Assembly: GCA_963790415.1 (NCBI GenBank)
Contig: CAWBOK010000005.1
Location: forward strand, 75,223 to 139,222
Source of the DNA: an uncultured Actinomycetota bacterium
GTDB taxonomy: Bacteria > Actinomycetota > Thermoleophilia > RBG-16-64-13
Reading direction: 5' to 3'
DNA: 64,000 bases
Part shown: in pieces, positions 1 through 64,000 of the stretch
Position numbering within the stretch: the first letter of the stretch is position 1
Layout of the letters: each line of letters begins with the position of its first letter
Made by a program: the position numbers and the translations under genes
The notes under the pieces: generated by a model
Told to the model about the DNA's origin: nothing
The model's input: the letters and a program-made list of their open reading frames with translations, nothing else
The model's database searches: none

Positions 1-289
1 CCGGCCCCGGGTCATGCCGAACGCGCTCACGCGCGCCTCGCCCAGGTCCAACGACTCCATCCGCCGGAACAACTCGGCGTCCTTCGGGTTGCGACCCGGG
101 GAAACCGGCCTCGATGACATGGATGCCCAGCGATGCCAACCGCTTGGCGATGCGGATCTTCTCGTCGACAGACACGCTCATGCCCTCACGCTGCATGCCG
201 TCGCGCAGGGTGGTGTCGTAGAGGACGATGTCCCGGTGTTGCGGGCCGGGAGCAGGGAACGGCGCGCTGGTGTCCTTGGGCGACATCAT
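1..289 (-). CDS. cimA: Citramalate synthase / 2-isopropylmalate synthase family, 5' part (runs off the left edge); apparent +1 frameshift near 91
   Basis: Manual translation: YDTTLRDGMQREG...KIRIAKRLASLGIHVIEAGFPGS, then NPKDAELF...SAFGMTR after removing one base at 91. ATGA overlap with the ilvE stop. Confidence 0.85.
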   Translation of the reverse strand, partial: MMSPKDTSAPFPAPGPQHRDIVLYDTTLRDGMQREGMSVSVDEKIRIAKRLASLGIHVIEAGFPGSQPEGRRVVPADGVVGPGRGARERVRHDPGP

Positions 290-1161
290 GCCGGGTAGAC
301 CGCGGTCCCCGACCGGCCGGCGTGGGCACGGAACCGTTGGATCAGCTCGTGGGTGATCGGACCCGGCGTGCCATCACCGATGGGCCGCAGATCGACCTGC
401 ACCACCGGGGCCACCTCGGCGCCCGTGCCGGTGAGGAACGTCTCGTCGGCGGTGTAGACATCGTAGGGAGTGAAGAGACCCTCCTCCACGTCGACATCCA
501 TCTCGCGCGCCAGCCGCATCACCACCCCCCGGGTGACTCCCCGCAGAGCCCCGACCGCGAGAGACGGCGTCAGCAGGCGCCCGCTCTTGACCATGAAGAA
601 GTTGTCGGCGGTGCACTCGCATACGTAGCCATCCAGAGTGAGCATGAGTCCCTCGTGCGCCCCCGTGCCCCGAAGCTCGAGCGCGGCCATGATGTTGTTG
701 AGGTAGTTCAGGCTCTTGACCGCCGGGCTGACACACTGAGAACTGGTGCGCCGAGTCTGGCAGATCTTGACGGTGAGACCCGTCCGGTATACATCCTCCG
801 GGTACAGCTGGATGGTGGCGGCGATGATGATCACCGTCGGGGCGGCACACTTGGACGGGTTCAGACCCAGGTCGCCCTCGCCACGCGTGACCACCAACCT
901 GATGTAGGCGTCCCGCAGTTCGTTGCGCCGCACGGTCTCCAGGATGGCCGCAACCATCTCCCGGCGATCCAGCGGGATCGCGAGACCGATGACCTTCGCG
1001 GAGTCGTACAGCCGCTCGACGTGGGCGTCGAGTTCGAACACGCGTCCGTCGTAGGCCCGGATGCCTTCGAAGACACCGTCGCCGTAGAGCAGGCCGTGGT
1101 CGAACACGCTGACCTTGGCCAGCTCACGCGGGTAGTAGGCTCCGTCGATGTAGATCAGCAC
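286..1161 (-). CDS. ilvE: Branched-chain amino acid aminotransferase (PLP fold IV)
   Basis: DHGLLYGDGVFEGIRAY, VKSLNY, ECTADNFF, LRGVTR, TGTGAEV motifs; GAAGGAG RBS. Confidence 0.95.
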   Translation of the reverse strand: MLIYIDGAYYPRELAKVSVFDHGLLYGDGVFEGIRAYDGRVFELDAHVERLYDSAKVIGLAIPLDRREMVAAILETVRRNELRDAYIRLVVTRGEGDLGLNPSKCAAPTVIIIAATIQLYPEDVYRTGLTVKICQTRRTSSQCVSPAVKSLNYLNNIMAALELRGTGAHEGLMLTLDGYVCECTADNFFMVKSGRLLTPSLAVGALRGVTRGVVMRLAREMDVDVEEGLFTPYDVYTADETFLTGTGAEVAPVVQVDLRPIGDGTPGPITHELIQRFRAHAGRSGTAVYPA

Positions 1162-1201
1162 GTGCGCTCCTTCGTCCGAGTGCCCGCTGTGCAGTCGCAG
1201 A

Positions 1202-2287
1202 CTACCAGCCGGCTTCCTCGGTCACGGCCCCTTCGGCTACGTGACGTGCGACCAGGTCGCCCACGTCGCTGGTGCTCATGCCCATCTTGCCGGCTGCCAG
1301 CGACTCCATCTGGCCGATCGCGTGGATGATCCCGGCCTCCACCCAACGGGCGGCGTCCTTCTGGCCCAGATGGTCGAGCATCATCTGCAGCGAAGCGATG
1401 GCCGCGAGGGGGTTGATCACGTTCTGGCCGGCATACTTGGGCGCCGATCCCCCCATGGGCTCGAACATGGCCGTTCCCTCGGGGTTGATGTTGCCGCCCG
1501 CAGCGACGCCCAGGCCGCCCTGGATCATGGCCGCCAGGTCGGTGATGATGTCGCCGAACATGTTGTCGGTGACGATGACGTCGAACCACTCCGGGTTCTT
1601 GACGAACCACATGACGATGGCGTCGACGTGGGAGTAGTCGCGCGTGATGTTCGGGTAGTCGGCCTCGCCGACCTCGTTGAACGCCCGCCACCAGAGATCC
1701 CAGGCGTAGGTGAGCACGTTGGTCTTGCCACAGAGGGTCAGTTTGCCGTGACGGTCGGGCCGCGAGGCGTAGTCGTAGGCATACCGGATGCAGCGCTCGG
1801 CGCCCTTGCGGGTGTTCACGCTCTCCTGCACGGCGATCTCGTCCGGAGTGCCCTTCTTGAGGAAGCCCCCGGTGGAGCAATACAGCCCTTCCGTGTTCTC
1901 GCGCACCACCACGAAGTCGATGTCAGCCGGGCCCTTGTCCTTGATCGGCGTCTCCACACCGGGGAACAACTTGACCGGGCGCAGGTTGATGTAGAGGTCG
2001 AGGGCGAAGCGGGCCTTCAGCAGGATGCCCTGCTCGAGGATGCCCGGCTTGACGTCCGGGTGGCCGATCGCCCCCAGGAAGGTGGCATCGTAGCCGCGCA
2101 GCTCGTCGATGGCCGAGTCGGGAAGGGTCTCCCCCGTGCGCAGATAGCGTTCGGCCCCGAAATCGTAGCTGGTGAGGTCATAACTGAAGCCGGCGCGGGA
2201 GGCCGCCGCCTTCAGGACCTTGAGGCCCTCGTTCACCACTTCGGGACCGGTGCCGTCACCGGGTATCACAGCCAGGTCGTATCGCAT
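1202..2287 (-). CDS. leuB: 3-isopropylmalate dehydrogenase
   Basis: IPGDGTGPEV, NLRPVKL, RENTEGLY, TDNMFGDIITD, FEPMGGSAP; in an operon with ilvE and cimA. Confidence 0.93.
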   Translation of the reverse strand: MRYDLAVIPGDGTGPEVVNEGLKVLKAAASRAGFSYDLTSYDFGAERYLRTGETLPDSAIDELRGYDATFLGAIGHPDVKPGILEQGILLKARFALDLYINLRPVKLFPGVETPIKDKGPADIDFVVVRENTEGLYCSTGGFLKKGTPDEIAVQESVNTRKGAERCIRYAYDYASRPDRHGKLTLCGKTNVLTYAWDLWWRAFNEVGEADYPNITRDYSHVDAIVMWFVKNPEWFDVIVTDNMFGDIITDLAAMIQGGLGVAAGGNINPEGTAMFEPMGGSAPKYAGQNVINPLAAIASLQMMLDHLGQKDAARWVEAGIIHAIGQMESLAAGKMGMSTSDVGDLVARHVAEGAVTEEAGW

Positions 2288-2565
2288 CCTCACTCCTTGG
2301 GTCGGTTCGGCCCTATTGTAGCCCGGCCGGAGTCAGAGGGGGAAGCCGGATCCGCCTCTGGCGCTGTCCATCCGTGCCATGGCATCAACAATGAGGGGAG
2401 TAAGGTGACGCGTGCCGTGGTGGCGGCGTTGGTGATGGTCGCCCGCCCGGCGCAGTCGGTTGACGCCGCAGGCGAACTCGGACAGAAGCAGGAGCACGAG
2501 ACGAAGGTCCGACGCCTGGGGGGGACGCCGGACCCGAGTATGCCTGATCCTCCGTCAGTCGTGCG

Positions 2566-2943
2566 TCAGTCGCGGACCGGTTTCGCGACGATCAATCCAT
2601 ACAGGATGAAGAGATAGAGAACCATCATCATGATCGACCATATCGGATAGACCGGTATCCACATCATCTCGGAGATCGCGGCCAGGCCGACGAAGATGAC
2701 GCCGATGACGCGCCCCCATGTCTGCCCTGCAAGGACCGCCAAACCAGCGAACACGAGCAGGACGCCCACGATGAGCATCCACCAGGCTAGAGCACTGACA
2801 TCCACAAAGAAGTAGCCCGAAAAGCCCCGCACGACCCACTGGTCATTGAAGAGTCCGATGAAGCCGGTGATCGCCCTGAAGGCGCCGACCATTATCATGA
2901 GAAGCCCGCCGGCGGCGGCCCAACCGCTCCACCTGTCGTCCAT
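2566..2943 (-). CDS. Small 4-TM membrane protein (actinobacterial DUF7144-like)
   Basis: Hydrophobic ORF with the GW...G.W.R.V.V pattern and a YP.WS motif; AGGAGG RBS. Confidence 0.7.
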   Translation of the reverse strand: MDDRWSGWAAAGGLLMIMVGAFRAITGFIGLFNDQWVVRGFSGYFFVDVSALAWWMLIVGVLLVFAGLAVLAGQTWGRVIGVIFVGLAAISEMMWIPVYPIWSIMMMVLYLFILYGLIVAKPVRD

Positions 2944-3147
2944 CTCAACCTCCTAGTAACGTTTACGTGACTCGTCTGGCCCAAGCCGGCTCGCCATCTG
3001 CCGTTCGCGCCTCCTCCCTCCCCTGACGCGTGAGTCCGAGGTGATCGATCAGCCGGATCGTCGCCGTGGCGCGTGGCCGGCCATCGCGCCCTCAACGTCT
3101 CCTTAACCCGGGGGTTTCGACGCGAGGCTTCTTCCTCCTGCTCTTGC

Positions 3148-3696
3148 TCAGTCAGGAACCTGGAGCTGTGCGGCGATCCTTCTCACTGTGTTCGCGTTGC
3201 GCAGGGTGGCGGGCATGCCGACCGCCTTCTCGAGAAGCGCTCCGGAGAATCCGGATTGGGTGGTCCGCGTGCGGCACAACCAGTAGATCTCACGTCCGTG
3301 AACATGGAAATCGTTGACCGTGGACCGGAACGCCATGAGCGCGCGCTGCGCCTCGGCCTCGGGAGGGTCCGATAGGAATGCGATCGTCAGGGTGACACCA
3401 GGGGCGTCGAGTTCACCTGTCGGAAAGGGCCGACAATCCGCCACCGCCGCAAGCTGCGAGGGAGAGCGAACGAACGTGGCCACGTCGTATCCGAGCGCCT
3501 GCCGGAGATGGGTGGCGATCCGCGCTTCAAGTACGCGTGCGTCCTCCTTCGGGGCCCCGAAGATCACGTTGCCACTCGCGATGAAGGTCTCGGCGGATGC
3601 GAGCCCCAGCTCGGCGAAGAGCGTACGCAGGTGTTCCATCCGGACGGTGTGTCCGCCCACGTTGATGGCCCGTAGGAAAGCTATGTACGTACACAC
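3148..3696 (-). CDS. DUF1697 family protein
   Basis: YIAFLRAINVGGHTV.M and TFIASGNVIF signatures; TLRNANTV C-terminus. Confidence 0.85.
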   Translation of the reverse strand: MCTYIAFLRAINVGGHTVRMEHLRTLFAELGLASAETFIASGNVIFGAPKEDARVLEARIATHLRQALGYDVATFVRSPSQLAAVADCRPFPTGELDAPGVTLTIAFLSDPPEAEAQRALMAFRSTVNDFHVHGREIYWLCRTRTTQSGFSGALLEKAVGMPATLRNANTVRRIAAQLQVPD

Positions 3697-3742
3697 GAGA
3701 CGTGCGCGTGCTTCGCTTCGGCTACCTGCTCTCCCCTGTCGG

Positions 3743-4378
3743 TCACGAAGATGCGTCGTCCGGCATGCCGTCGAAGAATTCGACCACACCGGTCTCCAGC
3801 GAATACTCGGCGCCCACAACAAGGAACTCGTGCTCTTGGATCAACTGCTCGATCACCTCTGAGCCGTGTCGCAGATGGGCCGCGGAGGCGCGAATGTTGG
3901 CCCGTACGGCGTGCTGCACCAGAGCTCCGGGATCGTTCCTGAGTTCTGTCGCCAGCAGCGCTTCGACAGACGGACGCACCCGGTCGACGATGGACCGCAG
4001 ACCGCGTGATTGGTGCTCCCTGGGCCGCCTCAGCTCTTCGATCGTCGCCAGGATCGCGCCGCACTGGGAGTGACCCAGAACCACCACGAGCCGCGTGCCG
4101 AACTGCTCCACCGCAAACTCGACGCTGCCCACCTGAGAGGGGGCGACGATGTTTCCGGCAACACGGATGACGAACAAATCGCCCAGACCTTGATCGAAGA
4201 CGATCTCCACGGGCACCCGAGAGTCGGAGCATCCGAGGATTACGGCGAACGGCTCCTGGCCTGCCGCCAACTCGCCGCGGCGCGTTTGACTCGCGAAAGA
4301 GTCGCGGTCGCGAGTGTCCAGTGCGAAGCGGCGGTTGCCCTCTTGCAGGCGTTCGAGGGCTTTCCGTGGTGAGATCAT
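3743..4378 (-). CDS. Beta-class carbonic anhydrase
   Basis: LQEGNRRF, GCSDSRVP and GHSQCGA zinc-ligand motifs. Confidence 0.93.
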   Translation of the reverse strand: MISPRKALERLQEGNRRFALDTRDRDSFASQTRRGELAAGQEPFAVILGCSDSRVPVEIVFDQGLGDLFVIRVAGNIVAPSQVGSVEFAVEQFGTRLVVVLGHSQCGAILATIEELRRPREHQSRGLRSIVDRVRPSVEALLATELRNDPGALVQHAVRANIRASAAHLRHGSEVIEQLIQEHEFLVVGAEYSLETGVVEFFDGMPDDASS

Positions 4379-4476
4379 CGACGTCCCTCCGAGACGAGCG
4401 CGGTTGCCTATGTGCCGAGTGTCAGCCCCTCGTCGACCAACTTCAATACCCTGCCGTATCGAAGAGCAGCGACTCG

Positions 4477-4662
4477 TTACCGCCACGACACTGCGATGAT
4501 CAAGGCGGCGGACAGCCGACGCGCCGCCTGATCAAGGGCGGCTTTGGGCCACTCTACCACTTCGCTCTCGTCGCTGATGCACGCGCCATCCACGCCTTCC
4601 ATCCCAGCCGAAGAGGCGAGATAGACCGCTGACCGAGATGCTTGCGCCGCGCCTACGGTCAT
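4477..4662 (-). pseudogene. C-terminal remnant of a short-chain dehydrogenase
   Basis: AVYLASSAGMEGVDG...AALDQAARRL resembles the end of retinol-dehydrogenase-type SDRs; no Rossmann N-terminus. Confidence 0.45.
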
Positions 4663-4694
4663 CCGCCCACAGGAGCGCCACAGTTCGAGTCGCG

Positions 4695-5324
4695 CTATTC
4701 TTCGCGCGACCCCGATTGCTCGGCGAATGCGGCCGCCGCCAGCGTCGCGGCGTAGGTGCGCACACCAAGCGGCCACGACGCGGTGTGCTCCTCGAAGCGC
4801 TGCCGGTCGCAGGCGAACAACGCGCGAGTCGCTTCCTCGAAGCCGGACTCGTTGCCCGCGATGGCCGACATGAACCTGAAGGTCACCTCCTGCGAACGCC
4901 GCACGCGGTCACTGCCTTCATGTGCCCGCTGAGCCTGCTGAACGAGTTTGCGGAGCGCGACCGACGCGCCGCCCGGCTGAGCGTTGAGCCACTCCCAGTG
5001 TCGTGGCAGCAGGGTGACCTCACGGCCGACCACGCCCAGTTTGGGTCGTCCGGGCGCACGTGGCGCCGGCGCCGATTCGAGGCCTACTTCATCCGCCACG
5101 GCCTCGAGGATATCGGCGGGCAGACGCTGCAGTACGTCCTGCAGGGTGCCCCGCAAGTCCATCTCTACGGGCTCGGCCGTGGCGTCATCGAAAACCAGCA
5201 GGGTGCGCGTATCGCCTGAGTCGATGAGTGTCTTGCACGCCCGAGCGACTTCCCTCGGGGTTCCCGAGGCGATGTAATGGACACCGGCGAAGGCAGTGCA
5301 TGATTCGGATCGTCTGACGTTCAC
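4695..5324 (-). CDS. DUF2239 family protein
   Basis: LVFDDATAEPVEMDLRG and GRPKLGVVGREVTLLPRHWEWLNAQPGGASVALRKLV signatures; GTG start with GAGGAG RBS. Confidence 0.88.
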   Translation of the reverse strand: MNVRRSESCTAFAGVHYIASGTPREVARACKTLIDSGDTRTLLVFDDATAEPVEMDLRGTLQDVLQRLPADILEAVADEVGLESAPAPRAPGRPKLGVVGREVTLLPRHWEWLNAQPGGASVALRKLVQQAQRAHEGSDRVRRSQEVTFRFMSAIAGNESGFEEATRALFACDRQRFEEHTASWPLGVRTYAATLAAAAFAEQSGSREE

Positions 5325-5358
5325 TCGGCTCTCCTCAGCTTGACACCTGGACGGCATC

Positions 5359-5404
5359 ATTCTACCCTGGTAAAACTAGCGCGTCAATACTACCCGGGTA
5401 AAAC
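5359..5404 (-). promoter_or_regulatory. Sigma70 promoter TTGACG-N17-TAGAAT with two TACCC(T/G)GGTAAAAC operator copies
   Basis: -35 at 5382-5387, -10 at 5359-5364; repeats at 5363-5376 and 5391-5404, the latter containing the palindrome TACCCGGGTA. Confidence 0.75.
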
Positions 5405-5418
5405 AAGCCGCCAGGCGC

Positions 5419-6258
5419 TTACGCCGGAACCAAGTTGAAGACCGCAACCTCCGGCCTCGCGTCGAATCGCAGGTGAACGAGATACCCCACCCCGCGACTG
5501 ATGTACATGGTCCGCCCGCCGCTCAGCAAGAACTCGCCGGACGTGTAGCGTCGATTCTCCACATTCAGCACCGGGGGCGGCAGGAACGGCACGCGGCACT
5601 GGCCTCCGTGCGTGTGTCCGGACAGGATCCAGCCCGTGAAACGCTCCCAACCCGGTAGGTCTACCGTGTCCGGGTTGTGGCTCAGGGCGAGCATGGGAGC
5701 AGCCGGGTCGTTGCCGGCGAGTGCCTGGGACGGTTGGAACCGTTCCGCCCAGAGGTCATCCATCCCGACGATCTCGAGCCCAGAAACGTCGATTCGCTCG
5801 TTCCTGAGTACGCGAACCCCCAGGGCAGTCAGAGTCTCCGCCAAACGGTCGGCATTGCCACCATCCGCCCAGCCGCGTCCGTAGTCATGGTTGCCCAACA
5901 CCGCGACGGTTGCCAGCCGGCCGTGCGGCAGATCAGCGTAGACCGCGCCTGCATGCGCGATGACATCCGGGTGGTAGCTGGTCAGGTCGCCGGTCAAGCA
6001 CACTATGTCGGGGTCGAGTGCGGCGACGCGGCGGAATGTGTCGAGGACGTAGTCGTCGGAGACCCGGGGGCCGACATGTACGTCCGAGAGTTGCACCAAA
6101 GTGGCCCCCGCAAGGGACGCGGGAAGTCCCAAGATAGGCATTTCCCGGCGGACGACCTCCAGCCAGTGGGGTTCCACCTGCCAGGCGTACATGCCCACCG
6201 TCGCAGTCGTAGCGGTGAGAGCGAGCGAGGCCTTCAGGAACTCACGGCGGGTCAGCAT
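5419..6258 (-). CDS. Metallophosphoesterase (YkuE-like) with Tat-like N-terminus
   Basis: LTRREFLK start; QLSDVH, TGD, GNHD, SHNPD and SGHTHGGQ motifs. Confidence 0.92.
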   Translation of the reverse strand: MLTRREFLKASLALTATTATVGMYAWQVEPHWLEVVRREMPILGLPASLAGATLVQLSDVHVGPRVSDDYVLDTFRRVAALDPDIVCLTGDLTSYHPDVIAHAGAVYADLPHGRLATVAVLGNHDYGRGWADGGNADRLAETLTALGVRVLRNERIDVSGLEIVGMDDLWAERFQPSQALAGNDPAAPMLALSHNPDTVDLPGWERFTGWILSGHTHGGQCRVPFLPPPVLNVENRRYTSGEFLLSGGRTMYISRGVGYLVHLRFDARPEVAVFNLVPA

Positions 6259-7055
6259 GCGCTTTCGTTTCTCCGCTGCATGCCGTTGCCGGCCTTCCTC
6301 AGATGGTAATGCAGCCTGACGCGCCCCGTCGGCTCGGCATCCACCGACACAAGCTTCAGCCGCGCGGGCCACTCCTCCGGCCCGAGGTCCGGCGAGCGGA
6401 ACAGAGTCGGCGTCTCCGAACCACCGATGAGCGCCGGCAGCAAGACTAGGCTGAGTTCATCCACAAGTCCCGCACGCAGCAGGGCGCCGTTGAGGCGGCT
6501 TCCCGCCGTGCAGACCACCCGCTCGACGCCAAGCACCGCCGTCAACCTGCGCATGGCGTCGACCAGATCCACGTGACGGCGACCGGCCATAAGGTACGGG
6601 ATCTCCCGACGTCTCAAGAACGCGAGGTACTCGGATGGCGAGGCGTCGCAGACGAGGTGGAGCGTGTGCCACCCCTCCCAGCCCGGGAACTCCTTCATCC
6701 CGGATCGAAGCCGTCCGCGACCGTCCACCACCGCGAACCAACCGCGATGCCCCGGTCTGCGGATCACCTCCTCCGGCAGGTAGTCTTCGTGCAGTTCCCT
6801 GAGCGGATACTCCGACGGGGGAAGAGGCTGAAGCTCCTCTCCCTCTCTGACGAACGATCCGCTGCCTTCGAGCAGCACGTGCGGGTTGTAGAGGGCTATC
6901 AGATCGCGGACGCTACCTTCGAGACTCGTGTCGGACGCCCAGATCGCCAGCCATCTCTCGTCGCCGACGTCGTCGAACCCGGTTCGATCGGGACCCAGCG
7001 ACACCCGCCCGTCGACCGAAGCGACGGTGTGGATGATGACATGTGGTCTCTTCAC
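6252..7055 (-). CDS. RibD C-terminal / dihydrofolate reductase family protein
   Basis: ASVDGRV; GSRLNGALLRAGLVDELSLVLLPALIGG. Confidence 0.85.
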   Translation of the reverse strand: MKRPHVIIHTVASVDGRVSLGPDRTGFDDVGDERWLAIWASDTSLEGSVRDLIALYNPHVLLEGSGSFVREGEELQPLPPSEYPLRELHEDYLPEEVIRRPGHRGWFAVVDGRGRLRSGMKEFPGWEGWHTLHLVCDASPSEYLAFLRRREIPYLMAGRRHVDLVDAMRRLTAVLGVERVVCTAGSRLNGALLRAGLVDELSLVLLPALIGGSETPTLFRSPDLGPEEWPARLKLVSVDAEPTGRVRLHYHLRKAGNGMQRRNESAC

Positions 7056-7130
7056 TCCGCACCTCCGATATACAGGCCGCGGTTCATGCCACCGGGCGCG
7101 ACCATCGTCGCACAGAGGGGCACGCAGCCA

Positions 7131-7288
7131 CTACTGCACATGCGTGGGATCGGCCAGGCGAAGAGTCTGATCTGCCGATCGGTCTTCACGAAGCCGGTGC
7201 GCCGATACACCGTCTGAGCGACGGCGTTCTCGTGACCTACCTCCACGGTCATGGCGCGTATCCCGAGTTGGGCGCAGAACAGGTCAAC
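7131..7288 (-). pseudogene. C-terminal remnant of a GNAT acetyltransferase
   Basis: LGIRAMTVEVGHENAVAQTVYRRTGF motif B; begins abruptly at the stop of the upstream gene. Confidence 0.65.
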
Positions 7289-7754
7289 CTACGCCCCTGC
7301 GCATCGCCGCGCCCATCGCACCCAGCAGCAGAACCGTGGTCGCCACGGTGACGAGCCACAGCTGCCGGTTCAAGCGGTACATGGGCAGCCCCATGAAGAG
7401 GATCGCGCCGAAGAAGAGACCCAGATACGGCACGAGGACCTCGTACCGTATGGGGACACGGAACTCGACCGGCCAGGCATAGTCCACCACGACCATGAGG
7501 CCTACGAACGCGAGGAACAGGATCGGACCGACCCAGTTCAGCCGGCCGGCGCCTGCGCGGACGAACGCGACAAGGGCCATGGTCGACGGGACCGCGAGAG
7601 CGATTATCGCATAGCCGAGGCGTTGATTGACCGCCATGCTCCCGGTGGGTAGCCGAGAAAGGAATCCCGCGGCCTGCAGCACATTGACGGCGTTCACCAC
7701 CCCCCACACGGTGAGCGCCGCCCACCACGGCTCGAACCCCGACTGGTTCTGCAT
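7284..7754 (-). CDS. Hypothetical integral membrane protein
   Basis: 156 aa with 4-5 hydrophobic segments. Confidence 0.7.
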   Translation of the reverse strand: MQNQSGFEPWWAALTVWGVVNAVNVLQAAGFLSRLPTGSMAVNQRLGYAIIALAVPSTMALVAFVRAGAGRLNWVGPILFLAFVGLMVVVDYAWPVEFRVPIRYEVLVPYLGLFFGAILFMGLPMYRLNRQLWLVTVATTVLLLGAMGAAMRRGVG

Positions 7755-7763
7755 ACGTAGTGC

Positions 7764-7867
7764 TCAGTCCGGCTCGTCGAAGAAGTCGTTGTCGACCCGC
7801 GAGATACTCAAGACCCTCGTGACGCTCACGCCCACGCCATGAAGGACTCGAAACTCGGCACGGCCAT
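7764..7867 (-). pseudogene. mrr: Internally deleted Mrr-type restriction endonuclease gene (104 bp)
   Basis: MAVPSFESFM (Mrr N-terminus) joined out of frame to HGVGVSVTRVLSISRVDNDFFDEPD* (Mrr C-terminus) at a shared CATG. Confidence 0.65.
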
Positions 7868-7920
7868 GTGCGGATCCTCTCATTCGACCTGATCGCGAAT
7901 CCAGTCTATCGGAGGGAACG

Positions 7921-8958
7921 TCAACAGCGCCAGTCCAGGCTTCCGAGACCGGTGAGTCGGCCCGCGGCCTTGAGCACGACCAGGACGTCGGCGGTAACCC
8001 ATTCGTTCAGCCGCCCGCGCCCAACAGGGCCCCAGTCCACCAGGTCGCGGCCGCCGGCCGCAGCGGACGACGTCCGGTAGAAGCGCTCTTGGGCCGCCCA
8101 GCCGCCGTCGGGCAGACGCTTCGACTCCAGCAGGTCAAGTGCGTCCGCGCACCTCGGGTCGCCGACGAGACCCGCCTCGGTCATCACCTTCAGCGCAAAC
8201 AGGACGTCGTACCGCCAGTAGCAGGGGTAGTGCAGCCGCGTGAACTGAGGATTCATCGGGCCGCCATCCGCCAATCGGCGATAGAGACGTCTCTGGAGGA
8301 AGACCTCCGCCGCCCGGCGCGACGCGGCACGGGAGTCGGGATTCCCCGTCTCCGCCGCGTACCGGGCGAGGGCCCGCAGAGGGATGAGGCTCTCCCAGAA
8401 CGACGAGCGAACGGCTTCCGGGCGGCGGTCGCAGTTCCAGCCGCCGTCATCCCACTGCCACCTCAGCAGGCAGTCGGCCAGCCGCTCGGTGCGCTCGTCG
8501 GCGAAGCCCAGCGCCAACGCGGCGAACAGGGCGTTGCCCTGCTGCGAGGCGCAGCGCCGCGCCCGTCCGTCCATGATCGGCACGCCACGATCTCGCCGGG
8601 GCGGCGGCGCTTCCTCGCACACCCACTCCAGAAGACCCTCGGGCCGAAGCCACCAGTCCACCACCTGGTCGACAGCCGGTCGCAGCGAACTGTCGCCGGG
8701 CGGGTAGCCGATGTCCGCCAGACTGGCCAGGACCCAGTGTGCGCCGATCCACTTCTTATAGACCTGCCCTACAGGCGCGATACGGCCGTCGGGGCTGCGG
8801 TTCGACAGCAGCAGTGCAACGCGAGGTGATTTCTTGATCGTGCGACGAAGGGCCGCGATCGAAGGCGACTCAGCGTCTTCACCCAGGACCCCTACCCGGA
8901 TCTTGTACCTAACGGACGGTTCGTCCGATTCAAGAAGCCTGGGGATCATCTCATCCAT
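7921..8958 (-). CDS. Prenyltransferase/squalene-oxidase-repeat-like (alpha/alpha barrel) protein
   Basis: QWDDGGWNCD, FTRLHYPCYWRYDVL and KRLPDGGW repeats. Confidence 0.7.
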   Translation of the reverse strand: MDEMIPRLLESDEPSVRYKIRVGVLGEDAESPSIAALRRTIKKSPRVALLLSNRSPDGRIAPVGQVYKKWIGAHWVLASLADIGYPPGDSSLRPAVDQVVDWWLRPEGLLEWVCEEAPPPRRDRGVPIMDGRARRCASQQGNALFAALALGFADERTERLADCLLRWQWDDGGWNCDRRPEAVRSSFWESLIPLRALARYAAETGNPDSRAASRRAAEVFLQRRLYRRLADGGPMNPQFTRLHYPCYWRYDVLFALKVMTEAGLVGDPRCADALDLLESKRLPDGGWAAQERFYRTSSAAAGGRDLVDWGPVGRGRLNEWVTADVLVVLKAAGRLTGLGSLDWRC

Positions 8959-9148
8959 GGTGCCTCAGCTATCGCCGACGCCCGGCCCTCGGTTGCGGGG
9001 CAGCGCCATGTGCCCTGGTTCGATTGTCACGATCACCTCCCCGTGATCTCATCCTAGCACCAGAGACTCTCGCTGGATGCGCTCGTTCGGTTCGCGCATG
9101 CGACATGCGGATGCGGCAACAGCGCCGAACTGCTATGGTCGCGGCAAG

Positions 9149-10417
9149 ATGTCACCCCGTCTACGTGGACTTCTCGGACTCCTGCTCCTCACCCTGGCCT
9201 TCGCGGGACTGGCCTGGATCGGGGGGCTGCGCGACCACACCCACGCATACCTGGCCCTCTACGGGGTCGCGGCCGGGGGCTACCTGCTGGCCCTCTGGGG
9301 CCAGGCCGCACTCCCCTTCCCCGCGGTCATGGTCGTAGCGCTCCTGCTGCGGGCCCTCATGTTTCCCAGCCAACCCAGTCTGTCCGACGACTACCACCGC
9401 TACCTGTGGGACGGCCGCGTGCAGCAGGCGGGCATCAACCCTTACCGCTACGCTCCGGTCGACCCCGCCCTCGACGCCGTCTCCTATCCCGACCGGGCGC
9501 TCATCAACCACCCCGATGTGCAGACCATCTACCCGCCGCTGAGCGAGATGCTGTTTCTCGGACTGTCGGCGATGGGGCTCGGCTCCGTTGCCGGCCTCAA
9601 GCTGGTGCTCGGCGCGTTCGATCTGGCTACCGCCGCTGTCATCGCCTGCGTCGCAGGCAAGACGCGGCGTCGGACGGCTCTCACCATGTATCTCCTGCAC
9701 CCTCTCGTCGTCCAGGAAATCTGGGGGAGCGCCCACATCGACGCCGTCTACGTGTTCCTGATGCTGACAGCGCTGCTCCTGATCATGCGGCATCGCGATC
9801 TGTTGGCGGGCGTTGCTCTGGGAGCCGGGGCGGCCTTCAAACTCGTTCCTCTGTTCCTGGTGATCCCGGCGGTGCTTGGTGGGCGTGTGCGCCCAGGGCG
9901 GTTCCTCCTGGGCTTGACGGCCGCATTCCTGCTGCCCTACCTCCCCTACGCGGCAGGGGGCGCTTTCCTGGGCTCGCTCAGCCGGACCGACGCTACCCCA
10001 GAGTTCGACAGCTCGATCTTCTGGTTGCTCGACGCGGTGCTGCCCTACGCGACGGCCCGGTACATCTGCGTTGGGCTGTACATCGCTGGGGCCGTCTGGA
10101 TCGCGCGGGCCATCCGGGGACGCGAGCACACGGCGAAGGCCTTTGCCTGGACCCTCACCTGGGCGACTCTCCTGCTCCCCGTGGTGCACCCCTGGTACTG
10201 GCTGGGCCCCCTGGCGCTGGGCGCAGCGGCCGGTCTCCACCTCCCGGCGTTCTTGGGGCTTGCGGCACCCGCCTCGTACGTTGCCTACGCCCAGATGCCC
10301 TTCAGCCAACGAACGTGGGCCCGCGTCATCGCCTACCTGCCGCTCGCGGGCGCCTGGAGCGATCTGAAGGCGCTGACCAGGGAACTGACGAAGACAAAGC
10401 CGAAGGCGGCGGCATAG
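9149..10417 (+). CDS. GT-C membrane glycosyltransferase (GT87/DUF2029-like)
   Basis: LSDDYHRYLWDGRVQQAGINPYRYAP, TIYPPL, SAHIDA and VHPWY motifs; polytopic. Confidence 0.85.
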   Translation: MSPRLRGLLGLLLLTLAFAGLAWIGGLRDHTHAYLALYGVAAGGYLLALWGQAALPFPAVMVVALLLRALMFPSQPSLSDDYHRYLWDGRVQQAGINPYRYAPVDPALDAVSYPDRALINHPDVQTIYPPLSEMLFLGLSAMGLGSVAGLKLVLGAFDLATAAVIACVAGKTRRRTALTMYLLHPLVVQEIWGSAHIDAVYVFLMLTALLLIMRHRDLLAGVALGAGAAFKLVPLFLVIPAVLGGRVRPGRFLLGLTAAFLLPYLPYAAGGAFLGSLSRTDATPEFDSSIFWLLDAVLPYATARYICVGLYIAGAVWIARAIRGREHTAKAFAWTLTWATLLLPVVHPWYWLGPLALGAAAGLHLPAFLGLAAPASYVAYAQMPFSQRTWARVIAYLPLAGAWSDLKALTRELTKTKPKAAA

Positions 10418-11817
10418 AGGGTGAGAAAGGGGATCGCCGTCAACCTTCCCGCCTGGAGTGCACTCACGGCGGTGTATCCGGCGAGGACGATCACCCCGAA
10501 CTCGAGCAGTGGCGTCAGCCCCACGACGGCGCGATAGTGCGCTTTTGCCGGGCCGTCCCCCCGCTTGGGCGTACGCACGAACCCCGAGCTGATCCGAAGC
10601 AACGCCTCGATGACGGCCCGAGTGCAGACGACGGCGACGCCGGTGCCCAGCATGATCAGCACCGGCATCAGAAGGATCCGTCGCCGCCAGTCGGGGTAAA
10701 GGTCCTTCTGGCCGGTCACGACCAGGAGGGGCGGCCCCACCGCAAAAGCAATGCCCACCACCAGCCAGCTGAGTGCGGAGGGGAAGTCGCGCACGAGGAA
10801 AGCCGCCGAGACCAACAGGCCCAACATGAACGGGTGGACGAAATAGCCGAGGAGATGCACCACCGCCTCGGTCTTCACCGATATCGGGAGGGGCGAGCGC
10901 AGCACGCGCGGCAGCAGCTTGATGGCCGTCTGCACCGAGCCCTTCGCCCAACGGAACTGCTGACCCTTCAAGGCGTTCATGTCGGCCGGCACCTCCCCCG
11001 GCACGGTCACCGTGGTATCGAACACGCCTCTCCACCCGACGATCTGAGCCCGGTAGCTCAGGTCCAGGTCCTCGGTCAAGGTATCGCCAGACCAGCCACC
11101 GGCCGCCTCGATGCAGGCCCGCCGCCAGATGCCGCCGGCGCCGTTGAAGTTGAACAGCAGGCCGGACCCGAACCGGGATTGCTGCTCCACCACGAAGTGG
11201 GCATCGATAGCCATCGCCTGCAGGCGCGTGAGCAGTGAGTCGTCCCGGTTGAGGTGACTCCAGCGGGCCTGCACGAAACCGACGGAGGGGTCGGAGAAAT
11301 GGCCCACCGTGCGGCGAAGGAAGTCTCGTGGGGGCACGAAGTCGGCGTCGAACACCGCGTAGAGGTCGGAGCGACTCAGCGTCATCCCGAGCGCCAGTGC
11401 GGCCGCTTTGAACCCGGTTCGCTCGCCTCGCCGCACGTGTTGCACCACCAGACCATCGGCGCGCTGATACACCACGGCGTCGCCGGCTCCTGCCGAGATC
11501 GTCTCGCTGTTACTCAGCCGGGAGAGCGACTCGGCCACGAGCGCGGATGTGCCGTCGTTGGAATCGTCGAGCACCTGCAGGACCAGCCGCTCGGACGGGT
11601 AGTCGAACTCCAGGGCACGCTCCAAGAGGCGCTCAACGACATTCAGCTCGTTGTAGAGGGGAAGCTGGACGGTCACCGATGGTCCGTCGGCCGGCGAAGA
11701 GGAGTGCCGCAGTGTCCCCACGCGGCGGTAGCGCCAGGTGAGGTAGAGGCTGTTCACTCCGTACACGGCCAGCCCGAGCGACGAAACGATGTAGATAGAC
11801 AACCAGACCCTATCCAC
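10333..11817 (-). CDS. GT2 processive glycosyltransferase (cellulose synthase-like)
   Basis: VTVQLPLYNE, LDDS, GFKAAAL, FDADF, TEDLD and QQFRWAKG (QxxRW) motifs. Confidence 0.92.
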   Translation of the reverse strand: MDRVWLSIYIVSSLGLAVYGVNSLYLTWRYRRVGTLRHSSSPADGPSVTVQLPLYNELNVVERLLERALEFDYPSERLVLQVLDDSNDGTSALVAESLSRLSNSETISAGAGDAVVYQRADGLVVQHVRRGERTGFKAAALALGMTLSRSDLYAVFDADFVPPRDFLRRTVGHFSDPSVGFVQARWSHLNRDDSLLTRLQAMAIDAHFVVEQQSRFGSGLLFNFNGAGGIWRRACIEAAGGWSGDTLTEDLDLSYRAQIVGWRGVFDTTVTVPGEVPADMNALKGQQFRWAKGSVQTAIKLLPRVLRSPLPISVKTEAVVHLLGYFVHPFMLGLLVSAAFLVRDFPSALSWLVVGIAFAVGPPLLVVTGQKDLYPDWRRRILLMPVLIMLGTGVAVVCTRAVIEALLRISSGFVRTPKRGDGPAKAHYRAVVGLTPLLEFGVIVLAGYTAVSALQAGRLTAIPFLTLYAAAFGFVFVSSLVSAFRSLQAPASGR

Positions 11818-11864
11818 GTGCCGAAGCCTCCTCGCACATCATCTCGGCGCCAGGTGATCTTCCG

Positions 11865-12953
11865 TCAAGCGCGACCGGTCCTCTTGAAGTAGTCCTTGGC
11901 CGCCTTGCTGATGGTCTTCTTTTTGCGATTCTCCTGGGCCCGAAGACGCCTGTCGGTCTTGGCCGCCGCGACCTGCGCCTCGCGGAGGAGCTTATGGTAG
12001 CCGGCCAAGCGCTCGGGCGGCAGCGTCCCCGACTCGACGGCGGCCCGGACCGCGCATCCCGGTTCGTCATTGTGCAGGCAGTCACGGAAGCGGCATGACC
12101 GAGCGGCCCGCTCGATATCCGAAAAGGCTTGAGAGATCCCCTCCTCCGATCCGGTCAGGCCCAACGCCCGCAGTCCCGGAGAGTCGATGAGCAGCCCGCC
12201 GCCCGGCAGCAAGATCAGTTCGCGCGTCACTGTCGTATGGCGCCCCCGCCCATCGCTCAGGCGCACCTCGCGCGTCGGCTGACGCTGCTCACCGAGGAGC
12301 GCGTTGATGAGCGTGGACTTCCCGGCACCCGAAGGCCCCAGCAGAACCGCGGTGCGATGACCCGAGACGTACGCGAGCAGCACGTCGAGGCCCTCGCCGG
12401 CAAGTGCGTTCGTCGTGAGCACGTCGGCACCAAGCGCGACCGACTCGACTGCCCCACGCGCTGCACCCACGTCGGCGGAGAGGTCGGCCTTCGTGAGCAC
12501 AACCACTGGGACGGCGCCCGAGTCCCACGCAAGCGAGAGCTCGCGCTCGATACGGCGAAGGTTGGGTGGCTCCGCAATCGGGTGAACGACGAACACGGTG
12601 TCGATGTTCGCCGCCAGGACTTGGAGGTCCGAGGTCTTTCCCGGGTCGCCGCGTGTAACGGCGCTCGCGCGTTCAAGCACGGCTTCAACAAGCGGCGTAT
12701 CCAGGTCGTCGGGGGCGAGCACGGCCACCCAATCGCCGACGGCCGGCAGATCCGCAGGGCCACAAGCGGACTTCAGCAGACGGGTGGATATCTTCGCGCG
12801 GACGACACCGGTAGGCGTCGCGATCAGCGCGCTGCCGCGGTCGCTGCGGACCACGCGCGCGGGAGCCAGACCCTGGGCAGCGTAGGGTTCGAAGAGCGCC
12901 TGCCAGCGCGGGGAATAGCCGAGGTTTCCAAGTGCAGGGATATCGGCGTTCAC
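11865..12953 (-). CDS. rsgA: Ribosome small subunit-dependent GTPase A
   Basis: Circularly permuted G motifs LTKADL, GPSGAGKST, GRHTT and DSPG; zinc-binding CRFRDCLHNDEPGC. Confidence 0.93.
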   Translation of the reverse strand: MNADIPALGNLGYSPRWQALFEPYAAQGLAPARVVRSDRGSALIATPTGVVRAKISTRLLKSACGPADLPAVGDWVAVLAPDDLDTPLVEAVLERASAVTRGDPGKTSDLQVLAANIDTVFVVHPIAEPPNLRRIERELSLAWDSGAVPVVVLTKADLSADVGAARGAVESVALGADVLTTNALAGEGLDVLLAYVSGHRTAVLLGPSGAGKSTLINALLGEQRQPTREVRLSDGRGRHTTVTRELILLPGGGLLIDSPGLRALGLTGSEEGISQAFSDIERAARSCRFRDCLHNDEPGCAVRAAVESGTLPPERLAGYHKLLREAQVAAAKTDRRLRAQENRKKKTISKAAKDYFKRTGRA

Positions 12954-13084
12954 AGCGTGCCACCTCCTCGGGCCGCGACCGGGCGCGAGACTATCCGGAC
13001 CACTCGCCAGAAGCTGCCTTTTTCGACGGGAAGGAATCGAGCGCGACGGCAACAGAAGGGAATGTCTCCAGGACCTGCCTGTCG

Positions 13085-13215
13085 GATGTGACGAGACTCT
13101 TTCGCGGAGAGTGTCCACCCGGTCGAGCAGGGCGTCTGGATCGATACGCCCGCTGGCGAAGGTCCTCTCCAAGCATACGATGACCTCGCTGTTGATGCTC
13201 CGGCGGTGCGCACCC
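13085..13215 (-). pseudogene. Arc-family (ribbon-helix-helix) DNA-binding protein remnant lacking its N-terminus
   Basis: HRRSINSEVIVCLERT...RIDPDALLDRVDTLRE, starting at the GyrI-like gene stop. Confidence 0.55.
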
Positions 13216-13217
13216 CC

Positions 13218-13829
13218 TCATCGCATCGGTTGCCTGATAACAGTCTTCCATTTCGAGGGATGGGCTCTTCGGATGTCGGTGAGGTAGATCTCGTGGTGCT
13301 TGCCGAATAGCCTGCACCCGGACTCCCGGATGAACTCGTGCACGCGCTCGATGGTGGGGCCCTCGTCGGCGAACGGTCCCAGGTGCATGGTTTGGGCGAC
13401 CGTCCCCTCGGTGAGCGCCTCGAATCGGACCAGCGGAAGTGCGACGGGATTCTTCTTCTTGAGCACCGCTGCGATCGCGTCCGCGACCATCTCAGCCGTG
13501 ATGAAATCCGGCTGCATGATCATCATCGTCCACTTCCAGGCAGAGCGGTCACCCGTCGTGAAGCTCGCCAGGTCCTCCGCCCACCACAGCCCCTCGAGCG
13601 GCATGACCCCGTAGTCGATTCCAACAGCCCCATTCTTGGCATCGAACTTCCCCGCGTACGACACGGCGAAGAGCGCCTCGAGCGCATCGGCGTAGGTCTG
13701 AGAGGTGTTCGGATCGCCCTCGCCATCCACCATCAGGTAGTTCAGTTCGGGAACCTCCACCGCGACCACCTCGCGCGACGGGGGAAAGTAGAGGTGGGCC
13801 ATCTGCTTCTTGACGTCGAGCTTCTTCAC
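13218..13829 (-). CDS. GyrI-like small-molecule-binding domain protein
   Basis: YLMVDGEGDPNTS, VMPLEGLWW, WKWTMMIMQPD, HLGPF and HHEIYL motifs. Confidence 0.88.
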   Translation of the reverse strand: MKKLDVKKQMAHLYFPPSREVVAVEVPELNYLMVDGEGDPNTSQTYADALEALFAVSYAGKFDAKNGAVGIDYGVMPLEGLWWAEDLASFTTGDRSAWKWTMMIMQPDFITAEMVADAIAAVLKKKNPVALPLVRFEALTEGTVAQTMHLGPFADEGPTIERVHEFIRESGCRLFGKHHEIYLTDIRRAHPSKWKTVIRQPMR

Positions 13830-13840
13830 AGGTGTTCCCC

Positions 13841-14830
13841 CTATGCGTCGGAGGGTCCGGTGACCCCTTCGAACCTCTCGATGATCCGCCAGGCCAACAG
13901 GGTCAGCCACCGCGATGGCGTCTTCTTCTGCCCGAACTCCCACGCCTTCCACGCCGTCCACACCGACTCGCCGGTGAAGCGTCCCTGCTCATCTGCCTTA
14001 CCCTTCAGCAGCTGCAGCATGTCGAGCGCCCGCGCATCTTCCCTGAGCCACGGGAATCGCGAAAGCACCTCGAGCACGTGCAGCAGGTCGTACCAGACAA
14101 ACGGGACTTTCAGCTTGCGGAAGTCGGTGCCCATGTAGAACATGTACGGGTGCCGGATGGTGCTCTCGTTCCACAACGTGAGAAGCGCTTCCGCCCCCGC
14201 GCGGGTGGCAGGGCAATCGCGCAGGTCGTCGACGACCGACAACGCCTTGAGCATGGCCAGGTTGGCGAACGGACAGGGGTCGTCCTTGCGACCCGGCCCC
14301 CGGAACGTGCCCAGTTCCTTCGAGACGGCGCAGGGCCAGCCGTTCTCGCGCACCAGCCCGGTCAAGTAGTCGACAGCGGATCGCACCGCAAGCTCGCGTG
14401 CAAGACCGAACCCAACCAGAGCGTAGACGACGAGAGGAGCATCGCACAGCGCCCACGCCCAGCGGTTGTCGCCGGTTCCTCCATAGTGCGCGGCAACGTT
14501 CATGGAGAGTTGGAACGGCCCTTCGGTCGACTGATGCTCCAAGATCCGGGCGATGATCGTATCCACACCGGCGTCGGCCGCCTTGAGCCCCAGGTCGGCG
14601 ACGAACGTCAGCTTGTGGAACGGCTGACCGGCGCTCTTGTGGCTCGATATGACTACCCCCGGCCATTCGGCCAGCCCTTCGATCAGGACGCGCACCGGAG
14701 GGGTCTCCAGCATCCGCCCGCGGGCGGAGACGACCTTGGGGTCGTCCTCGCACTGCCCCAGTAGATCGCGCCTGGTGCGGTATTCGATCCACGGCTCGCC
14801 CTTGAGCAGCCACTCGATGGGAGCGTTCAT
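13841..14830 (-). CDS. Prenyltransferase-repeat-like hypothetical protein
   Basis: IEWLLKGEPWIEYRTRRDLL, GWPC, FRKLKVPFVWYDLL and PSRWLT; same fold class as 7921-8958. Confidence 0.65.
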   Translation of the reverse strand: MNAPIEWLLKGEPWIEYRTRRDLLGQCEDDPKVVSARGRMLETPPVRVLIEGLAEWPGVVISSHKSAGQPFHKLTFVADLGLKAADAGVDTIIARILEHQSTEGPFQLSMNVAAHYGGTGDNRWAWALCDAPLVVYALVGFGLARELAVRSAVDYLTGLVRENGWPCAVSKELGTFRGPGRKDDPCPFANLAMLKALSVVDDLRDCPATRAGAEALLTLWNESTIRHPYMFYMGTDFRKLKVPFVWYDLLHVLEVLSRFPWLREDARALDMLQLLKGKADEQGRFTGESVWTAWKAWEFGQKKTPSRWLTLLAWRIIERFEGVTGPSDA

Positions 14831-14864
14831 CGTAGGCACCCCTCACGGTTCAAGAGCGGCGGCA

Positions 14865-15808
14865 CTACGCTTCGCAGTGCTCGCGGTACCAGCTGACCGT
14901 ACGCTGGAGCGCGGCCTCCGCCGGCGTGGCGGTGAGTCCCAGTTCGCGCTCGATGCGACTCGAGTCAACCACGAACGGTTTCGTGAACTCGTACATCATC
15001 TCTACACCTCTTTGGCGGCGGGGCTGAACAACCCTGCGATCCGCAAAAGAAGTGGCGAGAAGGCACTCGCCGCCGGGGGGATGCCGAGCAGCGCGCAGGC
15101 CGCCTCGATCATCTGACCCTGCGTACGGGCCGGCGCGTGCGGCGAGATCCAGACCCGGCCGAGCACGCCGTCGCGGACGCCGAGTTCGGCGGCCGCCCGG
15201 CCCACGTCCTCGATGTAGGCCAGGGAATGGGGCTGTGACAGCGATCCGCTCACCTGGGCTTTCTTGCCCGCGAGGAGCCTGGCGAACACCCGTTCGCCGA
15301 ACGCCGACCCGGTCACGCCAGGGCCGTAGTAGTCACTCGAGCGCAGAGCGACCGCCTGCACCTCACCGGCGTCGTGCGCGGCCTTTACCTCCGCGGCCAT
15401 GCGCCTGCGCAGTTCGCCCTTCCGCGAGACGGGCGCAACGGCCGAGTCCTCGGTGATGGGTTGCGTGGAGTCGTACATGTAGAGGTTCTCGATGGAGACG
15501 TAGCGGGCGCCCGTCGCCCTCGCTGCGCCCAGCACACTCGCCTGCAGGCCGGGAAAGAACTCGTGCCACTGGTGGTAGGGGGGATTGAGGGCCTGGTAGA
15601 CCACAGTCGCCCCTTCGGCGGCGGCGATCGCGGCCGCCGGTTGGCTTGCGTCGGCGGCGACCACGTCCACGCCGGCGGGCATGAATTCGGGGCGCCTGGC
15701 GGTGCGGTTAATCGCGCGCACGCTGTGTCCGTTCTCGGTGAGGGTCCGCGCGGTCCAGCAACCCGCCGGGCCGGTGCCGAAGATGACGTGGAGTTGGTTC
15801 GATGTCAC
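14865..15808 (-). CDS. NAD-dependent epimerase/dehydratase; apparent -1 frameshift near 15003
   Basis: IFGTGPAG Rossmann motif, ENLYMYD, SDYYGPG; the frame resumes as EMMYEFTKPFVVDSSRIERELG to TAG at 14865. Confidence 0.85.
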
Positions 15809-16215
15809 GAGTCCTCCTTGTGCCCCACGGACGCGGACACCAGTTCCTCGAGCACTTCAAGATCGACGTCCGTCAGCCGCTTGATGTAGAGGCATCCCTT
15901 CCCAGTCCTGTACTTGCCCAGCCGCGCGAGGACACCCCCGAAGCGATCGAAGCCCTGCGTGAGGTACACGGTCAAGTCCCGCTTACGAGGGGCGAAGCCG
16001 ACCAGGAACCAGTCGCCTTCTCGACCGCTCGCGTACACGTAGTGGTAGCTGCCGAACCCCACGATGCCCGATCCCCACATCTCGGGCTCAGCGGAGGCGG
16101 CACGCCTCATAAGGTCGACCAGCTTGAGACAGTCCTGCCGCCGTGTGTCATCGGCTATCCCTTGGATGAACGCGTCAACGCTCTCCCCCGTGCGTGTGGT
16201 CTTGAGGTCCGCCAT
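15805..16215 (-). CDS. DUF1801 (YdhG-like) protein
   Basis: MWGSGIVGFGSYHY; GKYRTGKGCLYIKRL. Confidence 0.9.
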   Translation of the reverse strand: MADLKTTRTGESVDAFIQGIADDTRRQDCLKLVDLMRRAASAEPEMWGSGIVGFGSYHYVYASGREGDWFLVGFAPRKRDLTVYLTQGFDRFGGVLARLGKYRTGKGCLYIKRLTDVDLEVLEELVSASVGHKEDS

Positions 16216-16266
16216 CGTCCCACCCCCTCTCTACACCAAGCGCGTAGCGCACGCACGGCGCTTCGC

Positions 16267-17343
16267 TTACACCAGCAACGCCGGCAATCCGAGAAACTCA
16301 CCGTACTGCTGGGCTGCCATCCCGACGGCCCGGCATTCGGCTGCAGTCAAGCGACTGAACAGGTTCATATCGACAACCACGGCGTCTCGTCTTAGCGTGC
16401 GCTTCCATGTACCCACGATCTGGCCATCGATCACGACGACGTGGCTCAGGGCATTGCCCATGGCCTTCAACTTGGCCCCGACCTCGGCCCCGCCGATGGC
16501 GCTGCGGTCCTTGTACCCCGATGTGTACTCATCGTAGACCGACAACAACCACGCGCTCGGCGACAGACTGTCCGCAGGTGGTGGGGGCGTCGGGAACCAG
16601 TAGGTATGGCCGCCCGCGACTACGTGTTCCAGCTGGACCTTGACGGCGTCCAAACCGCGCGTGGCGTCAATGATCGTCAGCCCGGACCACTTCGCGTAGT
16701 CCTGCACGGTGGCCGGCCCTCGGCTCATGAAGTACCGCCTGGACAGTTCGGCCAAAGCCTCCTCACGCTCAAGGGTCTTGGCGTGGGGGACGCGGTCGTC
16801 CAGCAACGCGTAGGTGAACTGTCTGCCGCGGCGCGCGCCGCTGCAGATAACGCCGTCCAATTCCGCGGCCATCATGATGTAGGCTGATCGCAACCCGCCG
16901 TCGGTCGCGATCCCGGCCATATGCAGCACGCCCCGCAATTCGTCGCGAGTGAGTTGTCTGCCGCCCTGTAGTGCCGCAGCCAGCGCTTCGTTGCTGCGCT
17001 GCAACGTGGCTCGGTCCAATCCCAGCCGCCGGTACATGTAGGCGTTGACCTTGTGGACATGCGGCGCGGTGAGCGCCAGCATCCAGCGGATATCCCCAGG
17101 CGCCACAAAATGCCAGGTGGGCCGGAGCAGATGCGTGCGGAGAATGGACCCATCGGTGAAGGCCTGCTCGACGTCGTCATCGGTGGCCCCGAGCACACGC
17201 AGTCCGAGCGCCCATTTCGCGCCCGCATAATCCTGGGCTTGGACTGCACCCAGCCACTGGACGGCCTCACCAGGCACGCTCAGCGGAGCGGCGGCGAGGC
17301 GTTGGTTGTAGAGCCGCCGTCGGGCGATCTCGAAACGTGTCAT
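16267..17343 (-). CDS. AlkZ/YcaQ-family (HTH_42) DNA glycosylase
   Basis: GAVQAQDY (QxQ), RTHLLRPTWHFV and LLSVYDEY motifs. Confidence 0.88.
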   Translation of the reverse strand: MTRFEIARRRLYNQRLAAAPLSVPGEAVQWLGAVQAQDYAGAKWALGLRVLGATDDDVEQAFTDGSILRTHLLRPTWHFVAPGDIRWMLALTAPHVHKVNAYMYRRLGLDRATLQRSNEALAAALQGGRQLTRDELRGVLHMAGIATDGGLRSAYIMMAAELDGVICSGARRGRQFTYALLDDRVPHAKTLEREEALAELSRRYFMSRGPATVQDYAKWSGLTIIDATRGLDAVKVQLEHVVAGGHTYWFPTPPPPADSLSPSAWLLSVYDEYTSGYKDRSAIGGAEVGAKLKAMGNALSHVVVIDGQIVGTWKRTLRRDAVVVDMNLFSRLTAAECRAVGMAAQQYGEFLGLPALLV

Positions 17344-17391
17344 CAGTGGCCTCCGAAGCGAGTCGACCTCCCCGGGGCGCCGGACCGCGTC

Positions 17392-17720
17392 CTACGTGAG
17401 CTCGCCTTCCAGCATGTCCATCAGAAGCGCGTCTCGCCATACGCCGCCCGGCCCGAGTTCGTAGCTCCTCAAGACGCCGACAGGCCGGAAGCCGATCTTC
17501 GCGTACGCGGCGATTGCGCGCATGTTGATAGCGGCCGGGTCGACTATGAGCCGGTGATGACCGCGCTCCGTGAACAGGTATCTCGCCACGGCCCGCAAAG
17601 CGTCCGGCCCCAGTCCCTGCCCGAGGTACGTCGTCGCAAGCGTGATGTCCAAGCCCGCGGACTTGTAGTAGGGGTCCAGCTCCTCGGTGAACAACCGACG
17701 AAGCCCTCGTCCTGCCCCCG
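17392..17720 (-). pseudogene. C-terminal half of a GNAT (RimJ / AAC(6')-like fold)
   Basis: EELDPYYKSAGLDI...GQGLG...HHRLIVDPAAINMRAIAAYAKIGFRPVG; N-terminus replaced by the AlkZ-like gene. Confidence 0.7.
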
Positions 17721-18667
17721 ACTCTCCACGTGCCCATAACGCGCCCGTCCACTACGATCGTGGGCCGGAACACCCCGTTGCCGCCGGGAACGATCCGCTC
17801 GGAGGCGGCCGGATCCAAGACGATCCCGCGATCCGCGTAGCCGAGGATGTACTCGTCGAAGCCGGGCAGGAGACACACCCTCCGCGCATCCGGGTTCGAG
17901 GCAGGAGGTCCCGGCGGCATCCAGTACGCCGCATCGCCGACCTTCTGTTGCGCCAGCCGAGTCCTGTCGGCGAGTTCGATCCCCTTCTTGGCGTCCGCAA
18001 CCGTCAGACCTGACCACCAGGAGAAATCCTTGAGCGTGGCCGGGCCATGACCGGCGAAATAGAGGCGCGCCAACTCTACCAGAGCCACTTCGCGATCCAG
18101 CGACGCTCCTTCGGGCACCCGCTCGTCGAGCAGTGCGAACGTCGCCTGCCCACCCTCGAATGACGCCTGGCAGAGAAGGCCCTGCAGTGAAAGATGCCCA
18201 AGAATGTGGATCCCGCGCTGGCCCTTCGTCTGGATGCCGGCACCCTCCAAGAGGTCCATCGCCTCGTCTCGGGCCAGCTGTCTGCCGCCGGACAACGCGC
18301 CTGTCAACAGGTCGCGGCTCAGCGCGAGCGTGGAACCATCGATCCCGAGTTGACGAAGCCGGTATGCGCCTGCAGCGATGATGCGCGGCGCCAGCAGCCT
18401 GAGAACCCAGCGAACGTCTGCCCCGGCCACGAAGTGCAGAGTGCCGCGCATCGCCCACGTGCGCACGATGGCAGCGCCTGCCAGCGCCCGCTCGATGTCG
18501 GCCTCGCAGGAGTCCGGCAAACGAAGACCGACTGCCCACAAGGCGCACCGGTAGTCCTGGGCCTGCATGGCTCCGAACACGGCCACCACTTCCTGCGGCG
18601 TTGTGCTGGGGCGTACCGTGATCTGCTGATTCGCCAGCCGAAGTCGGGCTATGTCGAGGGAGGTCAG
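17720..18667 (-). pseudogene. Second AlkZ-family DNA glycosylase, truncated at the 3' end
   Basis: IARLRLANQQI...GAMQAQDY, RTWAMRGTLHF and LLPGFDEYILGY; ends at GTWR at the junction with the GNAT remnant; CTG at the expected start behind a GGAAGG RBS. Confidence 0.78.
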
Positions 18668-18707
18668 CGGGCGGACCGCCTTCCCTCGTCTGATCGCAAG
18701 ACTCCGC

Positions 18708-19502
18708 TCATGTGCATCGCCTCACACGTGACACGACTTCGCTCACAGCCTCTACGACAACTCCCGGCTCCGTGAACTGCGGGAAATGGCCGCTTTGACC
18801 TGCAACGACCTGGCTCCCGTCGGGCGACATCGCGGCCAGCCTGCGTTGGTGCTCCGCTCGGGCCGCACGGGCAGGCACCGGGGTGGTTCGGAACAGAGCC
18901 GGCTTGCCGCCGGTCACCACGATGAGGGGAATCGCAGGGAACGGACCGGACCGATCGATGAGATCGACTGTGCGTGAGACGTTCTCCGTTTCGGCGCATT
19001 CGTTCTTGCGGAGGACGGTGTCGAGTGCCCGCTGGGCGAACCGCTGCAGCGCACTCTGATACGCGGCCATGACACCGACGTCTTCGGGCGCGGTGGCATC
19101 GAGCAGCACGACACCTGCAACCTCGGTCGGAAACGTGCGGGCGAAGAGGTTGACGAAGAGCCCCCCGAGCGAGTGCCCGACCAGGACGTATGGCGGCCGG
19201 AGGTCTGCCTGAAGCAAGAGCGCGCGCAGTGTCTCGACGACGACATCGCCCGCCTGTGGTTCGGAAGGCCTGCTGCTCCCACCGACTCCAAGTCGATTGT
19301 ACGCGAACACCGTGCCGAGTCCTTCGAGTTGTGGGTACACCTTGTGCCACCCCTCAATGGGGCCGCCGGAGCCGTTCACGAGGACGACCGCAGGCGATCC
19401 GACGCCGGACGTGACGTACTCGAGCGACACTCCGCCGCCGACATGGGCCGTCCTCTTCGGTGGGAATGACTTCATCCCCGCGGCCGTCAAGGGGTCGCGC
19501 AC
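18708..19502 (-). CDS. Alpha/beta hydrolase
   Basis: YNRLGVGGS, GHSLGG nucleophile elbow, SGHFPQ. Confidence 0.88.
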   Translation of the reverse strand: MRDPLTAAGMKSFPPKRTAHVGGGVSLEYVTSGVGSPAVVLVNGSGGPIEGWHKVYPQLEGLGTVFAYNRLGVGGSSRPSEPQAGDVVVETLRALLLQADLRPPYVLVGHSLGGLFVNLFARTFPTEVAGVVLLDATAPEDVGVMAAYQSALQRFAQRALDTVLRKNECAETENVSRTVDLIDRSGPFPAIPLIVVTGGKPALFRTTPVPARAARAEHQRRLAAMSPDGSQVVAGQSGHFPQFTEPGVVVEAVSEVVSRVRRCT

Positions 19503-19514
19503 CTCCCCGCCCGC

Positions 19515-20099
19515 TCAGCCCTTGCTGGGAGGCTCGAACGTCTTCCCGATCCCCCATGCGTCGCCCACCTGCTCGCCGACCGCCCAGTAGCGGTTGTCCG
19601 GCATCGTGAGCATGAAAGGTCGTACTCTGGTGATGTCGGGCCTTCCGCGGTCGTCGAGGAAGCGCTCCTCGGTCCACGCGGCCAGGACTTCGGCGACGAA
19701 TAGCTCGTGGCTCCCCAGGTCGACCACCTGAGTGACGCGGCACTCGAGGCAAACGGGACACTCGGCGATCATCGGCGCATGCTCGAGTGAGCCACGAACG
19801 ATCTCAAACAGCGCGCTCTTGTCCGCGCCTCTTCCGCCGGAGTTCATGCCGCACCAGTCGGTAACCGCGACCATGTCGACGCTGGGGATGTTGACGCTGA
19901 ACTCACCGTGCTCACGGATGCCGGCATTGGTCGCGTGGGCCTTGTTCAGCCCGGCGGCGACCAATGGCGGGTTGTGCCCCACCCGGTTGATCCACGCGAC
20001 CGCCTTGAAGTTGGGGCCACCAGGCAGATCGGCGCCCACGAGTGTCATGGGCATGGGATAGAGGAAGCCCTGCGGGCCGAGATCTATGCGAGTGGCCAT
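19515..20099 (-). CDS. Flavin reductase family protein, copy 1
   Basis: YPMPMTLVG, HATNAGIREHGEFSVN, PMIAECPVCLEC, HELFVAEV. Confidence 0.92.
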   Translation of the reverse strand: MATRIDLGPQGFLYPMPMTLVGADLPGGPNFKAVAWINRVGHNPPLVAAGLNKAHATNAGIREHGEFSVNIPSVDMVAVTDWCGMNSGGRGADKSALFEIVRGSLEHAPMIAECPVCLECRVTQVVDLGSHELFVAEVLAAWTEERFLDDRGRPDITRVRPFMLTMPDNRYWAVGEQVGDAWGIGKTFEPPSKG

Positions 20100-20361
20100 G
20101 GAGAAACCTCCTGACTTTGGTGTCATGCGCAGTATACCCGGCCTCCTTGACCTCACTGCCTCGTGACCGGTTGGCGCCACAGGAACAGAAGCTCGTCGAC
20201 CCCTTCTGCATCGAGGCGTTCAACACAGAGGATCGGTGACGACAAAACGAACGCATGTCTCCTCCGGTCCTTCGACAACGTGGGATCATCTCTTGACCAT
20301 CCTGCAACAATGCCGACCGTCCGTCCGGCAGCCCCTCAAGATCCGCCTGCGTAGGCTCTCT

Positions 20362-20430
20362 TCAAGTGTAGAACTTCGCGGCCTCTTCGGCGCGATCATC
20401 GAATGCCAAGAACGTGGTGATCTTAGGCAT
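20362..20430 (-). pseudogene. 22-codon N-terminal stub of a PhnB/VOC (3-demethylubiquinone methyltransferase-like) gene
   Basis: MPKITTFLAFDDRAEEAAKFYT* behind a GGGG RBS. Confidence 0.7.
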
Positions 20431-20443
20431 GTGGGCATCCCCC

Positions 20444-21451
20444 TCATACCCGGTCGGTGTTCATGGTTGAGGACCGCAGCTTCTTCACCGCGATGACGTA
20501 GAGCCCCACCGCGCCGAGGATGAAGATCACAGTGCCGATGCTGTCGATTGCTGTTCTGGGCCCTGTCTCGGGCTCCATGAACGCGCCGAGCCATGCGTAG
20601 GTCAGTATCCCGCCGCCCACGAGCGCAAGCACATGCAGCGTGCTCCATTCACGCCGGCGCGACCACCTGAGGACGAGCGCGAAGAACACGGTGGCGACCA
20701 CGAGGCACCCACCCACCTTCGCCCAGCCTGGGAGGTCCTCGGTGAGCATGTAGAGGCTGGAAGCGGCGAACGCAACCCCGCCCACCACCCACGGGCTCGG
20801 AACCGAACCCTGAATGGGTTCCCTGGTACGGCGCGTGAGCAAGAACGCGGCCGCCACGACCGCGGCGATGGCGACGACGGTCACGGTGAGCTGGGAGGCC
20901 GAGGCGAAGAACCGTTCGTCCAGATAGATGCTGTGGCCCAGCCATACCGACCCGCTCACGAAGATGGCGGCAACGATGGCGAGTCCGGGTCTGCCCAGCC
21001 ACGGCGCCTTCCCCCGCCTGGCGAAGATCGCCTCGACGAGGATGATAGGGATGCAGATGCTCCACACCGCATGCATCGCGACGACGATGAGCGTAAGCCA
21101 TGCGTCCACGCCCAGTGGGACGATTGTGCTCATGAGCTGTTCTTGGCCCGCGAAGTAGGCCGGGTTGAAGAGCATCTGGTCTACCAGCCCCTCCTCGATG
21201 AGGGCGTAGGCGACGCCGAGCCCGAGCATGGCCCCGTACCCGCGGTGGGTCCTACGTACGATCTCACGAACGAGCAGTGCGCCGGCGCCGTACAGCGGGG
21301 CGAGGAACGGCGCGAGGTACAACTCCGACAACTTCAGATTGCCCAGGAGGTACTCGCCGAAGAGCGGGGCAAGCACGAACAGCAGCACCGCAGGCGCGAC
21401 TCGGCGGGCGAAGGGCAGACGTGGAGAAGCGTTCGACACGCCACATCTCAT
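20444..21451 (-). CDS. Hypothetical polytopic membrane protein
   Basis: 335 aa; APLFGEYLLGN and YALIEEGLVDQMLFNP; multiple TM segments. Confidence 0.75.
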   Translation of the reverse strand: MRCGVSNASPRLPFARRVAPAVLLFVLAPLFGEYLLGNLKLSELYLAPFLAPLYGAGALLVREIVRRTHRGYGAMLGLGVAYALIEEGLVDQMLFNPAYFAGQEQLMSTIVPLGVDAWLTLIVVAMHAVWSICIPIILVEAIFARRGKAPWLGRPGLAIVAAIFVSGSVWLGHSIYLDERFFASASQLTVTVVAIAAVVAAAFLLTRRTREPIQGSVPSPWVVGGVAFAASSLYMLTEDLPGWAKVGGCLVVATVFFALVLRWSRRREWSTLHVLALVGGGILTYAWLGAFMEPETGPRTAIDSIGTVIFILGAVGLYVIAVKKLRSSTMNTDRV

Positions 21452-22020
21452 GGTCGCCTCTCCAGCCGCAACTCATACGCGGCCAACAGTGTGGCTATTC
21501 CGACGAGCCCTGCCCTCTCTGCCATCTCCCGGGGCGTTTCGTGGTCGTCGATCCTCGTTCGAAGCCGAGGATCGGCGCCCGCTTCTAGGAGTGCTTCGAC
21601 GGCGTGCAGATGACGCTGGCCGACGGCCATGTGTAGCGGCGTGTAGTCGTTGATGCCGCGTTGATTCGGGTCGGCATTGAACGTAAGAAGGAGCCCGATG
21701 ATATCGAGAGTGTCGCTCCTCGCCGGCGAACCCGGATGGGGACGGCTGCACGACAGTGCCGCGATCAAGGGCGGGAATCCGTCATCAACGACAGGTTTGG
21801 GATCGGCGCCAATCGCCAGCAACGTGCGGATAAACGGCAACGGGCTGTGGTAAATCGCGTACACGAGGCACAGGCCGATCGTCAGTGGCATCGGCCCGTT
21901 CGGCACGACGGCCGGATCGTCGACCGCGGCACGCAACGCGGCAAGGTCGCCGTCGCGAAAGGCGGCGTCGATCTTGCGGAATGCCTCCCAGTCCTTGCAG
22001 CGTTCAACTTCCGGGGTCAT
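21448..22020 (-). CDS. Ankyrin-repeat protein
   Basis: GADP repeats; DYTPLHMAVG; ETPREMAERAG. Confidence 0.85.
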   Translation of the reverse strand: MTPEVERCKDWEAFRKIDAAFRDGDLAALRAAVDDPAVVPNGPMPLTIGLCLVYAIYHSPLPFIRTLLAIGADPKPVVDDGFPPLIAALSCSRPHPGSPARSDTLDIIGLLLTFNADPNQRGINDYTPLHMAVGQRHLHAVEALLEAGADPRLRTRIDDHETPREMAERAGLVGIATLLAAYELRLERRP

Positions 22021-22051
22021 CGAGTCATCGCCTGGTTTGGGCCGGCGTCCA

Positions 22052-22618
22052 TCAATCAGAAACAGCATCACTCGAAACCCGGTACTCCAACACGTCTTCG
22101 AGCCCGTCCACCTCGTCAACATGGGACCCCACGCGCACAAAACCCAGCTGAGCGGCGAGGGCCTGAGAAGGGACGTTGTCAGGGCGAATTGACATCACGA
22201 AGCTACTCACGTGATGAACCTGACTCGCCCAACGCATTAAGGCTAAGGACGCTTCGCGCGCAAACCCTTGTCGACGGAGGGAGGGGAACACCGTGAAACC
22301 CAGCTCGACGGAGCCAGGCGACAATCGCCGGAGGTAGTCTGCTCCGGGCGCCGTGTGAAAACCGATGAACCCGACCATGATGCCGGTCTCTCGACATACC
22401 ATCGCACGGAGCAACCACGGCTGGAGCGCCGGTTCCTCGTCGAGTTGCTTTAGCCGGAGGGACAGCACGTCCAAGTGCTCACCAGGCCATTCAGGAGGCA
22501 CAAACACCTGCAGATGCCGCTCGGCTTCCCGAATGTCGCCCCTCAGTGAGGCACGCAGGAACGCCGGCGTCATGGGGATCAGATCCAATCGCGGTGAGTG
22601 GATCGGCGCGGTCATCAA
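22052..22618 (-). CDS. GNAT N-acetyltransferase (RimJ/RimL-like)
   Basis: VGFIGFHTAP, VELGFTVFPSLRRQGFA, NVPSQALAAQLGF. Confidence 0.88.
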   Translation of the reverse strand: MMTAPIHSPRLDLIPMTPAFLRASLRGDIREAERHLQVFVPPEWPGEHLDVLSLRLKQLDEEPALQPWLLRAMVCRETGIMVGFIGFHTAPGADYLRRLSPGSVELGFTVFPSLRRQGFAREASLALMRWASQVHHVSSFVMSIRPDNVPSQALAAQLGFVRVGSHVDEVDGLEDVLEYRVSSDAVSD

Positions 22619-22753
22619 GTCTCCCTACGCATCGTCCGCGGGTCGAAGCCGAGCGAGCCGCGGACCCCTACGAAGCATCCACGAGCGGCGCCCCGGGTCG
22701 CCGAAGGCTATCATGCTGAGAAGGTCGGTCACACCGAGTGGAGGAGGTCACGC

Positions 22754-23266
22754 GTGGGCGGCGGAGATGAGAGGCCCTCTCCCCAGGCTCCCTGGTGGAA
22801 GGGCGCCAGAGGCGAGGGGTACGTGGCAGCGCAGGTCATCATCTTCGGCCTCATCGCCGTCGGACCACGCTCCGGGCTCGGCCTCCCGGGCTGGACCGAG
22901 CCCTACACCTCGGTGGCGACCGTCGTCGGGGTCGCGTTGGTGGTGGGTGGAGCAACACTCGCCGTATGGGGCATGCGCTCGCTCGGCACCAGCCTCACCG
23001 CGCTGCCGTACCCCAAAGAAGGCTCGACGTTCGTCGAGTCAGGCCCCTACCGGATGGTCCGCAACCCCATCTACAGCGGACTCATCCTCGGCGCGTTCGG
23101 GCTGGCCCTGGCGATACACTCGTGGCTGAACCTCGTGTACGCCCTGGCGCTCCTGATCCTCTTCGACCTCAAGACCCGTCGAGAAGAGGGCTGGCTGTGC
23201 GAGCGCTATCCCGAGTACGCGGACTACCAGCGGCGGGTGAAGAAGCTGCTGCCCTGGGTGTGGTGA
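22754..23266 (+). CDS. Isoprenylcysteine carboxylmethyltransferase (Ste14/PEMT) family
   Basis: GPYRMVRNPIYSG and EEGWLCERYPEYADY; GGAGGAGG RBS before GTG. Confidence 0.88.
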   Translation: MGGGDERPSPQAPWWKGARGEGYVAAQVIIFGLIAVGPRSGLGLPGWTEPYTSVATVVGVALVVGGATLAVWGMRSLGTSLTALPYPKEGSTFVESGPYRMVRNPIYSGLILGAFGLALAIHSWLNLVYALALLILFDLKTRREEGWLCERYPEYADYQRRVKKLLPWVW

Positions 23267-23280
23267 GAAGGGGGCGGCAC

Positions 23281-23465
23281 TCAGAGTTGATACCGCACGA
23301 TATCCAAGGAGCCATGAAAGACTCCAAGTAGGTCGATGTTTCCATCGTCCTTCAGGAGGTAGGCTATTCGATAATGCCCGTAGAGCAGAATCCGGACGTT
23401 TCGCGACGAGGCGACGTAACGGTGTCCGATCTCGGCGCTTCGTCGGTCCAAGCTATCGTTGCCAT
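23281..23465 (-). pseudogene. RelE/ParE toxin with a large out-of-frame internal deletion
   Basis: MATIAWTDEA joined out of frame to PEIGHRY...VRILLYGHYRIAYL...LGVFHGSLDI. Confidence 0.75.
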
Positions 23466-23638
23466 GAGCGGATGCGATGCGACATCTGCTCGTTTGAGAT
23501 GGTGCGCTTCTCGTCCGAATCGGCAAGCCCACGCTCAACCATGACGTGAAAGGCAAGCTCCCGGACGATTTCCTCGCGAGAGCTGTCCTCCGGCTGCCCT
23601 TGGATCAGGCGGGTAAGTTCTTCCTTGACCGTGGACAT
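23453..23638 (-). CDS. Putative antitoxin (61 aa) of the ParE module
   Basis: MSTVKEELTRLIQGQPEDSSREEIVRELAF...VERGLADS; overlaps the toxin start. Confidence 0.75.
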   Translation of the reverse strand: MSTVKEELTRLIQGQPEDSSREEIVRELAFHVMVERGLADSDEKRTISNEQMSHRIRSWQR

Positions 23639-23672
23639 AGTTGTGATCTCCAAGTCGCCGCAATTCGGGCAA

Positions 23673-23701
23673 ACTGTACATATCGCCCTACCGTCCGTCA
23701 A
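23673..23701 (-). promoter_or_regulatory. Sigma70 promoter TTGACG-N17-TACAGT for the TA pair
   Basis: -35 at 23696-23701, -10 at 23673-23678. Confidence 0.7.
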
Positions 23702-23728
23702 GCGGGCCGCGTACCCCGAGGACCCCCG

Positions 23729-24313
23729 TCAGCCTCTGCTCGGAGGCTCGAACGTCCTCCCGGTCGCCCACGCTTTGCCCACCTGCTCGCCCACGGCCCA
23801 GTAACGGTTGTCCGGCATCGTGAGCGTGAAGGGACGCACCTTGGTGATGTCGGGCCTGCCGTGGTCGTCGAGGAAACGCTCCTCGGTCCACGTAGCCACG
23901 ACTTCGGCGACGAAGAGTTCATGGCTGCCCAGGTCGACCACCTGCATGACGCGGCACTCGAGGCAGAGCGGGCACTCCGCGATCATCGGCGCATGCTCGA
24001 GCGATCCACGGACGACCTCGAAGAGCGTGCTCTTGTCGGCGCCGCGTCCGGTGGAGTTCATGCCGCACCAGTCCGTGACCGCGACCATGTCGACACCGGG
24101 GATGTTGACGCTGAACTCGCCGTGCTCCCGGATGCCGGCGTTGGTGGCGTGGCTCTTGTTCAGGCCGGTGGCGAGCAACGGTGGGTTGGACTCCACGCGG
24201 CTGATCCAGGCGACCGCCATGAAGTTGGCGCCGCCCGGCAGATCCGCACCCACCAGCGTTACGGGCATCGGATAGAGGAAGCCCTGCGGACCGATATCGA
24301 TGCGACTGGACAT
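23729..24313 (-). CDS. Flavin reductase family protein, copy 2
   Basis: Same length (585 bp) as 19515-20099 and closely similar. Confidence 0.92.
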   Translation of the reverse strand: MSSRIDIGPQGFLYPMPVTLVGADLPGGANFMAVAWISRVESNPPLLATGLNKSHATNAGIREHGEFSVNIPGVDMVAVTDWCGMNSTGRGADKSTLFEVVRGSLEHAPMIAECPLCLECRVMQVVDLGSHELFVAEVVATWTEERFLDDHGRPDITKVRPFTLTMPDNRYWAVGEQVGKAWATGRTFEPPSRG

Positions 24314-24407
24314 GGAGACCTCCTGACGTCGGTGACAGACCGAAGTATAACCGTCCGTCTCCGCGGACTCGCGGGCTATCCGGATCGTGTCGCGCCCGCA
24401 GCGAGAG

Positions 24408-24962
24408 TCAGGGCGCCACCTCAGACTTCCGGTTCATGCGTTCGATTTCGGCGAGTGCGTCTTCCGCGAAGCCAAGGTCTCGGAGTATCGCCAGCAGGAA
24501 CTCCGTCTTGCCTTGACCGTACTCATCGACGTCCTCCGAGTGGTCGCGCGCCAACCGCTTCTTGAGGTCGCCATATGCCTGCGCGGCAACAGGATCGCTC
24601 CTGAGGAAGTCCCTAATCGCCAGGTGATTCGCCAGAGCAGGGCTACCCGTGGGGCACACATAGAGATGATGAGGCGGAGATCCGGACGGGCCGCGAAACG
24701 CCTCACGACCCGCCACCCCCAGGTCGCCGAGGTGCTCGTAACCCAGCGCGGTCAATCGTTCTGTGACCCCAACGACGTCAGGTCCGGCAACGACCACGTC
24801 GATGTCTATCACCGGTTTCGCCGCCAGCCCGGGAACGGACGTGCTGCCGACGTGCTCGATCGACACGGCGACATCTTCAACGGCATGCCAGATCGGCGGG
24901 CGCAACCTCTCGAAGACCCGCGGCCAGTCCGGATCGTAGTCAAGGACGATGACGGGATTCAC
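24408..24962 (-). CDS. GrpB family protein
   Basis: YDPDWP, IEHVGSTSVPGLAAKPVIDID, HLAIRDFLR. Confidence 0.92.
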   Translation of the reverse strand: MNPVIVLDYDPDWPRVFERLRPPIWHAVEDVAVSIEHVGSTSVPGLAAKPVIDIDVVVAGPDVVGVTERLTALGYEHLGDLGVAGREAFRGPSGSPPHHLYVCPTGSPALANHLAIRDFLRSDPVAAQAYGDLKKRLARDHSEDVDEYGQGKTEFLLAILRDLGFAEDALAEIERMNRKSEVAP

Positions 24963-24969
24963 CTGATGA

Positions 24970-25982
24970 TCACCGCATCAGTCGCCGAGCGGCGGCGCAG
25001 ATCCGCTCTCTGTTGGGGAGGATCTGGTCCTCCAAGTGACGGGCATACGGGATGGTCGTCCGGGTGCAGACGCGGGCATACCTGCAGGAGATACCGGCCT
25101 CCAAGACCACCGCCGACAGTTCACCCGACAGACCGAAGCCTTCGTAGTCTTCGTCTACCACCACCAGACGCCCGGTCTGTGCGACCGCTTCGCAGACCGC
25201 CGTCTTGTCCAGCGGAGAGACGGTCCGCAGGTCCAGCACACCCGCCGAGATCCCTTCCGTCTCGAGGGCTCGCGCGGCTTCCAGAGCGCGGTGCACGCCC
25301 ACTCCCACGCTGACGATGGTCACATCCCCCCCGTCCCGGCGAAAGCACGGCCTCGCCGATAGGCACGGGTTCCCATGTCCGAGGCACGGCGCCTTTCGCC
25401 CCCTCCGCGGGAACGTCGTATTGAACGGTGCGTCGCGCGCCTGACCCCAGGAATTCGAGCCAGGTCTCGGAGAGAAGTTTGTGTTCAAGGAAGATCACCG
25501 GACCATCGTGCTGCAGGGCGGCCAGCATCAGGCCGCCGGCATCGGCCGGTGTGGATGGCACCAGTACGGTCAGCCCGGGGATATGCGCAAGCCAGCCCCA
25601 CAAGGACTGTTCGTGCTGCCCGCCGTCGCCGTAGCCGCCGCCACACGGGGCGCGCACCACGACGGGCGCCGTCCACGTGCCGCCGGAGAACGCCTCCACT
25701 TTGGCGGCATGGTTGAGCAGGGCGTCCATGCACACGCCGAGGAAGTCCACCATGTACAGCTCGACGACCGGGCGCAGACCGGCCATCGCGGCAGCCACGC
25801 CTGCTCCCAAGAAGGCACTCTCGCTGATGGGAGTGCCGCGCACGCGTCGGGGCCCGAAGCGCACCAGCAGGTCGCGTCGCAGCAACGGAACGTCCTCTCC
25901 GAACAGAATGATGCGCGGATCCTCCGCCATGGCTTGAGCCGAGTGCGTCGTCGACAGCCTGCGTGAAGAACATGGTTCTCAC
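24970..25982 (-). CDS. TPP-dependent dehydrogenase E1 beta subunit (pyruvate/acetoin type); two apparent +1 frameshifts (about 25941 and 25342)
   Basis: GEDV, TPISESAFLGAG..AA..GLRPVVE, QHEQS, PSTPADAGGL, DLRTVSPLD, VVVDEDY. Confidence 0.88.
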
Positions 25983-27010
25983 GACGGCGCCTCCGCCAGG
26001 GCGGACGCAAGCACGAGGCCCATCTCCTGCTCGATCCGCTCTTCCAATTCCTGCAGGCGCGCCGGGTCCGAGAGCAGCGTCTCGCGTGTGCGGCGGACCG
26101 GATCGTTGGCGGAATCGCGTCGTGGGTCGCGCACCGTCGAGAGCACGGCCGCAAGGACCTCTTTCAGCCCGGCCACGCGGTCGCGCACAGCCGCCCCGCC
26201 CGGACGGCTCAAGAACGACCGCGTGAGCGGAACGGCGATCCCGGGCATCTCCCTGAGCGGATCGCGCACGAGCCTCAGCAGTTGAAGGCCCAGGAAGTGG
26301 CCCTCGAAATGCACGCAACGGGCATGCAGGAAGGTCGGTCCTTGACCGGAACGGGCGCGTTCGATTGCCGCATGGGACGCCTCCCACACCTCGAGCACGT
26401 CGAGGCCGTCGACTTCGACGGCGGGGACGCCCAGGCCGCGCGCCCGTTCGTTCAGATCCCCGCCGGTCATCCTTTCGGATTGCGCGGTAATGGCCCAACC
26501 GTCATCCTTGCAGACGAACACCAGAGGCAGGTTCCATGCCGAAGCCAGGTTCATCGATTCCATCAGCATGCCCTGGTTCATCGCCCCTTCCCCGAAGAAC
26601 GCAACGGCGACCGCGCCCGGGTGCAGGTACTGAGCAGTCAACCCAAAACCAACAGCGGTTGGCCCTGCGGCACCGACGATCCCCGAAGAAGCCGCGAGGT
26701 GTTCTTTGGAGAACAGGTGCATGTGTCCACCCATGCCGCCGCACAGCCCGTCCGGGCGACCGAGCAACTCGCGGAGGATCAGGACGGGGTCCACGCCGCG
26801 CATGAGTAGCGCCGCCGTGCCGCGATGGTCCAAAGCCATGGCGTCGCCTTCGCGCACGTGGGCAACAACGCCCGCGATGATCGCTTCTTCGCCTGTTCCA
26901 AGGTGCATTTCGCCGGAGATCAAGCCGTCGTGCCAGAGACCGGCGATGGCCTCTTCGAACAGACGACTCTGCAGCATCAGGGAATAGAGCGACCATGATT
27001 CGGGTGGCAC
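25979..27010 (-). CDS. TPP-dependent dehydrogenase E1 alpha subunit
   Basis: HLGTGEEA, GMGGHMH, GEGAMNQG...N TPP motif, FEGH; GGAGG RBS before GTG at 27010. Confidence 0.9.
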   Translation of the reverse strand: MPPESWSLYSLMLQSRLFEEAIAGLWHDGLISGEMHLGTGEEAIIAGVVAHVREGDAMALDHRGTAALLMRGVDPVLILRELLGRPDGLCGGMGGHMHLFSKEHLAASSGIVGAAGPTAVGFGLTAQYLHPGAVAVAFFGEGAMNQGMLMESMNLASAWNLPLVFVCKDDGWAITAQSERMTGGDLNERARGLGVPAVEVDGLDVLEVWEASHAAIERARSGQGPTFLHARCVHFEGHFLGLQLLRLVRDPLREMPGIAVPLTRSFLSRPGGAAVRDRVAGLKEVLAAVLSTVRDPRRDSANDPVRRTRETLLSDPARLQELEERIEQEMGLVLASALAEAPS

Positions 27011-27213
27011 AGCAACCTCCGAGAATCGTCGCCGGCCGGCCCCGCCGCAGCATCTCCGGCGTGTACCCGACGTGGCACGGATGAGTGACACGGGCCGCCT
27101 ATCCGCTCCACCCGAGTATAACTCCGGGGAAGCTGGTCTGGTCGATCCGCGTGCCAAGGGAAGGGGCGCCGATCGACCTCGCGACGTCGCCCTCGCGCGG
27201 GCAGAGAACGCAG

Positions 27214-27654
27214 CTACTTGCTCGCGGCGTCGAAGAGCAGCGACTCGTTGCCGACCTGGTCGTAGAGCGTCAGCCGGCCGTCGGCAGCCTTGAAGGACTT
27301 GGCTTGGCCGAGCAGAGTCAGGTAGGCGGACTCGGCGCGCATCGCCGGTTCCGGACCGGCCATTTCTGTGGCCGCGATCTGCCCCACCGAGAAGGCCTCG
27401 TCCGGGCCTGCCTGGTACGACCCGCTGTACGTGTTGACGCCGCTGTTGCCAGAGACCCGACCCTCGGCGAACTGGGCTGTGATCGTGAAGTCGGCGGGGT
27501 CCAAGGAGCTCAGCGTCCACCCGGTGAGCCGCCACTGCGTCCCGTTCAGGGAGCCGCCGTCAGACGATCCGGTGTCCGACGAACAACCGGCCAGAACCAG
27601 CAGCGGCGCGGCGAGGAGAAGGATCGCCGCCACTACCTTCGATGTGCGGATCAT
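27214..27654 (-). CDS. META-domain lipoprotein
   Basis: LAGC lipobox; LNGTQWRL, SGNSGVNTYSGSY, ATEMAG. Confidence 0.88.
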   Translation of the reverse strand: MIRTSKVVAAILLLAAPLLVLAGCSSDTGSSDGGSLNGTQWRLTGWTLSSLDPADFTITAQFAEGRVSGNSGVNTYSGSYQAGPDEAFSVGQIAATEMAGPEPAMRAESAYLTLLGQAKSFKAADGRLTLYDQVGNESLLFDAASK

Positions 27655-27752
27655 GCGTGCCTCCAGTAGGACGAAGACTCATCGCCGGCAGAACGCCGGA
27701 CGGGCGTTCGACGACCCCGTGTGACCTTGCGTTCCGAGAAAGCCATGCCCGG

Positions 27753-28502
27753 TCAGGTGCCCAACGAGTTGGGGGGCAGGTCGAAGAGTCGGGTCGCTAT
27801 CGGGGCATAGACGAGTCCCCAGAAGATACGGATCGCCAGGGCCAGGACGAAGCCCAGAACCCAGAAGAAGAGTATCGAGTGCTGTTGGTCCCGGCATGGC
27901 TCTCTCCAAAGGAGCTCCTCATCAATGAAGAGCAGGGGAAGGGCGATGAAACTGCTGTAGGCGACGGTGTAGTACGCAAGCATGATCGGAGATAGATAGA
28001 ACAAGGGGGAAGAGAGTACGGAAGTGAGCGTCCCGGTGAAGATGAGACCCTCCGTGAGGCTCTTCCCACCGGCAAAGAAGAACACTTCCCGAAACGAGGC
28101 CTGGGTTCTCCTGATAACGAGGTACGAGATGACCGCGATCGGGATGTAGTCGCCTTGAGCTAGGATGAACGAGGGCAGGGTTTCTGGGTGGATTCCTCCG
28201 ATGCCTTCCCCCGTGACCGTGAGGCCGGCTTCGAACATCATCCCGAACAACCAGACGAGAAGGACATATCCGGCAGGCGCGAGCTTCCTTGGGATGCGTA
28301 TCTTCTTCCGGAGATCGCGGGTGTTGTTGGCCCAGAGACCGACGAGCATGAGGCCATAGAGAACGAGTTCTGAGAACCAGAAGGGTGACCTGGCCTCGGG
28401 AACCGCATCGAGATTGAGGGCGACGAACACGAGCCCCAGACCGATCCAGATCTTCACATTCCAAATGCCACGGCCGTAGAGCTCTGGTGGTCCGACTCCC
28501 AT
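27753..28502 (-). CDS. Hypothetical polytopic membrane protein, visibly more AT-rich than its neighbours
   Basis: 249 aa hydrophobic ORF with a GGAGG RBS. Confidence 0.7.
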   Translation of the reverse strand: MGVGPPELYGRGIWNVKIWIGLGLVFVALNLDAVPEARSPFWFSELVLYGLMLVGLWANNTRDLRKKIRIPRKLAPAGYVLLVWLFGMMFEAGLTVTGEGIGGIHPETLPSFILAQGDYIPIAVISYLVIRRTQASFREVFFFAGGKSLTEGLIFTGTLTSVLSSPLFYLSPIMLAYYTVAYSSFIALPLLFIDEELLWREPCRDQQHSILFFWVLGFVLALAIRIFWGLVYAPIATRLFDLPPNSLGT

Positions 28503-28653
28503 GATCTACCTCCCGAAGCAGCTCTTGCCCTTCGGAGAGCGCACCAGGACACCGGCGAGCAACGCGCTCCCTACCCTCTCGTTCCCCGCTTCAGTCTGTC
28601 GGCCTGGGCCGTGAATGCGGCGAAACACCAGGCATAGACCCGACGCGACACGC

Positions 28654-29229
28654 CTATCCCGCGCTGTCGTAAGCCTGTCTGATCCAGCTGATAAGCTCTT
28701 CATCGATGTCCTCTATGTCGGTGAGAACTACTTTGTACTGACACATACCGCCCGCCGGCATGGCGACGAGTCTCGCCGTGGGCTCTACGCCCTTCATATT
28801 CAATCCGACCTCGACGCGCGTCTTGCTGGCCGGACCGATCATTGCGAACTGCTTCTTGCGACGCAGGCTGACGTATCCCTTCTTCGGCGCGATCTCGAAT
28901 GGCCCGAGCGTCGTGATCGCCGCCATCAGCTTGTCATGAATCGGCAGCAGGTTGGCTCTTGCACCCGCATAGAGCGCTGTCACGACATCGTCGGCCGGTG
29001 CCTCGGCGGCCTGGGTAGCCCGTTCGTCATCGGACTTCAGAAAAGAGAGAGCGAGCCTGTTGGCGTCGCCGTGACCCATGCCGAGGTCGCGCTTGAGCAG
29101 CTCCACGATCTTGCCGTGCTTGGTCAGGCCGCTCTCCCGGATGAACGCATATAGTTCATCGAGCGTCTTCCCGGTTCTCGTCTGGATGTTCTCGAGCTGA
29201 GTCTCAACGGCCCTGTCGACACTGTCCAT
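28654..29229 (-). CDS. DUF4287 + DUF5655 domain protein
   Basis: NIQTRTGKTL...LTKHG..V..LK.DLGMGHGDAN; APKKGYVSLRRKKQFA. Confidence 0.88.
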   Translation of the reverse strand: MDSVDRAVETQLENIQTRTGKTLDELYAFIRESGLTKHGKIVELLKRDLGMGHGDANRLALSFLKSDDERATQAAEAPADDVVTALYAGARANLLPIHDKLMAAITTLGPFEIAPKKGYVSLRRKKQFAMIGPASKTRVEVGLNMKGVEPTARLVAMPAGGMCQYKVVLTDIEDIDEELISWIRQAYDSAG

Positions 29230-29232
29230 ATC

Positions 29233-29334
29233 TCATCTCCTTTGGGGAACGCCGGCGGCTAACGCGATCTGGAATGCCACCACGCCGCCTGAGATGACCG
29301 TGTATCCGATCGCCGCCGTGCGTCTGATACTCAC
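29233..29334 (-). pseudogene. N-terminal stub of a membrane-protein gene
   Basis: VSIRRTAAIGYTVISGGVVAFQIALAAGVP then stop; GAAAGGGG RBS. Confidence 0.5.
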
Positions 29335-29360
29335 GAACCGCCCCTTTCGTCACTGATGGC

Positions 29361-29427
29361 GTGCTCTTCGCGCCGCCCCCAGGATTCTACTACGCGCGAG
29401 GGACGCGCCCGCGGCGCTTCTTGGCAC
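29361..29427 (-). other. Imperfect hairpin with TAGAAT in the loop; possibly a heavily eroded attC
   Basis: GCGCCGC/GCGGCGC (29370-29376, 29411-29417) and GTGC/GCAC arms; no recognisable R boxes. Confidence 0.3.
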
Positions 29428-29456
29428 GGGCGCTTTGGCGAGGTCTACACCCGCGG

Positions 29457-29765
29457 CTATTCGTCAGTAGCATCTTCCGGCATGCCCGGGATCTGCGCAC
29501 CGTGCCAGGCTGCCACCACCCACACCGTTCCCGCTTCAACGCGGTAGAAGAATCGGTACGGATCCACGATCACCTCGCGGAACTGCAGGTCAGGGAATTC
29601 CGGCACCGTGCGGCCCGAGTGCGGGAACTCCGCCAAGCGGGCGAGGGCATCGTTCACGTGGTGAGGGAAGGCCACAGCAGCGGAGGGCCTGTCCGCGCGG
29701 ATGTAGGCGAGCGCCGCGAGAAACTGGGCGCGGGCCGGCGGAGTGAATCTGACTTTGAGCGTCAC
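29457..29765 (-). CDS. RelE/ParE family toxin (intact)
   Basis: VRFTPPARAQF...YIRADRPSAA...FPHSGRTVPE...REVIVDPYRFFYRV...WHGAQ. Confidence 0.85.
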   Translation of the reverse strand: MTLKVRFTPPARAQFLAALAYIRADRPSAAVAFPHHVNDALARLAEFPHSGRTVPEFPDLQFREVIVDPYRFFYRVEAGTVWVVAAWHGAQIPGMPEDATDE

Positions 29766-30037
29766 TCCTCGCCCAGCAGCGCATCAGCCTCCGCCATGAC
29801 GACGTCCAAGTCATAGCCGACGCCGGCCGCGATGTCCGCCTCGCCCCGAACGAGCAGCCGCAGGACGGCAAGCTCGTTCTGGGTTCGCTCGTACGACCCG
29901 GCGCTGACCAAGACGGCCGAGGCGCGCCCACGTTGCGTGATGAAGACCGGCTCGCCCGACGCCGAGGCACGCTTTACGATGCCGGACGCATCCTGACGCA
30001 GATCGCTTATGGGAACAATGGTGGGGACTCCACGCAT
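29762..30037 (-). CDS. Phd/YefM family antitoxin
   Basis: IVPISDLRQDASGIV...EPVFITQRGRASAVLVS; extended -10 TGGTACAAT upstream. Confidence 0.9.
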   Translation of the reverse strand: MRGVPTIVPISDLRQDASGIVKRASASGEPVFITQRGRASAVLVSAGSYERTQNELAVLRLLVRGEADIAAGVGYDLDVVMAEADALLGEE

Positions 30038-30161
30038 CAGTGGTACCTCCTTTGATAGCGTTTATTGTACCACCAAGACTATCGTACGCGAGGGCCCACG
30101 TTGGTCGCAGCGCCCGCCGAAGGCCATCAGTTGTTCAGGCCGCGAGGCCCCCGGCACTTGA

Positions 30162-30680
30162 TCAGCCGGTCGCGTCCCCGTCGAAGTCGAAGAAGTCAGA
30201 TGCAACCTCGTACAGGAACACGGGCTGCTTCACTACCCCAATACCCCGATCGAGCATCAGTTCGGCGATGGCCTGTCCATCCAAGAGAGGTATAGTGATG
30301 GCGCCCTTCTTGTAAGAGGACTCCTCGGCATCCTTCGTGAAGCGGCTGGTGGTGATGAACACGCCGTGGTCGAAATCACCCTGGATCGAGCCACGCAATC
30401 TGTCGATGTCTGGGCGCCCGACCGGCGTGTCCGCCCATTTCTTGGCCTGAAAAGCCGACTTGATGCTCACGGCGCCCTGGCGGAAGTCACCGTATCCGTC
30501 GATGCCGCCGTCCTTCGAACGACGGGTGACTTCCACACTGCGATAGCCGAGTTGCTGCAGGAGTTCCTTGCAGAAATGCTCGAAGCCCGTGTCGGTCAGT
30601 TGCTTCAATTCAGCTAACAGTCGAGCCTTTGCCTCGTCTCTGCTTCCTCTCTCGCTCTCCCGTCGCCCGCCTCCTCACGC
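30162..30680 (-). pseudogene. mrr: Mrr-type (type IV) endonuclease catalytic domain lacking its N-terminal HTH
   Basis: FEHFCKELLQQLGY, SKDGGIDG, FQAKKW, VFITTSRFT; the frame is closed upstream of about 30680. Confidence 0.78.
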
Positions 30681-30689
30681 CGACGCTCG

Positions 30690-32403
30690 TCAATCAGTCT
30701 TTCGTATGTGCATGCATCTCGCCCCACTCCGAACGCATCTCGCGGGCCAACGACTCTATGTCTCCCCGGGGACCTCGTAGCGAGAGAGAACGCTCGAGAA
30801 CACCTCGACGGAGATCTCGAGTTCGTCCGCGATGACCTCGTCAGCGCCAAGCCTGTACAGCGCCTCCATCTCCTTCAGATAACGACTGCGCACCACGATG
30901 AGCGCATCCGGAGCCAGCCTACGCGCCAGTTCGACGGTGCGACGGGCGGCCGCCGGGTCGTTGATCACCACCGCGATCGCACGCGCCTTTTCGGCGTCGA
31001 CATGATGCAGGATCGCCTCGTACGTCGCGTCGCCATAGTGGATGGCCTCACCTCTCTGCAGCTCCTCGCGCACGACTTCGGCGTTGATCTCGATCACGAC
31101 ATAGGGGATCCGGGCCGTGCGGGCGGCGCGCGCCAGGTTCCGGCCCGTCACCCCGAAGCCGACGATGATGATGTGTCCGGCGTACGAATGTTCCACAGCG
31201 AGCCGCGCGGATCCGCCGCCCCGACCAAAACGGGCGGCGGGCCGGGTGTTTTGGAGCACCTGAGCAAGTCGTGGCGCGAATGCGAACATCGCCGGAGCGA
31301 GAAGCATGCTGATCACCGCGGTGTCGAGGACCGTCTGGAACATGTCATCGCCTAGGAGTCCGGCAGCGACCGCCGCGGTCATCGCCACAAGAGAGAACTC
31401 CCCGATCTGACCGAGCGACATGCCGGCGAGAACGGCGCTGCGCACCGAGAGCCCCACGGTGAGGGCCGCGCCTGCGCCGACCAGTGGTTTGATGAGCAGG
31501 ATCCCAAGGGTCAGCACCGCCAGCCGCACGGGTTGTGAGAGCAGGAAGTCAACATCGAGCAGCATGCCGATCGAGACGAAGAACAGGCTCATGAAGGCAT
31601 CCCGGAACGGCAGGATCACGCCGACAGCCTGGTTCGAATACTCCGACTCCGAGATGATCAACCCGGCTAGAAACGCACCGAGAGCCAGCGAGAGCCCCGC
31701 CTCATGAGTGAGTAGGGCGACGGTGGCACATATGGTCAGCACGCCCAACAGGAAGGCTTCCCGGTTCTTGGTTCGAGCGATCTGGAACAGGAGCCACGGC
31801 ACCAGCCAGCGATACGCAACGAACACCACTACGCCCACTCCCACGACATTCGCGAGAAGCACGAGCACCGAGAGCGAGCCGGACGTGGCCGCACTACCGG
31901 CCAGGAGTGGCGCTGCCAACATCAAGGGCACCACCGCGATGTCTTGGTAGATGAGCGTACCAAGCACCATCCGACCGTGAGGACTGTCGAGTTCCGCCCG
32001 CTCCTGGAGCATCTTCAGCACGATCGCCGTGCTGCTCAGCGACACCACGAACCCGAGGTACGCGCTCTGCGCGACGTCCGATCCCAACAGGTAGGTGCCT
32101 GTCCCCACCACCAGGGCGGTGCCGAACATCTGCACGGTCCCGCCGGTCAGGAACTGCTTTCGCATCTCGTACATAGCTGCTCAGCGAGAACTCGAGGCCG
32201 ATGACGAACAGCAGCAGAACGACGCCGATCTCGGCCAGACGCTCGACTTCTTCCACTCCGCGGACGAGACCAAGCACATCGGGGCCGGCGAGGACTCCCG
32301 CCAGCAGAAAGCCGGCCGAGGACGGAATATGGAGGCGGTAGCAGATGAGGACGGCTGCCACTGAGACAGCGAAGATGATGGTGATGTCGAAGAGTATCGT
32401 CAC
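30690..32403 (-). pseudogene. CPA2/Kef-type cation:proton antiporter with TrkA-N domain; frameshifts at about 32176 and 30765, C-terminus truncated
   Basis: GFLLAGVLAGP, AEIGVVLLLFVIGLEFS, LSSTAIVLK, LGAFLAG, GFGVTG, YGDAT. Confidence 0.88.
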
Positions 32404-32511
32404 TCAGCCGACTCCGTCCGCGATCTTCGAGTTCTTGCAGATGGAGACATGGCGTTTCGCAGCCTCTTCGGCGCGATCATCGAACGATGAGAACGTAGTG
32501 ATCTTCGGCAT
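32404..32511 (-). pseudogene. 35-codon N-terminal stub of a PhnB/VOC gene
   Basis: MPKITTFSSFDDRAEEAAKRHVSICKNSKI...*; paralogue of 20362-20430. Confidence 0.7.
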
Positions 32512-32544
32512 ACGGACATCCCCTCTCTCAGCGCGGGCGGTCGA

Positions 32545-32952
32545 TCAGGGCGCGACACCGTTGCCGCCAGTCGTGCGGGCCCATGTCGGGGCCTTGCCGG
32601 TGTTCTCTTGCACCCTGAACTCGACGATCCGGCGAATCAGGTCGGTGGGCAAGGGGCGGCCGAGGGGGAACTGCACCGAGCCCTTCCCGCTCTTGTAGGG
32701 CTTGAGTTCTTCCTTGAACGCCTCGACCCCGCTCGGCACCGGATAGAATCCTATGTGCTTCGCGTAGCCCGCGAAGTGCACCAGATGATGCCCGTTCAGG
32801 TCGAACGTGGGGATCGCGTAGCTGATCGTCTCTGTCGCGTCGGGCGCTGACGCCTTGATGAGTGCCCGTAGCTCCTCCAGCACGTCTTGAGTCTCGGGGG
32901 GGAATCCCGCAATGTACTCGTCGATGGAAGCGGCCGTCGGTCTGTTCGCCAT
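32545..32952 (-). CDS. DUF1801/YdhG family protein
   Basis: SIDEYIAGFP, ETISYAIPTF, HIGFYP, GKGSVQFP; own ATG and GGGAG RBS. Confidence 0.9.
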   Translation of the reverse strand: MANRPTAASIDEYIAGFPPETQDVLEELRALIKASAPDATETISYAIPTFDLNGHHLVHFAGYAKHIGFYPVPSGVEAFKEELKPYKSGKGSVQFPLGRPLPTDLIRRIVEFRVQENTGKAPTWARTTGGNGVAP

Positions 32953-32953
32953 G

Positions 32954-33489
32954 CTATCTCCCTGCCTGTCGTGTTCGCACGCCGGCGACAAGGCCCAAAG
33001 CCCCGGCAGGGTGTCCGCCCAAGCGTCGATAGCCGCCCAGTCCCGAAGATCGCACGCGGGCAGCTTCTTCATCGCCGGGTTGGCGTCTGGAAAGCGCAGT
33101 CCGGTTGGATCGAAGGCGCCTCCGAACACGGTCACCGCGACCGGGGAGATGCTGTCGTTCTTATCGAGACTCTTGTCCAACTGCCTGCGTGCACTCAAGT
33201 ACTGCTCCTCGGTGTCCTCGATGGGGCCCATACCGAAAACGGCCACGGGCAACTCGGACAACGCTTTGCGGTGGCGGGAGAGGAACCGGCGACCCTCACG
33301 TCTCAACCGGAAGAAGTAGAGTGCACCGCCGAAGACGACGGCGTCGTAACCGTCGAGCGAGCCGACGTCCCCGGCGGCGCGAACGTCGATCGTGAGGCCC
33401 CCGTCGCGGAGTCTCGCGGCTATGGCCTCCGCAACCTCCCGCGTGGAGCCGTATTTACTCGCGTACGCTGTCAAGACCGATGCCGTCAC
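32954..33489 (-). CDS. Flavodoxin-domain protein (HemG-like); an apparent -1 frameshift near 32998 removes its stop
   Basis: VLTAYASKYGSTREVAEAIA, YDAVVFGGALY, DLRDWAAI.AWA. Confidence 0.85.
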
Positions 33490-33564
33490 CGATACTCTCC
33501 TTCCGGCGCTCCGCCCGATTCCTACGTTCCGCCCTCGTCATACCGGACAACCGGTTTGTCGATG

Positions 33565-34042
33565 TCATGGAGTTCGGCCCAGCTCGGCGACGGTCGCGCC
33601 GGTGACCAGCACGAGGTCATGCGGCGTCACCTGGACCTGCAGGCCGCGCCTCCCCGCGCTGACGTACACCGTCTCGTGACGCTGAGCGGAGGAGTCCACG
33701 AACGTGCGAAGCCTCTTGCGCTGGCCGAACGGACTGATCCCCCCGGTGACGTACCCCGTGGCCTTCTCTGCGTCGGATGGTTTCGCCATCTCCGCGCCTT
33801 TCGCCTCGGCTACGGCGGCGAGACGGCGGAGATCGAGGGTGCCGGTCACCGGGACGACCGCCACGACCAGCTCGCCACCGGTGAGCTGCGCAACAAGGGT
33901 CTTGAAGACGGTCGCCGGTTCGGCACCCATCGCCGCGGCGACGGCTTCGCCGTAGGTGCGTTCGTCGCTCTCACCGACCTGCGTATCGATGGACGGTGTG
34001 AGCGATGCCCTGTCTTTCGAGCGCCTTGATAGCCGGGGTCAC
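33565..34042 (-). CDS. ybaK: Cys-tRNA(Pro) deacylase YbaK/EbsC; apparent +1 frameshift near 33981
   Basis: TPAIKALE, VFKTLVA, TGYVTGGISPFGQRKRL, VSAGRRGL. Confidence 0.88.
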
Positions 34043-34519
34043 GGCCGCTCCTGACGCGTAGTGGGCTCCCAGGACTGCACCTCGATGACGTTGCCCTCGG
34101 GGTCGGTGACGTAGCAGGCGGTGACGCGCGCACCAGTCGGGGTCGTGAGCACCGGCGACCTCTCCGACCGCCGACCCGCCGGCCGACACGACCTCACGCA
34201 CCGCGGCCTCGACCGAATCGACCGCGAACGCGATGTGGGCCAATCCCGGTCGGTTGACGGCTGGGGCATCGCCCGGCGCGACAGGTTCATACTCGAAGAT
34301 CTCGAGCGTCGGACCGTCTTGACCCGCACCCGGCAAGCGAAGGTGGACGCCGCGGAGCGCGGCGTGCGGCACGGCGGTCAGTGCCTCAAGATCGGGACCC
34401 GAGTAGTCGCGCTCGGGTGGCACGGGAACGCACCCGAACACCGACTCGTAGAACCCGGCCAGTGCATGCCAGTCTCGTGCGACGAGATTCGTGTGCGTGT
34501 AGCGTACGCCTGCAATCAC
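34039..34519 (-). CDS. VOC/glyoxalase family protein; frameshift near 34152
   Basis: YTHTNLVARDW, GLAHIAFAV; the frame resumes as CYVTDPEGNVIEVQSW. Confidence 0.85.
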
Positions 34520-34547
34520 TCGGGAACCCCCTCACGTCTGAGCCGGC

Positions 34548-34578
34548 GGGCTGCGTCGGGCGCATGAGCGCGCTCAGA
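34548..34578 (-). mobile_element. Right half of a degenerate attC
   Basis: GCGCTCATGCGCCCGAC resembles the L' boxes at 59930-59945 and 60490-60505; left half absent and R' degenerate. Confidence 0.4.
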
Positions 34579-34938
34579 CTACTCCGGTTGATGCACGAGT
34601 CCAAGTTCCGCGGCCAAGTCGAAGTATCGCCGCGCCTCGACACTGTCGCCGACCCGTTCGTACGAGCCGCCGAGGCTCACGTAGAGCGACGGCAGGAACT
34701 CGCCCGCGCGAGGGTCCAGCCGAGCGCGGCGAAGCGCCTCGACATCCCACTCCAAGGCAGCGGTGGGATCGGGTTCGAGGTGGGCCACGTAGTGCGCGGC
34801 CATCGACGCCTCGTAGTCGTCGGTCGCAGCATCCCACGCCTGCGAGAAGAGCGTGCGGGCGTCATCGAGCCGGCGTTCGAACTCAGCCCGATTGCCGGCC
34901 ATACAGAGCTCAGCTGTCCGACTGCTCAGGTCCAACAA
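34579..34938 (-). CDS. Hypothetical helical-repeat protein
   Basis: LCMAGNRAEFE...AWDAATDDYEASMAAHYVA...SLYVSLG. Confidence 0.65.
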   Translation of the reverse strand: MLDLSSRTAELCMAGNRAEFERRLDDARTLFSQAWDAATDDYEASMAAHYVAHLEPDPTAALEWDVEALRRARLDPRAGEFLPSLYVSLGGSYERVGDSVEARRYFDLAAELGLVHQPE

Positions 34939-35384
34939 GATCGCTCCGGGTTGGCGTAGCCACGTCCGCCATGCCCTCCAGGGGAGTGACGACTATCGAC
35001 TCGGCGGACCTGCCCGTCGGCCCGTGGTAGACCGCTTCGATGTTGTTTCCATCGGGATCGAGAACGTACGCCGCATAGTAGCCTGGGTGGTACGCGCGCT
35101 CGCCTGGGCCTCCGTTGTCCCTGCCGCCCGCTGCCATGGCGGCAGCTGAAGAACCGACCGACTTCGCCTCGGTCTCGGGCTTGAAAGGCGAGATGTACCC
35201 GAGAGACCGGTCCGTCCGCCATGTCCACCCACAGCTCGTCGGCGGAGAAGTGGGCGGCACCTTCGGTCATGGCGTCCAAGCGACCGAGCGCAGCAAGCAC
35301 GGCCTTGTAGAACCGCTTGCTGGCTGTCAGATCCGCTACACGCAGGTGTACGTGGTCTATCAGTCTGCCACGATGGAACTGCAT
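34910..35384 (-). CDS. VOC/glyoxalase family protein; frameshift near 35150
   Basis: IDHVHLRVADLTASKRFY, VHLAFQA; the frame resumes as GGRDNGGPGER.YHPGYYAAYVLDPDGNNIEAV. Confidence 0.88.
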
Positions 35385-35494
35385 AGCCCCTCCGATCCGG
35401 GCGATCGTGTTGAGCGCGCGAGCCACGCGCCTCGTGCCCCGGTCAGCAGATGACGAAACCGCGTGTTGGGCAAGCATCACGTCTTTGCTCTTCT

Positions 35495-36307
35495 TCACCA
35501 TAAGAACGCGACCCCGCGTTTGCCAAAGATGTGGTCATCAAATATCACTGTGGCTTGCTTGTTCGCCATACCGACACACACGTGGAGTGGCAACAAATGC
35601 TCTTCGCGAGGGTGACAGTAGCGCGCCGAAGGTGCGCTTTCCCACTCGATCAGACGTTGTTCGCGATCGGATTGGGCCAGCGGACCCGTGCACACTTCGA
35701 TCAGCCAGTCTTGAAAGGCGTCATTGGCTGGATCTGGCGCATTCATTCCGTCTCGAAAGAATGCCGTCATGTTGTGGAACGAAAACCCAGATCCCACCAC
35801 TAGAATATTCACGTGCATCAACTCGCGCAATGCTGTTCCAAGAGCTATGTGCGCGGTCGGGTCAAGACCACGCACCAACGAAAGTTGAAGCGACGGAATA
35901 TCGGCGTGTGGGTACATCAGCTTCAGCGGGATGAATAGGCCATGGTCGAATCCCCGCTGAGCGTCGATGCGAGCCGGCACATTGTTCTCATTCAACAGTT
36001 CGGCGATCCTCTGTGCCAGATTGGGGCTACCAGGAGCTGGATAGGTGATTTCATACGCTTGATCAGGGAAACCATAGTAATCGTAGAACATGGAAGGCGC
36101 GTGTGCGCCCAACAGTGTCGCGGTGCGTTCTTCCCAATGGGCGCTGATGACGAGGATAGCTTCCGGCTTCTTCAACCGAGAGGGAAGCTGAAGCATGAAA
36201 TCCACCATCGCCTTGTGGCCCGGGTCTCCGAGAATCGGCAAAGGACCTCCGCCATGGGAGAAGTAGACGATTTGAGCCGCATCCTGAGGGTCGTCTTCGT
36301 TCAGCAT
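35495..36307 (-). CDS. LigB/DODA-type class III extradiol dioxygenase, AT-richer than its flanks
   Basis: FSHGGGP, VISAHWE, RGFDHG, GSGFSFHN, HPREEHLLPL. Confidence 0.92.
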   Translation of the reverse strand: MLNEDDPQDAAQIVYFSHGGGPLPILGDPGHKAMVDFMLQLPSRLKKPEAILVISAHWEERTATLLGAHAPSMFYDYYGFPDQAYEITYPAPGSPNLAQRIAELLNENNVPARIDAQRGFDHGLFIPLKLMYPHADIPSLQLSLVRGLDPTAHIALGTALRELMHVNILVVGSGFSFHNMTAFFRDGMNAPDPANDAFQDWLIEVCTGPLAQSDREQRLIEWESAPSARYCHPREEHLLPLHVCVGMANKQATVIFDDHIFGKRGVAFLW

Positions 36308-36324
36308 TGAGATCCTTCCAGACG

Positions 36325-36349
36325 CTTCGGGTTGATGCTCCTGTTGGAC
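36325..36349 (-). mobile_element. Left half of an attC
   Basis: GTCCAAC AGGAGCATCAACCCGA gives R'' plus spacer plus an L''-like box; no matching right half. Confidence 0.4.
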
Positions 36350-36369
36350 AGGTGTCGGTTCGAGTGCCA

Positions 36370-36534
36370 TCAACCAATGCTCGCCGCTCGGCGGGTCGTC
36401 GAATCTGCGCAGACGCCGGAATCCGGCCTTCCCGTGGGTTCAAATTGCGGCATCTGCAGCCAGGCGGCCACCAGGTCGGCGCGGGATTCGAAATCGAAGC
36501 GCTCAAGTCGAACCGTCTCGACAGTATCGGGCAT
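36370..36534 (-). pseudogene. Probable GNAT N-terminal stub
   Basis: AAGGAGG RBS; VRLERFD...DLVAAWLQMP, then the similarity is lost. Confidence 0.4.
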
Positions 36535-36559
36535 GTTCAGCCTCCTTGCCGCTCACTTG

Positions 36560-37080
36560 CTAGGTGAGCGATCCGCCCGCGGGCTCGAAGACCACGTCGA
36601 AGCGTTCACAGACGACCGGCATGTCCGGCGTTGCGACCTGACCCATGCCGGCGAGTTCGCGGACGAAGTACGCCCAGTGGACTTCGCGCCAGTACTCCAA
36701 GGAGCGGTCACCCTCGCCCTCGTCGTATGCGAACTGCTCGTCGACCGCATCGAAGGCCACGATGGCAACCGATGTCGTCTGGATGACGCAGCGAGCGACT
36801 CCCGAGCCGTCGGTCACGACACTGAAGTCCCCGATGCACGGCACGGCCTCGCCCTCAAGCCCGTAGGCCCACAGCGAGCCGGTGGTCGCGCGCTTGGGAC
36901 CTGAGAGCACGAGCGCGAGCAGGCGATCGCCCTGCTCCACCCCGTAGCCGAACTGCCAGGACGTGTACGGCGCATCGGCCGCAGACACAGCTGCTTCGCA
37001 GCCCGAGACTAGGAACTTGCTCCACAGGCCTGCAGACGAATCCCACGGCGCATCCTCGTGGAAGCCGATACTCAATCGCA
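36560..37080 (-). CDS. ASCH domain protein (start uncertain)
   Basis: WQFG...LLALVLSGPKRATTGSL, DEGEGDRSLEYWREVHW, VVCERF. Confidence 0.85.
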
Positions 37081-37082
37081 GC

Positions 37083-37170
37083 ACCTCGCAGATGCGAACA
37101 ACCCCAACATCTATTCTACGCCGCCGCGCCGACAACGTCCGCGCGGCTCGGGTTGATTCGCTTGCCCGGC
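37083..37170 (-). mobile_element. attC site with mutated R boxes
   Basis: L'' GCGAATCAACC pairs with L' GGTTGTTCGC with one extrahelical base; R'' GCCGGGC, R' GCGAGGT; 24 bp after the GNAT stop. Confidence 0.6.
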
Positions 37171-37194
37171 GTGGACCACCAGAACCGAAGGACA

Positions 37195-37767
37195 TCACGC
37201 CTGTGACCTCCCATCCCATTCCGACGCCAACACGGCGAAGACGACGTCGTCTGCCCACTCCCCCTTGAAACGGAGGCTCTCGCGGAAGTGGGCCTCCTGC
37301 TGCATCCCTACCCGCTGCAAGAGACGCACAGACGACGCATTGCGCGGATCGACCGACGCGAAGACGCGATGCTTGTCCAGCCGCCCGAACAGGTAGTCGA
37401 GCAATCCGACTACGGCCTCCGTCCCAAGGCCCTTGCCCTGCGAAGCCGGTTCCAATGTGAAGCCAATCTCCACCTGCCGACCGTCCTCGAGGAAGTGGAC
37501 GCCGAGATCACCGATGAGCCGATCGGAGTCGCGAAGGCGGACGCCAAGCTGGAACCACGTCCCGGGCGAGTCGAACTCGATGGGCTCGTGATCCTCGATG
37601 AAGCGGACAGCATCGTCGATGTGCAACGGTTCCCAACTCTGGTACCGGCATACCTCCGGCAGCGCGCGGTAAGAGAAGAGTGCCTCCGCGTCGGAGACCA
37701 AGAGAGGGGCAAGACTCAGCCTGTCGGTGGCTATCTCCGGTGCTGACACGTTGGTCCTGCCCATCAT
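37195..37767 (-). CDS. GNAT N-acetyltransferase (RimJ/RimL-like)
   Basis: PEVCRYQSWEP, LIGDLGVHF, EIGFTL...QGKGLGTEA, EAHFRES...WADD. Confidence 0.92.
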   Translation of the reverse strand: MMGRTNVSAPEIATDRLSLAPLLVSDAEALFSYRALPEVCRYQSWEPLHIDDAVRFIEDHEPIEFDSPGTWFQLGVRLRDSDRLIGDLGVHFLEDGRQVEIGFTLEPASQGKGLGTEAVVGLLDYLFGRLDKHRVFASVDPRNASSVRLLQRVGMQQEAHFRESLRFKGEWADDVVFAVLASEWDGRSQA

Positions 37768-37786
37768 CGGACCCCCATATACGCCC

Positions 37787-37846
37787 GGCTAACGCCTGGC
37801 GCTTGACTTGCGGGCTTTGCCCGTCGGGTCGACGTGCTTGTTCGGT
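37787..37846 (-). mobile_element. attC site (60 bp)
   Basis: ACCGAAC...CGGGCAAAGCCCG...GTTAGCC; 10 bp after the hicA stop and about 20 bp before the next ATG. Confidence 0.72.
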
Positions 37847-37856
37847 GCGCGCAGCC

Positions 37857-37973
37857 TCACAGATCCTCGGGACGCAGTCCCGTGTTCTTTGAAATACGCG
37901 CCAACATGCGAGGGCCGTTCTCTTCGCCGTCGTGGGGAACGAGCTTGGTGCGCGCGCTCGGCCAGTCGCTCAT
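37857..37973 (-). pseudogene. hicA: HicA toxin with an in-frame internal deletion (38 aa)
   Basis: MSDWPSART|KLVPHDGEENGPRMLARISKNTGLRPEDL: both ends typical, central GSH segment missing. Confidence 0.72.
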
Positions 37974-38182
37974 GCAGCGGCGAAGGTGATGTTCAGAAGC
38001 TCGTGATTGGCCTCATCGTGCTCGAGACGGTCGGCAACCACCCGCAAGGCAAGGGCCTGTACCCGGGCGACGGCGTCGTCCTCGGTGATGCCGTAAGCGA
38101 GTACGCCGGGGAGCTCGACGACCTCAGCAATCCAGCGCCCGTCGGCCTCGAGCTCAAGTTCAATTGTGAAGACCTCCGACAC
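37970..38182 (-). CDS. hicB: HicB family antitoxin
   Basis: IELELEADGRWIAEVVELPGVLAYG.T.DDAVARVQALAL. Confidence 0.88.
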   Translation of the reverse strand: MSEVFTIELELEADGRWIAEVVELPGVLAYGITEDDAVARVQALALRVVADRLEHDEANHELLNITFAAA

Positions 38183-38294
38183 CGCTCCACCTCCCGAGAG
38201 ACTGCCGCAAGCATACTACGCTCGGATCAGAAACATCGTTCCCCGCTCGCCTTTCATTCTGGCCGATGCACTCTGGCCGATACACGATGGACCT

Positions 38295-38354
38295 GTCGAA
38301 CGCCCGTCACCAGCGGTGCCGCACGGCGCCGTCGGCCGCATGCCGTTGTTAGGC
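38295..38354 (-). mobile_element. attC site (60 bp) directly after hsdR
   Basis: GCCTAAC AACGGCATGCGGCCGACGGCGCCGTGCGGCACCGCTGGTGACGGGC GTTCGAC; 7 bp from the hsdR stop. Confidence 0.75.
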
Positions 38355-38361
38355 GCCCCCT

Positions 38362-41497
<3,136 letters not shown>

Positions 41498-41501
<4 letters not shown>

Positions 41502-41746
41502 CCGATCACCTTCCAGTGTCCGCCTTTGGCGGAGCCGACCCGTACAAGCAGGCCTGAATCACGAAGTATCCGAATCGCGCGGTGGATCGCGCTCTCGGAC
41601 TTGTCCATGAGGGCTGCCAGTTGTGACACAGACAGATCTGGCTGGTCCTTGAGGAGCCGCAGGATCTCCGTCGGGGCTTTCCCTAGCGTTTCCCTGGCGT
41701 TTCCCTGGCGTTCCCCCGGCGTCCTCCCTGGCAATGTGAACGTCAT
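41498..41746 (-). CDS. Small winged-HTH protein (82 aa), possibly the remnant of a longer ATP-binding/Fic regulator
   Basis: [54 protein letters not shown]; GAGGGGG RBS; GTGA overlap with hsdR. Confidence 0.7.
41678..41721. repeat. Four tandem 11-bp units TT(T/C)CCC(T/C)(A/G)GCG
   Basis: TTTCCCTAGCG TTTCCCTGGCG TTTCCCTGGCG TTCCCCCGGCG. Confidence 0.85.
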
Positions 41747-42301
41747 GACCACCGCCCCCTCGCGCGACGACACCGTCGGCGAGCAAAGGAAGTCATCGAT
41801 GCGCCGCCTGAACCAAGCCATGCGGCGAGCCGATGGCGTGAGTTGGTACAGTGTCATCGCGACATTGCAACGCGATTGGTGTCGCGAAAGAGGCCACAGC
41901 GACGATTGGCGGCGCACGACGAGGGCACTACAGTATCCTTGGGACTGGGGATTCTCGGTCGGCAATTGGCCTCGGCGGAGTCGTCGGGGTCTTTTGCTTT
42001 TCACGGGAACACCTTGAGACCGCGCCCGGCCCAGTCGCTGTTCCTGTCCGTGCAGCATCTTGCAGCATCTTGCCCGGATCATCGCCATGACCGGTCCTTT
42101 CGCCGGACAGCGAAGAACCCCGGCCCCCGCGCCTGCAGCCGCCGCTCGTTCGGCGTGTGGCCGGGTGAGAGGTCCTCGCGAAGAGTGCGCGGCGCCCAGA
42201 TTCGGAACTGGGTGCCACGCCTGGAGTTGACGCGCTGACCGACACCGGATTCGGCGAAGGTGGTCATGGCCCGTTGTGATAACTCACCCGCCCAGAGTCA
42301 C

Positions 42302-42916
42302 TCACGCAGTCGCCTCGATGATCGCTTCGCGCAACTTCACGAAGCTGCGCGATCCGCTGCTACTGGGGTCGAGATGGGCACCCATCGTGCGCGCTGCCTC
42401 CACCTTGCGCAAGCCGGTTCTGAAGTAGCCGTGCCGTCGAAGGACGCGCTCGAACGCTTCCCAGGAGCCGCGGATCGCGTCAGGGTCGCGATAGCCCGCT
42501 CGGTTCGGGATGGTGCGGGGCACCCTCGGGTAGGCAGCGCGCACCGCCTCCCAATCGCCAAAGTACCAGCCCTCAAGCTCCTCGATCGCGATACGGTTGA
42601 CTAGTTTCCACGCTGCCCCGCCTGCGACCGATCGGGTGCGCAACCCGGCTGCTGCAGCCATGCATTCGAGTTGCCGCTTCAGAGCCCGGCAATCGTCGTC
42701 ATCGCGATCCACGACAACCACGATGCGCCAGTCGGCCGGCAACCACCGTGCATAGCCGTGCAGGCGATCCTGCAGCTTGTGCAACAGGTCGGCCTTGCCC
42801 TGGAACGCGTGAACCTCGAACGTGCGATCACAGGGCAATAGACGGGGCAGCAGGGCGCGCAGGAAGGCCTCCATCGAGGGCTCCTCTACCAGCAATTCCA
42901 GATGCCGCGCTCTCAT
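42302..42916 (-). CDS. DUF4276 family (TOPRIM-like) protein
   Basis: [21 protein letters not shown] and [11 protein letters not shown]; ATGA overlap with the ATPase stop. Confidence 0.8.
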
Positions 42917-44145
42917 CGTCCGCGGCTTTCGAGCGGGCGGGTTGGCGCGCCATCGTTGACGAGCGGATCGCCCACGCCAAGCTGGCCCTCCATCCACAGA
43001 TGGCCCAGCAATGCGCCGTGCTGCACAAACTCGGGTACGCCCGGCAAGTCCGCAGCGCGTCGCGTCTGCGTGTAGCCCTGGTCGTCGCGCCAGAGTACGC
43101 GCACCTCACCTGGCTTCAACGCGTTCAGAAAGAACGGCGAATGTGTGGTCACCAGCAGCTGCGTACGCTCAGTGGAGGCGCGGCACTCCTCCGCGAGTTC
43201 AGGCAGCAAACGTGGGTGAAGGAAGTTCTCCGGCTCTTCGATCCCGATGAACGGCGGAGGCGCTGGGTCATACAGCAACACCAGGTAGGCCAACATCTTC
43301 AGCGTGCCATCCGACGCGAACCGCGCCAACACCGGATGGCTGAAAGGCGCGTCCTTGATCTGAAGGAGCAAGCGACCATCGGGCATGGTCTCCGCCAGCA
43401 CTCGCTCGATGCGTGGCACACGCTGGCGCAGTACCTCAAAGATGCGCTCAAGTTGGTCGGGGTGCTGTTCCGCCAGATACTGGATCACGTTGGCAAGGTT
43501 GTCGCCGGTCTTGGTCAAACGCTCGTCCGGCCCTGCCTCGGGCTGCCCACGCGCGCTGTCGGCCGACAGGTACGACACATACCAGCCCGTGATGAAATCG
43601 CGCAGGGCCGCAACGCGGGGATGCTCGGCGAATTGTCCCAGTGCATTGACCGCCAGAAGATCAGGAGACTTCAGTGCGACCTCCACACGACGATCCTGTT
43701 CGTCGGGCAACTCGCCGCTGACCGCGCGGCCCTGGCCTTCGTGGTATTCAAGAAAGCGGAACGGCTGTCCGTGGCTGCCCCGCTTCCAGCGCAACCATTC
43801 CTCGACCACCACCGGGCCTCCGGCGCGCTCATCAACAGCCAAGTGGTATGTGATGAGCGGATAACCAGGCTCCCGGTACTTGATCTCAATCAACACGGGC
43901 CCGTCTCCACCCCGAGTCTTGAGCTCCTTGGCCCGGCCGCGCCTGTCCCACGCGCGGCGCAGTCCGAGCTCGAAACATTCGGCAAGGAACGCGAACACGT
44001 CGAACACGGTCGACTTGCCGCTTCCATTGGGGCCCAGCAGCACTGTTAGGGGGGTCAGATCCTTGAACTCCACATCGCACAGCGCGCGGAAGTTCTTGAC
44101 CCTCAGATACTCAATGCGCGGTGGTGTAAGAGATCGAGGGGACAT
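42913..44145 (-). CDS. ABC-type (AAA_21/AAA_15) ATPase
   Basis: Walker [10 protein letters not shown], signature-like SDGT, Walker B IEEPEN, H-loop TTHSP. Confidence 0.92.
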
Positions 44146-44156
44146 CTATTCCTCCG

Positions 44157-45725
44157 TCAGTGGATCGCCTGTGATTCTCCAGCGTCCTTCACCCGCAGCT
44201 CGCCAGATATGAGCCTGGGCAGCAGTGTGTCGCGCGACGCGACGAGGCTACGTGATTCGTGGATGCCCGCGATGATCCGCTCAATCGCCGGATGCAACCA
44301 CTTCCCGAACGACTCCGCTACTGTTATTGGCGGTAGCGCGACCTCGTAGCGCGCCATGTCCGACCAGCTCGTCCGGGGCATCTTCGTACCCGTCGAGCCG
44401 GCGTTCGTATAATCGACGAACTCGTCGCTCGACACGAGACCCAGCACAAAAGACAACCAGTGTGGGGCTTGCGGCGCCATAACCACTATGTCCGTAGAGC
44501 AGACACCATCGACCGGCGCGACACCTACCTTGTGGAAGTACGGCCGAAGCTTTCCGAAAAGAATCTCATGCTTCTTGAATTCGAACTTGTTGCTTTCGAG
44601 TCCTTCGGCGACGCCCCAGTCAGACAGAGCGATGCAACGCTTGGGCATGTGCCCGAGAGCGATATAGGGCACGCTTGGCTCGATATCGTCGGGCTGCACA
44701 CTCCGGCGCGGATGCTCGGCGACGTTACCAAGCGTCCCCACCTCCCACCCCTCCGGAATCTCGCCGAGTTCGGAGTCGACGAAGCGAGCGGGGAAAAGGT
44801 CGGCGAGGATCTTGGGAAGACCGGAATCGCGGCCTTCGGCCTTGGCGCGAACGGGGTCGAAGTCCACGAACCATGACTTGAAGAGCGCCTGCGCCATCGC
44901 CTCCAGCGTCTCGTTCATCCGCCTGTTCAATTCGATCTTGTCATCCAGCGTGCCGAGGATGTGGGCGATGGCGCGTTGTTGACGCTCGGGGAGGCTCGGC
45001 CACCAGAGGCCGGCGAGCTGATTCGCAGAGACGTTCGGGAACGTCGAACCTGTCGCCTGAAGCAGTAGACCAGGCAGTCCGTACTCAACAACAGCATGCA
45101 CGAGCGGCTGAAGTTCCGGGCTCTCCTTGTGGCGGATCGCTGCAACACCTCGCCCGATCGCGTACTCGCGATCCGCCCAGTTCATGCGGCCCGTGGTCGA
45201 GCCACGTACACAAAAGAGCACATCACCCGATCGTGCCCGCTTTCGCGCCGCCGTCGTCCATTGAACAGCCGACGGATGATGCGGCCCGTAGTCGGTCGGG
45301 CCGTTCAACAACGGGAGGCCAGCACCCTCTGTGTTGCAGGTCTCTCCCGGCGGAGACTGCCCCATGATGATGTCGGTGACGTCGCCTAGGCGCGTCTTAC
45401 CCCCCTCGCCCCCTTTCCCCCGATCCCGCTCGAACAGGACCTTCCCTTCCCGCGCGATGTGATCAAGCAGGGCCTGGTCCTCGATGGCGTGGTGCGGGAG
45501 CAGGTCCACCCGTTGAGGGATAGTCAGCTCCTCCATCCTCGCGGTCAGTCGTGCCTGGTCAGTCAGCGTCAGGGAGTCTCCGTACAGGCAGATGTCCACG
45601 TCGGATGCGGGGGTAAAGGTCCCCATGGCGCGCGAGCCGAAGAGGACGGCCCGGTCCACGCCGGGATGGGCGCGCAGGACGTCCAGGATGGCCTGGCGAT
45701 GGCGGTCCTTCAGGCCGTCGTTCAC
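44157..45725 (-). CDS. hsdS: Minimal nucleotidyltransferase (MNT) fused to type I specificity subunit S
   Basis: N-terminal about 100 aa LFGSRAMG...SDVD (GS-X10-DxD), then LGDV, GSTF, PSLPERQQRAIAHILGTLDDKIELN and RDTLLPRLISGEL HsdS regions. Confidence 0.88.
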   Translation of the reverse strand: MNDGLKDRHRQAILDVLRAHPGVDRAVLFGSRAMGTFTPASDVDICLYGDSLTLTDQARLTARMEELTIPQRVDLLPHHAIEDQALLDHIAREGKVLFERDRGKGGEGGKTRLGDVTDIIMGQSPPGETCNTEGAGLPLLNGPTDYGPHHPSAVQWTTAARKRARSGDVLFCVRGSTTGRMNWADREYAIGRGVAAIRHKESPELQPLVHAVVEYGLPGLLLQATGSTFPNVSANQLAGLWWPSLPERQQRAIAHILGTLDDKIELNRRMNETLEAMAQALFKSWFVDFDPVRAKAEGRDSGLPKILADLFPARFVDSELGEIPEGWEVGTLGNVAEHPRRSVQPDDIEPSVPYIALGHMPKRCIALSDWGVAEGLESNKFEFKKHEILFGKLRPYFHKVGVAPVDGVCSTDIVVMAPQAPHWLSFVLGLVSSDEFVDYTNAGSTGTKMPRTSWSDMARYEVALPPITVAESFGKWLHPAIERIIAGIHESRSLVASRDTLLPRLISGELRVKDAGESQAIH

Positions 45726-46138
45726 ATCGATGCCTGCTTGTCCCGCAGGCGCGCCAGTAGTCCCCGCAACATGGGCGCGTAGCGGTTCTTAATAAGGGCC
45801 ACGGCCTCCTTGGCTGTCTTGTCATCGTAGGTGCGGGTCAGGAGATTGCGCTTGTCCAGGGCATCAAGTGCGGCCTCGGCGGCGTCCTCCTCCAGGTACC
45901 CCGCTTCGAAGGCGCGGCGCAGCACGTCCCGCGGGGTCTTCTCGTCGAATCCTTCATAGAAGAGAAGGTCCTTGAGCGTCTTCCAGGCCAGTTCGAACGA
46001 GAACTCGAAGGTCTTTATGACGCCGGCGCGTTCTAAGTCGGAGTACTCGTTCGCCTTGGTTGCCGCATCGAGTTGAGACATGGCCTTGCCGAAGTTCGCC
46101 AGGCGCTGTTGCCATCGGATCTCGTCACTGTTACTCAT
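45722..46138 (-). CDS. HEPN / nucleotidyltransferase substrate-binding protein (HI0074-like)
   Basis: RWQQRLANF, GVIKTFEFSFELAWKTLK, PRDVLRRAF; RNLLTRTY at the RX4H site. Confidence 0.88.
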   Translation of the reverse strand: MSNSDEIRWQQRLANFGKAMSQLDAATKANEYSDLERAGVIKTFEFSFELAWKTLKDLLFYEGFDEKTPRDVLRRAFEAGYLEEDAAEAALDALDKRNLLTRTYDDKTAKEAVALIKNRYAPMLRGLLARLRDKQASM

Positions 46139-46166
46139 GGGCTATCCTCCAAAGCCGTGTCCACGC

Positions 46167-47342
46167 TCACTCTCGAACTGGAGAAAACGGCTGCGCTCCC
46201 TCGCTCAGAGTCGCCAGATACCGATCGTATGCGAACACACGACTGCGTCGACGCCCGGTCAGCTCCCGCAATATACCCAGCTCCACGAGGGCTTCCACCG
46301 CACGCGCGGCCGTGGAATACGCGACACCGGTCTGGCGCGCAAGATGGTCGATGTCTGCCACCGGACGGCGCCGCAGGGCATCGAACACGCGCAAGGCACT
46401 GACGGCCGCGCGGCCGAGGCCTTGGATACACTCGGCGTCAGTCTGGAACATAGCGAGAAGCCGATGAGCCGTGTCTACCGCACCGGTGGCCGTCTCGGTC
46501 ACGCCCTCGAGGAAGAAGTCGAGCCAGGTTTCCCAGTCGCCTGTGGTGCGCACGGAGTCAAGCTGCCGGTAGTACTCGGCCCGGTGCTGCTTGAAGTAGA
46601 GGCTCAGGTAGAGCAGCGGCTGCCGAAGCACGCCGTCGTGATGCAGGATGAGGGCGATCAGAAGTCGCCCGACTCGGCCGTTACCGTCAAGGAAGGGATG
46701 GATGGTCTCGAACTGCACGTGCGCAAGCGCGGCCTTCACGAGCGTGCCCGAGCTGGTGGGATGGTTCAAGAAGCGTTCGAGTTCTGCCATGCAGGACTCG
46801 ACCTCCTGCGGCGGTGGAGGCACGAACCGAGCATTGCCGGGGCGTGTGCCCCCGATCCAGTTCTGACTCCTGCGGAATTCGCCCGGCTGTTTGTCGGCAC
46901 CGCGACCGCGGGAGAGCAACGTGTCGTGGATCTCCCGCAGAAGCCGGTTGCACAAGGGAAAACCTCCGGCCAGGCGCGCCAGCCCGTGTTCTAGGGCGGC
47001 GACGTAGGTCGAGACTTCCACGACATCATCGAAGGGCACGCCGGGTGCCGCGTCGAGTTCGAAGAGCAACAGGTCGGACAGCGATGATTGCGTACCCTCG
47101 ATCTGGCTGGACAGAACGGCCTCGCGACGGACATAAGCATAGAAGAACAGGTCGGGCTCGGGCAGCAGCGCGGTGACACCATCCAGCCGGCCGCATGCGA
47201 GGAGCGCGCTCTCCAGAAGGTGCTGACGCTCGGGAGTCATGTCGACCGGGGGCTCCGGCGGCAACGGAACAGGCACGAAGGCACGCACGCGCTCGCCGCC
47301 GACCGCGGTTACCTCGAATCGCCCTGTTGTACCTCGTTGCAC
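46167..47342 (-). CDS. Fic family protein with C-terminal HTH
   Basis: EAVLSSQIEGT, PGEFRRSQNWIGG and the canonical HPFLDGNGRVGR. Confidence 0.93.
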   Translation of the reverse strand: MQRGTTGRFEVTAVGGERVRAFVPVPLPPEPPVDMTPERQHLLESALLACGRLDGVTALLPEPDLFFYAYVRREAVLSSQIEGTQSSLSDLLLFELDAAPGVPFDDVVEVSTYVAALEHGLARLAGGFPLCNRLLREIHDTLLSRGRGADKQPGEFRRSQNWIGGTRPGNARFVPPPPQEVESCMAELERFLNHPTSSGTLVKAALAHVQFETIHPFLDGNGRVGRLLIALILHHDGVLRQPLLYLSLYFKQHRAEYYRQLDSVRTTGDWETWLDFFLEGVTETATGAVDTAHRLLAMFQTDAECIQGLGRAAVSALRVFDALRRRPVADIDHLARQTGVAYSTAARAVEALVELGILRELTGRRRSRVFAYDRYLATLSEGAQPFSPVRE

Positions 47343-47384
47343 CAGAGTATCCCTCTCTCACAAGCGCAAATAACGCTGAGGCGT

Positions 47385-47412
47385 ATTATCACATATCGCG
47401 CTAAGTGATAAT
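47385..47412. promoter_or_regulatory. Inverted repeat ATTATCAC-N12-GTGATAAT between hsdM and fic
   Basis: Perfect 8-bp arms at 47385-47392 and 47405-47412 in an AT-rich spacer. Confidence 0.55.
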
Positions 47413-47414
47413 AA

Positions 47415-49016
<1,602 letters not shown>

Positions 49017-49109
49017 GCGTTGCCTCCTCGGACAGTCTGCCGAATCCCGCCGCCGCGACCGGTTGGTCTTATGAACAATATCAGTCCGGTGCGACGGAAT
49101 GGACTCGGA

Positions 49110-49200
49110 CTACCGCTTGCCGCATTTTCGCGGTCCGGTGAGAACCACGACCGGACTGCGGGAGAGCGCCGTCCGCATCGCGTCGAGAAGGGCGCTTCAC
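49110..49200 (-). pseudogene. N-terminal stub of an AAA_14/DUF4143-type ATPase
   Basis: [25 protein letters not shown] then stop (degenerate GPRQCGKT Walker A). Confidence 0.55.
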
Positions 49201-49336
49201 CCCATCATCATGCGAAGAACACACCACGAGTATCCCGCATCGCTCACCTGGTTTTCGTGGTACGCACTTCAGGAGCGGCGCCGTAGTCCGGAGATTCGAG
49301 ACGCGGTTCCTGCTCCTAGTGCAGCGATCCCCGGTG

Positions 49337-49768
49337 TCAGACCTTCTCGGCGAACGCTTTGAATCGCTCCATCGTTCCGAACGACTCCTTCTTGAACGAG
49401 CCTTCGAGCAGTCCCAGGGCTTTGCGCAACCCTTCGAACCGGAACTCGTTCTCTGAGGTCCAGCGCGTGCTCGTGGGGGATTCAGCGGCGAACCGGTTGG
49501 CGTTGCGGTTCCACACACCGGGAGTCTCGTAGATGACGTCGAGCTCGTCCGGTAGGGCGTTCCGCTCGACCGTCTCGGTCATGCCGGTCACGCGGTGGCC
49601 GGCCCGCGTGGTGAGCTCGGCTTTGGCGCCTGTCTGCGCCTGCTCTCCGCTCACGAGCTGGTAGCACTCCAAACCTGGTTGCCACTCCGAGAAGTGCTCC
49701 GGATCGACAAACAGAGCGACGACCCTGTCGCGTGGGGCCTCGATGATGATCTCCTGCCTGTATCTCAT
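49337..49768 (-). CDS. SRPBCC family protein
   Basis: IIIEAPRDRVVALF.DPE...WQPGL; TMERFKAFAE. Confidence 0.85.
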   Translation of the reverse strand: MRYRQEIIIEAPRDRVVALFVDPEHFSEWQPGLECYQLVSGEQAQTGAKAELTTRAGHRVTGMTETVERNALPDELDVIYETPGVWNRNANRFAAESPTSTRWTSENEFRFEGLRKALGLLEGSFKKESFGTMERFKAFAEKV

Positions 49769-49835
49769 GGGATGATGCCTCCTCTTGGCGCGACGCATCC
49801 TCCTCGGTGGCCGCGCGTCGACAGCGACTGCGTGG

Positions 49836-50333
49836 TCACATTCCCGGCCCCAGGGATCGCAGGTACTCTTCCAACCGGTCATAGCTTTCGGCCCACCCGT
49901 CCAGCATCCCGGTCGCGATGATCTGCTCGCGGACTTCCTTCGACGGGTAATCGACGGTCGTCCGCAGGATCGTCCGGGTGCCCTCTTCACTGAGCGTCAG
50001 AGTGTTGACCGTTTCGACCGGCCCGTCGTCCAAGGTCTCGGTCTGCACGATGCGCTCAGGAGCCAGTATCTCGCGCTGCCGTCCGCTCAATTGGAAGCCC
50101 GCACCCCCCGGTCCCTCAAACACGTAGCGCCATCCACCCCCGGGCGTCAGGTCGATCGCGCAGATCGGCATGGTCCACTCATCGGTTCCCAGAAGCCAGC
50201 GTTGGACGTGCTCGCACTGCGTGTGGGCCGCCCACAACAGCTCCCGTGGAGCCTCGAACTCGTGAGTCGCTACGAGCCTCGTGTCGCTCGGTGTCGTGAA
50301 CGTCGTCTGTCCGATGTGCGTCGTAGCTGCCAT
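49836..50333 (-). CDS. SRPBCC/AHSA1 family protein
   Basis: EFEAPRELLWAAHT, IDLTPGGGWRYV, GMLDGWAESYDRL. Confidence 0.88.
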   Translation of the reverse strand: MAATTHIGQTTFTTPSDTRLVATHEFEAPRELLWAAHTQCEHVQRWLLGTDEWTMPICAIDLTPGGGWRYVFEGPGGAGFQLSGRQREILAPERIVQTETLDDGPVETVNTLTLSEEGTRTILRTTVDYPSKEVREQIIATGMLDGWAESYDRLEEYLRSLGPGM

Positions 50334-50396
50334 TTCCGGCCATCCCTGTATCGATGAATCATCTTACTATCTTTTCTATACCCTGCTATCCGCCAG

Positions 50397-50455
50397 GCCT
50401 AACGACCGAAGGTCTACGCCGATAGGCGAACCGCGTCAACGGCGCCGAGTTCGCT
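50397..50455 (-). mobile_element. attC site (59 bp)
   Basis: AGCGAAC immediately after the vapC stop ... GTTAGGC; internal pairing imperfect. Confidence 0.6.
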
Positions 50456-50869
50456 TCAAACGAGATCAGCCCACGCCTCGACTTGGAGGCCGGGGACCCG
50501 CTCAAACTCACGAAGGTTTGCCGTCACCATTGTGAGCCCGTGAGCTAAGCAGGTAGCCGCCAACCAGAGGTCATGCGGACCTATGAGCGTGCCCGCCTTC
50601 GCGAGTTCCGCCCACACCTGCGCATGGGCGCGCGCGGTGGCGAGATCCACCGGAAGGAGCGGGAAGCGCTCCAGGATACCCTCGACGAACGCTGAACGTC
50701 GGGCGCGCTGTTCCGGTTGCACCGCACGATGGACGCCATGGAGCAGTTCACTCGCGGTGATTACGGACAAGAACGATTCGTCATCCGGCCGACGTGCCAC
50801 GTGCGGCTCGAGGTCGAGTTTCCCGCGCTCGGCTTCGATCAGGATGCTGGCATCGATCAGGACGGCCAC
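50456..50869 (-). CDS. vapC: PIN-domain VapC toxin
   Basis: LIDASILI, SVITASELLHG, IGPHDLWLAAT, VTANLREF. Confidence 0.92.
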   Translation of the reverse strand: MAVLIDASILIEAERGKLDLEPHVARRPDDESFLSVITASELLHGVHRAVQPEQRARRSAFVEGILERFPLLPVDLATARAHAQVWAELAKAGTLIGPHDLWLAATCLAHGLTMVTANLREFERVPGLQVEAWADLV

Positions 50870-51135
50870 GGGTCATGGACCTCGGTCCGAGCAAGATCCT
50901 CCCGGGCCGTCTCGAGATCGGCCGCGAAGGCGTCGGCTTCGACAGCGGACAAGTGAGGCAGCGAATCAAACAGCCCCGGAAGTTCGCCGAGCCGCATGCC
51001 CGCAGGAAGGGGCCGGAGCTCTGCTACCGGCCTGTTGCCACGGACGAGGACGAACGACTCACGACGATAGACGACGCGATTGACGTAGTCGGCGAAATGG
51101 CGGACCACTTCTGTGACAGTGAGAGACTCGGGCAT
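50857..51135 (-). CDS. Phd-like antitoxin of the VapC module
   Basis: LTVTEVVRHFADYVNRV...FVLVRGNRPVAELRP; overlaps vapC. Confidence 0.85.
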   Translation of the reverse strand: MPESLTVTEVVRHFADYVNRVVYRRESFVLVRGNRPVAELRPLPAGMRLGELPGLFDSLPHLSAVEADAFAADLETAREDLARTEVHDPWPS

Positions 51136-51150
51136 CGCGCCTCCTTTCGG

Positions 51151-51167
51151 AATCTGATAATCAGATT
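51151..51167. promoter_or_regulatory. Perfect palindrome AATCTGAT-A-ATCAGATT, likely TA operator
   Basis: 15 bp upstream of the antitoxin ATG; overlaps a TAATCT -10-like hexamer. Confidence 0.7.
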
Positions 51168-51209
51168 ACATGAGCCGCAGCGCGAATGCCAGCGCAGGCC
51201 CCCGGCTCC

Positions 51210-53126
51210 CTACGCAGGCTGAGCGTAGACCAGCCGCGCCGCGGTCTCGGCGAGATCGTCCATCTGCCGCCGGACGGCCTTCTTGTCCGTCTTACCCCCG
51301 TGCCGCCGCGCGGTATCGCCCAACACGCGCAGCAACGTGTCCACATCGTCTTCGCTGTTCTCGATGCCCAGGCTCACGCGGACGACACCGGGCAGCTCCA
51401 TGCGTCGTAGCACTGTCAACATCACCCGCTGAATCTCCTGCGCCCAGGCCGGGATTCCGAGCATCCGTTTGACCGTCAGGTGCGCGCAATGACAACCGGC
51501 CCGCACGCCGATCCCTCCGCGCGCGGCCAGTTCTCGGGCCACCGTGTGGGAGACCATACCCTTCAGGCTGAAGGGGATGACGCCTCCCCTCAGAGTGAAC
51601 GCCGGCGAGTCGGGGTCGCTGATACCATAGGTCGTGAGGCCCGGAATCTGCTCCATGCCGCGCAGCGTCCGCTCGGTCAGGGTCCGTTCTCGCTCCTGGA
51701 TCACGTCAAAGCCCACCCGCTGCAGGAGCACGAGCGCCTTGCCCAGGGCGGCGATGCCCCCGACGTTCTCTTCCCCGGACGAGCGGATCAACTCTCGTTC
51801 AGCCGGGCTGAAGCCGAGAAATCCCTTCCTGGCCACCAGCACTCCGGTGCCGAACGGCGCATACGCCTTGTGGGCCGAGAAAGCGAGATAGTCGATTCCG
51901 GAGCGTTCCATCGAGACAGCGCGGTGCGCGACCAACTGAGCCGCATCAACCAGCAGGAGCGCTCCGTACCGGTGAACGACTTCGCTGATCTTGCCCAGAT
52001 CGTTGCAGGTGCCGAGCACGTTCGAAGCGCCGCTCACGGCCACGACTCTGACGCGCCGCCCTCCGTGCCGCTCACCCTCGTTGTACTCGCTCAGGAGCGC
52101 TTCCAGCTCGCTCAGATCTACGAAACCTTCGGCATCGATCGACACCCGGATCAGCGAAGAGTCGGGAATCGTGCGCCACGGCAGCTCGTTGGAGTTGTGC
52201 TCCAGCAGCGTGTTGATGACAACCAGTCCGGTGCCCCGGTCCAATTCGGTGCCCTGTGCGGCTTCGACGCTGAGGCTCTCGGCCACTAGATTGATGGCTT
52301 CCGTCGTGTTGGAGGTAAAGATCACGTCGTATTCCGCCAACGGCGCGTCCAGCACGTCGGCGCAGATCGTCCTGACCTCCTGAACGATCGCCTGCCGCAC
52401 GTGCGGGGGCTGGCGCCACGTATGGCGGACCGCATCCCATATCGGCTCGAACGTGGGCGTGCTGGCGGCGTTGTCCAGGTTGATGTAGGGCCGCGTGCCT
52501 TCCGCCGTGGGGACGCGAACGGCCGATCCGATCAGGGTCTGCCTGAGTGCATCCAGCAGTTCTCGACCGGAGTACTGGTCCAGTTCGTCGTGGAGCAGAA
52601 TATCGGTAGCTGACAGCATCTCGTCGGTCGTATCGCGGAAGACGTCGTCCCCGAATCGCTGCATCAGCCGCAGTGCCTTGGCAAACGTGATGATGTTGAT
52701 TATCGCGGGCGTGCCGGCCTCGAATCTATCCGGCGCAGCGGCCCAGATGACCCAACCGTTGGAGACGAGCCTCGCCGTCCCGCCACCGCACTGGAAGGGA
52801 ACAGCCCTGCGCAACGCCTTCTCGCGGACGGCTAGCGCCCTCACGCCCAGCGGGAGACCGACGTCCTGGCTCGACGCACTGCTGTAGCTCCCAGGTTCGA
52901 GTCGCGCTATCAGCTCCTCCGCCGCCCTGGGTGAGCAGAAGACGACCACGTGGGTGCCCTTGTCCATCTCCAAGTACTCGAGGACGATGTCCCTGGCCTG
53001 CTCGAACAGGTGCGTGGACACCACCGAGTTCTGTCCGCTGCCTCGGTGGACGTTGGAATAGGTCTCCAACGCCGTCTCCACTCCTCGCTCGAGCGCGGCG
53101 AACGCTTCCACTGCCTGTTCCCTCAT
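51210..53126 (-). CDS. Class V PLP aminotransferase / cysteine desulfurase-like protein with an extra partial N-terminal module (638 aa)
   Basis: YSNVHRG..AGTP module, then LDNAASTP, NTTEAINL, EHNSN, DAAQ, SAHK (PLP Lys) and GCHCAH. Confidence 0.88.
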   Translation of the reverse strand: MREQAVEAFAALERGVETALETYSNVHRGSGQNSVVSTHLFEQARDIVLEYLEMDKGTHVVVFCSPRAAEELIARLEPGSYSSASSQDVGLPLGVRALAVREKALRRAVPFQCGGGTARLVSNGWVIWAAAPDRFEAGTPAIINIITFAKALRLMQRFGDDVFRDTTDEMLSATDILLHDELDQYSGRELLDALRQTLIGSAVRVPTAEGTRPYINLDNAASTPTFEPIWDAVRHTWRQPPHVRQAIVQEVRTICADVLDAPLAEYDVIFTSNTTEAINLVAESLSVEAAQGTELDRGTGLVVINTLLEHNSNELPWRTIPDSSLIRVSIDAEGFVDLSELEALLSEYNEGERHGGRRVRVVAVSGASNVLGTCNDLGKISEVVHRYGALLLVDAAQLVAHRAVSMERSGIDYLAFSAHKAYAPFGTGVLVARKGFLGFSPAERELIRSSGEENVGGIAALGKALVLLQRVGFDVIQERERTLTERTLRGMEQIPGLTTYGISDPDSPAFTLRGGVIPFSLKGMVSHTVARELAARGGIGVRAGCHCAHLTVKRMLGIPAWAQEIQRVMLTVLRRMELPGVVRVSLGIENSEDDVDTLLRVLGDTARRHGGKTDKKAVRRQMDDLAETAARLVYAQPA

Positions 53127-53344
53127 GACTCCTCCGGATACTGGAACACCTCGTCGAGAGGCACGCCGAACACCTTCGCGATCTGGAACGCCATCTCCAG
53201 CGAAGGCGAGTAGCGCCCCTGTTCGATGGCGATGACGGTCTGCCGCGTCACGTGCAGCCGGCCGGCGATCTCGGCCTGCGTCATCTCGCCGTTGGCGAAC
53301 CGCAGCGCTCGGATCTTGTTGGTGACCCTCGTGGGCTTGCCCAT
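53123..53344 (-). CDS. XRE-family HTH regulator
   Basis: MTQAEIA..LHVTRQTVIAIEQGRYSPSLEMAFQIA. Confidence 0.92.
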   Translation of the reverse strand: MGKPTRVTNKIRALRFANGEMTQAEIAGRLHVTRQTVIAIEQGRYSPSLEMAFQIAKVFGVPLDEVFQYPEES

Positions 53345-53346
53345 GG

Positions 53347-53799
53347 CTAGAAGCCCCTGTGGTAAGCGACGAGCTTGACCGCAGATGAGACAAGTGAAGC
53401 GACCACGAACGACAGATACAGCGCGTTCGCTATCCAGAAGTATTCGAACTCCAGCATGGTGAGCGCAAGTACTCCCACCATTCCGGCGGAGAGAACGTAG
53501 TACCCGACGAGCTCGCCGCGCCGTTTGATGTGTACGTCCCGCTCGTCTTTGCGGTCGATCTCATCGACCGAACCGCTTCCCGTGACCTCCCCCGAGATGG
53601 CCGTGCCGATCGCGGCGAGTATCGTGCCTACGATCGTCACTGCGATCGCCGCTCCGATGGCGATGAGCATGGGCTTCTGATAAGCGATCTCGGAGACAGG
53701 AACATCTCCCACCCGACCCAGCACGGTCGCGAAATAGACCGCGGACACAGCGGCGGTGACCACCGCGAACACCCACGTCAGCTTTTCTTCGAATGGCAT
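53347..53799 (-). CDS. Membrane protein partnering the XRE regulator
   Basis: DERDVHIKRRG and FWIANALYL; 4 TM segments. Confidence 0.78.
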   Translation of the reverse strand: MPFEEKLTWVFAVVTAAVSAVYFATVLGRVGDVPVSEIAYQKPMLIAIGAAIAVTIVGTILAAIGTAISGEVTGSGSVDEIDRKDERDVHIKRRGELVGYYVLSAGMVGVLALTMLEFEYFWIANALYLSFVVASLVSSAVKLVAYHRGF

Positions 53800-53812
53800 C
53801 GTGGCCTCCTGA

Positions 53813-53878
53813 GATGTCAGGTATATTTGACATCTTCACTGTAAAGCACACCAGACATTCTGTCAAGTCTGTTTGACG
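53813..53878 (-). promoter_or_regulatory. Promoter TTGACA-N17-TACAGT with operator GATGTCA-N8-TGACATC
   Basis: -35 at 53861-53866, -10 at 53838-53843; palindrome at 53813-53834; second TGTCAA..TTGAC repeat at 53861-53878. Confidence 0.78.
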
Positions 53879-54573
53879 CCATCGTGATCGAGTCCTTCTG
53901 TCTTCGTCGCCACGACGAAGTACTCTGACGTGCTGGGGGCCAACTCCTCGATCTCGACAATGACCAAACCGGCGGCGTTCATGGACTCCTGCAACTCCGC
54001 GATGGTGCATCGCCACACATAGGGGATCAGTCCCAGCCTACTGGCCAAGCTCACGAGGAGCATCACACTTCTGACCCGCACTGTCCCCCTCTCCGCCGCG
54101 CAGGGCATCACCGAGATGAGACAACCTCCCGGCTTCAGCAGTTCGTCTATCCTTAGCAGAGCCTTCGGTGCGTCTTCCAGCAGGTGGAATATGTTGAAGG
54201 CAAGGACCACTTCGAATGACTCACGCTCGAGGCTTTCGTCGAAGATCGTGGCCTTCGTGAAAGACACATTGGCGACCTTGCCCGCTTCTGCCGCTTCTCG
54301 TGCGGCAGCGATCATCTTGGACGAGATATCGATACCGTGGATCGCCTTGACGGCAGGCGCAAGCTTCAGGTCTACGCTGCCTTTCGCACACCCGTAGTCA
54401 AGGATAGTATCCGTGGCTTTGAGGTACGGCCTGGTCTTGGCCAGGACCTTGGTGTCGGTCTGCCCGGACTCGTCGGTTGGTTCGTCCCAGACACGGGCGA
54501 GTCTATCCCAGAACTTCTCCGCCTTGCTCCTTCGTGGTTCCACGGCTAGTGCGTTTTCTCTGTATGACTCCAT
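53863..54573 (-). CDS. Class I SAM-dependent methyltransferase
   Basis: ILDYGCAKGS, GIDISSKMI, LLKPGG. Confidence 0.9.
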   Translation of the reverse strand: MESYRENALAVEPRRSKAEKFWDRLARVWDEPTDESGQTDTKVLAKTRPYLKATDTILDYGCAKGSVDLKLAPAVKAIHGIDISSKMIAAAREAAEAGKVANVSFTKATIFDESLERESFEVVLAFNIFHLLEDAPKALLRIDELLKPGGCLISVMPCAAERGTVRVRSVMLLVSLASRLGLIPYVWRCTIAELQESMNAAGLVIVEIEELAPSTSEYFVVATKTEGLDHDGVKQT

Positions 54574-54708
54574 CGTTTCTCGCCTCCACTGGCTGCCTTT
54601 CGTGCGGCTTCAGTGTCTCACTTCGTCAAAGCCGGTTGACCAGGCACATGGCGGGTTGCGAGATGGCCGACCGGGGGGGTCTTCGCCTGGCCGGATAGGC
54701 GGCCAATG

Positions 54709-55580
54709 CTAGTAGTTGCCGTCGATGAGCACGGCTGCCCGGCCGTGAGAGAAGGTATTGCCTTCCCAGAACCGCGGTTCCACCACGAATCGGCCGGTCT
54801 TGTCGATGTAACCGGTCTTCCCGTCCACCAGGACGAAGGCAAGGCCGTCCGAGAAGTCTCCCCCCATCGCGTTTCGCGCATTATGGTCCACGGCGAACCA
54901 CGGATCGACGATCGAGGTACCGGACGCGTCGATGTAGCCGTAGGTGTCGCCCACCACCGCGCGGGCGCGTCCCTCCGAGAAGGGGAAGGCCCGGTCGAAC
55001 CGGGGCGGGATGACGAGATTTCCCGCCGTGTCAATGTATCCCCACTTCCCTCCCGTGCGCACCGGCGCAAATCCGTCCGAGAAGCGCGAGGCCTCTTCGA
55101 ACCGAGGAGCGATGACCATCAGTCCGCTCGTGTCGACGAAGCCGACCTTGACGCCCACGCTCACCCCGGCCAACCCCTGGGGAGAAGTTCTGGGCGCTCT
55201 CGAAACGGGGCTCGATGACGAACACGCCCCTGGTATCGATGTACCCGTCGCCACCGCGCGCGCTTACGACAGCCAACCCGTCTGAGAAGTCGGTGAAGAA
55301 CTCGTATTGGGCCTTGATCACCAGCTTCCCGGTCGTGTCGATGTACCCAGCCTTGGTCCCGTCGCCTTCGGTAACGGCGGCACGGCCGTAGGAGAAGCTG
55401 GAGGCGGTGGCGTAGTGGGGAGTGATGACGAACGCCCCCGTGGCGTCGACGTACCCCCACCCCGCATCCGACGCTGCCGGGGCGAGACCGCCCACACCAC
55501 CGACGGCAGTCGCGGTTCCGCCGGCGGTCGGACCCACGCGGCCTTCCTGAGCCGACGGAGGCGGGAGCAGTCGGGCGATA
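54709..55580 (-). pseudogene. WG-repeat (KWG) protein, apparently truncated at both ends, frameshift near 55177
   Basis: Repeated WGYID.TG.FVI.P.F...FSEG units. Confidence 0.8.
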
Positions 55581-55585
55581 CCGCC

Positions 55586-55683
55586 GGGCCGTGTTCCGGC
55601 ATCAGCCTGAAGCGCGCCCCGATGTCTCCCTTGTCGAGAATACCCGAGCAGAGCGCGCTTTCTGCTGCATGCCGTCGCTAGAC
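55586..55683 (-). mobile_element. attC site with mutated R boxes (98 bp)
   Basis: R'' GTCTAGC overlaps the stop; L'' GGCATGCAGC pairs with L' GCTGATGCC with one extrahelical G; inner GCGCGC arms. Confidence 0.65.
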
Positions 55684-56421
55684 CATCGGGGAAGGCAGGA
55701 AGCTCTTCCCCTGCTCTAGAGCCTCAGCCTCTCGTTGCCGGATCTCTGCCGGCCGTGACGTCGTGCGCAGCAGGACGATCCCGAGCCCCACGAACCACAC
55801 GATCTGCAGCAACCCGAAGACGATACCCACGTCATTGAGTGCCGGCACGACGGAGAGGACGCCTGCCGCGCCGATGGCCACTCCGAGCCAGTTCAGCACC
55901 TGGGGCAGTCCCTGGGTGCGCAGCGCAGCCAGGCTCAGCAGCAGGACCCACAGACCGCCGAGAAGCTCACCGCCGGATCCACCGAGGCCTTGAGCCACAG
56001 GCTCGATCGCCTGCCAGGCAGCTACGGCCTCAGCCGGACTGGTGCCCTGGAGTCCGACGACCGCCGCCATGCCCGCGTTGAAGATCATCCCGCTCGCCAC
56101 GAGCACGATGGCCCAGATGAGTCCCACGGCGGTCGCCGCCTGCATCAAGGTCGGGGCTCCGTCTTTCAGGCGCGCATAGACCGCCAACGAAAGGACGGCC
56201 AAGGCGATGCCGAAGATGACGTATGTGATCAGGTACATGGCCTGCATGCTGTTGTGGTTACCCACGAGCAGGGCCACCTTCTCAACGGGATCCGTGACAC
56301 TCGGGTACTTTGCGAACACGAGGAAGTAGGGCATGGCCACTATGTAGGCCAGAGCCAGGTAGAGTGCGGCCAGGCCCCCCACCTTCTGCTGCCGCACAAT
56401 TCCACCGACGGACGAATTCAT
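55678..56421 (-). CDS. DUF4386 family membrane protein
   Basis: GGLAALYLALAY, GLIWAIVLVASGMI, GGSGGELLGGLWV, FGLLQIVWF. Confidence 0.78.
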   Translation of the reverse strand: MNSSVGGIVRQQKVGGLAALYLALAYIVAMPYFLVFAKYPSVTDPVEKVALLVGNHNSMQAMYLITYVIFGIALAVLSLAVYARLKDGAPTLMQAATAVGLIWAIVLVASGMIFNAGMAAVVGLQGTSPAEAVAAWQAIEPVAQGLGGSGGELLGGLWVLLLSLAALRTQGLPQVLNWLGVAIGAAGVLSVVPALNDVGIVFGLLQIVWFVGLGIVLLRTTSRPAEIRQREAEALEQGKSFLPSPMV

Positions 56422-56479
56422 TCGGGTCTCCTCTCTCGTCTGAGCATGGTGCGCTTCCGCCCAGACACGTTCGCTGTTA

Positions 56480-56523
56480 ACTTACTATGTAAGTATGATA
56501 TGCTTACGCTGTAAGTATGTCAA
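56480..56523 (-). promoter_or_regulatory. Promoter TTGACA-N17-TATCAT overlapped by two CTTAC-N3-GTAAG operators
   Basis: -35 at 56518-56523, -10 at 56495-56500; operators at 56481-56493 and 56503-56515. Confidence 0.82.
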
Positions 56524-56573
56524 GAGGTTTCGGCGCTACCGCGCGGCCACTGCGAGAGACCCCGAGGTGGAAG

Positions 56574-57248
56574 ATGCCTGAGCCGACACGACCCACGCCG
56601 AGTCCCGAGCCCCGAGTGCCGCTCACAAGGGATCGGGTGCTCGGTGCCGCCGTCCTGCTCGCCGACGAGGACGGCATCGAGTCACTCACAATGCGCGGGC
56701 TCGGGCTGAGACTCGGCGTGGAAGCGATGTCGCTGTACAACCACGTGGCGAACAAGGACGACATCCTCGACGGCATGGTCGATCTCGTGGTGAGTGAGAT
56801 CGACCTGCCGTCGGACACGGTCGACTGGAAAGAGGCCATGCGCCGGCGGGCGATATCGGCCCAGTCGGTCTTCTCCCGCCACCCGTGGGCGAGTGCTCTG
56901 ATCGATTCACGGATGAGCAGCGGACCTGCGAGGCTACGCTACTTTGACTGGATGTTTGGGACACTCCGGCGGGCCGGGTTCACACTCGAGATGGCCGCGC
57001 GTGCGTTCTCGGTCCTCGACAGCTACATCTACGGCTTCGGTCGACAGCAACTCAACATGTCTGCCGGGCGCGACATCAAGCCCGAGGAGATGGCGGAGGC
57101 CTTTCTCCATGCGCTACCCGCCGATGAGTACCCCTACCTCAGGGAGATGGTCGTCGAGTATGCGATGAACTCCGGCCACGATGAAGAAGCCGACTTCGAG
57201 TTCGGGCTCAACCTCATTCTTGATGGGCTTGAGAGGCTTCTGGATTGA
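56574..57248 (+). CDS. TetR/AcrR regulator with TetR_C domain
   Basis: LTRDRVLGAAVLLADEDGIESLTMR.LG..LGVEAMSLYNHV; FEFGLNLILDGL. Confidence 0.93.
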   Translation: MPEPTRPTPSPEPRVPLTRDRVLGAAVLLADEDGIESLTMRGLGLRLGVEAMSLYNHVANKDDILDGMVDLVVSEIDLPSDTVDWKEAMRRRAISAQSVFSRHPWASALIDSRMSSGPARLRYFDWMFGTLRRAGFTLEMAARAFSVLDSYIYGFGRQQLNMSAGRDIKPEEMAEAFLHALPADEYPYLREMVVEYAMNSGHDEEADFEFGLNLILDGLERLLD

Positions 57249-57249
57249 G

Positions 57250-57612
57250 TTACTCGGGCGATGGCGGCGCCGGCGAAAGGCGGACCTCGACCGGCCCACC
57301 GGTGACCCCGGCGATCTGAGACGCGATCTCGATCGCGCGGGCCTCGCCGGCCACGTCGACCACCCAGTAGCCGATGAGCGATGCCTCCGAAGCGGCGAAC
57401 GAACCGTCGGTCACAACGGGGGCGCCGCCTTCGATGGTGACGAGCTTCGCTGTGCTTCCGTCAGCGAGCCCGAGTTCGAAGACGAGCTCGCCGGACTCTC
57501 TGAGGTCCTTGTCGATCTGGAACATGAACGTCATCATCTTGTCGATCCACTCCGGCGACTTGGTCTCCGTCATGGAGGCCGCCTCGCCGAACATCATGAT
57601 CATGTACTTCAT
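57250..57612 (-). CDS. YciI/DGPF family protein
   Basis: MKYMIMM, VTDGSFA..E..LIGYWVVDV. Confidence 0.85.
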   Translation of the reverse strand: MKYMIMMFGEAASMTETKSPEWIDKMMTFMFQIDKDLRESGELVFELGLADGSTAKLVTIEGGAPVVTDGSFAASEASLIGYWVVDVAGEARAIEIASQIAGVTGGPVEVRLSPAPPSPE

Positions 57613-57668
57613 GTCGTCACTCCCCTTCCGGTGAACCCGACCGGCCTTGTCTCCGGGCGAGCCTCAGG

Positions 57669-58163
57669 TCAAATGCTCTGGGACCACGCGGCGATCGCCT
57701 GCTTCCTATCCGGCGGAAAGTCCTTCCACGCAGTATCGTGCAGCCACGAGAGCGACTTCGCCCTCAAAGCGTCCCGCATGAGTTCCTCCGCGTCCTCGAT
57801 GACAACCTTGATCAAACAAGGGCAGCTGCTCGAAAAGATACTAGGGTCTTCTACAAAGATGTTCTGCTGCCGCAGCTCCGCGCACCGGAAAAAGGGCGCC
57901 GGACCCTCGATCGCCTCGATGACGTCCCAAAAGGAGATCTCCTCTGGGGACTTCGCGAGCTCATATCCACCCCTCGCCCCTGGGACCGATCTGACGATTC
58001 CCGCCTTTCGCAACTTGGAGAACACCTTGGAGAGGTAGGTTTCCGCAATGCCGTTCAGCTTCGCGATGTCCCTGATGCCGATGGTCTGGTGGGGCGGGAG
58101 GTCGACCATGTAGAAGAGCGAGTGAAACGCGTACTCAACGCCGACGCCGAATTGCACTGACAC
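57669..58163 (-). CDS. Rrf2 family regulator
   Basis: VEYAFHSL, TYLSKVF..LRKAGIVRS.PG.RGGYEL, ISFWDVIEAIEG. Confidence 0.92.
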   Translation of the reverse strand: MSVQFGVGVEYAFHSLFYMVDLPPHQTIGIRDIAKLNGIAETYLSKVFSKLRKAGIVRSVPGARGGYELAKSPEEISFWDVIEAIEGPAPFFRCAELRQQNIFVEDPSIFSSSCPCLIKVVIEDAEELMRDALRAKSLSWLHDTAWKDFPPDRKQAIAAWSQSI

Positions 58164-58216
58164 GCCTCCTTCATAGACTTCGCCAACCCAGAATAGCCGA
58201 TTTCCCCAAACACCTC

Positions 58217-58245
58217 TTGACTTGGCCGCCGGCGCCGGGTAGTCT
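58217..58245 (+). promoter_or_regulatory. Promoter TTGACT-N17-TAGTCT
   Basis: Exact 17-bp spacer, upstream of the FMN-binding gene. Confidence 0.65.
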
Positions 58246-58298
58246 ACCCATTGTCGCTAACACGTATCCATAATAACCCAATTTGAGGGGGCGAAAGA

Positions 58299-58670
58299 AT
58301 GTTCACAGAGAAGTTCCTCGAGGTAATCGGCAAAGAGGGAGTCGTGTCCATCGTATCGTGGGACGACAGCGGCGCGCACGTGGTCAACACCTGGAACAGC
58401 TATCTGGTCACCAGGGGAGACGACAGACTGCTGATTCCCGCGCACGCCATGAGGAAGACCGAGAAGAAGACCCAGCAGAACAATAAGGTCTTGCTCACCG
58501 TCGGATCGAAGGAAGTCGAAGGGCACCGGGGCACCGGTGCCGGCTTCTTGCTCGAAGCCACCGCAGCGTTTATCGCCGACGGTCCAGACTTCGACATGAT
58601 GAAGGAGAAGTTCTCGTTCCTGACCCGGGTGCTCGAGGTGACTGTCAGTTCGTTGAAGCAGACGCTGTAG
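58299..58670 (+). CDS. Pyridoxamine 5'-phosphate oxidase-like FMN-binding protein
   Basis: EGVVSIVSW, HVVNTWNSY, GSKEVEG..G.GAGF, KQTL; divergent from Rrf2. Confidence 0.88.
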   Translation: MFTEKFLEVIGKEGVVSIVSWDDSGAHVVNTWNSYLVTRGDDRLLIPAHAMRKTEKKTQQNNKVLLTVGSKEVEGHRGTGAGFLLEATAAFIADGPDFDMMKEKFSFLTRVLEVTVSSLKQTL

Positions 58671-58757
58671 CAGGCGCACGCGCAGGACGGTACGCTATCG
58701 AGGATGCATCGGCGACCGAGCCGAGCGCTCACTCACGACAGGTTGAGTCACGTGTTC

Positions 58758-58786
58758 CAGGGCGCGCACCAAAGGTGCGCGCCCTG
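58758..58786. terminator. Perfect 13-bp GC stem, 3-nt loop, between convergent genes
   Basis: CAGGGCGCGCACC AAA GGTGCGCGCCCTG; no U-tract. Confidence 0.6.
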
Positions 58787-58929
58787 ACCGATGCGCCCGG
58801 AGCGATCCCAGCTGAGTGCGCAGTATGGGCGAGTCTGCCTCCGCCGACGGTGTAGACCTGATGCGCAACGTCACATATCGCCCAGAAACGCGTCCGCGGC
58901 GGCGAACACAGCGTCAGTATCACGACCCG

Positions 58930-58980
58930 CGCGCGCCGTAGACTACCTCACGGCCGCCAAGTCGATTCCCTTTCTTAGGC
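58930..58980 (-). mobile_element. Left part of an attC
   Basis: GCCTAAG AAAGGGAATCGACTTGGCGGC...GGTAGTCT, 17 bp after a stop; right end unclear. Confidence 0.5.
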
Positions 58981-58997
58981 GGCCCCGATTCAGGCGC

Positions 58998-59612
58998 TCA
59001 TTCCGAGTCCAATGCGAACGATCCCGTCACGATCTCACCCGCAGGCTCGTACGTACCGATCACGACGCCGGTCGTGGAGACGCTACTGTCGACGAGCCTC
59101 AGCGCGCCAGGGAAGGTGCCATCAGCGAACAAACGCTTCCCCAAGCCGATGACGAGAGGAAAGACCCACAGCCGGTACTGGTCGACGAGGCCATGGCGCA
59201 TGAGCGTCTGAATCAGATTCCCGCTGCCATGGACTTGCAGCTCGGGCCCGTCTTCCCGCTTGAGCGCCGCGACGCCTTCGGCGGCGTCTCCCTCGATCAG
59301 GATCGACTTGCTCCACTCGAGTGCGGGACGGCTTCTTGACGCGACGTACTTGGTGGCGTCGTTCAGTGGCTTGGCGCCCGCCTCCTCAGGGGCGTGCGGC
59401 CAATATGCGGCAAAGATGTCGTAGGTCTTGCGTCCAAGAACAAGATCGAACGGTTTACCCATGAACTCCTCCATGGCCTGACCCATGAGCTCGTCCCAGT
59501 AGTTCACGGACCAGCCGCCGAAGGCGAAACCGTCGTCGTCCTCTCCGGGTCCGCCCGGGGCCTGCATGACCCCGTCGAGGGTCAAGAAAGTGGTCACAAT
59601 CAGCTTCCTCAT
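58998..59612 (-). CDS. Dihydrofolate reductase / RibD-C family protein
   Basis: MRKLIVTTFLTLDGVMQAPGG, LGRKTYDIF, VHGSGNLIQTL. Confidence 0.92.
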   Translation of the reverse strand: MRKLIVTTFLTLDGVMQAPGGPGEDDDGFAFGGWSVNYWDELMGQAMEEFMGKPFDLVLGRKTYDIFAAYWPHAPEEAGAKPLNDATKYVASRSRPALEWSKSILIEGDAAEGVAALKREDGPELQVHGSGNLIQTLMRHGLVDQYRLWVFPLVIGLGKRLFADGTFPGALRLVDSSVSTTGVVIGTYEPAGEIVTGSFALDSE

Positions 59613-59659
59613 CTCTGTTGTCCTTTCAAGCCGGACACGGCGTGGCCGGCGCCCCCCAT

Positions 59660-59902
59660 CTATCGGAGGAGCGAGAGCACGTACCCGCCGATCGACACGA
59701 GCGCGATCGCGGCGACCACGATGACCACTGCCCACGACAGGCCTTTACCCAGGCCCATCGGTGTCCCCTCGGTCTGCCCACGTCCGGCGAGCCTTTCAAG
59801 AGGACGGTCTTCCTCCGGTGTGGGGTGAAAGGGCCGATCGTCGTACGGAAAAGACTGCTCGAGCTCCGGCTCGCTGAGCACTCGGTCGTCCTGGTCTTCC
59901 AC
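59660..59902 (-). CDS. 80-aa hypothetical protein with acidic N-terminus and C-terminal TM helix
   Basis: Purine-rich RBS and GTG start 20 bp after the attC R'. Confidence 0.6.
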   Translation of the reverse strand: MEDQDDRVLSEPELEQSFPYDDRPFHPTPEEDRPLERLAGRGQTEGTPMGLGKGLSWAVVIVVAAIALVSIGGYVLSLLR

Positions 59903-59922
59903 GTTCTCCCCCTTTCCTTCTC

Positions 59923-60005
59923 ACCGAACGCGTTGCGCATGAGCGGCGCTCACACGCGGGCATAAGGATACCGCTCGCGCCGTCCGTTCGAAGCGCTTGT
60001 CGGGC
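59923..60005 (-). mobile_element. attC site (83 bp)
   Basis: GCCCGAC AAGCGCTTCGAACGGACGGCGC...GCGCCGCTCATGCGCAACGC GTTCGGT; 1 bp after the stop. Confidence 0.75.
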
Positions 60006-60006
60006 C

Positions 60007-60468
60007 TCAAACCCAGCGGCGGACTCGCTTCGAGTAGTCGCGGTAGTCCTGGCCGAGCGAGACCGACAGGGTCAGCTCTTCCGGCCGTATCTGGAAGCGG
60101 GCGATATAGGCGACGAAGAGCGCCGACACCAGGGCGGCTGCCGGGCTCGCCAACGCCACCGCCCAGCCCAACAGTACGATCTCCATTCCGAGGTAGGTCG
60201 GGTTGCGACTGAGACGGTAGACCCCGGAAGTGACAAGTACCGTGGTGCGTCCGGGCTCGGTCGGGTGCCACGTCGTACCTGCGCGGTCCAGCGCGACGCG
60301 GGCTGCGACTATGAGGCCCGTGCCGATGGCCATCAGCATCAGCGCGAGCGGGCGGCGAAGCGATTCTGCGGCGCCGAATCCCGCGGTCACCCGTGAAGCA
60401 AGCCACATCAGGCCCGCAACCACCACCCAGACTACGTCGGGCGGAATCTTCAGCTCAAGACTCGACAT
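60007..60468 (-). CDS. Isoprenylcysteine carboxylmethyltransferase family protein
   Basis: LELKIPP, LVTSGVYRLSRNPTYLG, FQIRPEE, RVRRWV. Confidence 0.92.
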   Translation of the reverse strand: MSSLELKIPPDVVWVVVAGLMWLASRVTAGFGAAESLRRPLALMLMAIGTGLIVAARVALDRAGTTWHPTEPGRTTVLVTSGVYRLSRNPTYLGMEIVLLGWAVALASPAAALVSALFVAYIARFQIRPEELTLSVSLGQDYRDYSKRVRRWV

Positions 60469-60483
60469 CGGACTCCCCAGTAG

Positions 60484-60566
60484 GCCCAACGCGGCGCGCT
60501 GAGCAGACGCCCACGCGCTTTGAGTTCAGTCTACCTTCTGGCGTTCAAACGATGCGCTTGTCAGGC
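60484..60566 (-). mobile_element. attC site (83 bp)
   Basis: GCCTGAC AAGCGCATCG..GAACGCC...GGCGTCTGCTCAGCGCGCCGC GTTGGGC; next ATG 15 bp downstream. Confidence 0.78.
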
Positions 60567-60591
60567 TCGTCCGCCGAGCATCGTAGCCGGC

Positions 60592-61092
60592 CTACGTCCT
60601 AGCCAGAAATGCCGGATGATGCACCACCTCGCCGGCGGGCATCTCACCGGACATCAAGAGACAGAGCACGTTCTCCTCCGGCACCCCGTGCCAGACTACC
60701 CCCGGATACCGCCTGAATCCAAAACGGCCGTAGAAGGCTGGGTCTCCGACCAGCACACACCCGCAGGCTCCCCGAGAGCGCAGCGCATCAAGACCGGTCT
60801 CGACCAGCGCGCGTCCGATCCCCTCGCCTTGGCGGGCTGGCTGGACCGCCACCGGCCCGAGCAGAAACCAGCCGGCCGACGAGCCGCCGATAGCTGCGGC
60901 CGAGAATGCGATGTGACCCACTACCTCGTCGTCAGATTCAGCGACGAGCGACAACTCCAGGGCGTCGGCCGCCCTTAATGCCTCCACGATGAGATGTTCT
61001 GTCTGCTGACTGTAGGGGTGACCCTGGAAAGCGACGATGTTGACCTCCCAGATGCCGTCGAAATCTCGAGTGGTCTCTGGGCGAACAATCAT
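60592..61092 (-). CDS. GNAT N-acetyltransferase (YhbS-like)
   Basis: VVGHIAFS, LLGPVAVQPARQGEGIG, VLVGDPAFYGRFGF. Confidence 0.92.
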   Translation of the reverse strand: MIVRPETTRDFDGIWEVNIVAFQGHPYSQQTEHLIVEALRAADALELSLVAESDDEVVGHIAFSAAAIGGSSAGWFLLGPVAVQPARQGEGIGRALVETGLDALRSRGACGCVLVGDPAFYGRFGFRRYPGVVWHGVPEENVLCLLMSGEMPAGEVVHHPAFLART

Positions 61093-61110
61093 GCAGACTC
61101 CTCTGACTGC

Positions 61111-61185
61111 ACCTGACGTTCGGGCGTTGAGCCGCGCCCGCGGTCGTTCACCTCAGATGCCTCGCGTTCCAGGCGGTTGCCAGAG
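61111..61185 (-). mobile_element. Strongly degenerate attC
   Basis: CTCTGGC AACCGCCTGGAAC...CGGCTCAACGCCCGAAC GTCAGGT between a stop and the next RBS/ATG. Confidence 0.4.
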
Positions 61186-61208
61186 TCGAGCGTCCAACAG
61201 AGGCTCCG

Positions 61209-61853
61209 TCAAGGCATCGCGGACACGTCTATCGATGGCGCCAATCCCTGAGCGAGGATGTCGACGGCGGCGCGTCTCGGCGCAGAGAAGTCCCCCGGCG
61301 TCGGGAGATGATCCCTCAGCGCGCGGTCCATCGCGCTGGCGAACGGCACCGAGGCGACCACTGCCGCAGCGTCTGCGGCGGTGACGTCACCCCTGATCCT
61401 GCCCAGCTCCTGCTCCGCCCGAATATAGGCCGCAACGATCCCGACGGGCCCCGCTTCGAAGCCCTCGGGGGCACGCTCCTGCACATAGAGATTGAACCGC
61501 CTTGCCACTTCGGGGTCGGCCCACATCGACGCCATCAGCGAGGCGGCGTGCTCGGCCATGCTGCTGATCAGCCGCAGGAGATCGTCAAGGTTGTCTCGCA
61601 CGCTGCCTTGACCGGCACGCTCCGGGAAGCGCGCCAGTTCCTCCACCGTCTCGCCGGACCGTGCCAAGAAGACCTCGTGGAAGAGGGCGTACTTGTCATC
61701 GAAGTGACGGTAGATGGTGCCCTCGGCAAGGCCCGCGGTCTGCGCGATCTCCTTCGTGGTCGCGCGCGCGAACCCTCGCTTGACGAACACCTCGGTGGCC
61801 GCATCGATCAGGACCCGACGCGTGTCGGTCTTCTGCGATCCACCAGCGCTCAT
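61209..61853 (-). CDS. TetR/AcrR regulator
   Basis: LIDAATEVFVKRGFARATTKEIAQTAGLAEGTIYRHF. Confidence 0.92.
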   Translation of the reverse strand: MSAGGSQKTDTRRVLIDAATEVFVKRGFARATTKEIAQTAGLAEGTIYRHFDDKYALFHEVFLARSGETVEELARFPERAGQGSVRDNLDDLLRLISSMAEHAASLMASMWADPEVARRFNLYVQERAPEGFEAGPVGIVAAYIRAEQELGRIRGDVTAADAAAVVASVPFASAMDRALRDHLPTPGDFSAPRRAAVDILAQGLAPSIDVSAMP

Positions 61854-61882
61854 CGGTCCTCCCCGAGTAGGCGGCGTTTGGT

Positions 61883-62674
61883 TCATGCCGTGATGTCGCG
61901 GCGACGAAACGTGACCGCGGTCAGCGCGAGCGCAGCAACAGCGTAGGCGCCGGCCACGATGATAGCCGTTCCAAAGGCCATGTCGGCAGACCCTCCCGAT
62001 GCGACGGCGGAGAAGGCGGAGCCGGGCAGCCACTTCTTGGCGCTGTCGAGAAGCAGGCCGGCCAGACCCTCGAAGACCATCAGGTAGCCGATCCCGATGC
62101 CGATGGACAGGCCCGCGCTGCGCGTCATCATACCGACGAACAACCCGACGACGCCCCACAGCAGAACGCACGCCGTCAGCTGCACGTAGTGCTCGACCGC
62201 CGTGCCGAGCAACCCGGTGCTCCACGAGTCCGTCGAGACACCCGCCAGACCGGCGATGCCTGGCGAGACCATCAGGACGGCGATGGTGGTGAGCAGCGTC
62301 GCGAGGCAGGTGACGGCGGTCAACGCCACCACTTTGCCGCCCAGCAGGCGCAGACGGTTGGGCTGAGCCTGCACGAGCAGCCGAATCAGCCCGCTCGAGT
62401 AGTCCGACGTGACCGCCATCGCCCATATAGCGAGCGCGACGATTCCAAGCATGCCGACGAAGTTGCTCACGGGGACGAACATGCCGTCGGACGCCTCGAG
62501 CGCTTGCAACGTGATTCCCTGCGTATTGGGAGGACCACTGCTGGAGCCGCTTCCAACCGTGAAGAGGACGATCGCCGTCGCCATGAGGCCAAAGACGGTC
62601 ATCAGACCGAGGCCGCCAAGGATGAGGGATGGGGTCTTGAGTCGGACGATCTCGGAGCGGATGACGCGCATCAT
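61883..62674 (-). CDS. ABC-2 type permease
   Basis: MMRVIRSEIVRL, DYSSGLIRLL..QPNR..LLGGKV; 6 TM segments. Confidence 0.88.
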   Translation of the reverse strand: MMRVIRSEIVRLKTPSLILGGLGLMTVFGLMATAIVLFTVGSGSSSGPPNTQGITLQALEASDGMFVPVSNFVGMLGIVALAIWAMAVTSDYSSGLIRLLVQAQPNRLRLLGGKVVALTAVTCLATLLTTIAVLMVSPGIAGLAGVSTDSWSTGLLGTAVEHYVQLTACVLLWGVVGLFVGMMTRSAGLSIGIGIGYLMVFEGLAGLLLDSAKKWLPGSAFSAVASGGSADMAFGTAIIVAGAYAVAALALTAVTFRRRDITA

Positions 62675-63678
62675 GACGGGACCTCCAACGTCTCGGGCTC
62701 CTCGGCGCCGGTGGCGGCGCCCTCACGTTCGATGATGCCGTGACCGGCCGACGGTGCGGCCGGACGCCCGTTGTCGCCTGACTCGTCACCGGTCATGCGC
62801 AGAAAGATCTCCTCGAGGCTGATCGAGTGCGGGCGCAGGGCGCTCAGCGTGATGCCGGCCTCCGCGGCGGCACGATTGACGTCTGCCGACGCCGAGGCGG
62901 GCGCGCTGACACGTACTTGATCGTCGTGCACCGTGGTCTTCCATCCGCGCGATGTGAAGGATTCAGTCAGCCGGCCGACGTCGTGAGGGTGCTCGGGGAC
63001 GGTCTCGATGCACTCACCCGCCATGCCGACCAGATCGCTCAGCGGGCCCGAGTACAGAAGCTTGCCATAACGGATCATGGCCAGGGTGTCGCACGCCGCC
63101 TCGATCTCGCTGAGAAGATGCGACGACACCACGACAGTCCGGCCCTCGTCGCCCAGCCCGCGAAGCAGTCCCCGGATCTCGACGATGCCGGCCGGGTCGA
63201 GACCGTTGGTGGGCTCGTCGAGGATCAGCAGTTCGGGGTCGGGAAGCAACGCGGCGGCGATGCCGAGTCGCTGCTTCATACCAAGCGAGAAGCGCTTCGC
63301 CGGCTCGTCGCTGCGATTCAACAGCCCGACGATGTCGAGCACCTCGTCCACCCGGGCGTTCGAGATGCCGCGCAGGCGCGCCAAGGAGCGCAGGTTCGTG
63401 CGCGCCGACAGGGACGGGATGAAAGCGGGACTCTCGATGAGCGCGCCGATGCGCGACGCATACGTGCGGGGATCGGAGATCCGCGAGTCGAAGACCAGGG
63501 CGCTGCCGCTCGTGGGTCTGATAAGACCCAGCAAAAGCCTGATAAGCGTGGACTTCCCGGAACCGTTCGGTCCGACGAGGCCCACGACCCCACCGCTGGC
63601 GATCTCGAGATCGAGTTCCGACACCGCTACGACGTCACCGAAGTGACGCGTGAGCTTGTCGGTACGGACGACGGACAT
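62671..63678 (-). CDS. ABC transporter ATP-binding subunit (BcrA-like)
   Basis: [36 protein letters not shown]. Confidence 0.93.
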   Translation of the reverse strand: MSVVRTDKLTRHFGDVVAVSELDLEIASGGVVGLVGPNGSGKSTLIRLLLGLIRPTSGSALVFDSRISDPRTYASRIGALIESPAFIPSLSARTNLRSLARLRGISNARVDEVLDIVGLLNRSDEPAKRFSLGMKQRLGIAAALLPDPELLILDEPTNGLDPAGIVEIRGLLRGLGDEGRTVVVSSHLLSEIEAACDTLAMIRYGKLLYSGPLSDLVGMAGECIETVPEHPHDVGRLTESFTSRGWKTTVHDDQVRVSAPASASADVNRAAAEAGITLSALRPHSISLEEIFLRMTGDESGDNGRPAAPSAGHGIIEREGAATGAEEPETLEVPS

Positions 63679-63700
63679 ACCCTGCCTCCATGTGCTTGTG

Positions 63701-63744
63701 AGTGAGCGCCCACTTACTATAGCGAGTGAGCGCTCACTCTTCAA
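63701..63744 (-). promoter_or_regulatory. Promoter TTGAAG-N17-TATAGT with two AGTGAGCG/CGCTCACT-type operators
   Basis: Perfect palindrome AGTGAGCGCTCACT at 63725-63738; 1-mismatch copy at 63701-63714. Confidence 0.8.
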
Positions 63745-63852
63745 GCGGAGATCTGCGGGATCGCTGGCCCCCACCTCCGATGCGTTTGTTCGACAAGCCG
63801 CCGACGAACCCCAGGCAGAACCTCGTTTCCCCGAGAAGAACACAGCGCGCGC

Positions 63853-64000
63853 TCATGACAGGTCGTCGCACAGCATCCGGGCCAACTCCATCGCCCCGTC
63901 ATGACCGTCCAGTCGACCGGAGAGCGAGCGCGCCTTCTCGGCCATCGCGGACGAGCCGAGCGTCTCGCGCAACGCCGAGGTGAGCGTCCGGGGGGAGAGC
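63853..64000 (-). CDS. 3' end of a probable GT1/GT28-type glycosyltransferase (partial)
   Basis: LSPRTLTSALRETL..SAMAEKARSLSGRL..HDGA. Confidence 0.55.
   Translation of the reverse strand, partial: LSPRTLTSALRETLGSSAMAEKARSLSGRLDGHDGAMELARMLCDDLS

What the first reader, a model, noticed from the sequence alone, without database searches (positions are those of the whole stretch)
34548..61185. Integrase-less, eroding integron cassette array in a probable actinomycete
Seen: attC-like sites at 37083, 37787, 38295, 50397, 55586, 58930, 59923, 60484 and 61111, plus half-sites at 34548 and 36325. All are co-oriented and start 0-25 bp after a stop, and several have L''/L' arms with one extrahelical base. 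Knowledge: this is the RYYYAAC...GTTRRRY attC architecture; integrons are mainly described in Gram-negatives. Inference: a large sedentary array whose intI/attI would lie upstream (beyond 64000) or has been lost.
Basis: partly seen in the sequence, partly recalled or inferred. Interest (0 to 1): 0.8.

Follow-up and report, generated by a model that had tools for sequence, protein, structure and literature searches.

The report
Decaying chromosomal integron in an actinobacterium
The repeats are real integron recombination sites (attC), most of them decayed; they belong to a roughly 76-kb gene-capture locus in a soil Thermoleophilia actinobacterium, and its integrase gene lies just past the window's end rather than being lost.

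Summary
A covariance model was built only from 148 attC sites next to integron integrases in 14 other genomes of the same class. It finds six of the nine claimed sites: 59923, 37787, 60484, 61111, 38295 and 55583. All six are on the same strand and lie from 6 nt of overlap to 25 nt past the stop of a minus-strand gene. Sites 37083, 58930, 36325 and 34548 are visible only as remnants. Site 50397 is not supported.

"Integrase-less" is wrong for the contig. An integron integrase gene lies about 8 kb beyond the window, at C5:147111-148051. It scores 454 bits against TIGR02249 when read through three frameshifts. The assembly also breaks rpoC, so those frameshifts cannot be interpreted. A deleted second intI copy lies next to leuD.

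Most sampled family relatives have leuC-leuD-leuB contiguous. Here 76 kb separates leuD from leuB, and the window from 2294 onwards lies inside that interval. Detectable attC sites crowd towards intI. Farther out, genes resemble attC-bounded cassettes of relatives but have no recognisable attC.

The organism belongs to Thermoleophilia (Actinomycetota). IntI scores above the curated cut-off in 29 of 201 sampled genomes of its class. This is a new member of a known kind, the inverted-integrase chromosomal integron.

The parts
61111..61185 (-). attC, eroded. R-box cores read GAC/GCC instead of AAC/GTT. It follows the TetR gene 61209-61853 by 23 nt. The model matched the + strand, which is the bottom strand.
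   Evidence: R3 22.4 bits, E 0.003. nhmmer left half E 0.04. R 4/7 and L 10/11 pairs.
60484..60566 (-). attC, partly eroded (AAC kept, GTT changed to GTC, L box 6/11). It lies 25 nt after the stop of GNAT gene 60592-61092.
   Evidence: R1 28.4 bits, E 2.5e-5. R3 29.0 bits. Pair counts.
59923..60005 (-). attC, the best-scoring site in the window (AAC kept, GTT changed to GTC). It lies 1 nt after the stop of the PEMT/ICMT-like methyltransferase gene 60007-60489.
   Evidence: R1 33.3 bits, E 1e-6. R3 52.4 bits, E 1.4e-10. nhmmer E 1.9e-8.
55583..55683 (-). attC, eroded. The L box is 10/11 with a bulged C. The R cores read GGC/GCT. It overlaps the stop of the DUF4386 gene 55678-56421.
   Evidence: R3 17.6 bits, E 0.045. 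Fold and pair counts.
38295..38354 (-). attC with intact AAC/GTT cores but a weak L box (6/11). It lies 7 nt after the hsdR stop.
   Evidence: R3 17.7 bits, E 0.042. Pair counts.
37787..37846 (-). 60-nt attC with intact AAC/GTT cores and L box 10/11. It lies about 10 nt after the stop of a 38-aa hicA remnant.
   Evidence: R1 18.5 bits. R3 38.5 bits, E 3.5e-7..
37857..38182 (-). hicB plus an internally deleted hicA cassette. It is a diverged duplicate (about 80% nt identity) of the first cassette next to intI (C5:146438-146862).
   Evidence: Translation and blastn. HicA Pfam hit on the intI-proximal copy.
The L' and L'' arms pair with a bulged G. The R boxes are lost. It lies 24 nt after the stop of GNAT gene 37195-37767.
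   Evidence: DNA fold z = -2.18. Coordinates. No CM hit. nhmmer E 3.3.
58961..58980 (-). It lies 17 nt after the stop of RibD_C gene 58998-59612.
   Evidence: By eye it resembles the right arm of attC C5:144634-144694. No model hit, so it is weak.
36327..36349 (-). Its position is atypical: 210 nt from the upstream stop.
   Evidence: nhmmer 10 bits, E 4 genome-wide. E 3.8. Marginal.
34548..34578 (-). Left-half remnant. The L' motif GCGCATGAGC sits at 34560-34569 and abuts the stop of the TPR-like gene.
   Evidence: Sequence comparison only. No significant model hit.
50397..50455 (-). Doubtful site. AGCGAAC...GTTAGGC stand 59 nt apart directly after the PIN toxin stop. There is no L-box pairing.
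   Evidence: No CM hit on the + strand. Fold z = -0.1. The PIN cassette's homologue in a relative (L117) is flanked by attC on both sides. Only the R' end aligns.
38362..49016 (-). Type I restriction-modification island lying within the locus: hsdM, Fic, a HEPN/MNT pair, hsdS, AAA_21/DUF4276 and hsdR. In this assembly hsdR is split into three ORFs.
   Evidence: Pfam. Frameshift junctions.
2294..64000 (-). The in-window part of the 76-kb leuD-leuB interval occupied by the integron: cassettes, ex-cassettes and inserted islands. Genes are almost all on the minus strand.
   Evidence: Empty site leuC-leuD-leuB in 21 of 29 relative loci. Homologues of relatives' array genes are enriched here.
286..2293 (-). 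leuB (1202-2293) and ilvE (286-1161). They form the distal chromosomal boundary of the locus.
   Evidence: Pfam Iso_dh and Aminotran_4. Synteny.

Best explanation
The window lies inside a sedentary chromosomal integron of an uncultured Thermoleophilia (Actinomycetota) bacterium. The integron sits between leuD and leuB.

Layout. The integron integrase gene intI is on the same strand as the cassettes, which is the known 'inverted integrase' layout. It lies about 8 kb beyond the window's right end. The array runs leftward from intI through the window.

How it works (inferred from the family). IntI binds the folded bottom strand of attC, which here is the window's + strand. It recombines attC with an attI site next to intI. 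New cassettes therefore enter next to intI and older ones are pushed away from it.

What is shown:
- There is a full-length IntI reading, given three frame corrections.
- There are fifteen co-oriented attC sites with R/L-box geometry, each just after a gene.
- Their density falls steeply with distance from intI.
- The empty leuD|leuB site is seen in relatives.
- Distal genes are homologous to attC-bounded cassettes in relatives.

What is inferred:
- Distal cassettes have lost recombination competence by mutation of their attC sites. The core triplets changed from AAC/GTT to GAC, GTC, GCC or GCT, or the site vanished altogether.
- These cassettes are becoming ordinary fixed chromosomal genes.
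- A type I R-M island was added into the locus.
For: IntI:
- TIGR02249 pieces sum to 318 bits against a cut-off of 265. The read-through protein scores 453.9 bits over positions 1-313 of 315.
- The closest named proteins are 'integron integrase [Thermoleophilia bacterium]' at 80-84% identity.

attC:
- Independent models R1 and R3 hit six window sites and nine more in L009. All are on one strand.
- Pair counts are close to those of 148 attC sites in relatives.

Orientation:
- All 148 attC hits downstream of intI in 14 relatives imply cassettes co-oriented with intI.
- The same holds in the named MAG GCA_054603895.1.

Locus:
- HAD-SLH-DUF218-leuC-leuD-intI synteny is shared with that MAG.
- leuC-leuD-leuB is contiguous in 21 of 29 family loci. 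Here 76 kb intervenes.

Decay:
- The 12 attC sites on the distal side of intI lie on average 11.5 kb from it, within a 69.6-kb interval. Permutation p is about 1e-5.
- Median spacing in relatives is 560-950 bp in 10 of the 14 arrays and 1.3-2.8 kb in the other four. In the window there are gaps of 4-17 kb.
- 37 genes of C5:78-151 kb have homologues in relatives' arrays, against 3 of about 110 elsewhere on the contig. Sixteen of these have an attC immediately downstream in the relative.
- Genome-wide, 32 of 86 hit places fall in 2.2% of the genome.
Against: - IntegronFinder's general attC model could not be run. My models derive from one attC lineage and could miss divergent but functional sites.
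- Per-site score does not fall significantly with distance (Spearman -0.21, p 0.5). The gradient is in site density only.
- The assembly carries indel errors. rpoC is split over two frames and hsdR is split into three ORFs. So neither the intI frameshifts nor small attC defects can be taken at face value.
- The distal 35 kb holds rather large genes, including RsgA, a Na/H exchanger, an E1 dehydrogenase and a glycosyltransferase. These may be other islands rather than former cassettes.
- attI and Pc were not identified.
Confidence: 0.85

Rival explanations
1. Only the roughly 34 kb nearest intI (down to window 37787) is, or was, a cassette array. The R-M block and the distal 35 kb (window 2.3-37 kb) are unrelated genomic islands that landed in the same leuD|leuB hotspot. 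They are not decayed cassettes.
For: There is no attC hit below 37787 above noise. Distal genes are larger and include housekeeping-like functions. The 11-kb type I R-M has no detectable attC upstream. Several homologues in relatives lie beyond the last detected attC of those arrays.
Against: Genes at 6252-7055, 19515-20099, 23729-24313 and 30162-30608 match genes that are followed by an attC within -29 to 23 nt in relatives. Uniform minus-strand orientation runs through the interval. Hits to relatives' arrays are enriched in C5:80-120 kb as well.
Confidence: 0.35
2. The array is fully active and not eroding. On this view the apparent decay is an artefact of a narrow attC model and of indel errors in a long-read MAG assembly.
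For: The assembly has indels in essential genes. All three intI frameshifts sit in G runs. A same-genus genome has an intact 364-aa IntI. attC sequences are known to be diverse.
Against: The same models find an attC every 560-950 bp in most of the 14 relatives' arrays. The defects in window sites are substitutions in the conserved AAC/GTT cores and in L-box pairs, not single-base indels. Several intergenic gaps are too short to hold an attC.
Confidence: 0.1
3. The repeats are not attC sites but another kind of intergenic palindrome, such as a REP element, a MITE or a terminator.
For: High-GC intergenic hairpins are common. Folding energies of most sites are no better than those of shuffles. 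Rfam has no hit.
Against: The sites match a model trained on arrays that start 350-600 bp downstream of integron integrases in other genomes. They have RYYYAAC/GTTRRRY ends and the bulged base. A full-length intI lies on the same contig.
Confidence: 0.02

Closest known systems
Inverted-integrase chromosomal integrons. Treponema denticola and other non-proteobacterial lineages are cited from my own knowledge. The type itself is described in PMC13323075, citing IntegronFinder 2.
   Same: intI and the cassettes are on the same strand, and the array starts a few hundred bases downstream of the intI stop. The attC sites are canonical, with RYYYAAC...GTTRRRY ends and a bulged base on the bottom strand.
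   Different: The host is a Thermoleophilia actinobacterium. The locus is leuD|leuB. There are two intI copies, one of them deleted. Most of the locus has no recognisable attC.
Xanthomonas ilvD-linked sedentary integrons (Gillings et al. 2005, cited from my own knowledge)
   Same: A chromosomal integron is fixed next to a branched-chain amino-acid biosynthesis gene and is inherited within a lineage. Its intI is often inactivated and its arrays are no longer mobile.
   Different: It has a different phylum, locus and intI orientation. Here the inactivation of intI cannot be established because of assembly errors.
CALIN: clusters of attC sites lacking an integron integrase (Cury et al. 2016, PMC4889954)
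   Same: Seen within the window alone, the sites look like CALINs. The pair 37787/38295 lies 17 kb from the next attC.
   Different: An intI lies on the same contig and is linked to the window's right-hand cluster by attC sites less than 4 kb apart. So the ensemble is a complete integron with a decayed tail.
Vibrio superintegrons
   Same: They are large sedentary arrays with toxin-antitoxin cassettes (hicBA and PIN here) and homogeneous attC sites within a lineage.
   Different: Vibrio arrays keep more than 100 intact attC sites. Here only 15 are detectable in 76 kb.

Membership tests
Integron | An intI gene: a tyrosine recombinase of the integron-integrase family carrying the IntI-specific extra domain. 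| tested here: met
   TIGR02249 scores 453.9 bits (cut-off 265) for the read-through of C5:147111-148051, and 318 bits for the summed pieces. The ALDRKYP...WQWAFP segment is present. Caveat: there are three frameshifts in this assembly.
Integron | attC sites: 57-141-nt imperfect palindromes with R''-L''...L'-R' boxes, conserved AAC/GTT cores and extrahelical bases. | tested here: met
   CM hits. Pair counts. The bulged G is visible. Only 37787 and 38295 keep both core triplets.
Integron | At least two co-oriented attC sites, each following an ORF, clustered with intI. | tested here: met
   Fifteen sites lie on one strand. Stop-to-attC distances are -6 to 25 nt. Successive attC sites from intI to 59923 are at most about 4 kb apart.
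Integron | An attI site and a Pc promoter next to intI. | tested here: inconclusive
   Only a candidate GTTGGGC was seen (as GCCCAAC on the + strand) in the 301-nt gap between intI and hicB. There was no comparative or functional test.
Integron | IntI-catalysed attI x attC recombination. | not testable with these tools
   This needs a recombination assay.
Inverted-integrase integron | intI is transcribed in the same direction as the cassettes. | tested here: met
   intI and the cassette genes are on the minus strand and the bottom strand of attC is on the plus strand. The same arrangement holds for 148 of 148 attC sites in 14 relatives and in L120.
Sedentary chromosomal integron (criteria of Cury 2016) | More than 19 attC sites, or presence in all genomes of the species. 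| tested here: inconclusive
   Only 15 attC sites are detectable. The same leuD-intI junction occurs in another MAG. The species pan-genome is not available.
CALIN | An attC cluster with no intI within the clustering distance (4 kb). | tested here: not met
   The cluster 59923-61185 chains to intI through attC sites at C5:140352, 141067, 144023, 144634 and 146368. Only the isolated pair 37787/38295 would formally qualify.

The most novel reading that the evidence does not exclude
Thermoleophilia, and other uncultured Actinomycetota, commonly carry vertically inherited, inverted-integrase chromosomal integrons with their own attC lineage. If so, the published picture that Actinobacteria essentially lack complete integrons is an artefact of sampling cultured Actinomycetes. 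This locus would additionally record the end stage of integron life: cassettes lose their attC sites and become fixed chromosomal genes across a 76-kb interval.
Probability: 0.5. Interest if true: 0.6.

Novelty: new member of a known kind. Interest (0 to 1): 0.5.

Why it matters
Published genome surveys report no complete integron in Actinobacteria (IntegronFinder 2.0, PMC9024848). They also report a 'virtual absence' of integrons in Actinomycetota MAGs (PMC13323075).

Dense attC arrays were found in 14 relatives. That suggests a real, under-reported reservoir of gene cassettes in abundant soil bacteria.

This locus also has both chromosomal boundaries defined (leuD and leuB) and an empty site in relatives. 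It is therefore a clean case for studying how integron cassettes decay into ordinary genes. The element is nevertheless of a well-known kind, it is already labelled 'integron integrase' in NCBI MAG annotations, and several sister cases were seen earlier in this scan.

Tried and rejected
- Rfam scan of the window: no hits.
- Plain scan for RYYYAAC...GTTRRRY pairs: hundreds of chance pairs, so it was not used as evidence.
- Minimum-free-energy z-scores: uninformative at 65% GC. Most true sites fold no better than shuffles.
- MAFFT alignment A2 shifted the R' box by one column for several sites and was discarded. Model-guided alignments A4 and A5 were used instead.
- The look-up of encoding contigs for a window protein: not on record.
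- Search for leuC/leuD next to intI in six relatives from other families: none.
- Distal flank synteny with GCA_054603895.1: its ACAD and ABC genes map to other contigs, so it gives no boundary.
- Correlation of attC score with distance from intI: not significant. Only site density shows the gradient.
- Alignment of the region downstream of the window's PIN cassette with the relative's attC: only the R' end aligns.
- Same-genus intI is only 73-74% identical in DNA, so it cannot settle the single-base frameshifts.


Full report
**What the window is.** The window is G000 contig C5:75223-139222 and has about 64-66% G+C. A codon-usage gene call shows that almost every gene from window 286 to 64000 and beyond lies on the minus strand. 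The claimed sites sit in intergenic gaps on that strand's 3' side of genes.

**The organism.** The rpoB protein is closest to an uncultured Gaiellales MAG (84%) and to Solirubrobacterales MAGs (75-77%). That places the organism in class Thermoleophilia, phylum Actinomycetota.

**The integrase is not lost.**
- A search of the whole assembly with NCBIfam TIGR02249 (integron integrase) hits C5:147111-148051 on the minus strand. That is about 8 kb to the right of the window's end. The pieces sum to 318 bits against a cut-off of 265.
- The reading frame changes three times, each time in a G run.
- Read through those three points, the protein scores 453.9 bits over positions 1-313 of 315. It carries the IntI-specific ALDRKYP...WQWAFP segment.
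- It is 80-84% identical to proteins that NCBI names 'integron integrase [Thermoleophilia bacterium]'.
- I cannot say whether the gene is broken, because the assembly has indel errors. rpoC is split over two frames in four pieces, although rpoB is intact. The window's hsdR is split into three ORFs at non-homopolymer positions.
- A same-genus genome has an intact 364-aa IntI.

**A second intI copy.** It lies at C5:153013-153821, directly after leuD. It has a 178-nt internal deletion and lacks its 3' end. It is 97.8% identical to copy 1 over 553 nt but only 84% identical over the adjacent 246 nt.

**Testing the attC claim without circularity.**
- Clean attC sites lie between the window and intI, for example C5:146368-146427, 144634-144694 and 141067-141151. 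They have RYYYAAC/GTTRRRY ends, paired L arms and a single bulged G in the right arm of the + strand.
- The bulged G and the minus-strand genes together make the + strand the attC bottom strand.
- Model R1 was built from seven sites, all outside the window. It found window sites 59923-60005 (E 1e-6), 60484-60566 (2.5e-5) and 37787-37846 (0.016). These hits also stand in a whole-genome search.
- I then fetched 20 kb downstream of intI in 14 other genomes of the class. There the model found 148 attC sites. All of them are on the strand that makes the cassettes co-directional with intI.
- In these 148 sites, 84% have the AAC core and 77% the GTT core. Median spacing is 560-950 bp in 10 of the 14 arrays and 1.3-2.8 kb in the other four.
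- Model R3 was built from those 148 foreign sites alone. Run without filters, it gives six window hits above noise:

| Window site | R3 bits | E-value |
|---|---|---|
| 59923-60005 | 52.4 | 1.4e-10 |
| 37787-37846 | 38.5 | 3.5e-7 |
| 60484-60566 | 29.0 | 7.4e-5 |
| 61111-61185 | 22.4 | 0.003 |
| 38295-38354 | 17.7 | 0.042 |
| 55583-55683 | 17.6 | 0.045 |

- The next hit scores 12.7 bits (E 0.7).
- All six are on the + strand. Measured from the stop of the preceding minus-strand gene, they lie from 6 nt of overlap to 25 nt downstream.

**The unsupported claims.**
- Sites 37083, 58930 and 50397 get no model hit.
- 37083 keeps an L-box hairpin with a bulged G.
- 58930 keeps a recognisable right arm.
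- 50397 has only the two core triplets 59 nt apart.
- The half-sites 36325 and 34548 are marginal.

**State of the window's sites.**
- In R-box and L-box pair counts the six sites are close to the relatives. They have R 4-6 of 7 and L 6-10 of 11, against means of 5.8 and 9.7.
- Only 37787 and 38295 keep both conserved core triplets. The other four read GAC or GGC at R', or GTC, GCC or GCT at R''.
- I infer, but have not shown, that these four are poor or dead substrates.

**How large the locus is.**
- To the right of the deleted intI copy lie leuD and leuC. The order HAD-SLH-DUF218-leuC-leuD-intI is shared with the named MAG GCA_054603895.1. That MAG also has five attC sites and TA cassettes downstream of its intI.
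- At the left end of the window lie leuB (1202-2293) and ilvE (286-1161).
- In 21 of 29 loci from relatives of the same family, leuC-leuD-leuB are contiguous with gaps of tens of bases. In one further locus leuD lies about 750 nt from leuB.
- Here 76 kb separates leuD from leuB. The window from 2294 to its end is therefore inside the integron-occupied interval.
- Within that interval, 37 called genes of C5:78-151 kb have homologues in the relatives' arrays, against 3 of about 110 elsewhere on the contig.
- Sixteen of the 37 have an attC immediately downstream in the relative. These include genes at window 6252, 19515, 23729, 30162 and 50456, which have no recognisable attC here.
- Genome-wide, 32 of 86 places that match array ORFs of relatives fall in C5:80-160 kb, which is 2.2% of the genome.
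- The twelve attC sites on the distal side of intI lie on average 11.5 kb from it, within a 69.6-kb interval. Permutation p is about 1e-5. Their individual scores do not decline significantly.

**Gene content.** The content is typical of cassettes: GNAT acetyltransferases, glyoxalase, ASCH, SRPBCC proteins, YCII, RibD_C, methyltransferases, TetR and Rrf2 regulators, and PIN and HicAB toxin-antitoxin pairs. The hicB plus truncated hicA cassette at 37857-38182 is an 80%-identical duplicate of the first cassette next to intI. An 11-kb type I R-M block (38362-49016) lies in the array. An attC follows hsdR by 7 nt, but no attC is detectable upstream of hsdM.

**Interpretation.** This is a sedentary chromosomal integron of the inverted-integrase type. 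New cassettes would enter at an attI next to intI and old ones drift distally. The attI was not identified; a candidate GTTGGGC lies in the intI-hicB spacer. Distal attC sites have decayed or disappeared, leaving former cassettes as fixed genes.

The main uncertainty is how much of the distal 35 kb and the R-M block were ever cassettes, rather than other islands in the same hotspot. A smaller risk is that my lineage-specific models under-detect divergent attC sites.

[quoted passage not shown] The 2016 survey said the same (PMC4889954). A 2026 permafrost MAG study notes a 'virtual absence' of integrons in Actinomycetota and describes the inverted-integrase layout as a known type (PMC13323075). 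A 2021 review lists Actinobacteriota among phyla with integrons (PMC8618304). No paper in the library combines attC with Thermoleophilia taxa.

IntI scores above the curated cut-off in 29 of 201 sampled genomes of the host's class and in 23 of 401 of its phylum.

**Earlier notes of this scan.** They describe sister integrons in other Thermoleophilia genomes. They agree with this reading but are not independent evidence.

**Verdict.** The element is a new member of a known kind, and it is of moderate interest for its host phylum and for its well-bounded, decaying state.

Noticed in passing
window 38362-41501: The type I restriction enzyme gene hsdR is split into three ORFs (HSDR_N; SWI2_SNF2/ResIII; T1R_D3 plus C-terminal domain). 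The two single-base frame changes are not at homopolymer positions. Together with a four-piece rpoC (C3:1153424-1157288), this points to indel errors in the assembly.
   Followed up: partly
window 38295-49336: The 11-kb type I R-M block also carries Fic, a HEPN/MNT pair and AAA_21/DUF4276. It ends 7 nt before an attC. No attC is detectable in the 320-nt gap upstream of hsdM (49017-49336). Whether it is a giant cassette or an inserted island is open.
   Followed up: partly
L009:13791-14599 (C5:153013-153821): A second intI copy lies directly after leuD, at the ancestral position. It has a 178-nt internal deletion and a 3' truncation. It is 97.8% identical to copy 1 over 553 nt but only 84% over the adjacent 246 nt. 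That pattern suggests gene conversion between two diverged copies. Three attC sites (C5:149904, 150489, 152533) lie between the two copies.
   Followed up: partly
G000 C4:93011-93230; C3:451153-451304; C5:141427-141508: There are further short intI fragments at 77-82% nt identity to copy 1: a 3' piece, a 5' piece and an 87-nt piece inside the array. Places matching relatives' array genes cluster near the C4 fragment.
   Followed up: no
G000 C1:712672-714473; C3:537608-537671; C8:224107-224207: Isolated or paired attC sites (17.7-35 bits with R1) lie far from any intI. They look like small CALIN-type clusters elsewhere in the genome.
   Followed up: no
L009:6676-6849 (C5:145898-146071): The best left-half attC match in the genome (GCCTAACGTGTTGCGCTTAACC...) has no nearby right half. 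The model can only pair it with a right end 174 nt away. It may be an interrupted or truncated attC.
   Followed up: no
window 57669-58670: A divergent Rrf2 regulator / PNPOx-like pair is conserved as a unit at 85% protein identity in the array region of a relative (L110:7771-8800). It may be a two-gene cassette with its own internal promoter region.
   Followed up: no
window 19515-20099 and 23729-24313: Two paralogous flavin-reductase-like genes both match, at 62-64%, one attC-bounded cassette of a relative (L108:17388-17957). This suggests cassette duplication inside the locus.
   Followed up: no
window 44157-45725: A 522-aa ORF combines a Polbeta/MNT nucleotidyltransferase domain with a single HsdS target-recognition domain. 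It may be a fusion created by an assembly indel rather than a real protein.
   Followed up: no

Follow-up and report, generated by a model that had tools for sequence, protein, structure and literature searches.

A HEC-01 gene pair encoding an ABC ATPase and a DUF4276 protein in the hsdS-hsdR gap of an uncultured Actinomycetota bacterium

Gene order and gene relics from hsdM to hsdR

The window considered here, a 64,000-nucleotide stretch of DNA from an uncultured Actinomycetota bacterium (GCA_963790415.1 CAWBOK010000005.1:75223-139222), contains a single minus-strand operon of co-oriented genes that runs from hsdM through hsdR (49016-38362). In transcription order, hsdM comes first (49016-47415, minus strand) and is followed, on the same strand, by genes for a Fic protein (47342-46167; PADLOC SoFic, 7e-119), a HEPN-type NTase_sub_bind protein (46138-45722), and a fusion of an MNT (Polbeta nucleotidyltransferase) domain to HsdS (45725-44157). 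The fusion is a single ORF that matches Pfam Polbeta at 1.6e-15 and Methylase_S at 2.7e-12, together with PADLOC Specificity_I at 6.9e-86. Only 11 nt separate the hsdS stop codon from the ATG of the next gene, and a GGAGG ribosome-binding site, read from the sequence, lies 5 nt ahead of that ATG (44151-44155, minus strand).

The two genes that follow are the subject of this report. The first encodes a 410-aa ABC ATPase of the SMC/Rad50/OLD type (HEC-01A; 44145-42913, minus strand), and the second encodes a 204-aa DUF4276 protein, a putative Toprim-like nuclease (HEC-01B; 42302-42916, minus strand). Both ORFs were confirmed on the minus strand at 42302-44145, where the initial annotation had placed them, and its further claims of translational coupling and of a position between hsdS and hsdR held as well. 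Specifically, the ATPase stop codon (42915-42913) and the DUF4276 start codon (42916-42914) share an ATGA overlap that can be read directly from the sequence (42913-42916, minus strand), and the pair lies between hsdS at 45725-44157 and hsdR at 41501-38362. The true start of the DUF4276 protein is M28 of a longer, 231-aa ORF (ATG 42916-42914). That long ORF was ruled out as the real gene by the ATGA start and by homologues of 205 aa, which cover 100% of the 204-aa form, while a 190-aa gene call in the protein database begins too late and would drop the catalytic Glu. No sigma-70-like promoter was found within 41300-44500. Given this result, the ATGA overlap and the short gap between hsdS and the ATPase gene, the pair is probably read from the hsd transcript, and its probable co-transcription with hsdS fits the lack of an internal promoter in the scanned interval.

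Beyond the pair, approximately 800 nt precede hsdR, holding a RhuM fragment and a small winged-helix gene, with relics spanning about 550 nt. The gene relics at 42079-42297 (minus strand), recognized through the D8 direct repeat, alignment, Pfam and tblastx, consist of a copy of the hsdR start and then the RhuM-family fragment. The former covers the first ~11 codons of hsdR (42267-42235), lies just past the DUF4276 stop codon as part of D8, and is identical at 27 of 33 nt to the hsdR start of a related locus, L029. The latter matches Pfam Virulence_RhuM at 1.5e-7 over model positions 32-69 of 252, and tblastx matched it to the RhuM/Fic gene of another locus, L077. In the nearest relatives, L049 and L066, hsdR directly follows the DUF4276 gene. 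A RhuM-type cassette thus seems, from these alignments, to have inserted at the 5' end of hsdR, duplicating that end, and then to have decayed. Relatives have Macro, AAA_14, SLFN or Fic genes at this place; these were also considered as the source of the gap and were ruled out, the RhuM fragment being found instead. Scans of the ~800 nt with Rfam and for promoters and terminators returned nothing. The winged-helix gene itself (41498-41746, minus strand; 82 aa) matches Pfam HTH_5 at 1.4e-7 and MarR_2, together with an ArsR/SmtB-like NCBIfam model at 6e-6, and its stop codon overlaps the GTG start of hsdR as GTGA.

The state of hsdR (38362-41501, minus strand) bears on what the pair could be doing at this locus. 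Scored relative to the intact HsdR of L029, to which it is 86-89% identical, the gene carries two +1 insertions (near 40920 and 39732, both outside homopolymers), which break it into three frames. A tblastn search with the L029 protein matched frames -3, -1 and -2, and each of the Pfam domains HSDR_N, SWI2_SNF2 and T1RH-like_C lies on an ORF of its own. The hsdR of the window therefore appears, at the level of sequence, to be broken, and the inserted and decayed RhuM-type cassette makes real decay plausible. If the decay is real, little restriction would be left in this genome for the pair to guard. Just after hsdR, an attC candidate was assessed with a single, crude folding test, in which the stretch was no stabler than shuffled sequence (z 0.79).

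The ATPase, its DUF4276 partner and their relatives

HEC-01A bears the full set of ABC motifs that the initial annotation had ascribed to it, including Walker A (GPNGSGKS, with K44), a Q-loop region carrying Q201, a signature-like motif (S278-D-G-T), Walker B (IGIEEPE, with E303/E304) followed by NFLHP, and an H-loop (TTHSP, with H335). Among 50 homologues from many phyla, each of these motifs is either invariant or conserved at 90% or more. Pfam assigns the protein to AAA_21 (4.9e-31) and AAA_15 (1.7e-15), and its match to the PADLOC model HEC-01A (PDLC04182) reaches 2.7e-162, with residues 9-393 aligned to model positions 2-404 of 406. Foldseek searches with the AF2 model (pLDDT 83) matched PtuA from Septu and retron effector complexes at E values of 6e-13 and up and Thermus OLD (6p74) at 1e-11, along with the heads of SMC and Rad50 proteins, and a sequence search of solved structures also found OLD (6P74; 1.8e-8). 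Among models of other defence ATPases, the protein matches MAD3 (NCBIfam NF047739, 5.8e-33, 114.7 bits against a cut-off of 420; PADLOC mad3, 8.8e-23) and AbiLi (9.6e-23).

HEC-01B matches Pfam DUF4276 (PF14103) at 9.8e-30 and the PADLOC model HEC-01B (PDLC04202) at 6.6e-82, with residues 32-228 of the long ORF aligned to model positions 2-199 of 204. The N-terminal VEE and the acidic motif that had been noted in this partner are present and conserved: the former as LLVEEPS (E11) and the latter as a stretch of ten residues with D70 and D72, with all three acidic residues kept by 90% or more of 63 diverse family members. Further conserved positions are E113, E115, W117 and D146. The AF2 model (pLDDT 97.3) shows a four-strand alpha/beta domain (strands 5-10, 32-37, 63-70 and 105-110, with helices in between) and then a helical C-terminal part, and, in keeping with the Toprim pattern, strand 1 is followed by the conserved Glu and strand 3 by the DxD. 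A search of this model against BFVD ranked an RloB-like phage protein first among full-length matches (probability 1.0, TM 0.50), and the TOPRIM domain of DnaG came next (probability 0.85). Foldseek against the PDB, using a library that predates the cryo-EM structure of MAD4, gave a best E value of 0.02 with no Toprim, AriB or OLD entry in the top 50, and solved structures searched with a profile from the DUF4276 alignment gave nothing meaningful. In the literature, DUF4276 has been placed in the Toprim superfamily (PMC12065111), an assignment that the MAD4 cryo-EM structure likewise supports (PMC13662399). Together, topology, conserved residues, the RloB-like BFVD match and these reports support a Toprim-like fold for the modelled DUF4276 protein, and hence its description as a putative nuclease.

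On the strength of the two full-length PADLOC matches (2.7e-162 and 6.6e-82), and with the genes adjacent and co-oriented as the gene-order rule for this system specifies, the pair is an ordinary copy of HEC-01, a candidate anti-phage module that is already known. HEC-01, for Hma-embedded candidate 01 in PADLOC-DB v2, was described by Payne et al. as an ABC ATPase paired with a TOPRIM-like protein, both lying within Hma systems, in a study noting that operons for type I R-M, BREX and DISARM often host embedded defence genes (bioRxiv 10.1101/2024.01.29.577857). The architecture is the same here, with the ABC ATPase preceding its Toprim-like partner within a larger defence operon, but the host is a type I R-M operon, and the site is the hsdS-hsdR gap rather than Hma. 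The literature disagrees on phage protection: Payne et al. saw none from their representative against any phage in that study (bioRxiv 10.1101/2024.01.29.577857), whereas a representative from a cold seep shielded E. coli B from one or more of T4, T5 and T7 (bioRxiv 10.1101/2024.09.26.614923).

The closest characterized relative of the pair is MAD3-MAD4 of the MADS system of Pseudomonas aeruginosa, in which an ABC ATPase and a DUF4276-type Toprim-like protein are likewise split between two genes of a methylation-linked defence locus. The analogy is a distant one, since the ATPase scores only 115 bits and so falls below the MAD3 equivalog cut-off of 420, and the DUF4276 protein matches neither PADLOC mad4 nor any NCBIfam model. 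The surroundings differ too, in that the pair sits among standard hsdM/S/R genes with no other mad genes and only weak matches to mad1 and mad5. MAD3-MAD4 forms a 2:2 heterotetramer in which MAD3 hydrolyses ATP only within the complex, MAD4 alone being insoluble, and toxicity requires expression of both proteins (PMC13662399). Binding was seen with dsDNA and not with ssDNA, and the complex nicks and linearizes pUC19 with Mg2+, the ion occupying the canonical Toprim site in an acidic pocket of MAD4 made up of D12, D55, D81, E83, E119 and E121 (PMC13662399). ATP hydrolysis is not linked to cleavage, and mutants of the Toprim site cleave DNA only modestly less (PMC13662399). The acidic residues fall in the same order in the two proteins, as E11, D70/D72 and E113/E115 in HEC-01B and as D12, D81/E83 and E119/E121 in MAD4.

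Three other groups (the OLD family, PrrC/RloC and AbiL) share parts of this plan. In the OLD family (P2 Old, Ts OLD 6P74 and GajA of Gabija), an ABC ATPase is likewise joined to a metal-dependent Toprim nuclease, but both domains lie on one polypeptide in OLD and GajA, whereas separate, overlapping genes encode them here, and the Toprim part of the pair has diverged too far for Foldseek to match the solved OLD Toprim domains. PrrC occupies the same position between hsdS and hsdR of type I R-M operons and also uses an ABC-type ATPase as its sensor; it differs in being a single polypeptide with an N-terminal ABC ATPase and a C-terminal anticodon nuclease, and it contains no Toprim domain. AbiL (AbiLi and the RloB-like AbiLii) resembles the pair in both parts, as AbiLi matches the ATPase and an RloB-like phage protein matches the DUF4276 model, but a search of 63 family members with the RloB Pfam family produced no match to the DUF4276 protein. 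The paper on PARIS counts MADS3-4 and AbiL among the ABC-ATPase/TOPRIM systems (PMC11464382). Thus, the broader claim that the pair belongs to the sensor-nuclease class of ATPase-TOPRIM systems, of the OLD, PARIS and AbiL type, is borne out by the ATPase folds, the DUF4276 topology and published work.

The narrower claim of kinship with PARIS (AriA and AriB), a system linked to anti-restriction sensing (PMC11464382) and set off by anti-restriction proteins of the Ocr type, is not supported. PARIS is also a two-gene, translationally coupled system of an ABC ATPase (AAA_15/21) and a Toprim-class nuclease, but AriB is a DUF4435 protein and the partner here belongs to DUF4276. No match to Pfam DUF4435 (PF14491) was found in the DUF4276 protein or in 63 members of its family at E values up to 10. 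The proposed use of DUF4276 in place of DUF4435 is not new, being catalogued as HEC-01. As an AriA/AriB-like reference, a pair from the same phylum was used (L084), in which the gene for a 442-aa ATPase overlaps that for a 290-aa DUF4435 protein, and 11 diverse relatives of the latter were assembled into a DUF4435 profile. When the DUF4276 protein was compared with this profile of 11 sequences, hhalign aligned just 36 columns, around VEExS and VEGxSD, at 0.5% probability and an E value of 0.11, which is not significant. A generic AAA_21-type AriA model matches the ATPase at 1.9e-30, far more weakly than HEC-01A does. No AriA chain occurs among the top 50 Foldseek matches of the ATPase model, in which PtuA and OLD rank first, and AriA is not listed at E values up to 0.01 in the sequence search of solved structures; structurally, the ATPase appears nearer PtuA and OLD than AriA. 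The comparison with AriB and the OLD TOPRIM domain that the initial annotation had called for, run with Foldseek and hhalign, thus yielded no significant match for the DUF4276 protein. The pair shares a broad class with PARIS, but membership in PARIS is not supported.

These comparisons also bear on what the nuclease might cut. By analogy with AriB, the ATPase could release or activate the Toprim protein to cleave tRNA or other RNA and thereby halt translation. Toprim nucleases can indeed be RNases: AriB cuts tRNA (PMC11464382; PMC13662399), RNase M5 is cited as a Toprim protein (PMC12065111), and it was the VEGxSD of AriB-like proteins against which hhalign set the VEExS motif. That alignment falls short of significance, however, and the only characterized DUF4276 module, MAD3-MAD4, binds dsDNA rather than ssDNA and nicks plasmid (PMC13662399), placing the nearest DUF4276 relative among DNA cutters where PARIS cuts tRNA. 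An RNA target consequently strikes us as improbable.

Distribution and genomic settings of the pair

A word-indexed search returned 4500 DUF4276 relatives at E <=0.001. At 50% identity, 1377 clusters were counted, and 422 stretches from species-representative genomes were found to encode a relative. The best 80 of these 422 loci were surveyed, with genes called in the high-GC loci from GC3-filtered ORFs and clustering; 53 of the 80 have at least 3 kb on both sides and are referred to as informative. The 80 loci come from the Pseudomonadota, Acidobacteriota, Latescibacterota, Binatota, Gemmatimonadota, Spirochaetota, Chloroflexota, Planctomycetota, Cyanobacteriota, Armatimonadota and Actinomycetota, plus one archaeon (Methanosarcina), and across them identity is 57-74% for the DUF4276 protein and 62-92% for the ATPase. 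The ATPase gene lies directly upstream of the DUF4276 gene in every one of the best 80 loci. Their junction measures -4 nt in 34 loci, -1 nt in nine and 0 to +3 nt in 26, so that 69 of the 80 fall between -4 and +3 nt. The genome of the window (3.6 Mb in 10 contigs, 89% complete) holds one copy of the pair, and any DUF4276 match was found in only one of 40 relatives' genomes. In the ATPase tree, moreover, the window's protein is closest to copies from Pseudomonadota, with identity of up to 90%. The single copy, the patchy presence in relatives and the affinity to Pseudomonadota suggest horizontal transfer of the pair, and the survey as a whole points to a module that is both widespread and horizontally mobile.

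Genes of the hsd type adjoin the pair in 23 of the best 80 loci, or in 13 of the 53 informative ones, and the copies linked to them usually occupy the hsdS-to-hsdR position. Specifically, in 15 of the best 80 loci the pair is preceded by hsdS or hsdM and followed by hsdR, with all genes on one strand. Of the informative loci, a quarter hold the pair in a PrrC-like position, far above chance, an observation that counts against autonomy. Reconstructed on the ATPase tree, the R-M-embedded state changed 12 times, with at least four changes forced by well-supported branches, which suggests that capture in R-M operons has been recurrent. The hsdS-hsdR gap of R-M-embedded relatives also hosts Macro, AAA_14/DUF4143, Fic, Zeta-toxin or SLFN/HATPase genes. 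The remaining 40 informative loci have no hsd neighbours. For example, in Latescibacterota loci the pair lies between the genes for the large and small subunits of ribonucleotide reductase (nrdA and nrdB), and elsewhere it adjoins a tRNA synthetase, oxidoreductases or GmrSD. We read the hsdS-hsdR gap as a hotspot for defence cassettes, with a functional tie to R-M possible but not required.

It is tempting to suggest that the pair guards restriction, that is, that it monitors the adjacent type I R-M system in the manner of PrrC, or senses anti-restriction proteins in the manner of PARIS, and then fires its nuclease. The position shared with prrC, the hsd linkage just described and its repeated gain on the ATPase tree are all in keeping with such a role, and ABC ATPases can sense anti-restriction factors, PARIS and PrrC being examples (bioRxiv 10.1101/2024.01.29.577857; PMC11464382). 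That HEC-01 on its own gave no protection in E. coli devoid of R-M would also fit a need for an R-M partner. Most loci, however, have no hsd genes within 3-10 kb, some of them lying between housekeeping genes, and HEC-01 was first found embedded in Hma rather than in type I R-M (bioRxiv 10.1101/2024.01.29.577857). Both proteins of the pair are about 60-90% identical across phyla, whereas their HsdS and HsdM partners vary widely. Furthermore, the apparently broken hsdR of the window may leave no restriction to guard, and the homology specific to PARIS was not found with Pfam, hhalign or Foldseek. Guarding of restriction is accordingly unlikely as a general account of the pair. A more specific form of it, confined to the R-M-embedded copies, would have a PrrC-like complex dock on or read HsdM/S(R) and nick DNA when restriction is blocked. 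This we hold to be slightly less likely again; if it were true, such copies would provide a second line of defence that cuts DNA, distinct from the tRNA cutters PrrC and PARIS, and free-standing copies would sense some other conserved cue.

The same survey speaks to whether the pair might be chiefly a selfish or mobility module, promoting its own spread or retention through addiction or break-induced insertion, with defence a secondary effect. The pair is very highly conserved between distant phyla and in one archaeon, is patchy in its presence and is in places inserted between housekeeping genes, as would be expected of such an element, and in the window a duplicated hsdR 5' end adjoins the pair. 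That duplicated start flanks the RhuM/wHTH segment, though, and not the HEC-01 pair; no integrase, transposase or terminal repeats accompany the pair in the best 80 of 422 loci; and phage protection by one HEC-01 representative has been reported (bioRxiv 10.1101/2024.09.26.614923). We regard a mainly selfish role as the least probable of the readings considered.

A proposed DNA-cutting module and its place in R-M operons

The interpretation that we favour, with moderate confidence, is that the pair is an autonomous, OLD-like, DNA-cutting HEC-01 defence module, with the hsdS-hsdR gap serving as a preferred landing site. Translational coupling would cause HEC-01A and HEC-01B to be made in fixed proportion, and the two proteins most likely assemble as one ATPase-nuclease complex. 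By analogy with MAD3-MAD4, this may be a 2:2 heterotetramer in which a dimer of the ATPase scaffolds and stabilizes the nuclease. Such a complex would be expected to bind dsDNA and to nick or cut it with Mg2+, much like a split nuclease of the OLD type; DNA cutting is the preferred mechanism given the MAD3-MAD4 data and the shared order of acidic residues. In the cell, a cue arising from infection would trigger DNA cutting, by which the phage, the cell, or both would be stopped. The pair would do so autonomously, using the hsdS-hsdR gap as a favoured landing site for cassettes and not as the seat of a required partner; autonomy is favoured by the 40 of 53 informative loci that have no hsd genes, some of them between housekeeping genes.

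As annotation, the gain is small, since an automatic PADLOC run would already name the pair HEC-01. The wider picture is of greater interest. The HEC-01 family is among the most widespread of ABC-ATPase/Toprim modules and is extremely conserved across phyla, and the hsdS-hsdR gap, in which it has been captured repeatedly beside Fic, RhuM, Macro, Zeta and SLFN cassettes, looks all the more like a hotspot for defence cassettes. Finally, copies that occur with and without R-M constitute natural paired cases, and these provide material with which to test whether embedded modules guard restriction.

The hsd operon around the HEC-01 pair

The HEC-01 pair, an ABC ATPase gene with its DUF4276 partner, shares the hsd operon with several other genes. 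Immediately upstream, also on the minus strand (44157-46138), a HEPN-type NTase_sub_bind gene and an MNT-HsdS ORF meet in a GTGA overlap, and domain searches confirmed both assignments at the domain level; in the latter, a single ORF, the N-terminus of HsdS carries a fused nucleotidyltransferase domain of the Polbeta/MNT type. Between hsdM and the HEPN gene lies a gene for a Fic protein (46167-47342, minus strand), matched by the SoFic defence model of PADLOC at 7e-119. As for the DUF4276 gene itself, the protein-database entry P0003 (42302-42997, minus strand) calls a 190-aa product starting at M15, which would cost the protein its conserved catalytic Glu, and all homologues fit a 204-aa form that starts at 42916.

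A doubled start and a broken frame in hsdR

The first approximately 11 codons of hsdR occur twice on the minus strand (42235-42267 and 41469-41501), 766 nt apart, with only 36 nt separating the DUF4276 stop from the upstream copy. Such a repeat resembles what a cassette would leave behind after inserting at the 5′ end of hsdR and duplicating its target. A truncated RhuM-family fragment (42079-42297, minus strand; Pfam PF13310, 1.5e-7, model positions 32-69 of 252) is akin to the RhuM+Fic gene that occupies the same hsdS-hsdR gap at locus L077. An 82-aa ArsR/MarR-like winged-helix gene (41498-41746, minus strand), the TGA of which overlaps the GTG start of hsdR (GTGA), may encode an hsdR regulator or may be the tail of a lost cassette.

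Downstream of this start, hsdR is spread over three reading frames (38362-41501, minus strand), and comparison with an intact, 86-89% identical homologue traces the split to one extra base near 40920 and another near 39732. Both insertions lie outside homopolymers; either the gene became a pseudogene recently, or the assembly is wrong at these points. Right after hsdR, the folded stretch examined as a candidate attC site (38270-38365, minus strand) was not above shuffled stability (z 0.79) in one crude test.

Relatives of the pair in other genomes

For comparison with PARIS, the AriA/AriB-like pair of locus L084 (92-2289) was used; its genome belongs to the same phylum, and in it a 442-aa ABC ATPase gene overlaps a 290-aa DUF4435 gene. 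The HEC-01 pair itself is found, in four Latescibacterota genomes (loci L001, L003, L006 and L008; around 1700-11850), between the genes for the large and the small subunit of class I ribonucleotide reductase. One Methanosarcina genome carries a copy (L076, 8796-10606) with 80% identity to bacterial copies in the ATPase and 59% in DUF4276. Since this archaeal copy nests among Betaproteobacteria in the tree, its placement implies a transfer of the pair between domains.

What the first reader, a model, noticed from the sequence alone, without database searches (positions are those of the whole stretch)
44157..45725. Antitoxin-type nucleotidyltransferase fused in frame to HsdS
Seen: a continuous 522-aa ORF with an MNT domain (GS-X10-DVD), a G-rich linker and a two-TRD HsdS. 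There is no separate start for HsdS. The cognate HEPN gene overlaps the MNT start. Knowledge: MNT antitoxins neutralise HEPN RNases by AMPylating a Tyr next to the RX4H site. Inference: tethering the antitoxin to the specificity subunit would tie toxin silencing to the presence and integrity of the R-M complex, an addiction or guard mechanism.
Basis: partly seen in the sequence, partly recalled or inferred. Interest (0 to 1): 0.75.

Follow-up and report, generated by a model that had tools for sequence, protein, structure and literature searches.

The report
Antitoxin enzyme fused to restriction specificity subunit
In this type I restriction-modification operon, the enzyme that normally switches off a neighbouring RNA-cutting toxin forms the front end of the DNA-recognition subunit; the fusion is real, recurs in many bacterial phyla and matched no paper I could find, but whether it wires the toxin to the state of the restriction complex is untested.

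Summary
The 522-aa ORF (44157-45725, minus strand) is confirmed. Residues 1-100 are an MNT nucleotidyltransferase with an exact GS-X10-DXD motif, followed by a linker of about 8 residues and a complete two-TRD HsdS. The HEPN gene overlaps the MNT start by 4 nt.

The fusion is not an artefact. At least 263 protein clusters share the architecture, and about half of 80 related loci from at least 12 phyla are fused. In fused loci hsdM (28/31) and HEPN (29/31) lie upstream. The same HEPN-MNT clade also occurs as a free two-gene pair.

MNT and HsdS have discordant histories, and two MNT clades are fused to near-identical HsdS bodies. This argues for recurrent or maintained fusion.

The closest characterised system is the Legionella Lpg2920/Lpg2921 type VII toxin-antitoxin pair. 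Its MNT lacks the C-terminal helix, which may explain why a C-terminal fusion is tolerated.

Caveats for this copy:
- HEPN has Arg in place of the RX4H His (72 of 74 relatives have His). In Legionella, H103A did not abolish toxicity.
- hsdR has two +1 frame breaks, which fit this assembly's known insertion errors.

The guard or addiction reading is plausible but unproven.

The parts
47415..49016 (-). hsdM (533 aa), the type I methyltransferase subunit, intact
   Evidence: Pfam N6_Mtase E 4e-105 plus HsdM_N
46167..47342 (-). Fic/DOC protein with a C-terminal wHTH (SoFic-type defence gene), inserted between hsdM and HEPN
   Evidence: Pfam Fic_N and Fic; PADLOC SoFic E 7e-119
45722..46138 (-). 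HEPN toxin-type gene (138 aa, PF08780/HI0074 type). Its motif reads R97-NLLT-R102-T-Y104.
   Evidence: Pfam E 3e-31; PDB 8xdj HEPN toxin E 9e-21; 4-nt GTGA overlap with the MNT start
45833..45835 (-). CGC codon (Arg102) where 72 of 74 relatives have His in RX4HXY. The acceptor Tyr104 codon (45827-45829) is kept.
45426..45725 (-). MNT nucleotidyltransferase domain (fusion residues 1-100). The GS-X10-DXD motif lies at 45594-45638.
   Evidence: Pfam; PDB 8xeh_E E 8e-17; AF2 pLDDT about 90 and Foldseek 8xeo TM 0.97
45402..45425 (-). G-rich linker (residues 101-108, DRGKGGEG), the only low-confidence internal segment of the model
   Evidence: AF2 pLDDT below 50 at residues 103-109; linker length and sequence vary among relatives
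44157..45401 (-). HsdS body (residues 109-522): two TRDs and two conserved helical regions
   Evidence: PADLOC Specificity_I E 7e-86; 78% identity to the unfused HsdS P0003; Foldseek 1yf2, 1ydx, 7vru_C, 2y7c
42913..44145 (-). AAA_21/ABC-type ATPase (HEC-01A)
   Evidence: Pfam AAA_21 E 5e-31; PADLOC HEC-01A E 3e-162
42302..42997 (-). DUF4276 protein (HEC-01B), partner of the ATPase
   Evidence: Pfam DUF4276 E 1e-29; PADLOC HEC-01B E 7e-82
41498..42088 (-). Small protein with a winged-helix DNA-binding domain (HTH at residues about 131-189)
   Evidence: Pfam HTH_5, MarR_2 and HTH_24
38362..41501 (-). hsdR, read in three frames. The frame changes are near 40922-40932 and 39729-39737, both of +1 polarity. 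Each piece is otherwise 67-76% identical to an intact HsdR.
   Evidence: tblastn with the L002 HsdR; sequence

Best explanation
This is a genuine single gene. It encodes a type VII (HEPN/MNT, HepT/MntA-type) antitoxin domain fused to the N-terminus of the type I specificity subunit HsdS. The toxin gene lies immediately upstream and is translationally coupled, all inside one hsd operon.

Shown here:
- the architecture;
- the intact GS-X10-DXD active site;
- an MNT fold of the short, helix-alpha4-less Legionella type;
- a complete HsdS;
- conservation of the hsdM - HEPN - MNT::hsdS module across phyla.

Inferred from the characterised homologues:
- The MNT domain binds the HEPN oligomer and AMPylates the Tyr of R-X4-(H/R)-X-Y (Tyr104 here), which keeps the RNase silent.
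- Because the antitoxin is part of HsdS, it is made in fixed proportion to HsdS and shares its stability.
- It probably holds the silenced HEPN at the M2S1/R2M2S1 complex.
- The R-M system and an RNase-based arrest or suicide function are therefore inherited, expressed and possibly regulated as one unit, either as a second-line defence or as an addiction function for the operon.

What releases the toxin is unknown.

In this particular copy the His-to-Arg change at the conserved motif may alter toxin control or activity.
For: - Domains and motif.
- Structure: pLDDT 88. The N-terminal domain matches the MNT antitoxin 8xeo/8xeh (TM 0.93-0.97), and the rest matches HsdS structures.
- Sequence relatives in PDB: HEPN 8xdj E 9e-21; MNT 8xeh E 8e-17.
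- Recurrence: 263 or more fused clusters; the fused form predominates among the nearest MNT relatives.
- Census: 426 related loci in species-representative genomes. Of the best 80, 31 are fused and 10 are split but adjacent to HsdS. Among fused loci, hsdM is present in 28 of 31, HEPN in 29 of 31, and hsdR in the flank in 19 of 31.
- Tight coupling: 4-nt overlaps at both the hsdM/HEPN and HEPN/MNT junctions in most fused loci.
- Active site kept in 114 of 115 fusions; HEPN His and Tyr kept in 72 and 73 of 74 relatives.
- Mosaic histories: P0005 has MNT 36% and HsdS 76% identity to the window; P0123 has MNT 78% and HsdS 34%. Two MNT clades are fused to similar HsdS bodies.
- Mechanism of homologues: PMC7641770 and PMC11586414. 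The Legionella-type MNT lacks the C-terminal helix that docks HEPN in other systems, which leaves the C-terminus free for fusion (model secondary structure).
Against: - No biochemical or genetic test exists for any MNT::HsdS protein that I could find.
- The same TA clade is often free-standing and changes state many times on the tree (21 changes, at least 4 forced). The fusion may therefore be easily made and lost rather than essential.
- The MNT is N-terminal, so damage to the HsdS body would not remove the antitoxin.
- This copy's HEPN has Arg at the conserved His.
- Reads could not be checked, and the assembly is indel-prone.
- A single-chain model says nothing about whether a HEPN-bound MNT is compatible with M2S1 assembly.
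Confidence: 0.6

Rival explanations
1. PrrC-like guard in the strict sense. The HsdS-tethered MNT keeps HEPN latent only while the R-M complex is in its normal state. Phage anti-restriction proteins (Ocr/ArdA-type DNA mimics or Stp-like peptides), or loss of HsdS, would stop AMPylation or release HEPN and trigger abortive infection.
For: - An RNase toxin inside a type I hsd operon parallels PrrC-EcoprrI, and Anantharaman et al. proposed this logic for R-M-linked HEPN genes (PMC3710099).
- The covalent link to the subunit that organises M2S1 recurs in two MNT clades.
- Further anti-phage modules (SoFic, HEC-01) sit in the same operon.
- PDB holds a Cmr1-MntA fusion (9z7q), an MntA domain built into another immune complex.
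Against: - There is no evidence of a sensing step.
- AMPylation is covalent and would persist after the complex is disturbed, unless new toxin is made or AMP is removed.
- HEPN here is a minimal 138-aa protein without the ABC ATPase regulator of PrrC.
- Free-standing relatives are equally common.
- In this copy the conserved His is replaced.
Confidence: 0.3
2. Hitch-hiking TA with a functionally neutral fusion. A mobile HEPN-MNT cassette inserted between hsdM and hsdS, and loss of the MNT stop codon merely preserved translational coupling. The MNT acts as an ordinary antitoxin and HsdS as an ordinary specificity subunit, with no cross-talk. The TA only stabilises the locus.
For: - Free and fused states interleave on the MNT tree.
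- Split versions exist next to HsdS in 10 of 41 R-M-linked loci.
- Linker length and sequence are unconstrained.
- The AF2 model shows two independent, well-folded domains joined by a disordered linker.
Against: - Fused outnumbers split by 31 to 10, and some split cases have overlapping frames that suggest assembly indels.
- The fusion is found with many different TRDs and in two MNT clades, plus tandem MNT-MNT::HsdS forms.
- In the 150-protein list, fusion partners other than HsdS were rare: I noticed MNT at the C-terminus of other proteins, or after HEPN-like sequence, in about six entries, without a systematic count.
Confidence: 0.25
3. The fusion in this genome is an assembly artefact. One extra base in the G-rich linker would join a separate MNT gene and a separate hsdS.
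For: - This assembly has many insertion-type (+1) frame breaks (earlier notes).
- hsdR in this very operon has two such breaks.
- The linker consists of G5, A3, G5 and G6 runs.
- Reads could not be checked.
Against: - Removing any single base yields an HsdS with no start codon before M121. That would lose the conserved N-terminal strand TRLGDVTDII, which matches SQLGDNTEIV at the very N-terminus of the unfused homologue.
- The nearest MNT relatives (77-79% identity, L006 and L007) are fused as well.
- An insertion error usually breaks a frame rather than joining two.
Confidence: 0.04
4. Not a toxin-antitoxin at all. HEPN serves as the substrate-binding partner of the MNT (the original HI0073/HI0074 idea), and the pair nucleotidylates an R-M component or another target to regulate restriction or modification.
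For: - Pfam names the HEPN family 'nucleotidyltransferase substrate binding protein'.
- This copy lacks the conserved His.
- The enzyme is tethered to the R-M core.
Against: - The closest homologues are experimentally shown toxin-antitoxin pairs in which HEPN itself is the AMPylation target.
- The acceptor Tyr and the Mg-site Glu are conserved.
- The same pair is often free of any R-M genes.
Confidence: 0.05

Closest known systems
Legionella pneumophila HEPN-MNT (Lpg2920/Lpg2921), a type VII toxin-antitoxin pair (PDB 8xdj, 8xeh, 8xeo; PMC11586414)
   Same: - Closest solved relatives of both proteins: HEPN E 9e-21 and MNT E 8e-17 by sequence; the MNT model superposes at TM 0.97.
- A short MNT without the C-terminal alpha4 helix.
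- GS-X10-DXD in the MNT and an R-X4-H-X-Y loop with an acceptor Tyr in HEPN.
- The Mg-site Glu is conserved.
   Different: - Here the MNT is not a free 108-aa protein but the N-terminal domain of HsdS.
- The pair sits inside a type I R-M operon.
- This copy has Arg at the motif His.
Shewanella oneidensis HepT/MntA and Aphanizomenon flos-aquae HEPN/MNT (PDB 5yep, 6m6v, 7ae9; PMC7641770)
   Same: Same system type: the MNT antitoxin oligo-AMPylates the Tyr next to RX4H and blocks the RNase. The fold matches at TM about 0.6.
   Different: - Those MNTs carry a C-terminal helix that docks HEPN.
- In those systems the MNT gene comes first; here HEPN comes first.
- There is no link to R-M.
- In Shewanella, R97 and H102 are needed for toxicity.
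PrrC-EcoprrI (anticodon nuclease held latent by a type Ic R-M system)
   Same: A HEPN-superfamily RNase encoded inside an hsd operon. A physical association with the R-M proteins that keeps the RNase silent is established for PrrC (as summarised in PMC3710099).
   Different: - PrrC is one large ABC-ATPase-HEPN protein silenced by non-covalent binding to the R-M complex.
- Here a minimal HEPN would be silenced enzymatically by an MNT that is covalently part of HsdS.
- No trigger is known.
Fused MNT-HEPN proteins (FhepTA, Shewanella; PMC13000451) and Cmr1-MntA (PDB 9z7q)
   Same: An MNT antitoxin domain is joined to another polypeptide. In FhepTA the fusion stabilises the MNT domain. Cmr1-MntA places an MntA domain in an immune effector complex.
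   Different: The partner here is HsdS, not the toxin itself or a CRISPR subunit. I found no paper on Cmr1-MntA in the library.

Membership tests
HEPN/MNT (HepT/MntA) type VII toxin-antitoxin system | MNT with the catalytic GS-X10-DXD motif | tested here: met
   G30-S31-(RAMGTFTPAS)-D42-V-D44. The motif is kept in 114 of 115 fused relatives.
HEPN/MNT (HepT/MntA) type VII toxin-antitoxin system | MNT fold like solved MNT antitoxins | tested here: met
   The AF2 model matches 8xeo and 8xeh at TM 0.93-0.97 and rmsd about 1 A. It also matches 6m6v, 7ae9 and 1no5.
HEPN/MNT (HepT/MntA) type VII toxin-antitoxin system | Adjacent, co-transcribed HEPN gene | tested here: met
   HEPN (PF08780) lies directly upstream with a 4-nt overlap. 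The same holds in 29 of 31 fused loci and 31 of 35 free loci.
HEPN/MNT (HepT/MntA) type VII toxin-antitoxin system | HEPN carries the full R-X4-H-X-Y motif | tested here: not met
   This copy reads R-NLLT-R-T-Y. Arg and Tyr are kept, but His is replaced by Arg (CGC). Of 74 relatives, 72 have His.
HEPN/MNT (HepT/MntA) type VII toxin-antitoxin system | HEPN is toxic, and MNT neutralises it by AMPylating the Tyr | not testable with these tools
   Known only for homologues.
HEPN/MNT (HepT/MntA) type VII toxin-antitoxin system | Antitoxin is a small free-standing protein | tested here: not met
   The MNT is residues 1-100 of a 522-aa HsdS fusion.
Type I R-M specificity subunit (HsdS) | Two target-recognition domains separated by two conserved helical regions | tested here: met
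   PADLOC Specificity_I covers residues 110-516. The model has long helices at 247-287 and 467-507 and matches 1yf2, 1ydx and 2y7c. It is 78% identical to an ordinary HsdS.
Type I R-M specificity subunit (HsdS) | Encoded with hsdM and hsdR | tested here: inconclusive
   hsdM is intact. hsdR is present but read in three frames. Both breaks have +1 polarity, like this assembly's known errors, and reads were unavailable.
Type I R-M specificity subunit (HsdS) | Assembles into M2S1 and directs sequence-specific methylation | not testable with these tools
   Needs biochemistry or methylome data.
PrrC-type R-M-guarded RNase | HEPN-superfamily RNase encoded within a type I hsd operon | tested here: met
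PrrC-type R-M-guarded RNase | ABC-ATPase regulatory domain fused to the nuclease | tested here: not met
   HEPN is a 138-aa single-domain protein.
PrrC-type R-M-guarded RNase | Latency through association with the R-M complex, and activation by a phage anti-restriction factor | not testable with these tools
   Only the covalent MNT-HsdS link is seen. No sensing step is shown.

The most novel reading that the evidence does not exclude
MNT::HsdS is the hub of an undescribed class of R-M-coupled abortive-infection systems. The HsdS-borne MNT would dock a silenced HEPN oligomer onto the type I methyltransferase/restriction complex. Disturbance of that complex (anti-restriction DNA mimics, loss of HsdM contact, or HsdS turnover) would stop re-AMPylation and free the RNase. 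This would be an enzymatic, covalently tethered counterpart of PrrC-EcoprrI, present in hundreds of species.
Probability: 0.3. Interest if true: 0.8.

Novelty: new variant of a known kind. Interest (0 to 1): 0.6.

Why it matters
Toxin genes are common inside restriction-modification and CRISPR loci, but PrrC-EcoprrI is the one physically and mechanistically understood link that I know of (own knowledge, not searched for). A conserved covalent fusion of an enzymatic antitoxin to the subunit that organises the type I complex is a 'Rosetta stone' for such coupling. It predicts a direct protein-level connection between DNA-level immunity and an RNase-based arrest.

The prediction can be tested with ordinary tools: co-purification, AMPylation mass spectrometry, fused versus split constructs, and phages with and without anti-restriction genes. 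The architecture is widespread (hundreds of species, at least 12 phyla), is annotated only as 'restriction endonuclease subunit S', and was not described in any paper I could find.

This copy is one more member rather than the best model, because of its His-to-Arg change and the quality of the assembly.

Tried and rejected
- Close relatives of the genome, to see an ancestral state: the locus is absent from 40 related genomes, and the one match found is distant at 36% identity. It was probably acquired horizontally.
- Literature: seven full-text searches and targeted reading of Anantharaman 2013, Makarova 2013, the BREX 2026 paper and the FhepTA 2026 paper found no description of an MNT-HsdS fusion. 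Anantharaman 2013 mentions an 'RM_TRD' abbreviation in a figure legend. The figure is not held, so a depiction there cannot be excluded.
- 'The locus is decaying' (hsdR pseudogene plus disarmed toxin): I first favoured this. I dropped it because both hsdR breaks have the +1 polarity typical of this assembly's errors, and HEPN departs from the 42 columns conserved at 90% or more at only two positions. In the closest characterised homologue, H103A does not abolish toxicity.
- 'Tandem MNT-MNT::HsdS proteins pair with two HEPN genes': only one HEPN was detected in most such loci, so this was left open.
- The MNT tree has only 100 columns and is weakly resolved. The count of free/fused changes (21) is an upper-range estimate, and only 4 changes are forced by well-supported branches.
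Full report
**Observation**

The minus strand of the window carries one co-oriented operon:
- hsdM, 47415-49016
- a Fic/DOC gene, 46167-47342
- a HEPN gene, 45722-46138
- the 522-aa ORF in question, 44157-45725
- an AAA_21 ATPase, 42913-44145
- a DUF4276 gene, 42302-42997
- a small wHTH gene, 41498-42088
- hsdR, 38362-41501

In the 522-aa ORF, Pfam places a Polbeta/NTP_transf_2 domain at residues 12-102 and Methylase_S from residue 111. A PADLOC type I specificity model covers residues 110-516. The nucleotidyltransferase motif is exact: G30-S31, ten residues, D42-V-D44. The HEPN stop codon lies inside the GTGA that contains the GTG start of the fusion.

**Is the fusion real?**

- Searching the large protein collection with residues 1-112, while restricting candidates to fusion-sized proteins, gave 263 clusters. 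Nearly all listed ones carry both PF18765/PF01909 and PF01420.
- An unbiased search of 1.8 billion representatives with the MNT domain alone showed that fusion is the commonest state of this MNT clade. Of the best 100 representatives, 49 are 450 aa or longer, 42 are intermediate (mostly contig-truncated fusions or tandem MNTs), and only 9 are 125 aa or shorter.
- A scan of species-representative genomes found 426 related loci. The best 80 come from at least 12 phyla.
- Of those 80 loci, 31 are fused, 10 have the MNT split from an adjacent HsdS, 35 are free HEPN-MNT pairs, and 4 are cut by contig ends.
- In fused loci, hsdM lies upstream in 28 of 31, HEPN in 29 of 31, and hsdR is within the 6-kb flank in 19 of 31.
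- In most fused loci, HEPN overlaps the hsdM stop and the MNT start by 4 nt each.

Earlier notes of this scan say that this assembly has many insertion-type frame errors. I therefore removed every single base of the linker in turn. Each removal gives a 112-aa MNT and an HsdS frame with no start codon before M121. That would delete TRLGDVTDII, which aligns with SQLGDNTEIV at the very N-terminus of the 78%-identical unfused HsdS P0003. The fused reading is the most parsimonious even if an indel error were present. The nearest MNT relatives (L006 and L007, 77-79% identity) are fused too.

**What the parts are**

An AlphaFold2 model built on 40 fusions has a mean pLDDT of 88. Only the linker (residues 103-109) and the C-terminal tail have low confidence.

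Foldseek matches the C-terminal 410 residues to HsdS structures (1yf2, 1ydx, 7vru_C, 2y7c). It matches the N-terminal 100 residues to the Legionella MNT antitoxin (8xeo and 8xeh, TM 0.93-0.97, rmsd about 1 A). More distant matches are MntA of Shewanella, the Aphanizomenon MNT and HI0073.

By sequence, the HEPN protein is closest to the Legionella HEPN toxin 8xdj (E 9e-21), and the MNT domain is closest to 8xeh_E (E 8e-17). The pair therefore belongs to the Lpg2920/Lpg2921-like branch of type VII toxin-antitoxin systems.

In that system the MNT poly-AMPylates Tyr105 of the R-X4-H-X-Y loop, binds the HEPN tetramer, and lacks the C-terminal alpha4 helix that docks HEPN in the Shewanella and Aphanizomenon systems (PMC11586414; PMC7641770). 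The model here also ends after a beta strand at residues 95-99, with no alpha4. My inference is that a C-terminus not needed for toxin binding is what lets this clade tolerate a C-terminal HsdS.

**Evolution**

On a tree of the MNT domain (100 columns, weakly resolved), free and R-M-linked states are interleaved. The best tree needs 21 changes, and at least 4 are forced by well-supported branches.

MNT and HsdS parts have discordant histories:
- P0005 shares 76% identity with the window in HsdS but only 36% in MNT.
- P0123 shares 78% in MNT but 34% in HsdS.

Two MNT clades are about 32-36% identical to each other and have their own HEPN partners, which are only about 27-34% identical to the window's HEPN. 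Both clades are fused to similar HsdS bodies. In addition, 35 clusters carry tandem MNT-MNT::HsdS. The catalytic motif is kept in 114 of 115 fusions. The fusion has therefore either arisen repeatedly or been maintained through module swapping, with an active enzyme. This argues for selection on the link, but it does not say what the link does.

**This copy**

HEPN reads R-NLLT-R-T-Y. The codon is CGC where 72 of 74 relatives have His, and the only other Arg case has also lost the Tyr. Otherwise the protein departs from the 42 columns conserved at 90% or more at just one further position. It keeps the Glu of the Mg site that is the true active site in the Legionella enzyme.

In Shewanella, H102A abolishes toxicity. 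In Legionella, the closer relative, R98A and H103A affect neither RNase activity nor toxicity. The change cannot simply be read as a disarmed toxin. It sits next to the acceptor Tyr and might instead affect AMPylation.

hsdR is read in three frames, with breaks near 40922-40932 and 39729-39737. Each piece is 67-76% identical to an intact HsdR. Both breaks have +1 polarity, the signature that earlier notes ascribe to assembly errors in this genome. I therefore regard hsdR as probably intact in the organism.

The locus is absent from 40 relatives, so it was probably acquired horizontally. The operon also carries SoFic and an HEC-01 ATPase/DUF4276 pair.

**Mechanism**

Shown: the architecture, the active-site motif, the folds and the conservation.

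Inferred: the MNT domain AMPylates HEPN Tyr104. Because it is part of HsdS, the antitoxin is produced and turned over with HsdS, and it probably holds the silenced HEPN at the M2S1/R2M2S1 complex.

Three readings remain open:
- a broad coupling of R-M with an RNase back-up or addiction function (my best reading, 0.6);
- its stricter PrrC-like guard version, in which disturbance of the complex releases the toxin (0.3);
- a neutral fusion of a hitch-hiking TA (0.25).

Points against the strict guard reading:
- the MNT is N-terminal, so it would survive damage to the HsdS body;
- AMPylation is covalent;
- the same TA is often free-standing.

**Comparison with the known, and novelty**

HEPN genes in R-M operons and the PrrC analogy were described in 2013 (PMC3710099). 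That paper states that R-M-linked HEPN domains fuse to nucleases, helicases and ATPases but not to methylases, and it does not mention an MNT-HsdS fusion in its text.

Seven full-text searches found no description of this fusion. Databases label these proteins simply as subunit S. Follow-up reports of this scan on other genomes reached the same conclusion, but those are not independent evidence.

I rate it as a new variant of a known kind: a type VII TA whose antitoxin is built into HsdS. This window is one more member, with caveats about assembly quality.

Noticed in passing
window 38362-41501 (breaks near 40922-40932 and 39729-39737): hsdR is read in three frames through two +1-type frame changes, but each piece is 67-76% identical to an intact HsdR. 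This fits the insertion-biased errors reported for this assembly better than it fits a pseudogene.
   Followed up: partly
window 45833-45835: HEPN has Arg (CGC) where 72 of 74 relatives have the RX4H His. In the closest characterised homologue (Legionella), H103A leaves RNase activity and toxicity intact, so the effect here is open.
   Followed up: partly
proteins P0044, P0061, P0091, P0127-P0175 and others; loci L022, L038, L045, L051, L052, L077, L083: Thirty-five clusters carry two different MNT domains in tandem ahead of HsdS (610-700 aa), usually with only one detectable HEPN gene upstream. Some proteins also carry DUF559/MTES_1575 nuclease-like domains (P0161, P0162, P0207, P0228, P0229).
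   Followed up: partly
L036 5591-8453, L037 5591-8483, L028 4853-7659: Two HEPN-MNT pairs of different clades lie in series inside one hsd operon. In L036 and L037 only the second MNT is fused to HsdS.
   Followed up: no
window 46167-47342 and 42302-44145: The same operon holds a SoFic-type Fic/DOC gene between hsdM and HEPN, and an HEC-01 ATPase plus DUF4276 pair between hsdS and hsdR. Three accessory modules are thus nested in one type I system.
   Followed up: partly
PDB 9z7q, 9z7v, 9z7x: Solved structures titled 'Cmr1-MntA' show an MntA-type domain fused to a type III CRISPR subunit. This is another case of this antitoxin enzyme being built into an immune complex. I found no paper on it in the library.
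   Followed up: partly
P0295, P0311, P0346: A few relatives have HEPN-like sequence continuous with the MNT domain (HEPN-MNT read-through or fusion) in the same clade.
   Followed up: no
window about 38295-38354 and 49260-50400: Earlier first-reader notes propose attC-like sites flanking the R-M locus, which would make it a giant integron cassette. I did not examine this.
   Followed up: no
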